In this document: piece after piece, positions 1-64,000 of the stretch
How the letters are laid out: every line of letters starts with the position of its first letter
How positions within the stretch are numbered: position 1 is the stretch's first letter
Source: Bispira polyomma
Lineage: Eukaryota
Direction: 5' to 3'
Assembly (NCBI GenBank): GCA_965649765.1
Contig: OZ287755.1
Span: 62,558,001-62,622,000 of the forward strand
DNA length: 64,000 bases
Translations under genes and position numbers: made by a program
Notes under the pieces: generated by a model
Databases searched by the model: none
The model's input: only the letters and a program-made list of their open reading frames with translations
What the model was told of the DNA's origin: nothing

Positions 1-2029
1 AAATTGGTACGCCAACGGGCGTACTGGCTTCTACACTAGCTACACCCCTGACTTTATTAAAAACATTGTCCCATTTAATGTACAGACATTCTTGAACAAA
101 AATGGTTAAAAAAATATTATATTAAAAAGTAATACTAATTTCTACATAAAAAATTTTGGTGTAAAATGTCTTACTTTCTAGAGGAAAATTGAAACCCCAA
201 AGTTGTTTGTAGGCAAATGGTGGTGGAATTATTGGTGGCAAACTTGACTCAATCTGACTAAGTCTGACTCAATCTGTGGAGATATCACATTCGAAAATGA
301 CGGAGGCAAGTAAAAGAATGACTCAGATATAATAGCAATGACCAATGGGGAGGAGAGTTGAGGGGGGTGGGGGTTTAGTTTAATCATCAAGATTCTTCCA
401 GAAATTGCTTCACATGAAACCAATGCGTGAGATTAATTGCTTAATCACAACACCAAACCAATGCCATTGTCCTAGCCTGGGTGGTTGTTTTTTTGCCACC
501 ATATTTGTGCATAGTATTTTTGTACCATTAACAAAAGTTATCACATAAAACATTATTCATAAATAAGAGCGAGGGGGGGTTTTGACTTCTTAAGATTTTA
601 ATTTCATATGATCCAATGAACATGTGTGTTAAAGAGCAAGACGTTTCTTCAGTCAGCTGTTTGAGATTAAAAAAAAAATACACACTAGAATCTTTTATTA
701 TCTGAACACCTTGGGAGAGCAACATACTGTGTTTGGATAAGAGAATGTCCATAAATAAGAAGGGGTATTGTAGTATAAAACAAAAGAAAATTATGGAATA
801 TTTGGATAATAGAAGTTTAGATAATAGAGCTTCTACTGTAATACAATAGAAAAAATATTAATGAGTTGAAATATTTTTAGTGTTTGATTCATACAAAGTA
901 GAAACTGTTATATCTGGACAAAGAGACAAATATATTATATAACATGTTATATGCATTTTTAATGCATTATTGATGCATGGCATCTTCTAAAGCGAAGCAG
1001 CCAAATAAATCAAGCAATCATGCCTCCTACAACATTGCCTGGGTTATCATCAGTAGGCTATGGTATGTTCACATCTTACCCAAGGATGTCATTTCACCAA
1101 TGAACATATCAGCGGTTAAGCAGGTTTCGAAATGGGGTCCTCGCAAGTCCAACTCTCCAAAAAGGGAATCAAACCTAGGGACCTTCTGATCACCAGACCA
1201 ACTCCCTTACCTCTAGGCCACAGGAGTTTACAAGTGCAGCATGAATTACTACATGTATATTATATGACCCGAAATTTGGACCATCAGAGTAAAATTTCAC
1301 TAATTAACAATTTCTAAGTAATTTGCTAGAATTTGTTTTTCTTACAACTTGTCAAGTTTAATTAAATGATAAATACAAATCTAAAGGGGGGGTTCCACAC
1401 TCAATTTCGATTGGCAAAAAGACCCGACTTTAAAGTCGATAAGGTCAGGACCAAAAAATCAATAAAATCCACTTTTTGGCCGGGAAAATGAAAATGTGCC
1501 CCAACCTTCCCGATTGAACTGATTGCGCACCAATTTGACGGGCCCGCGACCCCGATCGTACGTAAAGGTCGTACGACTTTGAACTCCATTGGCCCCCGAC
1601 CTTCCCGACCTGGATAGGATCGAACTTATTGACGATAGGATCGAACGTATTGGCTTAGGATCGAACGTTTTGACTATAGGATCTGATGTATTGGCCATCC
1701 CGACCAATAGGATCAAACTTTCTAAAAATTAAAGTCGGGAGTGCTTCCAGACCCTATAAGTAACTATTTTTGAACCCTAAAACTCAGGAATTTTTGAGTA
1801 ATCAGGTAATTAAATATTGAGTAAGTGAGTAAAATGCCAGGAAGGAGTGATGAAGATTTTTTGAGGAATCTAGGGATATTTTTAGTTTTTTTTTGAGATT
1901 GAAATATGTATCCTCATGCTTATATTACAACATGAGATAGACAAGGCTCAGGCTCAGGCTCAGGAGGATTTGAACCCAACACCACCACGCGCCCCTTGGG
2001 TTCCCCCCGGAGAATATTAGACTTCCACG

Positions 2030-3174
2030 TATGTCACCCACCTGCTGGGTCAAGCCTTGGATCAGTCAGAGAGAGGCCCTAGGCTACTACACAAAATTAC
2101 TACCGGAGCTACAGTAAGGGGATGCAGCCTCATACAGGAATTTTTTCAGGCTACCACCTGACATATTTGGCGAAATCAAGGATAGGATAACACCCCATGT
2201 GAAGAAAGAAGTAACTTGGTTCAGAAAGCCCTTGGATGTTGGACTGAAACTGGCTGTAACTTTGAGGCACCTGGCCACTGGGGAGAGCTACAGATCCCTG
2301 TCCTACTAGTTCAGGGTGGGGAAGTCATCTATCACCAAGTTTATACCAGAAGTATGCAAGGCCATCATTAGGGAATATGAGACAGAAAATCTAGCCTGCC
2401 CAAACACCCCTACAGATTGGCTGAAAATAGAAGAAGTGTACAGGACCAGGTGGAATATCCCTCATGCTGTTGGATCTATCGATGGGAAGCACGTGACCAT
2501 CAAGAAGCCTCCCAAGGCTGGGAGCGAAGTCTACAACTATAAAGGCTTCTACTCCATTGTCCTGTTTGGCCTGGTTGATGCGGACTACAGATTTATTTGG
2601 GTGGACATTGGCTGCAGTGGTTCCTGTTGCGACGCCCAAATTTTTAACCACTCAGAGCTCAAGCAGAAGATAGAAGATAGATCCATTGACCTGCAACACT
2701 GTTTGAGGGGTCTCGACGTGATGTGGAATACTTCCTGCTGGGGGACGACGCCTTTGCCCTGAAAACTTGGATGATGAAACCCTACTCAAGGAGGGAACTC
2801 ACCCATGCACAGAGAAATTGTAACTACAGGATATCCAGGGGAAGGCGGGTGGTGGAGAACGCTTTTGGAATTTTGGCCAGCCCCTCTACCGCCTATTACT
2901 GACGACAATGCAACAGAACCCCCTAGTGGCCTCAAATCTGACATTGACATGTGTGATATTACATAACATACTGAGTAGCCGGTGTGGAAACCCAGCACTA
3001 GAGCACCCCAACCCACAAGATGATCCACCTGAACCCGAGGTCCAGTTGGTAGGAGGTCAACCAACCACCCACAGAAACCCATCCAGGGCGGCCAAAGAAC
3101 AGAGGGACGTGTTAATGGACTTTTTTATGAATGAGGGGGGCCGTCCCGTGGCAAGAATAAAGAGTTTAGCCTGA
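2030..3174 (+). pseudogene. Harbinger (HARBI1-like) DDE transposase pseudogene
   Basis: Motifs [99 protein letters not shown]. In-frame stops at 2115-2117 and 2307-2309, plus frameshifts near 2700 and 2880. True start uncertain. Confidence 0.93.
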
Positions 3175-4057
3175 GCCTGAGCCTAACCACAAGAGCCAGA
3201 TGAGAAGTCAACCCAGAGGTCTTGCAGTAGCAGAAAATTTAAAAGGTCCTTTTCAGGACCACCCAAAATTTAAAAGGTCCTTTTCAGGACCACCCAAAAA
3301 TTTCAAAAACAATATCTGAGCTGTTTGTTACACCCCCACCCATTACCAGTAACAATCACTAAATGTAATACCAAGGGCCCCTACACACATACAACTTAAC
3401 CAATTCCCCCAAAAAAAACATTGAAAATGTAAAAAGCCCTACACACACAGACATAATAAGAACCCTTGGTGCCAGTTGTTTTGGGCAAAAAAGGGTTAAA
3501 ATCAAAAAAAGTTGTGTGACCACTCATTTGGAAGATTTTTATCTCACGAGCTTATTTATTTTGTCTACAAAAAAAACTTTTCATTGCATCAACACAAAAA
3601 TTAAAGTTTAAGAAAAAGATTCTCAATTCCTTTTCCTCAAAATTATTTCTGTTTTTTTCCCCCCAAAAAAACACACACAATGCACTACAGCCTGGGGAGT
3701 TTGTATCTCAATTTGGTACTTATTGGGTTATTTGGGACAGACTTTGTACTGTCTTCCCTTCTAAAACAATTTCTTGTAATTATTGTCTGTCATTATTTAT
3801 CAGAAACATTTACTATGGGGATGGGGACTTGATATCTCAATTCGGTACTTATAGGGACAGATTTGACAGACTTTTTTTTTTCCTAATAATATCTCATATT
3901 TGGTATCCCTTGTCATTTAACAAAATCTTTTCAATGGGGGTAGGGATTTTCATTCTCAATTAGATAGTTACTTGGGCAATTTTGGGAGGTTTTGATTCTT
4001 TCTTTTTTTCCCCCCTATTCTCAAACAAAATTATCTAAACAGGGACAAGTTGGACAT

Positions 4058-5571
4058 TCACAAACAATTATTGGGGGGGTGATAAGTAAGTTTTGTCTGT
4101 ATGAGTGTTATTTGTTTTGCGTGGCTAAATAATCTGTCTGGCGGTGTTGGTCGTGGAGTGGTAGAGGTAGACAGTGCTGGTGAAGCGGGCTGCAGGTGTA
4201 GCTGATGCTGTGACACGGGCTCGGACTCTGGCTGAGGAGTTGGCGAGACCATCAGCTGCTGTTTGTTGTCAATCAAGACGACCTGTGACTGCTGATTGTC
4301 CACTGGTAAAGACGTTACCAATATTCCTGGGGCGCTGGGACTAACTTTCTCATAATCAAAGTTCTGGGGGAGTTCGCTGTTGTACTTCCTCAGAAAGCTT
4401 GAAATCGTTGACGTGTTGTGTGCTGACTCCTCAAACAAGGACGCATTAGAAGGTGGGTTTGAGTACTGCTTACTAGGAGAAATGCTCGCCATCTTCAACT
4501 TAGTAGCAATCCCTGAAAGTTCTTCCAAGCTAAAGTAAGTTGGTGACTTGACACTGGACTACCCAGCAGCCGAAGACTCTGTAGCTGTACCCACCACAAT
4601 GAACTGTGGTGGGTGCTGAGACTGCTGGGATGGAAAGTTCTGTTGTTGAAATGTGGTAGCAGGCTTCTGCTGAGACGACCCAGCAGCCGAAGACTCTGTA
4701 GCTGTACCCACCACAACGAACTGTGGTGGGTGCTGAGACTGCTGGGAATGAAAGTTCTGCGGTTGAAACGCGGGCTTCTGTGCAGCAGCCGAAGACTCTG
4801 TAGCTCTATCCATCACCACAAGCTCAGGATGCTGAGACTGCTGCACGTACTGCTGGGGGATGTAGCTCAATCCAGGCGCTTGCGGCAGGGCAGGTCTGGC
4901 GAAGGCACTCCTCACGGGTTGACACCTTGCTGGATCTGGCTGAGGCAGGAAAAGGTGCTGTCTCGGAACTTCTGAAACTTGCCCTCATCTAACTTCTCTG
5001 CCTCGGCTGCTAGGTAAGTGAAAAAGGCGCTGCGGTTGGTCACAGGCTTCTGGGGACTTCTCTGCTCTCCAACCAAGCTGATCATCAGTGTCCTGATCTG
5101 TGTGAGGTGCTCTCCAAGCATCAGGTTGGCATCGATTGAGCTGAGTCGAGACGGGGAACTTCTCTGGAGGCTCCTGAGACTGGTCTCTGTGATGCTGTCG
5201 CCCTCTCCTCCGATGCTGGAACATCTGGACACATCGTGGCTTCCCTGGCAGGGTGGGGACACTCCCTAGGTAGACGTAGCACTGGATTTGAAGCCTGACG
5301 ACTTAACATGTCTGACGATGTGAGATCCAAGAAAGGAGAAGTGCGCGATCAGCCAGTTCTCTCGCTCTGTAAAATCGGGTGTGGCCTGTTCAGACTTCTT
5401 AATCATCAACTTGCCGAAGCGGGTCCTCTGCGACTGAAACCAAGTCCTAACCTCATTGGTTTTCAAACCACGGGTAGCTGCGAAATCGGACCACAACTTC
5501 TCCTTCAGTGTTCTGTCCTTGAACTGTTCGTGGCGCTTGTTGAAAAGCACCTCGTCTCTGACAAAATCCAT
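4058..5571 (-). pseudogene. Harbinger accessory MADF/Myb-SANT-like DNA-binding protein pseudogene with Gln/Ser-rich tail
   Basis: DFVRDEVLFNKRHEQFKDRTLKEKLW...EVRTWFQSQRTRFGK matches a MADF trihelix pattern. ORF pieces 5266-5571, 4912-5262, 4559-4915 and 4058-4528 are joined by stops (5266, 4559) and one frameshift (~4913). A BESS-like segment reads AFFTYLAAEAEKLDEGKFQKFR. Confidence 0.85.
4561..4860. repeat. 120-bp tandem repeat (~2.5 copies) inside the Harbinger ORF2
   Basis: CCAGCAGCCGAAGACTCTGTAGCTGTACCCACCACA recurs at ~4563 and ~4680, with a partial copy at ~4783. It encodes the QQSQHPPQFVVVGTATESSAA repeats. Confidence 0.85.
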
Positions 5572-7899
5572 GTCAAATAAGTTCGACCGGATTGGCAGCC
5601 CCGCCTGTCATATTGAAAAAGAGGCGGATCCCAATAGGACAGAACGGGCCAGCAATAGGATCGAACGTATTGATGGTCCCGACTTTGAGGTCCGGGACCA
5701 AAAGTCGGGACCACTTTTAAAATTTCTAACTTTTTTGATATTCTTCCAGACCTTCCTGACCACCCCGTTTTTGGTCCCCGACCTTCCCGTACGTGTCCCG
5801 GACCTCAAAGTCGGGAAGGTCAGGGACCAAATCCTGAATGTGGAACCCCCACTTAAATTTTCCCTGGTAATTAATTTCACTGTATAAGCCCAACAGGGAA
5901 AAAGTAAATTTCACTTACAAGATATAAAGTAGGATAGATATAAAAGAGGACAAAAGAGAAAAGTGTTTTAATAAAATATATTCAAAACATTTAGTAGATT
6001 TAAAACAAATTCATAAAATCCACTGATCGGAGAATAAATATTGAGATAATAAACATGTAAAGTAACCATTATAACAGATAGGTTGTAGTATAGAAAAGAA
6101 TCCCTCAATTGTAACTAAGGAAAATTTAGATGAGTTTATTATAGGATTATACTGCCTTCATCTTTAAAATGGGAATCAAAAGGTTACAATAAATTTTGAT
6201 ATGAAAGCTTTACATTTTAGACACAATTATTGTGATCCCATTCCAATGATGCATATGGTGGGTTTTTAATACCACTTTTTTGGTATTTGGTTACAGATAG
6301 TTGGAGTGACTAAAACACACACCACAGACTGCTTCCGGCATTCAATAACGGTCTAATATATAATTCATTAAACAGGGAACCATTTTTTATTGTGAGTAAC
6401 TGAACGAAAATAAAATTATGTTTTTTGGGGTGTTGACTGATTATTAACCAAGGTTCAGGGAGTAAAAAATGCTGCCAGTTACTAGTTAACAAAGTACAGA
6501 ATTTGAATTTATCTGGGTTTTATATCTCTTTCAATAGCTTTGGTCATATTGCGATAGACAGGTTAAGTTGTGGGGGAAACCAATGCTGAAGTATTGTAAA
6601 CCACCGTCCTGACAAACTTTCTCACATGAACAAGTAATCTTTGGGATTCGATCCCCAGAGGTGAGAGGCCAGTGATTTTAAAATCGACACTTATGATTAC
6701 TAGGCCACCGCGGCCCTCGTCAAGAAGTCTATTTTTTGCAAAAAATGAAGCATCAATAGAATATAAACAGACATTCCACTTCCCAGAGGGTATGTATTAA
6801 GTGAAGACATAAATCATTACAAATACCGTATAAGTAGGAAATTTTTATTTTTAGCTTCAATAATAGTGAAAAGTGAATGTTCACTCGAAAAATTCCTATA
6901 TCTAAATATTCTTTTATGTAAAAAAAAAACAGGCAATAGTTTTAAACATAAATTGAATTTACTTTTGTAGAAATTACCAGATGTATATAGCAACATTTTG
7001 ATTACAGCTAAAATTCCAGTATTACTGTAAATTTTGGATTGAGAAAAACTGGTAGCCAGATGGTTAAGGAAAACATTAGGCTTTTCAGGGAGTGTGTGTG
7101 TGTGTGTGTGTTAATAATACCAGAATACACCAAGAAGGGGGCTTAATCACTGCTAGATTTGTCACCCACATATTGTCCTGGTTAATTGTGACCCAAAAAA
7201 TAGATAAAAAAAAGACAGATAACTTAGTTGAACAGAGAGACACACAGGGAAAGACCATATGCCAGCACTGATGTTATTTACACACAAAAAATTGTTTGTT
7301 TTGTTTTTTTAAACTCAAACTTAAGTCTCAAAGTCTCCTGTGTTTGACATAAATAAATACAACAGAACAACCTCTATTATCCAAACTATTAACCTACTAA
7401 AAGGTACTAGAGTGGACGTTAAATATTCAAATTAAAAATTTACAATTTTAGTATGGTATGCATATCTGAGTGGAGTTTTAGTCATTTTGTGAATACTAGA
7501 GGTTTGAGATGTTATGTCCCCGTTCACACATTGGTGGTATGGTAAGCAGGTACCAAAAGGGATAATTGTAACTTGTCCTTCTACCTGTTATGTCCGCGGT
7601 TCTATCTAGGGAATATATATATAGCCCCTCATATGGAGTGAAACCTGTCCAGATCAGTTTTACAGATGGAAAGAGATGGAAGCAGACAATTACTGGCACA
7701 GATGTGTTAAAGTAGTGATACAGAAATAGTTGAAAACAGGCAAAACATACGGTAACTGGGACAAAAGACTAATAGTAGAAACCAGTGGAAGGACACCTTG
7801 GGGGAAGGTGGATGTTTGACCAGACTAAAAATTCAGCTAGGAACGACCAACTGTAGAAGGTTTGGGAAGCAAGCTGAAGTAAATAAACGTGATTTTTTT

Positions 7900-8125
7900 T
7901 AAAATTTGGATATTTAACGTCCACTCTATATTTGGACTGGTAGTTGGAAACGCTGGAGGAAACACTTCTCACAGTTGATCAAGGTTCTGCACTGAAATCA
8001 GCAGCCCACAGTAAGGAACTACCACCTTTCCCACATAGACATCAGCGGGATTCGAACTCACACCGCCCAGAGGTGAAAGACCAGTGATTGTGAAGCTAAC
8101 CACTAGGCCACCGCGGCCCCCTAAA
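7900..8125 (-). mobile_element. tRNA-derived SINE (related copies ~8775-9000, and similar heads at ~6540-6720, 22040-22240, 40500-40710)
   Basis: Minus-strand head GGGGCCGCGGTGGCCTAGTGG (A box) ... GAGTTCGAATCCC (B box). Near-identical body at 8780-8995. Confidence 0.75.
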
Positions 8126-10318
8126 GTTAATAAATGTGATAGATAGGGCTCTAGACGGTACAAGGAGAGGTTCACAAATTCTCTTATATCACCTTTCAAT
8201 ACCGTCATAGTGTGAATCCTGCATAAAATAGGGATTTAAACACACTGTGTTTTGCTACAAAATTATTTGTTGTGTTTTGTCAATGAGCTAGTATTGTGAA
8301 TATTATTTTCTAGTCATTATTCAAATTTGTAATTACATGATTCACCATCTGCTACATGAAGGTTGTGTTTTAGCTAATGTTCTCTACTGATGCCCTTCTG
8401 GTGATGAGAAATGTAAAAAAAAAAGAATATCTTTTTTTTTTTATAAAAAAGTTTATTAGTAAAGATAGACATTTACAACAATTTCAAATGGCGTTTGTTT
8501 CAACATTAAACTATTAAAATATAGCTTTGTATTATGAACACAATAAAATGTAAATTTTGTTTGTCTTATATCATCAATATTATTACAATACATCAACCAC
8601 TTAAGATACCTTTGATCCATTACACTTTTCTGCTGCTTATTACAAAGCACAAAACTAGAGGAACATGTTCAGAAATAAAGTCTGTCATTCTAAGACCCAA
8701 AACACCAGTACATGTTTTTTGTATTCACATATAAGGTCCTAATTTAATCTTGATCTTAACCCTTTTGACTTTGAATTTGAATTTGGATATTTAACGTCCA
8801 CTCTAGTACCTTTTAGTAGGTTATCTTGGGACGGGTAGTTGGAAATGCTGGAGGAAACACTGTATACAGTCGGTCAAGGTTCTGCAGAGAAACCAGCGGC
8901 CCACAGTAAGGAGCTACCACCTTTCCCACATAGGCATCGACAGTATTCGAACTCACGCCGCCCAGAGGTATGAGACCAGTGATTGTGAAGCGCAATGCTT
9001 GCTAATCACCTAACCCTTTTGACTCCTAGGCTGTTGGCGAGCAGTGCACGGCATTTCTTACTTACAAAATGTACCTAAGGAATTGGCCTGTTTTTTTCCA
9101 GGTCGATTAATCATTTTATTTGTCGACTGATCAGCGATCTATAATCGTTTATTCATATAATTTTATTGTTTAAATGTAAAGTTACCTCTCCTGCTATTCC
9201 GGGCCGAATATATTGTGAACCGTTAAACATTTGGTTAAATTCAAAATGTTCACGTTTAGTATCTACCATTGAACTTTATGACTTCTGGTAAACATGGCGG
9301 TAAACGAAAACAACTGCAAAGAGATAAAAAAAAATTATTTGACTTAAAAACTACATAAAATAATACTAAAAAGTCAAAATATCTTATTAGTTGAACTTAG
9401 GAACAGTATTTGGTGAATAATCGATTGTATAAAATTAAAAGCGATCAACAATGATTTTTGGAGTATCACCGACAATTTATTGAGCGGTCGTCTAATTTTC
9501 CACCCACTAAATTACTACCCCAGTATTTCTGTCGACATACAGATATTTTTTTTAAATGTCTCTAATTTGTATCATATATTTCAGTTTACATTACTTTATT
9601 ATTTCATAAATTATCTTATTGGTGATTAAATAAATAAAACTAAAAACGACATGTATCATTAATCAAGCCAAAAATTAGTTGTTTGTTTTCTATATATTAT
9701 CTAAAGTTGAAAAAAGGAGCAGCTACATTCCTTTGGTTGTTACCCCAACAAAAGATGCACAATTACTTACACAATGAATTAAGATGAGGTTGAACATAAT
9801 CAGCTATATCTTAAAATTTTATTTGAATTAAAAAAAATTGAATTACAATGTATATACACATTCTCTATAAAGATAAAAAAAGGTTTTCACACAGGTTAAG
9901 AATTTGTTTGGATAGTAGAATGTTCAGAAAATAGGTACATGTATTTCAGTATCAAAACAATAGTGAAATATGAAGTTTTGAAGGAGTTCATACAAATAAA
10001 CTGTTTGGATAATTAAAATTTGGATAAGACAGCTTCTCTACAGTATGTATATTAGTGCATCTAACTTGATCTGACCTGTCAACTTATCGGTTTTAATTCA
10101 CCTCTAAAATGCTAATGTGAACTCTGTTTAAACTGCTTGAACTCTGATCACATACACATGTTAATTTATATGGTAACATTACGGCTTAGTGTGATTCTCA
10201 TTTTGAATTTCATAAAAGACAAAAGCAAAAAATAGAAAAAAGCATGGATTATGTAAAGAAAATGCAAATTTATGTACATAATATTGAAATACCCTATTTG
10301 CATTTAATCACCAATACT

Positions 10319-10350
<32 letters not shown>

Positions 10351-11326
10351 GTATATTTATATTACATATTTTTAAAATCTGTAAAACTTCTAGTAAATAT
10401 ATGTACAACATTTTTCTCTCAATATAATCCTCCGTAAACATTGACCAAAAGCTAGTCATTTCTCATGTACCAACACGCATCACTAACATGGCATACCACA
10501 GTACCAATTATGGCTCCTTGTATATTTCTTTGGAGTGTTCACATGTTTAAAATACGAAAACCAGTTAACATCTTTAAAACAGCTTACATGACGATAACAC
10601 CACTGCAGGATAGATATTACGTTCTGCTTGTATAGGCTTCTTTGTTTAATGAATCATCAGACATAAGTCAGGGTATACTCTGGATTACGTGGCATCGTAC
10701 TGTCGGTGTTGACACACAGTAAAAATATCTGATTTAAATTTGGTATGTGGGTGTATTTTGGAAGGAATTTCATTGGCTAATTCCATTTGACCTTGAGGCT
10801 CAAGTTAAATGTCATTTAGAGCACAACATCTGGTCAAAATTCATTATGCAGAGGAGAAAGAATTATTAGAAATATCTATTTAGAAAAAAGGAAAGTTATG
10901 GTTTTAAAAAAGAAAACAAAATCTTTTATACATGTTAGTATTGGACTGATGGATTTGAAGGAAAAATTAGTAAAATCTCTGATTATCATCCAATTCGGAA
11001 ATGACTGGTAAGTACTTTAAAGATTTTACCTAAAACCCTACAAGCAACCATTTTTACTGATTTCCAATGATGGTCGTCTTATATAAAACTTCTGGTGTTA
11101 GTTTTTTTGCCTGAAGCTATTTGATTGGCTGAAAATATATTTTTAAAATTTTGTCTCAAATAATTTCATTAGCTGATAATATTTTTTTTATTTTTTGTCT
11201 ATTAAATTCGAATATTTTTAAAACAATGTAATTGGCTGAGACTAAGAAAATTTTAATAATTGGATTCTAAGAATGTTTGTGAATTGCGACCCTAGTACAG
11301 CTATGCCATGTTGTGTTTTGCTTGTT

Positions 11327-11376
<50 letters not shown>

Positions 11377-11458
11377 AAGATATAGCTTAAGTCACACCCG
11401 TTCTAGTCTCTTCACCCCTCATGGCACCAATATATATAAACCTCCTGATCCTGTATTT

Positions 11459-11685
11459 TCACCCAGACGGTCCTTTTGACTGTAAGTGTGAGAGATCAAG
11501 GCAAGCCCTACAGCATGTGTTCCGCGGACCTCCTAGCTCTCTGCAGAATTGTGGGTAATCGCGGGTGATAATAGAGCAGGAGTTGACTTTCTCCACGTAA
11601 TCCGTGCTGCCATCTGGTTTGTAGTGAGTCACCAGGTAGTGGTTTGTGGCTGACAGGGTGTCACGACAGTTACACCGACGCATAT
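11459..11685 (-). CDS. Exon E23: gamma module, probable terminal exon ending QSKGPSG-stop
   Basis: tttctgttag|AT. Encodes CNCRDTLSA...SCSIITRDYPQFCRELGGPRNTCCRAC. TGA at 11459-11461; no further module exon seen downstream. Confidence 0.88.
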
Positions 11686-11930
11686 CTAACAGAAAACAAA
11701 CAAACAGTTAGTCAACAACAGTCGGGAATTGTACATTTGATTTATTTATTCATTCGTAAACTAGGTACAATATAACATGTTTATACAATGTAAAAAAAGA
11801 AGAGAAAAATGATACAAAAAAAAATTAATAAATTAACATACATATTCAACATTAACATCTGTACATAACACTAGGATTCTACTCAGTAAATAGTAATTTA
11901 AAAAACTTTCTTAAAATTTACCTGCCAAAA

Positions 11931-12134
11931 TTACCATAACATAACATAACATATTGCATTTGGTATATGCTTTGTCATGTGTTATTGTAAATGTGTACAT
12001 GTGTGTAGTTTAAAGTCTGAGATCACCTCTATTACCATAACATAACATAACATATTGCATTTGATATATGCTTTGTCATGTGTTATTGTAAATGTGTACA
12101 TGTGTGTAGTTTAAAGTCTGAGATCACCTCTATT
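11931..12134. repeat. 102-bp direct tandem duplication
   Basis: TTACCATAACATAACATAACATATTGC...GAGATCACCTCTATT occurs twice. Confidence 0.85.
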
Positions 12135-12149
12135 GAGATCTTAGCCGAA

Positions 12150-12380
12150 TTTACAGTTTACACCCAAGCCTGGGTTTTTCCACTTGTCAGACAATTGTTC
12201 AGTCTCAGCTCCCTCAGAAACATACTAGCCATGCTGCCACATGTGGCGCACAAAGACAAACACCCATTAGCGGCCAGAGAAAGCACTTTGTCCAAAGGTA
12301 TAATCTCCAGGCCTGCAGCGAACCAGGACTTTGAGATCACTCAGATCCAAAGTCCGACACTCTAACCGCTAGGCCACAAA
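12150..12380 (-). mobile_element. tRNA-derived SINE, third family (copies ~46175-46415 minus, ~14090-14235 plus)
   Basis: Head TGTGGCCTAGCGGTTAGAG; shared body GAGGGAGCTGAGACTGAACAATT...ACAAGTGGAA...CCCAGGCT. The copy at 46310 has CCCAGGTGTATAAATGGGTACC. Confidence 0.72.
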
Positions 12381-12445
12381 GACCACCTGACATTTATTCC
12401 TAGAATTTTACTTTTTATCCCTTGAATAAAATTTAAAAAACTGAC

Positions 12446-12583
12446 CAGCATGTTTACAGGAGTCACAACAGTGGTTCCTGACATGGAGACAACGACAAGG
12501 GTCCAAGTGTACGTAGTCTCGACAGTTATACTTGACACCGTCTAGCTGCCAGTACATCAGGGAGTCGTCTACACAGCTCAGGT
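12446..12583 (-). CDS. Exon E22: beta module, paralog of E9
   Basis: tttcccag|AC ... GCT G|gtcagt. Encodes LSCVDDSLMYW...NCRDYVHLDPCRCLHVRNHCCDSC. Confidence 0.9.
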
Positions 12584-13415
12584 CTGGGAAATGTACAGGG
12601 AAAAATACAGAAGTACAACTACTTGAATACAAACCTCAAGAGAGATATGCTCCCATCACAGAAGGAGGGAGTGGGGAGGATAGCTATAACCCAGCTCAGG
12701 TATACACAACGATTCATATTCCTAAATGTTTCTCTCAAACAATTTCAAAATTGTTTCAAAGCATCTGATTGGCTTCTATCACAGAAGGAGGGAGTGTGAG
12801 GAGGATAACTATAATGCTGCTCAGGTATTCACAAAGATATTCTTATTCTTAAATTTATGTCTCACACAATTTCATTGGTTGAAAATATTGCTTCAAAGAA
12901 TCTTATTGTCTGAGACTAAATTATTTTGAAGAATTGTCTTGTAAGAGTGTTTGTGATTATGATCCCTCGAATGTACAACAAAACATCTACAGTGGTGACC
13001 ACTTTAAATCAAACCTCAAGGGATATATACTCATTACAGAGAAAGGGGGAGGATAACTATAATATCCAACTCAGGTCTGGAATGTACAGCAAAACATCTA
13101 TAGATGAGCCACTTTAATTCAAACCTTAAGGGATATATGCGCTAATCACAGAGGAAGGGGAGGATAACTATAATATCAAACTCAGGTCTGGAATGTACAG
13201 GAAAAATATGTACATTTTGAACCTTAAGGTATATGTTCCCATTAAGGCGTGGTAAGAGGTGAACCAATTTTCTGGTCCTAAAATTTCTGAATTACTGGGT
13301 TTAAATCAGGTATAAGTGGAAGTTAATGACTTATAATTGGAAGTTCATAACTACAGCAAACTAAAAATTAAAACAATATCAGGATGTGCCTGATAAAAAA
13401 CACACACAAACATAC

Positions 13416-13574
13416 CTCCAACATTCTGACAAGATCTACAGCAGGCTTGGCCTTGACCTCCGTAATCTTTACACTGGTCTTTGTAGTCTCTGGCCAACAG
13501 TCTGCAGTCATCTACAGGCTTGCCATTTAAATAGAGGGGATACTGCGCTGAGAGCTTGTCCATACAATTAGGCT
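13416..13574 (-). CDS. Exon E21: alpha module, paralog of E8
   Basis: cctttgtag|AG ... GGA G|gtatgt. Encodes CMDKLSAQYP...DDCRLLARDYKDQCKDYGGQGQACCRSC. Confidence 0.9.
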
Positions 13575-14721
13575 CTACAAAGGAATGAGAGAGATGTAAG
13601 TGTTATATATATTCCAGATTAAGTGGGCGCCTGTTTCACACAAAGCCGAACAATCTGTCCCTATTTAGCCAGATGTGTTGCTTATGGTAGCCGTTCTGTC
13701 CGTTTTCGTGATTTCCTCGTCAAAAAAAAAAGCAAGGCATCTCGCTACATAGGGATCGATTATTCAGTCTACACAAAGCCCTACTTAATGTACTCAGAAG
13801 GATGCTAGAAATCCGAGTATCCTACTATATTTAGTATCATATACTGAAATTGTTACCATGGTAAATAGTATACCCACTATAAGCTATAATAATAATGACT
13901 GTATCATCTATGAAATGTAGTAGATGCTTATTCCTTAGTACTAGGTACTCTGTGAAACAGTCCAACAAACCATTTCTGTAGCTCTAATAGAAGTAGGACT
14001 TATAGTAGAATCAATTGTCCAGGAGTACTTTGTAAAACTGTGGTCTCGATACAAACTCTGCTCAATAAAATTAAAGTTAGTCTATATGCAACGTATGTGG
14101 CAGCACGGCTGGTATGCTTCCTAAGGGAGCTGAGACTGAACAATTGGTTGACAAGTGGAAGAACCTAGGCTAGGGTAATAATCTTAAAACGCATTAGATA
14201 CCAGTGATGTTCATAACTGGGCTATATCAAATGATAATTAATATTATTATAATACCAGTCCCTGGTCATAAATCCATTGTGTTTTTGAAGTATCATATCA
14301 TGGAAATGATGATTAATGACAACTATATATTTTCAATTTGTCCTCATACACAATGTGACAATGACCATAATGTACTAATACAGAGAATATGGCGACCTTG
14401 ATGATAAAGCCTTGTAAAATATATACATCTACACACACGAGCCAATTCTTTTTAAATGAACAATTAAATAATTTTGACTATTTTGGCTTATGACCTTGGA
14501 TAGTTATCATTTATTCCTAATGACAATTCTTCATTTTTACATTATTTCTTTCAACCTAAAAACCCCGACTGTGATCATTAATTCTAAATTTTTTTCTGGA
14601 AAAACTCAGAAGTAAATTACTGACATTATTTTTTTAGCTATAAGTTCCACTTATCTACCCAGTATATATAATATATTGAATATTTTGTGGTAATATGTGT
14701 ACAGACAAACCATATACATAC

Positions 14722-14934
14722 CAATATGTGCCCTCCTACACATTTTACAACATGACTGCCCGGCTTTGCCCAACTCATCACAGAAGTTTGGATAACGAGA
14801 GATCAGGTCAAAACAGGAAGTGAATTTTAGCTTTGTCTCCTCGGCATCCAGAGCATTGAGTCCGTTAGGGTAGACGTAGTATGGATAGACAGAAGAGAGG
14901 AGGTCTCGACAGCTACAGCGCTCTGGGGTTAATA
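14722..14934 (-). CDS. Exon E20: gamma module
   Basis: ctttcag|TA ... ATT G|gtatgt. Encodes CSCRDLLSSVYPYYV...SCFDLISRYPNFCDELGKAGQSCCKMC. Confidence 0.9.
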
Positions 14935-16030
14935 CTGAAAGTATAGAAATGGAAGGGTAATTGGTATTGATGTATCTACCTTCATACGGCACTTAGAGCA
15001 CCATTTAACCATTTCCTGGATGTAACAGTCAACTGAATGCATATATCTACCCTTATCTGGTATTCAGTGTGCTAATTAACCCTTACCTGACTGTAACAGT
15101 CAACTGAATGCATATATCTACCTTTATCTGGTATTCAGTGTGCTAATTAACCCTTACCTGACTGTAATAGTCAACTGCATCAGTTACTGTCATTCCCCTA
15201 ACTGGAGAGAGAGGCTTGAGGATGACCATTTATCAACGTACCCAAGGATCTTTAGGTTGGCCACTGAGGATAGAATCCAGTGAAAGAGGACCATTGCCAT
15301 TTTAAGTGGTCATCCGAACCACTAGGCAAACGCGTGTTCACATCTTGCCCAAAGAGGGATGTTATCCCACCAAATGTAACTAGTGGCCGATACTGGGAGT
15401 CAAACCCGGGTTGATATATAATAACCAACCAACCAACAGATCTAGGCACAAACATTAGTGAAGCTAATTAAAGCTGTGAAGTCTAATATGACAAGCTTGT
15501 GTCGCCAATTCTGATTGGTTCACAAATATGATAAAATTTAGGACTACAACACAGGCAAGAGAAAGACCGCTTCCTCCATAATGGTTCTTACGTCTAGTTT
15601 AGTATAGCTCCGCATGACAAACCAGGGAACACAGACTTAGGGACACAGACATAGGGACACAGACGCGAAGCCTTAATCTTTCTACAACTCCAAGAGTGGT
15701 AAAATAATTCCTTGATCTGGAATAAGCGATAGGAAGACCATGTAAGGTGGGATAAGCTTTTTGATACAGATAGGTCTTGAAATTGCTTCTGAAGGTTGAA
15801 AGAGAAAGTAAGAATCTAATATCTTGTATTAGTGTATTTTCATAACGTAGCTGCAGCGTATGAGAAACTATGATTGAAATAGACTTTTGATTTGTTGGTG
15901 CGGTGGTCACAGGTGGGAATATTAAGGAACAAAATTGTGGGATTGACTTGCTAAGAGAGTAAGGGGTGAGAGATGGGTTATTTTGGGAGGCCTGTATTGA
16001 GAGTTATGAAGATGTGATTTACTGACTTAC

Positions 16031-16168
16031 CGACTCCTGCACAGGAAGCACAGCACTCTTTCTTCACCTCTTGACAGTGACACGGATCTCTGGCCACAAA
16101 GTCCTGACAGGTGATTCCTGGTCCTTTAGACTGCATGGTTCCTAGTTCTCTGTCTACACAGGCGCCGG
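16031..16168 (-). CDS. Exon E19: beta module, paralog of E6 (absent from the ORF track)
   Basis: gtattacag|CC ... GTC G|gtaagt. Encodes GACVDRELGTMQSKGPGITCQDFVARDPCHCQEVKKECCASCAGV. Confidence 0.9.
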
Positions 16169-16735
16169 CTGTAATACATTAAACCAGGTACAGTAGTGAA
16201 CACAAAGTATTGACAGGTGATTCCTGGTCCTTTAGACTGCATGGTTCCTAGTTCTCTGTCTACACAGGCGCCGGCTGTAATACATTAAACCAGGTACAGT
16301 AGTGAACACAAAGTATTGGCAGGTGATTCCTGGTCCTTTTGACTGCATGGTTCCTAGTTCTCTGTCTACACAGGCGCCGGCTGTAATACATTAAACCAGG
16401 TACAAAGTCTTGAAAGGTGATTCCTGGTCCTTAGACTGCATGGTTCCTAGTTCTCTATCTACACAGGCGCCGGCTGTAATACATTAAACCAGGTACAGTA
16501 GTGAACGCAAAGTATTGGCAGGTGATTCCTGGTCCTTTTGAGTGCATGGTTCTCAGTTCTCTGTCTACACAGACGCCGGCTGTAATACATTAAACCAGGT
16601 ACAAAGTCCTGAAAGGTGATTCCTGGTCCTTAGACTGCATGGTTCCTAGTTCTCTATCTACACAGGTGCCGACCGTAATACATTAAACTAAGTAGGGTAG
16701 TAACCACAAAATCCTGACAGGTGATCCCTAGTCCT
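16105..16735. repeat. 106/93-bp tandem array (6 units) of the E19 acceptor and the 5' half of the exon
   Basis: The unit AGGTGATTCCTGGTCCTTTAGACTGCATGG...GGCGCCGGCTGTAATACATTAAACCAGGTAC repeats. Acceptor-equivalent positions are 16170, 16276, 16382, 16475, 16581 and 16674. Confidence 0.92.
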
Positions 16736-16737
16736 TT

Positions 16738-16930
16738 TTGGTTTCAGGAAAAAGCTCAAAACTTATCTTTCTAATCTTACCTACCCACCTTAGTTTCCCT
16801 CCTGTACACCCCTACATCTTTCCTTACGACCTTGCTATGCCCATGGACTTTATGATTGGATCACTGATTCTGCTGTTGCACTTTAGAAGATGCCTAGTAT
16901 CATTAAAACGTTTTAAAAATGTATAATAAT
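16738..16930 (+). mobile_element. L2 3' tail, antisense to the host gene, abutting the E18 donor
   Basis: Same tail sequence as 24812-25030 but on the + strand. Confidence 0.8.
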
Positions 16931-16936
16931 ACAAAC

Positions 16937-17149
16937 CTCCTGATCCTCTGTTATCTTCCTCTTCCACCACCACCACTGTCTCGCGGTCTCCTTTACTACC
17001 TCCATAGTCGTAGTCGTAATACTCTACCAAGCTAGGGCCTCCTGGGCCTTTAGTGTCCACCACTTCTCCATACACCACCTCCTCCTCCCCACCGCCAGGG
17101 TTGATCACACCAATCACCTCGTCCTCTGTCCCACTCACCTCTTCAGGAC
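16937..17149 (-). CDS. Exon E18: Glu/Val/Gly-rich acidic linker with YYDYDY
   Basis: cctaaag|GT CCT ... GGA G|gtttgt. 213 nt, phase 1-1. Confidence 0.82.
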
Positions 17150-17478
17150 CTTTAGGTAATACACAGTACAAGGTGAAGGTCATAACATTTGTAAACCTGT
17201 ATCTGATAGGCTAAAAACCACCTCTTCAGGACATTTAGGTAATGCACAGTACAAGGTGAAGGTCCTAACATTTGTAAACCAGTATCTGATAGGCTAAAAA
17301 CCACCTCTTCAAGACATTTAGGTAATATACACAGTAAAAGTCAAGGTCATAACATTTTGTAACCCAGTATCTGATTGTTTAAAAACCACTATTGCAGGAC
17401 ATTTAGTAATATACACAGTAGAAGTCAAGTTCATAAAATTTGTAAACATGTATCCGATTGGTAAAAAACCACTACTTG
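17136..17478. repeat. ~83-bp tandem array (4 units) spanning the E18 acceptor
   Basis: CACCTCTTCAGGAC(C/A)TTTAGGTAATACACAGTACAAGGTGAAGGTC...CTGATAGGCTAAAA recurs four times. Confidence 0.88.
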
Positions 17479-17654
17479 TTTTTTAATGGAAAAACTTATA
17501 TTCTCTGGGCTGGTATTCACAAAGATTCATTAAGTTAGTCTTATATTTTTGTCTTAAGCAATTTGACTAGCTGACAATATTTTTTCGAAGAATCTGATTG
17601 GCTAAGACTTAGAACATTGTAAGAATTGTCTTACAGTATACTCTCTGTAAGTTG

Positions 17655-17808
17655 AATGACCAATATCCACAGTATTTGGTTTTACTTAACTTACAAGATC
17701 AATATCCACAGGATTTGGTTTTACTTAACTTACAAGACCAATATCCACAGGATTTGGTTTTACTTAACTTACAAGACCAATATCCACATGATTTGGTTCT
17801 ACTTATGG
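17655..17808. repeat. 39-bp minisatellite, ~4 copies
   Basis: GACCAATATCCACAGGATTTGGTTTTACTTAACTTACAA repeats; this explains ORFs 17652 and 17656. Confidence 0.9.
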
Positions 17809-18457
17809 TTGAAATATTTACAACTAGTATTTTTGACTGTTGGGACCAGGGTTCAGATATTCGGAAAGATTCTTATTCATCAAATTTTTGTCTCGATCAA
17901 TTTGATTGGCTGGGAATATTGTATCAAAGAATCTTATTGGCTGAGACTGAGAAATTTCTAAGAATTTTATTATAAGAAAGTTTGGTTTCATTATACAGAA
18001 GTTTCTGCTTCTTGCCAATAACCTAGGGGTCGAAAAGGGTGACATTTATGTCTAAAATATTGAAAGTAGTTCTCCTGACTATCACAGCATAAGGGTTTAG
18101 AGTTGTATGTATTCATACGCCAAATCCTATATGGCAGCAGCCTGTCAATTGTATTCCAGAAAAATTTAAAAATTACTTTATTAAATTAAATGTTGGATAA
18201 TAGAGGTTCCACAGTATTTGTAAGCCTTTTGTGTCTGACCATGTCTAATCCTTTCGACCCCAAGAGAAAACTATCACCGGGTACTGAAAGAAAATTTGTC
18301 GGCAATACATTACAGTTAACTGATGAACAAAAGATCCATTATATTTTCAACATTATGATGGTCTGATGGTGAATATTGCCTTGGCATGTTGGTTTGAATA
18401 CTATTATACTATGCATTAAGAGCATTATTTTTTACAAACTGAGAATTTCATACATAC

Positions 18458-18606
18458 CTAGGTTGACATATTCTTCCTCCCACTCCACCACTTTTGGCTG
18501 GTCAGGATTCACTTCATACCCCATCTCCACTGGTCCATGCTCGTTTACAAAGGTCACTTTTCTGTGGATCATGTCATCCGCACCATGATTCTTTGTGTAC
18601 TCAAAG
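18458..18606 (-). CDS. Exon E17: acidic linker
   Basis: tcttgcag|C TTT ... CTA G|gtatgt. Encodes FEYTKNHGADD...VVEWEEEYVNL. Confidence 0.8.
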
Positions 18607-18715
18607 CTGCAAGATAGTTTTTTGTCAAATAGAAATGAAGCTGCATATGCTTGAGAATGCTGCACAAAGTCTTCTGAACAAAGTACAAGACCACAAGACA
18701 CACACATTAATAGTT

Positions 18716-19205
18716 ATATTATTATTATTATGAATTTTTAACGTGCTTTATTGATGCTAAGCATCTTCTAAAGAGCAACAGCAGAATCAAAAATCCAATT
18801 GTAAAGTCCATGAGCATAGCAAAGTCATGAAGAAAGAGATGGGAGCATGTACAGGGGGAAGTTAAGGTGGGCAGGCATGGTTAAAAAGATAGGTTTTAAG
18901 ATTTTCCTAAAACCAATGAGTGTATCAACTGATCTGAGGTCAACTGGGAGTTTGTTCCATAACAAAGGAGCTACAATGGAGAATGCTCTGGATCCCGCCT
19001 TCCTGATGGGTCTGACCGAAGAAATAGAGAGTCTGTTGCCTCTCTTATGGTTACTGAAGGAGACAAGGGAAGCAAGGTAGAAGGGCTGTTGAGTGACTAG
19101 AGCCTTAAAAGTGGTAACGTGAATCTTGAACAAACTACGAGAGTGAATGGGCAGCCAGAGTAATTTTTTGAGATAAGGAGTGTCGTCTGTGCGACAACCC
19201 AGGTG
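18716..19205 (-). mobile_element. L2 LINE 3' fragment
   Basis: TPYLKKLLWLPI...AFSIVAPLLWNKLPVDLR...GFRKILK, followed by the shared 3' tail and (TAA)n. Confidence 0.85.
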
Positions 19206-19329
19206 AAACAAAACCTGCACAGTTAGTTTTGGATGGACTGGAGCTTTTTGATGGATATGGAGTGTAATATTATAAAAAAAGTTACTTCGGCTGTGATTCA
19301 ATCTGTGGATCTTGATTGTTAATGTTAAT

Positions 19330-20310
19330 GTTAATTTTTATGTTTTTACTTCTATAGCGCCACAATCGATGACCAGACATCCTCTGTGGCCCATAGCCTA
19401 GTAAGTGTGCAAGAGCATAGTCCGGTAGATGGAAAAAAGTTCGTAATCAAAGATTCAGTCATGACCATCAGATGCATGCTAGGGTGGGAAAGCGAGCTGA
19501 TACAGGTGTGTTTTGAGCCTTTTTCTGAAACCAATGATGCTTGTCTCAGTCCGAAGACTGGTAGGGAGGCTATTCCATTCAGCAGGTGCTGTAACTAAGA
19601 ATGATTTTGAACCAGCTTGTTGTTTTGGTAAGAAACCAGAGGTAGAGAGACGATTACCTCTGTTGGGATTGCTAAGAGACAGCATAGAAGATAAATAGGC
19701 AGGTTGATGTACATGAACTGTCTTAAAAATGAGGACAATTACCTTAAATTTAATACAAAACTCAATAGGTAACCAATGTAATTGTTTCAGCAGGGGAGTA
19801 GTGTGAGTGCGAGGGCCAGTATTGCTTACTATTCTGCACAGGGTATTTTGTATTTTCTTGAGTTACAGTGATCTAGTCGACTAGATACCATGGTATTTGC
19901 CACTGCAATGGCATATTCTTGGGTTAAATGTCGTCGAATTCTGCGAAAGTCACGGATGTTGCCGTAGCAGGAACGACAAATATTCGAAACACGTTTTTTG
20001 AAGGAGAAGTCAGAGTCAAAAGTAACTCCTAGGTTCTTCGCACTGTCAGCAGGAACAGTGCTGTTACCAAGAATGGTAGCAGAGAAGAAGTCAAGAACCT
20101 TTTCCCTCTGATGTCTTGAGCCAATGAATAGGAATTCTGTTTTGTCAGGGTTGAGTTTCAATTTTGAATTACTCATCCAAGATTCAATCGAAGACAGGCA
20201 GCTAGCAAGCTGTTCCAGGATCTGAGAACAATTTTTGGGAGTGAGGGAGCAGTAGATCTGTGTGTCATCTACATAGAAGTGATAGCTCATATTGTGGTGT
20301 GAGGATATTA
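19330..20310 (-). mobile_element. 5'-truncated L2/CR1-group LINE fragment (RT C-terminus plus 3' tail)
   Basis: HFYVDDTQIY, SWMSNSKLKLNPDKTEFL, LGVTFDSDFSF, SRLDHCNS, then APAEWNSLPTSLR...FRKRLKTHLY. These are typical L2 ORF2 motifs; the frame is broken. Confidence 0.9.
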
Positions 20311-21078
20311 TACTTGCAAGGCGATTAATAGTCGTACGCTTAACAGTTGAGCTAAAGTGGAGACACCAGAAGCCAGAGTTTTATATGCGCTGATATACAC
20401 TGATACAATTACATGCCACTCCTCCACGAAGACCTGTCCTTAGGTCTTATATTACTACCTTATGACTCTACTAATGCAAATTGCTTGGTTGAGAGGGAGG
20501 GATCTAGAGGCATCTGAACCATGTAATATTATACAGAAACTTGGTTCTGTTGGGATTTGATCCGTGGATCTTGCAATTAATAGTTGCATGCTTTAACAGT
20601 TGAGGTAACGGGGAGACCCTGGAAGCCCGAGTGTTTAATGCGCTGATATACACCAATATTTTAACACATATGCGAATAGTTTTATGTAGTACAAACCGGT
20701 ACTAATAAAAAACACTCAGTCTAGGTATTGTGTACTTATTAAAGTTTTTGTTTATTATTAAAGGTGTAACAATATATTGAAAACTCAATATATCTCTATT
20801 TTTGCAATACGAAATTAGGAAAAGCACTTCTTACATAAAATCTTTAAATGTCTCTTACGTCTTGGTATTCTGGAAATAAAATGTGACAGCATACTTGATA
20901 TTTGCGGGCAACTGAATCAGAAATAAAGCAATATATAATGAACACAATCTACACTAAATAAATGAAATAGTATTCAATTTTTGATAATTTTTAAATTCAA
21001 AATCACTGATTCTGATTTTTACTGGGCAAGGTTTTGCACATGTGCAGAAAATGATTTGATTTTTAAACCAAAACTTAC

Positions 21079-21220
21079 TTGACGGATCCTTGGATTTCCT
21101 TTGCCAGGTTTTCCATAGCAGCATCCAGTACATCTGACTTCATTTCCATCACTGGACCTTTGAACTCGAAGAGGTCAGAGCCGTCCTGACCACCCACTGC
21201 TTGTTTAACGATATTGTGTC
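21079..21220 (-). CDS. Exon E16: linker containing FKGP
   Basis: tttcatag|GA ... GTC AA|gtaagt. The phase-2 end matches E17. Confidence 0.82.
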
Positions 21221-21378
21221 CTATGAAATAGATCACAGGGAAGACTCTAATTGACCTTCCAAGAAGGGGAAACTCACTGAAATTCTTCGGGTACTGGTTA
21301 CATATAGCTGATGTCACTAAAACACACACCACAATATAATATATTACAATATCGAGCCTATAAGTTTCCTTTACTGAC

Positions 21379-21561
21379 CTATGTGAGTTTTCTGCTGTGT
21401 GACTGTATTGACATTCTGTACACGCTTCTGGTTTCTACAGCTAGCACAGCAAGCACCTGCCACGTCCACACACATCTCTGGGTATTTCTTCACTAGCTTA
21501 GGACAGGTGTCCACTCCTAAAGCCTGGGCCACTGCTGTGGGCAGCCGGTCAACACAGGAAT
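21379..21561 (-). CDS. Exon E15: alpha module
   Basis: tatttcag|AT ... ATA G|gtcagt. Encodes SCVDRLPTAVAQALGVDTCPKLVKKYPEMCVDVAGACCASC. Confidence 0.88.
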
Positions 21562-22352
21562 CTGAAATAGTCAGCACTAATTAGATTTAGAGTTAAATAC
21601 AGTCATTCACCGAAAATCAGAAAAACGTGGAATCTGTGAAGAACACCTCTTATTTAACTGACAAACTACCAGCCTTCAGCAAGTCCACTGCCCAACTTTT
21701 CCACATTACATACCGATGTCAAGAAAATCAAAATGCTAGGCTTTGATGAATAGAGGAAAGCAGAACACAACATTTGTGTAGTTGGTCAAGACAAACTGCT
21801 AACTTCCAGACAGCAGCAAGTCTGCTGCCAACTTTCCCACATGGAAGTCATGGCTGAGATTCAAACCGAAGACTGTATAGAGATGGGTAGGCGAGAGTCT
21901 TACCACTCACAGTCATATAGGGTATCTTACAAGGAAAAACAGTTAAATGTGCTCAAAACAATATGCAAAAGACATCTAAAATTAACCAAAACAAAACTAA
22001 ACTTGCAGGATAAATTTGGAATTTAGTTGGGTTTTCTATCGCTTGCTAGAGCTTAGGTAACATCATGATGGTCTGATTCAATAGTGGAATAAATCAATGC
22101 TGAAGTACTCTTAACCATCGACCTAGGTCAAGTACCTGACAAACTTTGTAACATAAAGGAATGAATGGGATTCGAATCCCCACATTCGTGAGGGACCAGT
22201 GATTGTGAAAATGGTACTTCTAACCCCTTGGCCACCACAGCATAGACATGCAGCATAAAGAGTCTCTTGTAGTAATAATAATTTTTATAGTTGCATTTAT
22301 TCTGACTCAACATACTAAGAAAACCACCAGTGTAAATACACTATGTACTCAC

Positions 22353-22409
22353 CTTTTGCATTTTGGGCAGATAATGAACCAGACTTGATTCCGATCATAA
22401 GGTTTCTGT
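22353..22409 (-). CDS. Exon E14: 57-nt symmetric phase-1 linker exon
   Basis: attattctag|AC ... AAA G|gtgagt. Open frame RNLMIGIKSGSLSAQNAK. Supported by splice signals only. Confidence 0.6.
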
Positions 22410-24811
22410 CTAGAATAATTCTTTCATTATGTAAATTTGATTTTTGCTTTCTATTTATAAAATACATTTTGTATTTGTTTATCCTAAAAAATAACTTGCC
22501 CCTTTTTATCATTTATGTCAGGTTTTAAAGTCATTCATGTAAATTCTAAAAAAATATATCTACACAACTTCTTCTATTGTTAAGTTAGGTTATATTATTC
22601 AGATTTTACTCTGTGTGTTTCCGACTCCAGTATATTTTTTACAACTATGACACATAGTAATATCAACAGCTTAATTCTGTCATTTTGTAAAAATGGTACG
22701 GCTGCATATTATGTGCTAAAAGTAAACTACAAAGATTATATTAGTAAATTAGGGGAGGTTATTTTACAAAAATAAAAGACAAAATAAAGACACAACTTAT
22801 GTAGCAGTAGGATGTATATACAATGTTAGAAAATAATAATAAAACTTGTTAATCAAGTTAATTTGTATAAAAAAAAAAAAAAATAAATAACTTCCAAAAA
22901 ATAGTTGTATTTTTCTAAATGCAGACACATTGTGCAAAGAATAACAAAAACAAACAAAAAAATGTTAAATTTAAAAAAAAAATACTTGTTTTTTTTTAAT
23001 ATTCATTTCAGTCATAAATACGTGACCTGAAAAACTACCAAAAAGGTGTTAATAATAGTTAATAATAAAATGTGTTAATAAAGTTAATTTGCATTCAAAA
23101 ACAAAACACAAATATAACATAACAAAAAATAGTAAAGACCAATGGTAACGAAACAACACACTTTTAAATTTAAAAAAACACCCATGTACTTGTTCATTTT
23201 AATTTATTTCATTCATAAATACAAAACTATTTTAAACAAAAACAACTGTAGTTTTGCTGTATAATATTAACACTTAGTGTTTTTAATATAAAAACCTTAA
23301 CAAATTTTTTTTTAAACAACAAATAAAAGATAAACAAAAATAAAGCAAACAACAAACAAATTATCACATAATAAATATCACATGGATAAACAAAGGCATT
23401 CAATTAAAAGAATCTGTTTTTAAAAGAAACCCATGTTTATATAATAATACACTTTTATAATTGGTGAGGTTACTACATGTACAACAATTTGATAGCTGTA
23501 TATATATCTATGGAAATTTAATAAGCAATAAAGTAACAGATGTGGTATAATGCTTTCAATTGAAAGAAAATATCAGAAATATTTATTACTAATTTAAATT
23601 TATGAACCAATTACTAATTTAGTTATAATAAAAATTAACTTAGAAAGTACTTTGGATTAATTTTTTTCAGGGGAATTAAAATGAGTTAATAAAATCCAAT
23701 GTTTGGTTAAAAGAAGTTCAGAATATACAACTTTAACTGTGTATTGTTAAATATATATATTATATTAAATATATGTATTAAATCATAGCATGACTAAAAA
23801 GCAATTGTATGGCCTCTAATTTTAAAATACTTTTTAAGACATACTGGCATGTTGAGTTATATCTATACAAAAGACTAGAATATTTAACCCTGCTCAACAG
23901 GATTTCGAGATTTCAAGGTTTCTAATTATAAGGCCACACACAGTTTTAGAGAAACTGTTTGGCTGTTTTTACTATTGAAATGGTTTGAACAACTTTGAAG
24001 CACTTACGAACAAGGAAGGATATTTCTACAGGACATCAACAATGGAACCTCTATTATACAAACATGTTGAGAGAGAAAAAATATTGTTTGAATAAAAGAA
24101 GATTCATCAAATAGAAGAGTAATTTTAGTACGAAACAAATTTTAGGAGAATCCATTTGAGTTCGTAACATCTACCTATTTGGATAATAGAGGTCCTACTT
24201 TCGTTCTGATTGAACTTTTCACATTACTCCAAGCGTGCTGTTTTCTGTGTTATTTCTAAAGCTGTTGATGTACTCGGCGGTCTTTACAAAAGCTGTTAAG
24301 TCTTAACCTAGTCTTAAGCTTGACATTTATGTCTAGAAAGATTAAGACTGTGGTTAGTCTTAGAATATAGTGCAAGGTTAACTCTACGCATAGATATTTT
24401 TCTTACTGTCACTGGGACTTAAAAAGACAAAGATATTAACCTTTTTGGCCAAAATCAAAGATCAAACTTGTTTGGGTGGAAAAGCGAGTTGATACAAATG
24501 TGTTTGAGCTTTTCCTTAAGGCCTATTGTGAATATTAATATTGTTATATGTTATCCTCTAGCTTCTTGCGCTATAAAGAAGTCCGTTAAAGAATTATAAA
24601 AACAGATGTAAACTTCTGATTATTTATCTCGGGGCGGTGAATTAGCTTTTGGAAAGCATTTGAGATTATTCAGTAATCATTCCTCTTCAATGTCAACGTA
24701 TATTCACAAAAGTTATAAGTGTTTACTACTGTTATGAATTCTAGTTGCAACCCTTATCATTTCTTCTTGTTTGAACATTAAATAGTTTATAATTAACCAA
24801 CTCGCCGTAAA

Positions 24812-25030
24812 TTATTATTATTATGCATTTTTAATGAACTTTATTGATGCTAGGCATCTTCTAAAGTGCAACAGCAGAATCAGTGATCCCATCATGAAGT
24901 CCATGGGCATAGCAAAGTCGTAAGCAAAGATATGGGAGTATACAGGAGGGAAACTAAGGTTAAAAAGATAGGTTTTGAGCTTTTTCTTAAAACCAATAAG
25001 TGTACCTACTGATCTGAGGTCAAATACTGA
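24812..25030 (-). mobile_element. L2 3' tail (same family as 16740-16930, 18716-18900 and 56195-56300)
   Basis: Shared TACGACTTTGCTATGCCCATGGACTT...CTGATTCTGCTGTTGCACTTTAGAAGATGCCTAG plus (TAA)n; encodes GFKKKLKTYLF. Confidence 0.82.
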
Positions 25031-25046
25031 GCTAAGTCCGCTCACA

Positions 25047-25333
25047 TTACACCAAGCTGTTAATTACTGTGTTATTTCCATAACTACTGATGTACTGTTG
25101 TCTCTTTTTAATGAATTCCTGGCATGACTGACAACAAACTCCACCCAATGAGCCCACCCCTCCAGTACAAAGTCTAGGGAACCTGCTCAGTAAGTGTGAA
25201 CAGGAAGCCATCAACTGGGCATACTGGGTATTCAGAGGAGACTCAGTGGTCATGTGACTAGTCACATGACTTAATGACGACATCATTGGTTCTTCTGGAG
25301 ATAAACTGTCTTGGCAGTCACACTTGGTCAAAT
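25047..25333 (-). CDS. Exon E13: gamma module, runs into a TAA stop
   Basis: ttttcttag|AT. Encodes LTKCDCQDSLS...ASCSHLLSRFPRLC...VCCQSC...NSLV*. 3' boundary uncertain. Confidence 0.82.
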
Positions 25334-26258
25334 CTAAGAAAACAAAAACACCAGGTATTGATGGACAAAATATGGCATTAATTTTTATCAGGAATGTAAT
25401 TATTATAACAAAAATAAAAAGGTATCTTAGTTCAAAATTTAATAAATTAAATTTATAGTTTTACTACAAAAGCATATTTTGTTAATATATTAGTGTAGCA
25501 TCATTTTGCTGATTTCCTTTTTAATTTTGAAATGCAAATAATTTTACAATAACAACCAACCAATACAAAATTAAAGTTTCTCACAAATAACTTACACTAA
25601 ATCAATTACATTACATCTTAGACATATACATAACTAGAAGGGCACTCAGTAGAGTGCATACTTCCGCCAAGGTGTCACAGTGCCATACATATATAAAGTG
25701 AAAAACAATTCCTGTATACTGAAGTTTTAACTGCATATAGTCCAAAATAGTATAGTTTATGCTTGGCCCATGTCCCCATTTCTCTTCCACAATTTAGGAT
25801 AATTGATTCAGAAGTTAAAGTGGCTTGTTTTGTGACAAACCAATCAACAGACACAGGTAATAACAGAAGCGAAGGAAAAATATCCAAATGGCCTCTTGAA
25901 TATATTTACCTACAGGGACTGTCAGCAATTCTTAACGATTGGACATTGAACATTTTTGATAAATTTTTCCTCTTTTATAGAGTAATCTACCCCTATGTTG
26001 CTATGAAAATTATCATACATATGCAATTAATGATTTGTGGTGACCACCATTCAGAATTATCAACTACCGTTCATGATTGCCGACTACCATTCAGAATTAC
26101 CAACTACTGTTCATGATTGCCGACTACCATTCAGAATTACCAACTACCGTTCAGAATTACTGACTATCATTCAGAATTTATGACTATGACTACGATAGCC
26201 ATATTAACTGTGAGTAGGTAATAAAGAAATCAAAGAATAATACATCAGAAATCCATAC

Positions 26259-26402
26259 CTGCAGATTTACAACTCTGACAACACTCTCTGTGGCATCTCT
26301 TACAGTTACAGGGATCTGCCTTCACCCAGTCTTTACAGGTGTACCCCACTCCAGACTTAAACCAACGCTTATGAGAGTCGTCTTCACAGGAATCACTCTC
26401 AT
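26259..26402 (-). CDS. Exon E12: beta module with 8 Cys (absent from the ORF track)
   Basis: ttctaaag|AT ... GCA G|gtatgg. Encodes ESDSCEDDSHKRWFKSGVGYTCKDWVKADPCNCKRCHRECCQSCKSA. Confidence 0.88.
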
Positions 26403-27338
26403 CTTTAGAATTACAGCAGAACCTCTATTATCCGAACTTCTATTTTCCAAATGTTAATTTTTTCCATTAATTCATTTCAACTCTTACAAATTTATTTATA
26501 TTATTTTATACATGTTTCATATATATTCAGGTTTATAAATAAGTACAGCAGATTAACTTCTATCATCCAAACCTCAATATCTAAATACATTTATTCACTT
26601 TTGTCACTCCCCCAAGTCAATTCTTTCCTATTATTTTTTGTCCAGAGTAATATCTCTTTTATTTTAAGAACCCTTCTATTGCCTAAATGATCATTCATTT
26701 GCAATTTAATTCCAATTGTTTTTTTTTGTTTTTTTGGAGGGGGGGGGGGGTCTATTATTTGACACAGGTTTTGTATTTCTTCAAGATTTCAGTTTTATAA
26801 AATTTTAAATGCAGTTCTATCCAACCTAGTTTTTTTTAAATGCATTATCCAAAAATTCTATTATCCACATATTTAATACTTATAATTAAAAAACAAACTT
26901 TCACTGTCCTAAATTTCTCCTTTTCATACTGTTTGGTAGTATAATGCCTCTTCTATTTATGAAACTATTTATTCAAACGAAAAACTTGTTGGCCCAACAT
27001 GTTTGGGCAATAAAGCTTCTAATGTACTTTGAATATATGATAACTTGCTTGAATAGTGAAGGTTTACTGTACTTTAAAATATAGCAACTTAAACATGACT
27101 TGTAAATTTTGTAGTCTTAGTTCCAGTACGAGTTAGAAAATATCTTTGCTCAGTGATCTTTACATTACTCAAATTCATTGTTTGGTGTAAGCTAACTTTT
27201 ACACTTTGGTTTTAAACAAAAATTAAATTAATTGGAATAATGCCATGTTTGCCTTGGCTAATTCAATTCACTCCGTTAAAAAACTATACACATTTGTCTA
27301 TATTTATAGGGCTTAAGAGGTTCTGTTTTGGTACTTAC

Positions 27339-27515
27339 TAAACCCATGTCTACATGTGAGGCAGCAGGTGCCATTGTCCTGCCCAATAAATGGCCTCCCA
27401 CATAATGTGAGATTAGTCTCCACCAGCTGTTGACAAGAGTAGGCAGACACACCTGTACCCAGGGTGATGCTGTGGGTGGATGACAGTGTATCCTTGCAAG
27501 TAACATTGGCTTTAT
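27339..27515 (-). CDS. Exon E11: alpha module
   Basis: aaacag|AT ... TTT A|gtaagt. Encodes CKDTLSSTH...SCQQLVETNLTLC...TCCLTC. Confidence 0.85.
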
Positions 27516-29273
27516 CTGTTTTCGTCATAACAATATGTATGCAGCAATGAGCTAATTAACATAAATGTATAATGCCTCTCAAATATGTGTATGCAGTGTG
27601 TTTTTAAAAATGGATATTATATGCAGCTTATTTAACATAATTTATGTATTTTGATGGTATGATGCACATGTGGTGTTATAAATGTGGGACAGATATGCAG
27701 TATATGTGAGTTAAATATGGATGCAGTTTGTTAACATAAGTTGATGTAATTCTGCCAGTTTTCTGCATGTACATTACAGCTAGAGTAAGCTAAGGTTCAA
27801 TAAATCAAAAAGCATTTGTGCCACATATAATATTTACATGTACATATCTGATGTATTATATTTATATTTTATGCAGAAATTTACTGATGTATATTTTTTT
27901 TTACACAGAAAAACAAATTAAAAGCAGGAAGTTTACTATTATATTTCATGCTTCAAAAGTTAACTGGACTCTTTTTTGGCTGCGCAAATGCAGCAATATT
28001 ATAACCATACATTAGATTCTTGTGATAAAGAGGTTAAATTTTAGGTCAATTTAAGTTTTCACAATGGCTGTGATCCATGCTTACCCAAGATTACAGATGG
28101 AAATCACTGTGGGTTCAAATTTTTATACCGCTTTCATTGAGGGATGTTTTTGTGACCGACTAATTGCCACATATGCAAGAGCATCCTTTTTCTAAGTCGC
28201 TGAAGTGGGAGGCGGGCCTAAGGTTTGCATTCGAAATAGTTTTTGAAAGTCATGTCTTAGATTGAGGGCAGACAAATAACCTTGCACTATTGTGAATACT
28301 TGTATCTAGCATTGTGTTGTACATGTATTTCCCATTTTTAACATGCCTTATTAATGCGCGGAAACAGGCGCAACTACAGAATCAATTGACAAATAAAGAA
28401 GTCCAAAAAACATAGTCAGGCCATAATTAAGGAAGGATGGAGGTGGTGTGTACATGGACGGAACTAATGGGGAAAGTGAGTCTGAAGAGATAGCTTTTAA
28501 GTTTTCTCCTAAACCCAGAAAGTGTTACTAGTGATGTAAGCTCAACTGGGAGACTGTTTTATAATATAGGGGCAGCAATGGAAAAAGGTCTAGATCAAGC
28601 CCACTTAATGAGTTCAACAGAGGATGTTAAAATAGCATGTTCCAATAACAGGTTGATCACTGTTTAAAAGCATGTGTGTACAAGCATGTACAACTTAGAA
28701 AGGATATTTATACATGTATATAGGTTAAACTATAGTGTTTTCATATACATATGTTCTTTTATAATTCAGCATCAAAGGTACTTTTAAGATCCAGCTGTGT
28801 TTTACAAGTATTTACATCAGAGTGCTACTTGAAAGTTATGCTGTAAATTTCATCTTTCAATTTTAATTTTTTACAAAATCAAGGCATACATATTTTGATC
28901 ATCTGTTTAACTCAATTTGTTAAAAAAAAAAGCCCTGGTAAACTGACTCCAGCAAGAAAAGAATTTAATACCAATGGACTTGTTCTGTTTTTGTAATTTG
29001 ATGGACAAATAATAAATAGCACCAGGCAGTTTTATATGTTAAGATATATCCGATTCTAATTTACACTGATGTAATAAGGTTCCAGCAAAGAATGCAAAAA
29101 AATTGGTTCTGATAGTACCATCAGGCTATTTATATGGTTCCACAGTATGAGTCCCTTTTAATACCTCACATGGTGAAAAACAATTTAACCACTAACCCTC
29201 TCTGTCTTTGTTAAGCTCATTGGTTTTAACTTGAACTTAAGAAAACAAATTATGGTCTGATGAAAATGTGGGT

Positions 29274-29579
29274 TTAACCTTTTTAACCCCTAAGTTGTCA
29301 TCTAGCAGCCAAAAGCATTTGTTACTCCCAGAACCTATGTCTGTTGACAAGTAGTCAACACACAAAAAAACATTATATTATTTCCCTTCAGTTCTTCCCA
29401 ATAGGATATTGTTAGCATGGCAGACCTCCCTGCTTAAAAAAAACATATGAGATGCTGTTATTGAATGCCAGAAGTATTCTGTGGTGTGTGTTTTAGTGGC
29501 TCCTGCTATTTGTAACCTATTACCCAAATTGTTTCTTCAGTTCCCGGCAATAGTTTTCTATTGGGGTCTAAAGGGTTAA
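29274..29579. mobile_element. piggyBac-like MITE (copies ~37323-37560, 37696-37985, 45118-45430, 48585-48822)
   Basis: TTAA-CCTTT...CCCC ... GGGGTCTAAAGGG-TTAA termini; shared interior CTAGCAGCCAA..GCATTTGTTACTCCCAGAACCTATGTC. Confidence 0.7.
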
Positions 29580-30919
29580 ATTTACAATGTTTGACTGGAT
29601 TATCTGATGAGACCTAGATGTATAAGGGATTGAAAGCTATTGAAGTTACAACCTAGTTTTAAACCTCCGGTAGTATTTTGTGATTATGCCACCAGTTCAA
29701 CCACTTATGCATACTAACTACTGTGGTATCACAGTGCCTTATCAAAACAAAATGTTGCACTAAAGAATAATATCCTAATACTAGAGCAGAGTTTCTCCTA
29801 TCATTCATTAAAGTGGGCTGATCTCACACCCTTTAATCTAAATTATTGTTGGACTAAGAAGCAGCCTAGATATGAGTGAAGAGGTGTTCCCTATAAATAG
29901 CAGATATCTCACACACACTCTGAATCTACCTTTGGCACTGTTTGGGGAAGCGAGGTGAAACACTAATTAAAAATAGTACTCAGGATGGATGTCGAATGCA
30001 CTAAACTGATTTATTCCTTTGTACTGAGTGACAAATATAGCGTTGGATTATTAATAGTACTTGTTATTCTAAATTTCCACACATCTGGATCTACTAAGCT
30101 ACACAATTTAGTGCCGTATGGTGGGGATGAAACATGGTGATAGATGCCTTCAAAAACAAATCTTATCAACCAATTGTCAATCGTTAATTTGTTGTATATA
30201 TAAAACCTGCACAAGGGGGTGGTTGTTGCTATATTGAAGCATAGGCACTATACACAGAGTTTCCTATATAAATATGGTTTAGTATTTAACACTGAATGTT
30301 TCTTGATGTGTCTTTCATATAAAAAACAAGACAATTAGCTAGCCAATACCATGATAAAAAAAGCTTCAATTGTGTATAACCTTTAATAATCCATAAATTG
30401 TTTATGGATCTTCTGTAAATTGTATAAAATAATGACTTTGTTTTCTATTTACTGTTCTTTACATATACCCCTATGTAGCTTACTGTTCTTTACAAATACC
30501 TCAATGCAGCTAAGTGAATCAGTTTCTAGTAGTACTCATATTTCCAAACTCCACTATTGCTACAAAAAATAATTTTTAATTTTTTTTTCTCATGCAGGCT
30601 TATTTATGTATGATGGCTGTTTGCTTAGTTTTCAACGAAACTGTCCAAACTAAAAAGGTACTCTTTGCCTCTGCCAAGGTGCTACAGTGCTCCAAAAAAG
30701 GATAGATCCTGAAAAAGGATTTCCACTAACAGGGTAGAAACAGGGTCCATTTTTTCTCTACATAACAGAGATATTGACTTCAGTTCTACTTGATTAAATT
30801 TGTGGTTTTGTGAAATAATACCAACAAAAAACCCCAACAAAAACAATCATATCAACTAACAGAACTGAGGAAAAACAGAAGCTCCTTGGCCAACGTAAAC
30901 TATTCTATTGCAGTAGGTA

Positions 30920-31116
30920 CAGTATAACCTCTAATATCCGAAATTCTATTATCCAAGTATTCAATTTAATAAACAAATTTCCATTCTCCCAAATTTAGAA
31001 TTTCCCCTTGTTTTTATACCAGAATGTCCAATCTGTTTGACCTTTCTGTTATCTAAGCCAAATCTTACTTTAATTTTTACTTTTCACAACACTTTTGGAT
31101 AATAGAGGTTGTATTG
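30920..31116. mobile_element. pogo/Tigger-like MITE (family also at ~690-840, 24040-24200, 26413-27025, 38386-38563, 43228-43275)
   Basis: TA|CAGTATAACCTCTAATATCCGAA ... TTGGATAATAGAGGTTGTATTG|TA. The same terminus CAGTAGAACCTCTATTATCC is dispersed through the window. Confidence 0.72.
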
Positions 31117-34100
31117 TATAGACGAAAAGCAAAGCATTTAAGCTACAAAAACTGCCTAAAAATTTTAACACCCAGCAGTGTTTTGAATGGTCTAAGACAG
31201 GTGTTAGGGTAGGGAACACACATATATATTATCAGCCAAAGCCAATAAATCTTTAAATAAAACAACAAAGGATTCATTCAGTAGTTTAATGGAATAACTA
31301 GTCCTCATAATAATATACGATCATATAAATATATCCTGAACATGACCCTGAAAAGCTAATCTCTAAATACAGATATATGAAAGTACCAAAGTGTATGGCT
31401 TTTACAAAACAAAATATAAATTCTTTTAATCCTGAATTAGTCAAAACTTAAAATGTATAGGATGCTTTTAGATGCAACAACAGTATTATTGTACTTTCCC
31501 GACAACCGTTTTTTTAGTTCTTGTTTTTTGGAATGGAAAAGGTTTTCCTTATTTTATTTCTGTTAATAACATTTTTTTTATATATCTTTTACAAATTGAA
31601 TTGAGTTTAATAATAAGAAGTTATTAAGATATCAAAAACAAAATGCAAAGTTTATCTGTAGCTATAATTACCTATAAATACATATTATACAGTCAGTAGT
31701 AATACCCTTGTAATGGGCACCATTATGGAATAATAATAAGGATGTACAGTTTCTTCGGATTGAACAATAAAAGATATTTTCAGGTGTTTACAAAAAATGA
31801 GTCACTCAGTTATACTCCATAATCCATATTAAACATTATAAGAAATTTTCATTTAATAATTAATCGTGAAGTTTTTTTTTGGTTTCTTGTCAAACCACGG
31901 CATAAACTGGCAGCATTACTTTTGCAGGAATAAACTATCTGCATTTAAAGTTTAACTGCAGAGAAAAGTTGCATTTTACATACATTTTTGGCACATTCAA
32001 GCAATGCATTGCAATTAGTTTAGTGTGTTAAATCGATAACCAACCAAATTATTATTCAGGAAATAATCATAAAACAAAGATTTTGAATCATTCTTAATCC
32101 AAATGCCAACTGTTAAAGTAGGATCTCCTTAATTGTAATCCATATTAAATATGTTATTTGTTAATCTGTTACAACATTAGCACCAATAGAGTATGCGATA
32201 AAACATTTTCTGTTAACGAATATAACAAATCTGTAAGGACACAAAAACACACATATGTACACAAATGACATCAAAAACACATGTACACTAGCCAAAGCCA
32301 TATCAAACTTCATAACTGAATAAAACGGAAGACTTTATGTTAATTTTTTTTAAATCCACAAGACTCTAACCTTTATTATGTGTCCTTTTTCAATCTAAAT
32401 TATTAATTTTATCAACCATTATTTATGTTTCAGCCATTTTTGTTTTACTATTTTATATAAATTCTTATGTACCAACAATAGAGGTTATGTTGAAAAGTAT
32501 TATGGAACTAGTTTTTATAATTTGTGTTGCAATTTGAAAAACATTATATTGGCAATAAATAGATCTGATGAAGGGATAGTGACATAAGCTACAGGTTTTT
32601 CAAAGTCTTCTGTTTTGTAAAAACACTGAAAGCACAATCTGATCACAAACCATCCTGGGGTAAAAAGGTGTTTAAAGATGCCACAACTGTTAAGTTACAT
32701 TTTGTTTGCAAAAGCTTGAAAGCCAATTATTACTTATAAGACAAGCTGTTTATGTGCTACAAATTAATGTACACAGCAGATAATATTGTATATATAGTCA
32801 CAAAAACTAACTGATTATTATCATATGTTAGGGAAACAGTTACTATTTTACTAAAGGTAAAACTACCAACACAGTCATCATGAATTATTCTAGCTACCAG
32901 TTTTGGAGAGGTTGAAAATTATTAAGTATTTAACCCATTGCTTACAAATGATGAACAAGCTTTGACAAGATGGATAATTTAATATAGGAAACTGGCCATA
33001 AACGTTTTAAGATATTCTAACTTAACGGTAATATTCAACCTTTCCAATTTAAATGGTTATAGTTGAAATAAGTAAAAGAAGTTAACTTCTAACTGTAAAC
33101 AACTACAAAAGTACAAAATCAACAAATTACATTTAACTGGTAACTATAATATAATAACATCAGTAATTACATTTTAAACAAATGTTTTACAAAATGGTAT
33201 GGAATACAAAAATAAAGAAGATTTCATGAAGTTGGATGTAAGTAAGAAAACTTTGGTTCTAATTGGAGTGATTAAGATCAGTAACACATTACAATAATGT
33301 CAAGTTCAACACAAGCTTTAGGAACTTGAGGGACTTCTTTCACAGAGTCCATGATATGTTGTAATGGTCGTTTTAATTGATGAACCCTTGCTTTACTTAT
33401 GCATCTGTTGCAAAAGTTGAGCAGTAGACTCCTTACCACGATTGCACCGAAATATTCAGGGCATAATTTTGAAAGCAAAATAAGAACGCAGCAAATTTAT
33501 ACTAAAAAGAAATATTTCTACCACAACTCATCTCAGGATTATTACACAACACAAAGGGCTATTGGTTTATGAAGATTAGGTGAGAATTATTTGCAGTTAT
33601 ATTACTAAAATTGCAATTAGATATACTCGCCTGTTTAAATAAATTAGTAACTTTTTAGAAAAAAACATTTCAGAAAACTTTTGTATGAAAGTAGTAATTT
33701 AGCCATACTAATGATAGTTACATGTTTTAGACTGTTAATAAATGCCCAAATGGTGTCTGTTTCATAGCTTGGTGTTTCAGATCCATCCATCCATCCCAGG
33801 TTTATCATTTAAAAGCTTGCAGTTATCTGGAACTGCATGTGGACTGTTAGAGGAATCAGATCACTATAAAAAATGTTTTAGGAGGAAACTATTGCTAGGG
33901 CTTGGGAAAGTTTGAGATTAGGAGCTGTCACTGGATTTTAAAAAAGGAAGATTCAGAAAAGGGGTAAGATATTAGTATCTAGCACAGTCTACCCAGAATG
34001 TTAGTAGTAATTAATACAAAATAAACAATGTAAAACAAGTTAACAACATATACATAACATAAAGAATAAACTAACACTGTAACAGTATCTAGATAACGGT

Positions 34101-34484
34101 CAATAAAAATCAACTAAGAAATAAACCAGCAAATGATCATTTTAGTGAAAGAAAAGACAGGTTTTACATAAATCGGGTCCCATATTCCCTAAACACACTC
34201 AAGCTCATGCAGAAACTCAACTTAATTGGTGGCCTATGTGGAAGTCCATGTTCATGGAGTAAACCTATACTTGTGACCATTCATTTTAGGCTAGCTTCCA
34301 TCTCTGAATCTAAATATGTAGTCAATTCAACTTTACTTCCACCCTAGCCGGAGATAGTAAGACTTCAGATTTGAGTCTGAGTTGAGCTTGAGATCTTTAA
34401 AGAATATGGCCCCCACTAATGTTAGTAGTAAATCCTCTTGACACTGAACAACATCAGCCTTCTCTCCCAAAGTGGTCTTTCTCT

Positions 34485-34711
34485 CTATCTCCCTTTATTG
34501 AAGAACTCAGACAACCTACCTACTTGGCTGCATGTTCTGCAACATGCCCTTCCTTCACCTCCAAGTCTGGCACATGCTTCAGGGAAGTCTCGAGCGATCT
34601 GATAGCAGGAGGTCACATTCTGCTTCGTTACGTCCCCTTTCACATTCACATTTCTCACAACGTAGGGGGTTTCACTAGAAAGGGTATCTCTGCACTGACA
34701 TTGGGTAAGAT
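34485..34711 (-). CDS. Exon E10: gamma module (either spliced out at 34520 or terminal, ending NKGR-stop at 34485)
   Basis: tttctcgtag|AT. Encodes CQCRDTLSS...SCYQIARDFPEACARLGGEGRACCRTC. Possible phase-1 donor GTA G|gtaggt. Confidence 0.85.
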
Positions 34712-37144
34712 CTACGAGAAATAGAAAGAAAACATGCACATTATTTTATTATAATACTTTTCAGCCTTTATTTTTCATTATATCAAATCCTAAGATGCTA
34801 GATCATATGATAATCAGACTGGAAGAAATGTAAGGTAGGAGCTGTCTTTATGTAAAAAAAAATTTTTTTTTTATCAAAATGGACATAAAAAACATAAAAT
34901 GTAATAAAAAACTGATATGCTAACATAAAATCCATATAAATATAAAAGTTTGAATAGTTTTTGTTGAAAAAATAGTTTGTTGTTCAAACGAAAAGTGGTG
35001 TGTAGTAGTTTGCATATAAAATAAACATTAGTTTATATTTTGCAACAGTTAATATTTAATCACTTGTGGGAAGAACATATAATTATCTTATTGTAAGGAC
35101 TAACTATGTTTCTTACTTCCAATGATTACAATTTCAATTTTGTCAGGATTAAATTTTAATTTGGATAAACAATCAAAGCCTAAACCCTGGCGAAACCACA
35201 TCCACCACTGAACCATAATCTTACTCTAGGTGGATATCCTTATCAGTGATGTCATATTAGTTGTGACATCACAAAAAAGCTGATGGATTTATTTTTATTT
35301 GATTGTCACAGGGGTTAGTGATAGACTAACTGTGGTTGAAATTGAAAATTGTCAACATTAGAGGTAGGTTTGTGTACAGTGAGGGTTAGAGTATCCAAAT
35401 TCCACTCTACCTCAGAGTTGGTTCATCTTAGCATCACAATGGTGTATACTAAGGGTTTATAGTGGGATAAAGGTTGAGTAAAAAACAAATTGAGTATCAG
35501 CATATATGTGACATGGACACTGTGATTGGATGTAACAAAACAAAGGGGGAATGTGTAAAGAGTACATATGAGAGGATAAAGACAAAACCTTTAGGTAATT
35601 CATATGACAGGCCTAGGTATCACAACACAAAGTCATAATCAATTAGGAACATAAATATAGGAGAAAATACAGGAAATTTTAATGAAGATATAGGAAAAAA
35701 AGTCATGTGTATGATATGAAGTCTTCCTGCTTTAAACCTTTAAATTTATTTCCATCTGTATGTTCTGGAAAGTTGTTCAATAATTCAATAAGTTTATTGA
35801 AATCTATTGCCATTAGTTAAGGACATATTTTCAAAAAAGTATGTACGGTCGAGGTTTTGACAAATATATAGTAACCATGTGTGCTCTGTAGGTTCATGTA
35901 AAGTGATCATATAATTAGTTTTTTTTCTATTATATACGAGCTAGATAGTATTTAAATCTAGTATATTTAACCTAGTGTAAGACGATGCCATTGATTCCAA
36001 ACTATCATTCAAGGGTATCAAATAATATACCATGGTTGATGGTATCAAATTCTGCTGAAAGGTCTAGAAGCATGAGGGCCTGCATGTCACTATGATCAAA
36101 GACCAGATTTATATAAACTAATAGAGAGAAGAGCACTCTTAGTGTATACAGATTAGTGAGTTACTTGGAATATATTGTTTGTTGAAGAGCTGATCTGTGA
36201 TCTCCTTGGCAACTGCTTTCTCAATTAATTTGTAGGCATAACAAAGGTTGGACACCAATTTAAAATTGTTAAATTTATTTTCTATCAAAACCACATTTTA
36301 GGTAGGAGGCAACATGAAATGGTTCTGAATCAGGAAGGAAATAAATCTTAAGGGAATAATTAACTTGATAGAGAAGGATTTTAAGATTTTAAAAACATCA
36401 TCATCATTAAAACGGCATTGCAATGGTTAGTGGCCATTCTATAGCGCTTCCTATCAAATGGTGACTTGGTGTATTGATTTGCTCTAATGGTTATTTACAA
36501 AGTTTGGCTTTATTGATGGCTGCTTTGGTTGAACCATGAGGCTCTGACATGGTGGCTAGAGTGTAGTAAAGTCAATTCAGTGCTAAAAGCTCTTATTATT
36601 ATAATGAATAGTCACAAAGTACTCGATATCTCCAGATAGAAGGATTTCCATATAGCCTTTATTTGAGTTGACTTTTAGTAAAGCTTAAAGTTTCTTTTGA
36701 TAATATGGGCGCAGATATGCTATAGAAGGAGACTGATAGAAGAAAAGGTTTGTGGTCAGAGTTCAGTCATAACCAGAAGACAGTTGTTAGGTTGGAAAAG
36801 CAAGTTTATACAGGTCTGTTTCGAGCTTACCAATCAGTAAGCAAGTACTTACCGACATCTATATATCCTTTTCAGAGAAGGAGTGCATTGGAGGATGATA
36901 TATCAACAGGGATTATACTGACAGGGCCCTTAAATCATATTGGCCTGACCTCGGGTACATATATCCTAGCATGGCCCTCATGAACATCTTGCCTTTTTTT
37001 ATTATACCAAAGCATTTTTTAGAGAGCCATAGCAAATATTTAGAGGGCCATATAGGGTTTTATGTTGTGTCATGTGATCGCATTTTAACCAATAGGATCG
37101 CTGGATTCGCCGTCGAGGTATAATAATGATCAGTATGTACTTAC

Positions 37145-37285
37145 CCACATTCCTACAGGACTGACAGCAGTGGCTGGCCACCTTCTGACAGTTACATGGG
37201 TCTGCGTGAACATACTCACGACACCCCATCATCCTCCCATTGTTCACTCTCCACCATCTCAATGCTTCATCTACACAGCTCAAGT
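37145..37285 (-). CDS. Exon E9: beta module
   Basis: cttgcag|AC ... GTG G|gtaagt. Encodes LSCVDEALRWW...GCREYVHADPCNCQKVASHCCQSC. Confidence 0.9.
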
Positions 37286-39802
37286 CTGCAAGAATAGAAT
37301 TTGTTGCATCATATATATTAAATTAACCTTTTCGACCCCTAGATTGTCGGCTAGCAGCCAATGGCATTTGTTACTCCGAGAACCTATGTCTGTCGGCAAG
37401 CAGCCAAGAACCCAAAAATGTTATTTTTTTTTCTACAGTTCCTTGCAATAGGATTTCATTAGTTACAGCTGACTTCCCCGTTAAAATACTATATGTCAGG
37501 TCTTGCAGTAGGAAGGAGTTGTGTGTGTTTTAGTGACTCCAACATTCCTCGCATTAGAAAATTGTCAGTACAACAGAATACAGTAGAGCTGGAATACCAG
37601 ATACTTATATTTAAAAAAGTGTGCTGAAAATTAATATGACTATACATGTATTTTAGATTACCTACATGATCGGTGAGTGAAGTAAAAGAGGCGCCTAACC
37701 ATTTCGATCCCTAGGTTGTCAACTAGTAGCCAATGACATTTGTCACTCCCAGAACCGATGTTTGTTGGCAAGTGGTCAACACTCAAAAACTATGTTGTTG
37801 TTTTTCCTTCAGTTCCTTCGGATAGAAAATTGTTAGTACTGCAGAGTTCCCCAATAAAAAAATATGTGAGGCTGTTACTGAATGCCGGAAGTAGTCTGTG
37901 GTGTGTGTTTTAGTGTCTTAAGCAATTTGTAACCTGTTACCAAAATATTTCAGCGAAAGTTTTTTCTTGAGGTTGAATGAGTTAATATATGGTCAGACAC
38001 CATCAAATATAGAGTAAAACCTCTATTATTCTAATTTGTATTATACAGGTATTCAAGCTTAGTTTCACTCTCTCATATTTATAGAGGTTTTCTTATTGTT
38101 TTATACAGAAACGTCTCATCTAGTTTATAACCGTGTACTCTCTAAACAAAATATCTTCTTATCACAGCATGTTTAGATGTTCAAAATATTTTAGTACAAT
38201 ATTTAGAAAATGTTATATATAACGAAAATATTTTATTTGCATTTCAATTCAAAAATCAATCGTCATGAATAGTTTCATTTTAACTATGTTAAAAAATTCA
38301 AATTGGTTGACAACGAAACTATTTTGTGAACTGAGTGTGAATTTTTTATATTTTTAGTGGTTAGAAGAGGTTAGAATTCCAGATAACAGTAGAACCTCCA
38401 TTTTCTAATGAACCTTGGAAAAGTTATTGAGATAATAGAACTGTTTGTACAATAGGGTGATATTGGTACAAAAACAACAGCAACACATAATTTTAGGCAG
38501 GAAAAATCAAGAGTTCATAAAAATCAAATATAATTGATGTTCGGATAATAGAAGTTTTACAGTACAAGAGCTGCTCTCTGTTCAGGAATTATAGGTCAAC
38601 CTATCACCAAAGCAAACTCAGCACCAACCAGCTCGGCACCAAACATGTACCATCAAGAAGATAAGAAAACAGTTTCTTTTTATTAAGCAAAGAAAATTGT
38701 TTAGACTGTGTCAACATAATAGTTTAGAACAATATTTATTTGAGCTAAAAATAACTCGCAAATATGATCACAACACACAAATATGATCTAATGATTATAT
38801 TTCTTCTTAAATGATGTAAGTAAAACGTGTATTCTCGATAATTAAATAAATTTGTTTTAATTTCCTGCACTTACATTTCTAGAGTTTGTTGAGCAATTTG
38901 TAAAAATTAAAATTTTATGTAACTAAATTAAATCTCAGTAGTGATGAAATTGTGATGTAGAATTGGTCTGGAGTTGGTTTGGCCGGTGCCGAGTTTTCTT
39001 TGGTGGCGTCTCAACCATGTGACCTTTCCCTCTTTATTTATATGATATGTGGTAGTCATGTAAATAAATTTAAATCTTAGCCAAAAAAATTCTTAAAAAC
39101 AACAAAATTGAAAAATATAAGAATCTTTGTGGTACCCGACTCAACCTTCACATTTCTCAGAATAAAATTTTTAGGATTTTTTTAAGTTTCAGCCATAATA
39201 AAACTTCAAAATAAATCTTTTGCAACAAAAATGACAGAGGTGGCACATAGCCTATATTTGAGTTGAATAGATTTTACTATATAATATTTTGATAAAAAAT
39301 AATACTTAATAATTGTATTATTCCCACATGTAGGCCCCCCATAGCCTAGTGGTTAGGGAGTGGTGATCAGTTCAAATTTTCAATTCAAAAGTTCTGATCA
39401 TGTGACTGGGTTCATTAGTGGAATTTCATGTACGTCTCCACAAGTACAATCTGGTGATGTACGATTGTACCATTTGCGCTAAATATTGGTGGTTTGTGTC
39501 TCCACAGTGTGATTTGGTAAAGGGTTTACAAGACTTTTAATAGATTTAATATGGTTTATAACACCACCACCGCGGCAATTTTTCGGTCCGATGCAAACAT
39601 TTTTGCTCCCGCAAAAGCTTTTATCGCAAACACAAATACTACAGTTGGTTTGTGTGTGGAGACAGTTGTATATACCGTATAAGGAGGAAACAAACTACAA
39701 ATCGTACTTCGTATGGCAAAATTGGTACTTGTGGAGAGGAGAACACCATGTCCATTGCTTCCTTTTTCGAATCGTTTGAGACAAAACTGAGTTGTGACTG
39801 AC

Positions 39803-39967
39803 CTACACCTTGACAGGAGTGACAGCAGTCTCCTCCCTGACCCCCGTAATCCCCACAGAACTGAGCGTAGTCTCTACGCAGGATACGGCAGTCATCTATG
39901 GTCCCGTTGTTACTCAGAATGATGGGGAAATCTGGTGAAAGCCTATCTGTGCAGGTCTGTGCTGGTC
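39803..39967 (-). CDS. Exon E8: alpha module
   Basis: aatatag|GA ... GTA G|gtcagt. Encodes CTDRLSPDFP...DDCRILRRDYAQFCGDYGGQGGDCCHSC. Confidence 0.9.
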
Positions 39968-41037
39968 CTATATTAAAACACATTGGTATAACACATAGTC
40001 ACAGATATGTATATAGACAATGTAATCTACGGCATTTTAGTCCCCTATAAGTCCACCAAGTTATGTATGAGCTAAAAGGTCAAGGCCTTATATAACCCAG
40101 ATAAACACTACAACTAGATGCCCAAAGGTATTGATTTTTCTCCAATTCACAGTTATATAAAACACTCTTGCAGGGTGAGGTATATACTGATGTAATATAC
40201 AATGAACAAATAAATGGATTCCCAGCTCAAAGAGATTTGATTTAACTATGAAGTTTTGTAAGTATTCCATTTCAGTCTACAATGTATATATATTCCTGAT
40301 TTCCATGTTTTGTACAACTTACAGTAAAACCTTTACATCAAATGAATACGCTTGGGACCGGGTCAAAATGTTTATTATACAGATATAAAGCTTAAACATT
40401 TACATATTTAAACACATTTATTAACCATAATGCTGTGTGCCTATTATGTCAAACTACAAGCAATACACTCTATACAATTTATCACACATTAAATTTAGTT
40501 AGGTTTTATGTTGCTGTCAACAGCTCAGGTGATATCATGACGGCCAGATTTATTGGTGGAAGAAACTAGTACTGTAAACCAATGACCTATGGCAAGAACC
40601 TGAAAAACTTTCCCATAATGAAGGAACTAACACGATTTCAACCCACATTGATTAGTGGCCAGTGATTACTAGCAAAAGCTTCTAACCACTAGGCCACTGC
40701 ATCCCTCATCACACACTCAAATACACGTTGTTTTTTTACAATACACGTTGTTTTTTTTACAATACACAGTCACTGATATAGAACGGAATCTAATATTCGC
40801 TATTGTATCTGAAATTTGCCAAAGCTCTAAAATTTAACCCAAATCAGTGAAAACTAGGCCAAAAAATAACTGGAAATTAAATAAATAAGACAAAATAGTA
40901 ACAAAACATATTAGTTTCACCATTTTTTACCCACAATTCTACCAACAACACAACATTTTTTAGGTAGCGAATTTAAAACCTGGCGCATTTCAGTTACAGT
41001 GGTGAATTTTCAATTCCTAAATACTCTATAGACTTAC

Positions 41038-41286
41038 TTGTTATATCTGCTGCCCGACAAGAACGGCAGCATGATTGTCCTGGACCACCGATCTGACTAC
41101 AAAAGCTGGAGAATCGGCCCTGAACGAGTTCTCTACACGAGTTGATGGTGATTGTATTCGTCCTTCGCTGGCTGGCGGCAGTACCTGCTTTGTCCTCTAA
41201 ATTGTCATTCCTCACCGAGGCAAACACATAGTAAGGGTGGCTCTTTGATAGGGTATCTCTACAGGTGCAGTCAGCTTGATTGAGAT
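41038..41286 (-). CDS. Exon E7: gamma module
   Basis: tttgacag|AT ... ACA A|gtaagt. Encodes CTCRDTLS...SCRELVQGRFSSFCSQIGGPGQSCCRSC. Confidence 0.9.
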
Positions 41287-42079
41287 CTGTCAAAGCAAGG
41301 AGCAATTTGAGGGTGTAAGAATATATTGAAAGGTCACTAGATATCCCAGTATATTTTATGTTCAGCCCGATAAAATGAAATGGAAAAACAATTATACATA
41401 TTAGTACATCATTTTGCGGATAATACAGGAGCTACTGTATATATTTTGTGTATGTACTATTAAATGTGACCTTTTAACATTGATAAGTTCAAGGTCACCA
41501 GTTCACAGACCATACCTAGATGAGAACAGTCTTGTGCAAACCTACTTTATACTGCAACTTTCACAGTGTCTCTAAGATAGTGTACACTGTATTACAGGTT
41601 TTAAATGCACTATACTGATGCTCACTACCTTTTATAAAGCGATAAAACAATGAATAGTACAAACAACATTGTTACATAACCAAAAATGATGTCTCAGGGT
41701 TAGTGAGTTGGTTAGTTAGTTAATTGGGTTAGCAAGTTTAAAAGGTTTTCACCTATAAAATTGATACTGAAAAGGCTTACCAAACATATCATGCTTTCAA
41801 AACTAAATGCAGACATCCCAAAGGTATTTTTAACCTGCCACATAAGATAGTTCCTAATGCCAGAGAACACTACCATTTTAAGTAATCTTCATAGCAAATA
41901 TGTATCTGGCTGTACCTGTTCACCCCAAGCTGGGACTGAACCCAGGTCATCTGTGTATGAATCAATCAAAGCTCATATACATATATAAGGTTTTTCAAGA
42001 TGGACATACGATCTTTGAGCGTGTATTTTCCCATTAAAAAAAATCATCCTTCCAAAAATGAAAAAAAATGCAGACATAC

Positions 42080-42247
42080 CGACTCTGGCACAAGATGCAC
42101 AGCATTCTTCTGCTACCTCTTGGCAATTACAGGGATCCCTTGCTATGAACTGCTGACATGTAATGCCCGAACCTTTGGACTGCATGCGACCCAACTCACG
42201 GTCCACACAGGCGTTCACTTGGTCTTGCTGACCGGCAGCAGCAGAGG
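42080..42247 (-). CDS. Exon E6: beta module
   Basis: atcacag|CC ... GTC G|gtatgt. Encodes CVDRELGRMQSKGSGITCQQFIARDPCNCQEVAEECCASC. Confidence 0.9.
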
Positions 42248-42427
42248 CTGTGATAAAAAAGGGGGAAAATAGTTCTGGAGTGGAATCATTGTTGTACTTT
42301 ATTGTATTATATATTTCATAAAACTCTTGCTCTCCTAACATGTTCACATGATAGAGGTTCTATTAGGTTCTGTAAGTGGTCATCTGAGCCACTATGTATT
42401 TGCCTGTTACTAATCTGTTATGTGATC

Positions 42428-42735
42428 CCCTGTGGTCTAGTGGTTAAGGTGTTGGTCTGATGATCAGAAGGTACCTGGTTCTATCCCCGGTCCTGGCTGA
42501 TAGTCTCATTTGGTAGGATAAAATCTTTAGGCAAGATGTGAACACAAGTTTGCCTAGTGGCTCGGATGACCACTTAAAATGGCGGTCCACTGTCACTGAG
42601 TAATATCTCCAGTGGCAGATTAAAAATCCTTAGGGATGTTAATAAATGGTCAACCGTGGCGCCCATAGTGGCTGCCCATGAGGAAGCGCTTTAGAGTAAT
42701 ATTTATTAAGTGCTATATAGATGTTGTATAATAAT
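42428..42735 (+). mobile_element. tRNA-derived SINE, second family (copies ~15170-15420 minus, ~49265-49570 plus)
   Basis: Head TGTGGTCTAGTGGTTAAGG...GGTTCTATCCCC; shared body GGCAAGATGTGAACAC...GGATGACCACTTAAAATGGC. Confidence 0.72.
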
Positions 42736-43389
42736 GATATAAAAAATAATAATCACCCCAAGCTGGGATCAAACCCAGGTCTTGTGCATTGTTAAGCTAG
42801 TGTATTACCCACATGGCTACAGTGGCAGGTTTTTTCATTCTTTGCAATGTGTGGTATCATTATACTAAAAGGCTGGACTAACACAATATCCTAATACTGA
42901 AGCAGAGCTAATCCAAAACTTTTGTAGCTAAATTATTTTTGGACCAAGAATCAGCTCATGAGTGAAGAGGTCTTTTATATAAATACCAGAGACACAGAGC
43001 TTCTAACCTACCTTTGGCATTGGTAAATGTTAATTTTAAATGGAAGTGGCTGTTGAACTATTAGTGATTCATTTCTTTGTACTGTATGATAAATAAAACA
43101 TTGGAGTGTTAATTGGGGCTTGTTATTCACCTTGATCCCACATTTGGATTTACCAATGTACATTCTTTAGTCCCCTGGGATGGGAATGAAACAAAAGCCA
43201 GTCAAATTTTTTTCTATGAGGAAAATACAATAGAAGCTCTGTTATCCGAACATCTTAAAAGAGCAATATTTTGTTTGGATAATAGAATGTTCCTAAAATA
43301 GAAGTGACATTTTACAAAAATCAGTGATAAAATGAAAGTTCGGGAGAGTGAAAATGTGTTCATAATATCTAATATGTTCCTGTACTTAC

Positions 43390-43786
43390 GTCCTTTGTCC
43401 ATCTGGCTGGTTCTCTGTCTACTTTCAGCAGTTTGCCCTTTGGTCCACAATCTCTCCTCTCTCCTCCGTGTTCCAGCAACGTCTGCTGGCCCCTTAGTTT
43501 GCAGTTCATCCGTTCTCCTCCTGACTTCATCCGTTGGTCCCTTGGTCCTCACCACTTGGTCCACTCTCCTACGTGTTTCTGCTGTTCCTGGTCCTTTCAA
43601 TTGGACTTCGTCCACTTGTCCTTGGCTTGCATCTGTAGGCCCCTTTGGCTGTACAACAGTCTCCCTTTGGCGGCTCTCATCTACCGGACCTTTGGCCTGG
43701 GTTGCATCACCTCTTCCTGTGCTTGCACTTGGTCCCTTGTCATCCGGATTTGTTCCCACATTCACCTGTCCACCGGATACTCCCAC
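43390..43786 (-). CDS. Exon E5: KGP-repeat linker
   Basis: ttacag|GTG ... GGA C|gtaagt. All 8 Lys are followed by Gly, spaced about 15-18 aa apart. Confidence 0.88.
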
Positions 43787-44227
43787 CTGTAATATATACA
43801 GGATATAGGTGTACACTGTATATGTGAATAGAATACTCTACAAGTGTGCTTTTGAGGTTAGTAAGAAAAAAAAATCAATACATCCAGGCGTTTGGTTGCA
43901 ATCACAGCAGAAGAAATCGTCTCTCCACCTCTGGCTTCTTACTCCAAAAAATGGGCTGGTTCAAAATCATTTAAAGTTGCACCACCTGTTAAATGGAAAA
44001 GTTTCCCTATTATAGTCTTTGCACGGAGGCAAGAATTGCATGCATTAAGGAAAAAGCTCAAAATCATATATATCAGCTGGCCTATCCACCTTAACATTTA
44101 TCTGCTGGTCACCACTAAACTCTGATCGTAAACCTAAAACGTGAAGGGGAAATTGGCCTAACAAAGTTCTACTTGAAGGGTTTGATTCTATATTGTACTT
44201 TAGTAGACTGTAGTAGATTTAACACAC

Positions 44228-44417
44228 CTCCACCTGAGGCCCAGGAGCTGGTCCTTTAGCATCTACATCTACATCCACAATGACTGCTTCCTCATGTCCC
44301 CGAGTTTCGCCAGTTTCTCCTTTGTTGTTGTCTGTTATTTCTTCTACTGTCACATCCTGGCAGGTGTGGCAGCATAGGTTTCCTGACCCTCCATAAGTGG
44401 CACACAAGCCCTGATAT
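44228..44417 (-). CDS. Exon E4: C-half of alpha module 2 plus acidic linker
   Basis: tttcag|A TAT. Encodes YQGLCATYGGSGNLCCHTC...DAKGPAPGPQVE. Phase-0 donor gtgtgt (alternative gtggag would end the exon at 44234). Confidence 0.85.
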
Positions 44418-44859
44418 CTGAAAGAAATCAAGACACAACTCAATCAAAACCCTTAAGATTTTTACAAACCGCCGACTACACGACACTACACTACACCACA
44501 CTACATGGGACGCCACTGCAAGACAACTATATTCACACCAACCACCACACCACACTACACATCTATATAAAAGTGTGTCTGTACCTTCCCGCCCCTTCCC
44601 CCAAAATACTTTTACAACATATTATATATAGTGAAACCTAACGACACAACGTTTTTTAGAGATTGCAGTGTTGTGCTGTGCAGGGTAGTGTAGTGTCTTG
44701 CTGGGAGCAGTCTGAATAATCATTATATATATTTCCTTATTTGTATTTTATTGTAGTGACGTGTCATCAGCAGTCTGTACGGTCCTGTAGTATCAGATAT
44801 CTCTCTCACTGAAAAATGTACTTGGCCCGAATATTTGTCCAAATAATCCCAAGCAGCTC

Positions 44860-45038
44860 ACAGCAGACTTTTCTCAACTTCAGAACAGTATAATGAGAAA
44901 TATTTAACCGTTAAATGTGTTTAAAATTTTTTTTAACCATTTTGATCTCAGCAGACTTTTCTCAATTTCAGAACAGTATAATGAGAAATATTTAACCGTT
45001 AAATGTGTTTAAAATTTTTTTTAACCATTTTGATCTCA
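44860..45038. repeat. ~89-bp direct tandem duplication
   Basis: CAGCAGACTTTTCTCAA...AACCATTTTGATCTCA occurs twice. Confidence 0.85.
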
Positions 45039-46454
45039 CCGAAGCAGAACCACTTTAATCTAAACAGCAGTATATAATATTGTTCAATCTACTTTATGGT
45101 CTCCTGCTGCTGTACATAAACCCTTTTGATTTGACCGTAAGAGAAAATTATCGTAAGAAACTGAAGGAATTTTTCTGTAATACTTTACAGATAGCTGAAG
45201 TCACCAATACACAAACTACTTCCGGCATTCAGTAACAGCCCCTCAAGTTTGATGTTTTAAACCAAGGAATGTGCTGTACATAATAATTTCCTATTGCAAG
45301 GAACTGAAGGAAAAAATGAAATAATATGTTTAGGCGGTGTCAACTGTTTGCCGACGACAGACATATATGTTCTGGAAGTAACAAATTCTGTTGACCATTT
45401 TCTGGCAACAAATGGGGTGGAATGGGTTATAAATTATGTATGGATAAGAAACCACCTCTTCTTAAACACAAATTATTCTAATTCCCTGGTTTCAAAGACA
45501 CTCCAGCTCATCCTGTGAGACTCCACTCATTAAGGCTTTGTTTAACTCCTCTATATTATGGCCGGCAGCGGCTGAATGGTTGGAAGCGCCTGCTTCACAA
45601 AAACTGGTCTCTCACCAATGTGGGTTCGAATCTTGTTTGTTTATTCATGTAGGAACGTTTGTCAGGTACTTGCTGTAGGTCGGCAGTTAGGACAGGTGCT
45701 TCAGCACTAAGTTTCTTCCACCAATTGAACTTGGCCACCATCATATGACCGTAGCCGTTGAAAGCGACTAAAAACCCAACCAAATTGAATTCCTATATAT
45801 GGAAATAATCTGTACTTGTAACTATTCATTTTAATAGTGGTTTTGTTTGGTTAATGGTGGTATAAGTCAATGGTGCTAAAAAGTACAGTTTTAAGCCCAC
45901 AAATGAACAAAAAATGATTCTGCTAAATTAGAAAGTTTTAGCTTTAAAACTGTCATGAAGTGGGTGTGTATCAGAAACTTGAATATCATTGTGTACATTT
46001 CTAGACATATTTTATTTGCATGCACTCCTCCCAAATTTATATTGTTTTCGTTTATTTAGGCCAAATTTATGTATATATTGGTGATCAACTGAAACTCGCT
46101 CGCCCTAATGTATTCGTGCAAATGTGTGTATCTTTCTAGTCTGATATCCCCTCTGTTAAGGTCTCATCCGACTTAACAGTTTACACCCCCAGCCTGGGTT
46201 CTTCCACTTGTCAACTAATTGTTCAATCTCAGCTCCCTCAGAAAAAAAAAGTATACTAGCCATGCTATCACATACGGCTCACAAAGACTAACACCCATTA
46301 GAGGCCAGGTACCCATTTATACACCTGGGTAGATCGGTAGAATCTCCAGGCCTACCGCGAGGATCGTACCTAGACTCTCAGATCCAAAGTCTGAGACTTA
46401 ACCGCTGGGCCACAAATAACACATATGACAAGAGTCCTACTGTATTTAACTCAC

Positions 46455-46545
46455 CTGCCAGAGATCTGACTACATGATGTCAATCTGAGGCCATTGGCAA
46501 AAGCTATTGCATTCGCTTCACTCAGCTGATCCAGACAGTTTGGTC
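46455..46545 (-). CDS. Exon E3: N-half of alpha module 2 (absent from the ORF track)
   Basis: tttcag|GA CCA ... GGC AG|gtgagt. Encodes PNCLDQLSEANAIAFANGLRLTSCSQISG. The phase-2 end matches E4. Confidence 0.85.
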
Positions 46546-47309
46546 CTGAAACAGAGGAATCATAATGTTAAATGTAATGATATGATTTGATATGATAGGC
46601 ATCTGCTAAAGCGCAACATCAGTAACAAAGTTGTTCAAATCCAATGCACAATTTGTGATCGGGGAGGTGGCGTGGACAAAAATGATTTCTATATAGGGTA
46701 AGCGAGGATGAAAAGATGGGTCTTAAAGTTACTTCTGAAACCAGGTAGGGTTTTCTGGGATCTTATATTCTGGGATCTTATATTGGTAAATTGTTCCATA
46801 GCATTGGTGCTGCAACAGAGAAGGCAGGGGATCTAATCCATTTATTAGTTCTGGTATCGGAGACTGAGATTCTATTTTTCCTGGTATTAAGCCTGCTGAA
46901 AGATGGCAACGAGGCAAGATATGGGGGTTAACAACATTATTAATATGTTTGATGAGTTGTCGGCATCCTAGACTGCTGTTTCTGATATTGGTGGAAACCT
47001 TATGACGTTATTTACTCCAATAAGGCTTCATATTTACAAATATCAGCACCTTTTTCACCAAAAGTTGCCATTTTCAACTTCTGATACTGTTGTTTTGTCA
47101 TATTCAACATCATATTGACATATTAATGACATCATGTTTACATGTTAAGGACGTGCATAAGCCAGTGTTTCCTGGTGGGCCACATCTATGTTTAAGTAAC
47201 GTCATAATTTACATGATGTAAGCTTTGCCCTACCCCCTCCCACCCTCAAACTTGTACATGTAGTACAGCCAACAGATTGTAATTACTTCACCTGTATTGT
47301 TGAAGCATT

Positions 47310-47780
47310 TCCTATCTAATCTAATAAAACTTTTATAGCACTTCCTCTCCATTAAAGTGGATTCTAATGCGCCTTTATCATTATCATATTCAAGTCCTGG
47401 TAATGTCCTTTTCCAAAAGTTGGTCACGTCCACTGAGATGCCGGAATGAATATGTAACTTGGGAGGGAAAGCCTTGGTAAACAAGTATGTCTTAAGTTTG
47501 TGTCTAAAAAATGACAAGGTAGGAACAGCACAAATTTCCTGCAGCAGACTGTTTCATAGCTTTGGGTGCATTGTAGGAGAAACTGTGATCAAAATAAGTT
47601 TTAGATTTGTGATTTGAAGGCGAGTAGACTGGAACCTGAAGGGAAACCTTATCAGGGTTACTGCGTCTTGTCCAGGCTTGACATATGTATCGAGACAAAT
47701 ATTGGCTAAAATAAAGGGGGAAGTTCTGTATGTAAAAACTTATAGACATTTATGTGGCAATCTTGACCATGACCCGATAT
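47310..47780 (-). mobile_element. L2-like LINE 3' fragment
   Basis: HSFSYNAPK...SFFRHKLKTYLFTKAFPP, followed by a tail ending (ATTAG)n. Confidence 0.7.
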
Positions 47781-48024
47781 CTAATGATCAACTAATGAGT
47801 ATGTCTGAGAAGAGGTATTTTATCAACAGTGTTTGTAACAACAGTCCACAACATACACAGACTGGATTGTGATCAGAATGCTATGGCTTTACAGTTCGCA
47901 TCTTGAAAATATTAATTAAAAGCCAGTGGCTTAATAGATTAAATCATTCAATACTGCATATTAGTAGTTTTGTAGTTGACCAGAGGGATAACGGGGGAGG
48001 GGGGGGGGAGTAACCATACCATAC

Positions 48025-48460
48025 TAGGGTCACCCAACAATTTAGGTCAAGGGTTATTGGGTGCATTTATGGTGTATTTAGGGTCACCCAACAATTTAGG
48101 TCAAGGGTTATTGGGTGCATTTATGGTGTATTTAGGGTCACCCAACAATTTAGGTCAAGGGTTATTGGGTGCATTTATGGTGTATTTAGGGTCACCCAAC
48201 AATTTAGGTCAAGGGTTATTGGGTGCATTTATGGTGTATTTAGGGTCACCCAACAATTTAGGTCAAGGGTTATTGGGTGCATTTATGGTGTATTTAGGGT
48301 CACCCAACAATTTAGGTCAAGGGTTATTGGGTGCATTTATGGTGTATTTAGGGTCACCCAACAATTTAGGTCAAGGGTTATTGGGTGCATTTATGGTGTA
48401 TTTAGGGTCACCCAACAATTTAGGTCAAGGGTTATTGGGTGCATTTATGGAGTATTTAGG
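48025..48460. repeat. 54-bp minisatellite, 8 near-identical copies
   Basis: TAGGGTCACCCAACAATTTAGGTCAAGGGTTATTGGGTGCATTTATGGTGTATT at 54-bp spacing. Confidence 0.95.
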
Positions 48461-51400
48461 GTGTATTTAGGCTCATCAGTAAACAGGTGATAGTGGGTCA
48501 TTTCCTCAGTGATACCTTCCACTCATTGTCTCAGGCTATTATAGTCTGATCTCCTGGTAAGGGTCTGTATTTATCATAGGTCTCAACCATTTGAATCCAA
48601 GTTGGTCGACTAGCAGACAAAGGCATTTGTTAATCCCAGAACCTGTCCAAAAATATTATTTAATTTTCCTCACAATAAGAAATAGTTAGTACAGCGAATT
48701 TCCCTGTTTACAAACTTATACGCAAAGATAAATGCCATAAGTGACTCCAGGTATCTGTAACCTATTACCAAAAAATTATTGCAGTTTCTGGAGATTGATT
48801 TCTTTTAGGTTCAAAAGGTTTAAGTCATTTAACACATAATATTATAATTAATATTTGAATTAAATAATGTTCTCCACCATGTTACACAACTGAATCTTTG
48901 CAATGTTACAAGAATTGGACAGTTATGAAATATTTAAAAAATGAACTCTAAAACTTCCATAGTGTTTTTGGAGCTAGAAGTGAAATATTTGGAAGGCAAT
49001 CCTAAAGTCCTCAGCATCCAGTTAACCACAGCCAATGAAACTGCTCATTTTTATGTACATATGATAAAATTAAACATTTAAGTACTGCAGGTAGAGTAAG
49101 AAATGGCTGATGAAACAACTTACAGAATAATTTTCATGAATAAAAGAAAACTGAAGAATAATAAGTAAATTGGCCCGTTAACAATAAAATTTAAGCTAGT
49201 TTGACATGAGCATCAATATATATACATAAATAAATCCAAACTAAATCAAAGCAGCAATATTGTGTTCACCTGTGACCTATAGTGGTATGACAGTTGGTCT
49301 AATGATCAGAAGGTCCCGATACCGGATGTTAGTTTCATTGGGCGGAATCAACATTCATTGGCAAGATGTGTGCGCGTGTTTGCCTAATGGCTCAAAAGAC
49401 CACTTAAAATGTTGGTCATCTGTCACTGGGTCCTTTCCCCAGTAGCAGGCTAAAGATCCTTGGGGATTTTGATAAATAGTAATCCTCAAGTCCCTCTCTT
49501 CAGTTAGGAGAATGAGAGTACCTAATGTAGTGTATTGTTACAGCCAGGAAAGGGTTAATTACCAAATGAAGGTAGTTATATGTATAAAATTAATATGAAT
49601 ACAAATTCTATTATTTGCTGATGCTGTCTTCCCCCCTACAATGTGGGACTAAAGGTGCTATCAATATTGTCCATGTTTCTGAATCGTAGTCCTGGAACAA
49701 AGTCAAGGAAATGTTAGTAGTTTGGAAAGTTGGTAATGTTTTCGCCTAAGGAGTTTGGTCGAATAGAATTGATTTGCGTGTCTCTTTGCTGCAATATCTT
49801 GCTGGTATATGCAGATTGTCTCTTTCTGTCAGGCTTCTGTAGGGATTATGTTGAGTAAGGAATCTAAAATTTGCCACTCTATTTGAAGCCACATCAATAA
49901 AAACTGAAAAATAAATGGAATTTTAAGGTAAGTAAGTAAGGCAAGATTGTCACACAATTCTTAATTTTTTGCAAATACGACCCCCAATTGTACTTAAAAA
50001 CATTTTTTCTGGGTGTGGCCAATTTTAGATTTCTTGCACTATAGAGGATCTGCAGACAAAGAGGATCTGCATATTCCAGCGAGACATTGCAGCAAGGACT
50101 GTACACCCTTAGCACCTTGACATAGTGGTCAAAACAGTTGGTTTAGAATACAGTGGACCTGGGTTCCAACCCAGGTACAGACAGATTTGTAATAGCTCAA
50201 TAGCTCAGGTGACCACTGTCATAGTTTTTATCTCCAGTGGAAGCTTAATGCAAAGGTGCAGCTGTTCTAATGTGTTGAGGTAACATTATTTCATAGAGTA
50301 GGAGCATCATTTGCATACATTTTATCAAACTGAACCTGACAGGTTAGGTAAATGAGCTATTTTAGTCCTAAGTCAACCAGAGAGCTACTGTTTGAGCCAT
50401 ATACTGTATAACTATACTAGCGCTAAATGGACATAGGATTCTCTGCACACCACAACCTATTGAATAGTTTGACATATTTCAAATTATTTTTGTTAAATGC
50501 ATGGGAATGTAGAAAAAATCTTCTGTTTTATTTGAAATACTAGAAATTGCATTTTGTGCTAAATCATGTATTTACACACATTAAATGATTATGCTGAACT
50601 ACTACTGCTCTATACAAATAGTACTTAAACTGCTAAAGTTGTATTTATGGTAATAAAGTATTGAATCATTCAATTTGTATTTTGTGTCTTTCCTAGCTTG
50701 TCACCAATAAGCCCATAGAGGGCTGGCACCTCTTGTACTGTTTATATTTATTGTTTAACGTGTATTGATGTTCTAGTGACAGAAACAAATCAATAACTAA
50801 CTATTTTTAATAATGATAGCCAATTCTGATATTCTGATTGGTTCAAAAAGTATGGTAAAATGGTAGGACTACCACATAGAAGCGGGCGAGCTGTTTCTGT
50901 CGATAAATTCTGGCTAAGTAGTTCCTTATAATAAAGTGATATAAGTCAAAATATAACAGGATTTAGGTCACTTTTTAGTTTGCCACATTAGAATCGTCAT
51001 AACCCATTATAAACCAAGGATATCTGGGGACTTTGACTACTCGTGGAGTTATAGAAACATCGTGCTTCGCCTCCGATCTTGGAAAATATACCTCATGTCA
51101 GATTTGCATGGTTAAACTTGAGATGAGCTGTCTATATATTATGAATGCCACATTTATCAATTTAAGTCAAGTGAGTGGTGAATAATAACTATGGAAAATC
51201 ACCTGTTAAAAGTCAAATTTTTACAAAAACATCTCTCAAAGACCTTTAGTAGTTTCAATAGAATAGATGAATGTAAAAGTGGTAAAGTTTCGGAACTGTG
51301 GGGCAATATTCATAAATTTCTTGCACACTGCCATTGTTACAACTTTTTTTATGGTATCTGCTAAAACTCGAAGCCTACTTGGGAGCTCCTTTGGGAAGTG

Positions 51401-51574
51401 AAATCACCTAAATCTTCTGAGGTAAAATCCACTAAATCTAGGAAGGTAAAATCGCCGAAATGTTGGGGGGTGGGGTGGGGTGTCTCTTGTTATGTTTATG
51501 TTCATTGTTATAAATATCTAGATCTAGTGACAGAAATAATTTAATAAAGTAAACTATTAAGTAAAAGTCTTATA

Positions 51575-52719
51575 ATGATTTATAATGACTATGTTACCTT
51601 TTTTTGGAAATATATTAGAAAACGTAACTGTAAAGTACAAAAGCTACCATGCATGGTAAATAATGTAGATAAAAAATACATGGTTACAGTTTCTGAGGAG
51701 ATCAATTATGGTATCTCTGAATGCTGTTCAAAGGGTAAGTGTTATTCTGAACACAATATTGATACTATCTCAGTCTTAAAAGCAATTAAAGCAGCTAAAA
51801 AGGGGTAAAGCTGACTGAACATGTAGTTTGAATACTGACCATTTAATTCAAGGATCTTATAAACTTGTTATTTATATTTTATTATTACTGAATTGTATGT
51901 TATATCATGGTGTTGCTTCCACAGGATTATTAGAATCCAGTTATTCCTACACCAAAGAACAAAAGAAAATCACGTAACAGTATTAATAATTATAGGGGAA
52001 TTGCACTAAGCTCTATTTTAGGGAAGGTATTTGACAGTGTTCTTATTACAATGCATAAAAATATTCTTTCTACTTGTGATATGCAATATGGATTTATGAA
52101 AGGAAATTCTACTACACAGTGTAAATTTGTTGTCAAAGAAGTTATAAATTACTCTAAAAACAGGAATTCTAATGTCTATCTAATGATGCTTGATGCTAGT
52201 AAAGCATTCGATAGAGTTAACTATGTCAAACTATTCAAAGTCTTGATTAGTAGGAAGTGATGTATGCTTACAGCAAGACTGTTATTGTTTATTTACAGTG
52301 ATCAAAAAGTATTTGTGAAATGGGGTAAATGTAAAAGTCAACAATTCTCAGTCTTAAAAGTTGTCAAACAGGGTGGTGTTCTGTCTCCTTTGCTTTTTAC
52401 CTTGTATATTGATAACTTGTTTGTTAGGTTGCAAAAGTCTGGTTTTGGGTGTCATTTAGGGAATCTCTTCACTGGTGCATTTGGCTATGCAGATGATATT
52501 GTATTATTAGCCCCAACACTTTATTCTTTAAATAAGATGTACAATATTTGTATGAAATTTGGAGAAAGTTACGACATCATATTTAACCCAGACAAAAATA
52601 AACTACTGATGTACAGTGATAGCACAAGTAGAATTACTGTTGGCAATAATTATAGTAAATGTGAAGGTTATGAAAAACATGTGGGTCATTTAATTGGTCC
52701 TCATTTAAAAAAAAGCTAA
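51575..52719 (+). pseudogene. Non-LTR retrotransposon reverse transcriptase fragment (broken)
   Basis: NYRGIALSSILGKVFD, QYGF, MLDASKAFDRV, VKQGGVLSPLLF, YADD, FNPDK; several stops. Confidence 0.9.

Positions 52720-64000: not shown

What the first reader, a model, noticed from the sequence alone, without database searches (positions are those of the whole stretch)
11459..42247. Three-class module grammar: 7-Cys beta is always followed by 7-Cys gamma, predicting an inter-domain disulfide
Seen: alpha modules (E1, E3/4, E8, E11, E15, E21) have 6 Cys. Beta modules (E6, E9, E12, E19, E22) add a Cys in DPCxC. Gamma modules (E7, E10, E13, E20, E23) add a Cys in an N-terminal CxC[RQ]D. All five betas are directly followed by a gamma, and no gamma occurs without a preceding beta. 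Inference: the two odd cysteines pair with each other, so beta-gamma is an obligate 14-Cys, 7-disulfide bi-domain unit encoded by two exons, and alpha-beta-gamma is the repeating building block.
Basis: partly seen in the sequence, partly recalled or inferred. Interest (0 to 1): 0.8.

Follow-up and report, generated by a model that had tools for sequence, protein, structure and literature searches.

The report
Cysteine modules stapled in pairs
A long animal gene encodes a secreted protein made of small cysteine-rich modules. Every module with a spare cysteine sits directly before another module with a spare cysteine, across many related genes, so the two spares very likely bond and lock the two modules together.

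Summary
A minus-strand gene runs from about 61.4 kb to 11.46 kb. It is built from phase 1-1 exons, one Cys-rich module each. I count 6 alpha (6 Cys), 5 beta and 5 gamma modules, and every beta is directly followed by a gamma. One correction: beta E12 has 8 Cys, not 7.

The inter-module disulfide is supported by comparison, not by structure.
- At 35 readable junctions (this gene, 9 paralogous loci, a related species, one cDNA-like contig), all 30 odd-Cys upstream modules (29 beta) precede an odd-Cys module.
- All 5 beta-like modules that lost the spare Cys precede an even-Cys module.
- Gamma is not a separate class. It is an alpha-type module with an N-terminal Cys. That Cys was gained or lost at least 3 times (about 10 on the best tree), always matching its position after a 7-Cys beta.
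- The tools return no coordinates, so SG-SG distance could not be measured. Two fold tests were inconclusive.

No module reaches any Pfam threshold. The modelled fold resembles ShKT weakly, and the Cys spacing is PLAC-like.

"Alpha-beta-gamma" is only this gene's duplication pattern; the conserved unit is beta-gamma.

First readers of this scan noted a similar grammar at a paralogous locus on the same chromosome (s1-611910).

Verdict: a new variant of a known kind, of moderate interest.

The parts
60802..60963 (-). E1, alpha module (6 Cys). A Gly-rich repeat region precedes it in the same exon.
   Evidence: alpha HMM 46 bits
46455..46545 (-). E3, first half of the split alpha module (C1 and C2). 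Phase-1 acceptor, phase-2 donor.
44351..44417 (-). E4, second half of the split alpha module (C3 to C6). The exon continues into an acidic linker.
42081..42245 (-). E6, beta module (7 Cys; spare Cys two residues before C3)
   Evidence: beta HMM 47 bits
41039..41284 (-). E7, gamma module (7 Cys; spare Cys two residues before C1; long hairpin insert)
39804..39965 (-). E8, alpha module (6 Cys)
37146..37283 (-). E9, beta module (7 Cys)
34521..34709 (-). E10, gamma module (7 Cys). AlphaFold model pLDDT 88.7: a beta-hairpin followed by three short helices.
27340..27513 (-). E11, alpha module (6 Cys)
26260..26400 (-). E12, beta module with 8 Cys: the usual spare Cys plus one more, four residues before the CC pair
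   Evidence: DNA contigs of two samples agree.
25089..25331 (-). E13, gamma module (7 Cys)
21425..21559 (-). E15, short 6-Cys module, intermediate between alpha and beta by HMM score. Non-module exons follow it.
   Evidence: alpha 28.5, beta 27.1, gamma 25.4 bits
16032..16166 (-). E19, beta module (7 Cys), 80% identical to E6
14723..14932 (-). E20, gamma module (7 Cys)
13417..13572 (-). E21, alpha module (6 Cys)
12447..12581 (-). E22, beta module (7 Cys)
11474..11683 (-). E23, gamma module (7 Cys). Probably the last coding exon: the frame stops 13 codons after C6.

Best explanation
The window holds a roughly 50-kb minus-strand gene for a secreted, modular, matrix-like protein. Its Cys-rich modules are each one phase 1-1 exon. 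They belong to a lineage-expanded family that Pfam does not capture.

The modelled fold is ShKT-like (a helical core held by three disulfides). The Cys spacing is PLAC-like: C1-x-D ... C2 ... C3 ... C4C5-x-x-C6. There are two structural subtypes. The long subtype (alpha and gamma) has a beta-hairpin inserted between C1 and C2. The short subtype is beta.

A 7-Cys beta carries a spare Cys two residues before C3. The next module carries a spare Cys 1 to 3 residues before its own C1. I infer that these two form one disulfide across the short linker (4 to 9 residues). That bond would staple the beta core to the start of the next module and make the pair one rigid unit, while the other junctions stay hinge-like.

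Shown here: module anatomy, exon phases, the parity rule, purifying selection, repeated concerted gain and loss of the downstream Cys, and duplication of beta-gamma as a unit.

Inferred: the bond itself, the rigidity, secretion of this particular protein (the signal-peptide exon was not found in the window), and the ShKT-type pairing of the six core Cys.
For: - Anatomy and phases.
- Parity rule outside the window: 17 seven-Cys betas in 7 paralogous loci of the same genome are all followed by an odd-Cys module. These are 12 gammas with C-x-C or C-x-x-C, 2 with CC, 1 with the Cys after C1, and 2 nine-Cys C-terminal modules. Four 6-Cys betas are all followed by even-Cys modules.
- Related species: 3 b7-g7 on L051; 2 b7-g7 and 1 b6-d8 on L054/L055.
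- P0001, an intronless contig: 2 contiguous b7-g7 pairs.
- L015: an alpha-length module with a pre-C3 Cys is followed by another 7-Cys module.
- C-terminal delta modules have 8 Cys after a gamma or a 6-Cys beta, but 9 Cys after a 7-Cys beta.
- Alpha and gamma are one class by HMMs built only from paralogs. They interleave on a tree built without the N-terminal segment. The extra-Cys state needs 10 changes on the best tree (9-12 in bootstraps), at least 3 forced by starred branches, and none disagrees with position.
- Orthologous exons E19-E23 in a related species: pN 0.10, pS 0.72, ratio 0.14, 34 of 34 Cys kept, introns unalignable.
- That species also carries one extra beta-gamma pair, duplicated as a unit.
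Against: - No geometry: the structure tools return no coordinates.
- The two-chain fold test scored 0.03 and gave no verdict.
- The AlphaFold model of a natural b-g-b stretch had pTM 0.45 and betas at pLDDT 54-69, so it says nothing about packing.
- After phylogenetic correction the association is not formally significant: 3 independent contrasts on well-supported branches (sign test p 0.25) and 1 for the betas.
- E12 has 8 Cys, so the E12-E13 pair is left with one unpaired Cys.
- On L012, an 8-Cys module precedes a 7-Cys module whose partner could not be read.
- No RNA data exist for this organism in the run index.
Confidence: 0.7

Rival explanations
1. The two spare cysteines do not bond to each other. 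Beta-gamma is simply inherited and duplicated as a two-exon block. Each spare Cys serves another purpose: disulfides between molecules that polymerise the matrix protein, a free redox-active thiol, or metal binding.
For: Much of the order is explained by block duplication: E6-E10 against E19-E23, tandem paralog copies, and the b-g duplication in the related species. E12 carries a further unpaired Cys, so free or intermolecular Cys do occur in this protein. The phylogenetically corrected tests lack power.
Against: Inheritance alone does not explain three things. First, 6-Cys betas are always followed by even-Cys modules. Second, the C-terminal delta module has its extra Cys only when it directly follows a 7-Cys beta. 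Third, alpha-type modules within one well-supported clade differ in the N-terminal Cys exactly according to what precedes them. Two Cys used for independent intermolecular links would have no reason to be lost together.
Confidence: 0.17
2. The spare cysteines reshuffle the bonds inside or across the modules. For example, the gamma N-terminal Cys replaces C1 in the bond to C6, and C1 bonds across to beta. The unit would then still be 7 disulfides, but with a different wiring from 'six canonical plus one staple'.
For: The parity evidence only says that the pair has an even total. It does not say which Cys pair with which. The position of the downstream Cys varies: 1 to 3 residues before C1, or 3 to 7 residues after it.
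Against: The six core Cys are invariant in all classes, including 6-Cys modules that must close on themselves. The gamma model folds confidently on its own, with the N-terminal ten residues the least confident part (mean pLDDT 73). That is as expected if the N-terminal Cys is not part of the core.
Confidence: 0.08
3. The exons are not a functional gene (decayed repeats or chance open frames), so the grammar has no protein meaning.
For: No RNA run is available. No Pfam family matches. The first exon, with a signal peptide, was not located.
Against: Only the exons align with the related species. pN/pS is 0.14 with saturated synonymous sites, and all 34 Cys are kept. Splice sites and phases are consistent. 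A homologous intronless transcript-like contig encodes a signal peptide followed by a-b-g-b-g-b.
Confidence: 0.02

Closest known systems
ShKT / SXC six-cysteine domain (Pfam PF01549; solved examples 2k72, the MMP23 toxin-like domain, and 2mcr, a Brugia ShK-like peptide)
   Same: Both are small secreted modules that start with C-x-D, have six core Cys and a helical core, and often occur in tandem arrays. Of 48,161 PDB representatives, the only two that aligned to the gamma model at Z of 2 or more are ShKT domains. They cover 33-34 of their 36-37 residues at rmsd 2.0-2.2 Å. Language-model features also place P0001 nearest ShK clusters.
   Different: C4 and C5 are adjacent here (CC-x-x-C), whereas in ShKT they are spaced by three residues (my own knowledge of ShKT). 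The long subtype has a 15 to 45 residue hairpin insert between C1 and C2. The Pfam ShK model hits 61 other exons in this genome but none of these modules. As far as my searches reach, paired spare Cys across neighbouring ShKT domains have not been described.
PLAC domain (Pfam PF08686; C-terminal module of ADAMTS/ADAMTSL, papilin and PACE4)
   Same: Both have six Cys, start with C-x-D and end with CC-x-x-C (the PLAC spacing is from my own knowledge). Three of 50 modules give sub-threshold PLAC matches, best E 0.0047.
   Different: No module reaches the PLAC gathering score. The 10 canonical PLAC exons of this genome lie elsewhere. Loop lengths are much longer here. The modules form long tandem arrays rather than a single C-terminal copy.
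CRISP cysteine-rich domain (hinge plus ShKT-like ICR; Pfam PF08562)
   Same: A ShKT-like core is tied to an N-terminal extension by additional disulfides (my own knowledge). One module gives a sub-threshold Crisp match, E 0.008.
   Different: In CRISPs the extra bonds lie within one C-terminal region next to a CAP domain. Here the inferred extra bond joins two homologous tandem modules.
Secreted cysteine-rich repeat proteins with cysteines in the linker (ScrepYard; double-antistasin)
   Same: Both are tandem disulfide-rich domains in which Cys near the linker are bonded. ScrepYard calls such cases few and uncharacterised (PMC9885460).
   Different: This is a different fold. Here there is one Cys on each side of the junction, and the rule holds across a whole gene family.

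Membership tests
ShKT (PF01549) | Match to the Pfam model at or above the gathering score (20.9 bits) | tested here: not met
   No ShK match at E up to 10 for 10 window modules or for the 50 members of A2. The six-frame genome search finds 61 ShK exons, none in these loci.
ShKT (PF01549) | Cys spacing ending C-x3-C-x2-C | tested here: not met
   All modules end CC-x2-C. The ShKT spacing is from my own knowledge.
ShKT (PF01549) | Fold superposable on solved ShKT domains | tested here: inconclusive
   Gamma model (pLDDT 88.7) against 2mcr and 2k72: Z 2.2 and 2.1, rmsd 2.0 and 2.2 Å, 33 and 34 residues aligned. These were the only two chains with Z of 2 or more among 48,161. Foldseek found nothing.
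ShKT (PF01549) | Disulfide pattern C1-C6, C2-C4, C3-C5 | not testable with these tools
   No coordinates or bond lists are returned. This needs mass spectrometry or a solved structure.
PLAC (PF08686) | Match to the Pfam model at or above the gathering score (26.4 bits) | tested here: not met
   Only 3 of 50 modules give sub-threshold matches, best E 0.0047. None at E up to 10 for 10 window modules. The genome's PLAC exons lie elsewhere.
PLAC (PF08686) | Six Cys with C-x-D start and CC-x2-C end | tested here: met
   Invariant columns of A1, A3 and A4. The PLAC consensus itself is recalled from memory, not retrieved here.
PLAC (PF08686) | Single copy at the C-terminus of a protease or ADAMTS-like protein | tested here: not met
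   There are 16 modules in tandem in this gene and 3 to 7 in paralogs. No protease or TSR exons were seen.
   All 30 odd-Cys upstream modules are followed by an odd-Cys module.
   All 5 six-Cys betas are followed by even-Cys modules. Delta has 9 Cys after b7 and 8 otherwise. At least 3 well-supported, and about 10 best-tree, changes of the downstream Cys all match position. Formal significance after phylogenetic correction was not reached.
   Complex prediction gave no verdict. The AlphaFold b-g-b model had low confidence in the betas, and no coordinates are given.
   No RNA run holds this locus. The runs that were laid are DNA.

The most novel reading that the evidence does not exclude
These modules form a previously unclassified domain family, a distant cousin of ShKT and PLAC, with a family-wide donor/acceptor code. 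A Cys just before C3 donates a staple to the next module. A Cys at the start of a module accepts one from the module before. A module can carry neither, either, or possibly both (the 8-Cys module on L012). Evolution would then set each junction of a long matrix protein to rigid or flexible by concerted gain or loss of one Cys pair.
Probability: 0.45. Interest if true: 0.6.

Novelty: new variant of a known kind. Interest (0 to 1): 0.45.

Why it matters
If the staple is real, this family is a clean natural example of junction stiffness in a modular extracellular protein being set one Cys pair at a time. The partner residues can be read directly from exon sequence.

It also marks a sizeable Cys-rich domain family that current domain libraries miss. 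The same genome has at least 58 exon matches, and there are relatives in other species. The parity rule (odd modules come in adjacent pairs) can be used to check gene models and exon order in such arrays.

It does not open a long-standing question. Disulfides between neighbouring modules are known in other extracellular proteins.

Tried and rejected
- Complex prediction on E9 beta plus E10 gamma as two chains: ipSAE 0.03, "no answer"; the alignments were not used. This is not evidence either way.
- AlphaFold on P0001:185-337 (natural b-g-b) with alignment A5: gamma 81-91 pLDDT, betas 54-69, pTM 0.45. MAFFT would not place single beta and gamma rows on their own halves (A2; local trials). The betas therefore had only two rows. 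Inconclusive.
Exons were searched one by one by reference. The only contiguous pairs used are those of P0001.
- Foldseek against PDB and the ESM Atlas shape search: nothing meaningful. Profile A1 against PDB sequences: chance-level hits only.
- The search for homologous proteins with P0001 and the search for related loci in metagenome contigs: only P0001 itself.
- The profile search of 1.84 billion representatives gave 31 hits. Most of those I read are single-exon fragments from related genomes; one is a false positive (P0016, an ankyrin protein). P0006, P0018 and P0024 carry 5 to 9 stretches matching the same Cys pattern.
Those junctions, and a profile-profile comparison with the genome's own PLAC and ShK exons, were not done.
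- No RNA runs were found, so exon skipping could not be examined. Read laying showed only DNA contigs.
- The first beta tree run mislabelled E6 because of a script slip. It was corrected.
I redid it with coordinates only.
- The organism could not be identified with the tools at hand.
Full report
**What is in the window**

Translating both strands and searching for the CC-x-x-C motif shows the feature is a minus-strand gene. Each module sits in one open segment. Each is bounded by a pyrimidine-rich AG acceptor and a GT donor, both in phase 1. These are classic one-domain, phase 1-1 exons. Exact references for 15 complete modules were derived.

The sixteenth module, alpha E3/4, is split by an intron between C2 and C3. 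E3 is at 46455-46545 and E4 starts at 44417. A scan of all minus-strand open segments with class HMMs found no further complete module. It did find half-copies of the E19 exon in the upstream intron.

**Check of the observation**

E12 has 8 Cys, with an extra one four residues before the CC pair. DNA contigs from two samples read that exon without any difference.

In alignments A1, A3 and A4:
- The beta spare Cys is the first Cys of the C-x-C just before C3.
- The gamma spare Cys lies two residues before C1.

Gene order is a, a, b-g, a, b-g, a, b-g, a, non-module exons, b-g, a, b-g. Random order would give this with probability 2.3e-4. The five pairs are not five independent trials, because E6-E10 and E19-E23 are a duplicated five-module block.

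**Is it a real gene?**

- A 56-kb contig from a related species (L051) carries the counterpart of E19-E23.
- Only the exons align between the two.
- Synonymous sites are near saturation (pS 0.72) while pN is 0.10, a ratio of 0.14.
- All 34 Cys, including the odd ones, are kept.
- No RNA run is available.

**What kind of module is it?**

No module reaches any Pfam threshold. The Pfam ShK and PLAC models find 61 and 10 other exons in this genome, but none of these modules.

Weak signals point to the same neighbourhood of families:
- Three of 50 modules match PLAC below threshold, and one matches Crisp.
- Language-model features put P0001 nearest ShK clusters.
- The AlphaFold model of gamma E10 is confident (pLDDT 88.7). 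It has a beta-hairpin followed by three short helices.
- That model aligns, among 48,161 PDB representatives, only to two ShKT domains. They are covered nearly end to end at rmsd about 2 Å, but with Z of only 2.1-2.2. Foldseek found nothing.

I therefore call the modules ShKT-like in fold and PLAC-like in Cys spacing, and members of neither Pfam family.

HMMs built only from paralogs separate beta sharply. They score alpha and gamma alike. So there are two structural subtypes, not three. Gamma is an alpha-type module with an added N-terminal Cys.

**The test that bears on the claim**

The same genome (1.04 Gb; the window is on contig 8) has at least 58 exon matches to the module profile, in about a dozen clusters. 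I read nine clusters, two contigs of a related species, the orthologous contig L051 and the intronless contig P0001.

Results at every junction where both neighbours could be read:
- All 29 seven-or-more-Cys betas are followed by an odd-Cys module.
- An alpha-length module with a Cys before C3 (L015) is also followed by a 7-Cys module.
- All 5 beta-like modules that lack the spare Cys are followed by an even-Cys module.
Its spare Cys can be 1, 2 or 3 residues before C1, or a few residues after it. In one cluster the partner is a basic C-terminal module (here called delta).
- Delta has 9 Cys after a 7-Cys beta, and 8 Cys after a gamma or a 6-Cys beta.

A naive Fisher test on 30/0 against 0/5 gives 3e-6, but related copies inflate it.

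On a tree of 48 alpha-type modules, built after removing everything before C1:
- The extra-Cys state needs 10 changes (9-12 in bootstraps).
- At least 3 changes are forced by well-supported branches.
- Every change agrees with whether a 7-Cys beta precedes the module.

The corrected sign test has too few well-supported contrasts to reach significance: 3 contrasts, p 0.25. For the betas there is only 1.

The related species also has b-g-b-g-a-b-g where the window has b-g-a-b-g. So beta-gamma was duplicated as a unit.

**Structure-based tests**

Neither helped. The two-chain test gave no verdict. The AlphaFold model of a natural b-g-b stretch was confident only in the gamma.

**Mechanism**

In a ShKT-type fold, C1 bonds C6. 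The two ends of a module therefore lie together, and C3 bonds C5 close to the C-terminus (established knowledge of ShK; not tested here). A Cys two residues before C3 would then lie near the module's exit. The next module's spare Cys follows only 4 to 9 residues after C6.

A single bond between them is sterically plausible. It would fix the linker and the relative orientation of the two modules. This step is inference.

**Loose ends**

- E12's eighth Cys leaves the E12-E13 pair odd.
- An 8-Cys module on L012 has both an N-terminal Cys and a pre-C3 Cys. It may close on itself or take part in a chain of staples.
- The organism, the expressing tissue and the signal-peptide exon are unknown.

**Earlier notes of this scan**

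First readers noted a similar A-B-A-B-C order with complementary extra cysteines, and "PLAC-like" modules, at a locus 3.67 Mb upstream on the same contig (s1-611910, s1-611864). I read the neighbouring stretch (a-b-g at contig 8, 58.882-58.885 Mb), not their exact range.

**Verdict**

The inter-module disulfide is well supported by comparative evidence but unproven. The "three classes" and the "alpha-beta-gamma unit" need revision. This is a new variant of a known kind, of moderate interest.

Noticed in passing
window 26260-26400 (-): Beta E12 has an eighth Cys, four residues before the CC pair, at a position that is hydrophobic or Tyr in other betas. This leaves the E12-E13 pair with 15 Cys. 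DNA contigs of two samples agree with the window.
   Followed up: partly
window 16201-16571 (-): Three to four tandem half-copies of the 5' part of exon E19 (beta HMM positions 2-23) lie in the intron upstream of E19. They align to the E19-like exons of the related species at about 81-83%.
   Followed up: partly
L031-L046, L048, L050 (paralog loci on contigs 8, 11 and 4): A fourth module class ('delta') closes many paralogous genes. It is a basic module with C1, then a C-x-x-C-x-C cluster, then C ... CC-x-x-C. It has 8 Cys normally and 9 Cys after a 7-Cys beta. The window gene has none.
   Followed up: partly
L012:1500-2900 (+) and L015:450-1700 (+): Variant modules carry the spare Cys in other places: 4-5 residues before C3, 6 residues before C1, or 6-7 residues after C1. 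L015 shows a 7-Cys then 7-Cys junction. L012 shows an 8-Cys then a 7-Cys module whose partner lies outside the fetched DNA.
   Followed up: partly
L051:9000-18500 (+): The related species has one more beta-gamma pair than the window at the E19-E23 end of the gene (b-g-b-g-a-b-g). Its two E19-like betas are nearly identical.
   Followed up: yes
window 60964-61340 (-) and 43214-43816 (-), 16824-17183 (-): Non-module parts of the same gene: a Gly-rich decapeptide-like repeat before E1, a linker exon with a recurring K-G-P motif, and an acidic exon rich in Tyr, Asp, Glu and Gly.
   Followed up: no
window 19829-20290 (-), 52051-52719 (+), 62982-63395 (-): Reverse-transcriptase-like open frames, probably retroelement fragments, inside the introns and flanks of the gene.
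   Followed up: no
window 47976-48470 (+), 59225-59690 (-), 17652-17975 (+): Minisatellite-like tandem repeats that read as repetitive open frames. They lie in introns and are not related to the modules.
   Followed up: no
G000 contigs 1, 2, 10 (ShK) and 2, 3, 4, 9 (PLAC): The genome has large clusters of canonical ShK exons (for example contig 2 at 98.67-98.90 Mb and 22.27-22.33 Mb) and a few canonical PLAC exons. All are separate from the module family studied here.
   Followed up: no

Follow-up and report, generated by a model that had tools for sequence, protein, structure and literature searches.

A cysteine-free spacer exon with regularly spaced Lys-Gly-Pro sites in a multi-module protein of Bispira polyomma: candidate sites of lysine modification

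The spacer exon and its gene

The window, by which we mean the whole 64,000-nucleotide stretch analysed (G000:C8:62,558,001-62,622,000, from an assembly of 1.035 Gb in 75 contigs), was AT-rich animal DNA without any N. Its minus strand carries a gene that we modelled with about 22 exons between positions 61334 and 11462, several of their borders being set by splice sites and phase only. Counted exon by exon, the product has about 1,466 residues, 60 of them lysines; similarity searches and fold models were likewise run exon by exon. The exon at the centre of this analysis, E5, is 397 nt long and gave a stop-free translation of 132 codons plus one base (Table 1). It is preceded by a pyrimidine tract with an AG acceptor, is followed by a GTAAGT donor and is single-copy in its own genome. 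The last codon is split as C/CC: the CC at 42247-42246 of E6 completes a Pro.

Table 1. Positions in the window of the spacer exons, their neighbours and the Lys-Gly-Pro sites
Feature	Position	Strand	Basis
Exon E2: Gly-rich, 3' end ...QQTK + G	55985..56177	-	inferred
Exon E3: opens GA CCA, completing the K-G-P begun by E2; first half of a Cys module	46455..46545	-	splice-site reading only
Exon E4: second half of a Cys module and acidic start of the spacer; NNKGE, DAKGP	44228..44417	-	spliced to E5 in organism B
Exon E5: 132-residue Cys-free spacer, ~7.5 degenerate 16-residue repeats headed K-G-P	43390..43786	-	translation, splice sites, spliced contig of organism B
KGP 1 (DDKGP)	43730..43738	-	translation
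KGP 2 (QAKGP)	43685..43693	-	translation
KGP 3 (QPKGP)	43637..43645	-	translation
KGP 4 (QLKGP)	43589..43597	-	translation
KGP 5 (RTKGP)	43535..43543	-	translation
KGP 6 (QTKGP)	43487..43495	-	translation
KGQ 7 (WTKGQ); KGP in organism B via T>G at 43434	43433..43441	-	translation and organism-B contig
KG plus first base of a Pro codon (MDKG), completed by E6	43390..43396	-	splice junction
Exon E6: end of the spacer and six/eight-Cys module; QSKGS	42080..42247	-	spliced to E5 in organism B
KGP in E16 (EFKGP)	21153..21161	-	translation
KGP in acidic linker exon E18 (DTKGP)	17043..17051	-	translation
KGP in E19 (MQSKGP), module loop between Cys1 and Cys2	16119..16127	-	translation
KGP in the C-terminal tail (LQSKGPSG-stop)	11468..11476	-	translation

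Transcript support comes from one 1666-nt contig of organism B, a related species (run X4, record 25); the DNA runs X1-X3 come from the window's own species and matched E5 and its flanks exactly. The contig covers window positions 44225-44420, 43390-43783 and 42080-42245, skipping both introns. It is a spliced transcript, and because it joins E4, E5 and E6 without their introns these are real exons, expressed in organism B. The contig fixes the E4/E5/E6 junctions to within 2-3 bases. At the joint of E4 and E5 the letters GTG fit both sides, and the donor GAG/GTGTGT places the junction at 44228/43786. E5 is a constitutive coding exon; its 397 nt do not divide by three, and skipping it would break the reading frame.

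At the 5' end of the model lies E1 (60801-61334, minus strand), in which Gly-rich decapeptide repeats of the G-G-G-G-S-V-T-R-T-N type precede the first Cys module. Use of the acceptor at 56178-56177 would put E1 in phase with E2. A search for a signal peptide upstream of E1 found none, the sole candidate (at 62640) being a TTA microsatellite. The protein is built from about 16 six-cysteine modules, the majority of which have a phase 1-1 exon each. Secreted proteins typically have disulfide modules of this kind and exons of this phase, and because it is built in this way the protein is most likely secreted.

Thirty modules aligned from this gene and its paralogs share an invariant C-x-D...C...C...CC-x-x-C pattern, which we take to resemble that of PLAC. 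Leaving PLAC aside, no Pfam family scored above its cut-off on the 30 modules, and there was no ShK (PF01549) hit at E values up to 10. Faint HMM matches to PLAC (PF08686) occurred in two of the 30, the better with an E value of 0.0047, given without bit score or cut-off. An AlphaFold model of one module, built from the 30-copy alignment, reached a pLDDT of 90.6. Foldseek found no match for it in the PDB, a shape search of the atlas returned nothing usable and a PDB sequence search for the module found nothing. Exhaustive structural alignment gave Z≥2 in three of 48,161 chains, all of them ShK-like (2mcr, 2k72 and 6dri), with Z values of just 2.1-2.5 and an rmsd of 2.1-2.3 A over 33-36 residues. 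A feature search of the Atlas also rated the module weakly ShK-like. We call the modules ShKT/PLAC-like in this weak sense, as a likeness of the modelled fold and cysteine pattern rather than family membership.

Several other elements were observed in the window. The introns on both sides of E5 contain very high-copy interspersed repeats (42400-42760 and 43205-43378), which are present in organism B as well; their summed contig depth reached about 4e5, and that of the exon about 20. A tRNA-like GGGATCGAACCC box in the loose-end consensus makes them probable SINEs of tRNA origin. On the plus strand, positions 3271-3317 matched the histone 3' UTR stem-loop (RF00032, 40.9 bits, E 1.3e-8), which implies a replication-dependent histone gene just upstream. 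An open frame at 5269-5607 (minus strand) looked MADF/transposase-like by eye and is followed by a Gln/Ser-rich repeat ORF at 4061-4984; these are unrelated to KGP.

Lys-Gly-Pro sites inside and outside E5

The eight lysines of E5 stand at residues 17, 32, 48, 64, 82, 98, 116 and 131, and each of them is followed by Gly. The tripeptide is KGP at six sites and KGQ at one, and at the last it is KGP read across the splice to E6. The first-pass annotation of this DNA had listed the eight contexts, and retranslation agrees with it exactly; it had also given a spacing of 15-18 residues, and we measured intervals of 15, 16, 16, 18, 16, 18 and 15. Two splice junctions had been said to rebuild KGP. At E5/E6 the spliced contig of organism B supports this, and at E2/E3 the sequence reads AAG G/GA CCA (55985/46545) and gives KGP, on splice-site reading only. 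In the whole Cys-free spacer, which spans about 188 residues between the final Cys in E4 and the first one in E6, all ten lysines precede Gly. Among 200,000 shuffles of the exon, none had KG at all eight lysines or at least six KGP, and a spacing as even as that of E5 arose in about 1e-5 of random placements; both tests overstate independence, the eight sites being copies within one diverged tandem repeat.

That repeat becomes apparent when the exon is stacked on its lysines. The 16-residue unit reads K-G-P, T/A/V, D/A, E, S/T, an R-R/Q-R cluster, x, D/E, E/Q, V/L, Q, T. Outside the motif the units share a mean pairwise identity of 31%, while K and G are 100% conserved and Pro is nearly invariant. 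The alignment shows that the eight sites descend from one duplicated unit and are not independent events, so that the periodicity of E5 is due to tandem duplication of a 16-residue unit rather than to separately placed sites. The duplication is old, because TRF found no DNA tandem repeat in E5 (the repeat is visible at the protein level only), because identity between units is so low, and because third codon positions are scrambled even within the motif (AAG/AAA for Lys, GGA/GGT/GGG for Gly, CCA/CCG/CCT for Pro). The scrambled synonymous positions also argue against recent copying or conversion among units. Lys-Gly has therefore been held at the protein level, and the motif kept by selection, while the remaining residues of the unit drifted.

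It might be supposed that a positive charge is all that is maintained at these positions. E5 contains 16 arginines, 13 of them encoded by AGA or AGG and so a single transition away from Lys. Nevertheless the two residues are fully segregated, with no Arg at the motif position and no Lys anywhere else (Fisher 1.4e-6). Charge conservation alone therefore does not account for the pattern.

Outside E5 the motif recurs. The recurrences of KG or KGP that had been noted in E4, E6, E10, E16, E18 and E19 and at the C-terminus (QSKGPSG-stop) were all found to be present. Ten of the 52 lysines outside E5 precede Gly, which is weakly above expectation (p 0.08), whereas KGP occurs six times against 0.21 expected, a 28-fold excess (p 8e-8). 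Because KGP is strongly enriched there and KG only weakly, the conserved unit is K-G-P rather than K-G. Often it is Q-x-K-G-P: Gln occupies position -2 in seven of 13 KGP sites overall (p 1e-6) and in three of the six outside E5. In E5 itself Gln is at -2 in four of the eight units, and Lys is in every one. The Q-x-KGP sites of the tail, the E19 module loop and the E2/E3 junction are all non-homologous to E5. T-K-G-P is found at four sites, namely two in E5, one in E18 and one over the E2/E3 splice.

The paralogous arrays on the same chromosome differ in this respect from the gene, their 15 matched modules having 85 lysines with four KG and no KGP. A scan of the arrays at C8:33.96-34.0 Mb and 46.0-46.06 Mb found no KGP linker exon. 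These regions (L008-L019) hold further Lys-rich arrays of the ShKT/PLAC-like module, in the same three subtypes. Across the genome, a pattern of three KGP codon triplets 45-54 nt apart had 187 matches against 279 in the reversed control, nearly all of them satellites, and was therefore uninformative about the motif. Two further repeats may be mentioned here. The first, at G000:C6:57.970-57.982 Mb (L036:3986-6210 and L037:5358-5882, both plus strand), is a 24/30-nt tandem repeat of more than 2 kb with three frames open. Read in one frame it would give many copies of Q-Q-Y-Q-K-G-P-P-Q-P, with the lysines almost always in Q-K-G-P, and in another a Thr-rich mucin-like repeat. The second, a 15/16-nt minisatellite at G000:C7:60,014,544-60,014,858 (L038:4400-4950, plus strand), reads K-G-P-V-V in its 15-nt form. 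It is unlikely to be coding because the 16-nt units break the frame.

Conservation of KG in orthologs had been proposed as a check on the motif, and organism B allowed this in part. Its E5 differs by 30 letters and six inserted letters over 394 nt (about 92% DNA identity). Among the 16 of these 30 differences that are listed (inserted letters excluded), seven change a residue, seven are silent and none falls on a motif K or G; with seven replacements the motif residues would be spared by chance with a probability of about 0.28, so the power of this comparison is low. As far as the listed differences go, KG is kept in organism B, but one relative this close gives the check little force. Q118 is P in organism B, where the sole KGQ of E5 is KGP. 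For E6 six differences are listed, five of them silent, and QSKGS reads the same in organism B.

More distant relatives of E5 were sought in several ways. A word search found none, and HMMER against 1.84 billion representative proteins gave three hits (E 5e-5 to 4e-4) with no credible relative among them. We judged these hits spurious, two being proteins with Ala/Leu-rich repeats of about 34 residues and the third a 3000-residue charged repeat protein. Atlas look-alikes scored about 0.80, which is noise level; Pfam searches with E5 and nine other exons gave nothing meaningful. Word searches of the literature on a named KGP repeat, or on tube proteins of polychaetes that contain ShK modules, turned up nothing of relevance.

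Possible roles of the lysine array

A single-sequence AlphaFold model of E5 was largely unstructured (pLDDT 58, pTM 0.19), with helices at residues 69-82, 86-97 and 100-116 that break at K82-G83-P84, K98-G99-P100 and K116. We take E5 as modelled to be a disordered, charge-mixed, flexible spacer between folded modules. The spacing of Gly is irregular, there is no run of Gly-X-Y triplets and Pfam Collagen gave no match. Ser, Thr and Pro together make up 30 of the 132 residues and are not dominant as in a mucin-like PTS domain, Arg, Gly, Val, Gln and Asp being equally common. In place of the paired lysines of elastin-type KP/KA domains, which lie in Ala- or Pro-rich stretches alternating with hydrophobic domains, E5 has lone lysines among charged residues, at intervals of 15-18 residues, and in place of the GQDPVK hexapeptide of cementoin there is a unit of 16 residues with another consensus.

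Two short sequences in the linkers deserve mention in their own right. Unit 1 of E5 contains an R-G-D tripeptide (43706-43714, minus strand) at the place taken by R-R-R or R-Q-R in later units; it may be an adhesion motif of the integrin type, or it may have arisen by chance. The acidic Cys-free linker encoded by E18 (16930-17149, minus strand) contains GSKGD as well as DTKGP, and a Y-Y-D-Y-D-Y cluster that is a possible tyrosine-sulfation site.

What, then, has kept the lysines in place? The Lys side chain itself is probably the selected feature, because it is never replaced by Arg, which is one transition away, and because KGP recurs in unrelated Cys-free segments. Of the possible uses of the spacer lysines, the likeliest is as a target for a lysine-directed enzyme of the secretory pathway or the matrix. 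Among the specific proposals the leading one, which we advance tentatively, by analogy and as less likely than not, is that they are candidate sites for hydroxylation by PLOD, possibly then glycosylated or cross-linked. PLOD, the collagen-type lysyl hydroxylase of the ER, whose sequon is X-Lys-Gly on an unfolded chain, would hydroxylate the spacer lysines; sugars could be attached to the resulting hydroxylysine, or lysyl oxidase could use it for cross-links. In that way the array would place a reactive Lys at intervals of about 16 residues along the flexible spacer that links the folded modules.

The first-pass annotation had taken X-Lys-Gly to be the PLOD consensus. Published work agrees and extends it to non-collagen proteins: PLOD1-3 hydroxylate X-K-G in non-collagen secreted proteins, and a PLOD1-3 triple knockout abolished antibody hydroxylysine (PMC11551027). 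The hot spot of antibody hydroxylation is S-T-K-G-P of IgG CH1, and other non-collagen cases of X-K-G include W-K-G in somatostatin-28, rtPA, CD4 and conotoxin De13a (PMC11551027). Most antibody X-K-G sites are nevertheless not hydroxylated, and those that react do so at low levels (PMC11551027); the sequon is therefore permissive rather than predictive. The genome has lysyl oxidase genes, one at C5:27.87 Mb and a tandem cluster of at least six at C11:13.56-13.78 Mb.

The main rival dispenses with lysine chemistry altogether. The spacer could be a chain of short charged helices, Gly ending one and Pro starting the next with Lys at the helix C-terminus, so that the K-G-P cap would set the stiffness and reach of the spacer. 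Such a structural hinge is possible, if on the unlikely side. The three helices of the E5 model do break at successive KGPs and the units, rich in Arg, Asp and Glu, have a helix-compatible pattern; the model is a poor one, however, and units 1-3 are non-helical in it. A hinge would account for the Gly and the Pro but would leave unexplained why Arg is excluded, since a positive charge at a helix C-terminus would tolerate Arg. Moreover, the tail at the C-terminus and one module loop also contain KGP, and neither has a helix array.

A further rival keeps the lysines reactive but assigns them to another enzyme. In a transglutaminase array the Gln at -2 and the Lys of Q-x-K-G-P would act as acyl donor and acceptor, forming isopeptide bonds to neighbours or to the matrix. 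Transglutaminases prefer Gln in Q-x-P-hydrophobic contexts, and the sites described here do not match this preference. The excess of Gln at -2 speaks for such an array and the genome has about seven transglutaminase loci, including a cluster of about five at C4:81.22-81.43 Mb, an expanded family like that of the lysyl oxidases; Gln is missing at -2, however, in half of the E5 units. That Gln/Lys pairs can serve as transglutaminase substrates, as the first-pass annotation had held, has a precedent in the cementoin of trappin-2/pre-elafin, a Cys-free GQDPVK array with P-V-K-G next to a disulfide-rich domain, for which covalent anchorage of the protein in the matrix has been proposed (PMC3110255). 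In cementoin, though, the P-V-K-G lysines are not the reactive ones and there is no consensus around those that are (PMC3110255). We regard a transglutaminase array as rather unlikely.

It is more doubtful still that K-G-P is a recognition or processing motif, either docking to a receptor, lectin or matrix component or accompanying RRR/RQR convertase sites that would free peptides of about 16 residues. Linear motifs typically combine a short invariant core with flanks that vary, as K-G-P does, units 2 and 4-7 have RRR or RQR, and unit 1 has the RGD described above. The basic cluster is missing from units 1 and 3, however, there is no amidation or dibasic pattern of the kind seen in peptide precursors, and the exon is flanked by structural modules in what is a very large protein. 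Equally doubtful is a neutral relic, in which K-G-P would have no role of its own and would simply be the part of a duplicated unit that decays most slowly. The eight sites do share one ancestral unit, but other columns have drifted to 31% identity on average with K and G at 100%, and the motif has scrambled third codon positions and no tandem repeat that TRF could detect in the DNA. In addition, segments of the protein that are not homologous to E5 show a 28-fold excess of KGP, the paralogs have none, and the KGQ unit is KGP in organism B.

Returning to hydroxylation of the lysines by PLOD, a wider picture can be drawn, which as a whole we consider improbable, though less so than a transglutaminase array by itself. 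The protein could be a non-collagen matrix protein with a 16-residue 'ruler' of collagen-type sequons, cured into a network by PLOD followed by a glycosyltransferase or lysyl oxidase, or by transglutaminase, for instance as part of the tube, the mucus or the cuticle of an annelid that lives in a tube. That the protein polymerises into a network is conjectural. Should the lysines prove to be enzyme targets, E5 would be a clear example from nature of collagen-type lysine chemistry applied to a scaffold other than collagen, at a constant spacing of 16 residues. It would then belong to a lineage-specific matrix polymer that uses collagen cross-link chemistry without a triple helix, which would bear on how invertebrate tubes, mucus and cuticles are cured and would offer a simple design for cross-linkable protein materials. 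X-K-G(-P), unwanted as a hydroxylation site in biopharmaceuticals, would turn out to serve a purpose in nature. Were the motif only a hinge, E5 would be an ordinary lineage-specific repeat linker.

Comparison with known systems

In its modules the protein is like the ShKT (SXC) and PLAC proteins (nematode ShKT mucins, MMP23, the tails of ADAMTS and papilin), which also consist of small six-Cys arrays with low-complexity linkers. It is unlike ShKT in that its cysteine pattern ends in CC-x2-C where that of ShKT ends in C-x3-C-x2-C, and in having a long insert between Cys1 and Cys2.

For the spacer the nearest comparisons lie elsewhere. Involucrin, SPRR and SVS/semenogelin, which PMC3110255 names, are precursors of the cornified envelope or of clots and have Gln/Lys repeats. 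Like them, E5 consists of short tandem repeats that would present cross-linkable residues periodically on a flexible chain; unlike E5, they are Gln-rich with many lysines in varied contexts, whereas here there is one Lys per unit in a fixed tripeptide. Cementoin shares with E5 a Cys-free tandem repeat with one Lys-Gly and often one Gln per unit, beside disulfide-rich modules. Its unit, however, has six residues against 16 here, its array 38 against about 130, there is no sequence similarity, and its partner is a WAP domain in vertebrates where here the neighbours are ShKT/PLAC-like.

Unlike collagen, E5 has no Gly-X-Y helix, and its sites lie 16 residues apart, not three. The spacer is like PLOD substrates in that every one of its lysines stands in X-K-G on a Cys-free and probably unfolded chain, and the T-K-G-P context at four sites in this protein is that of the hydroxylation hot spot of IgG CH1.
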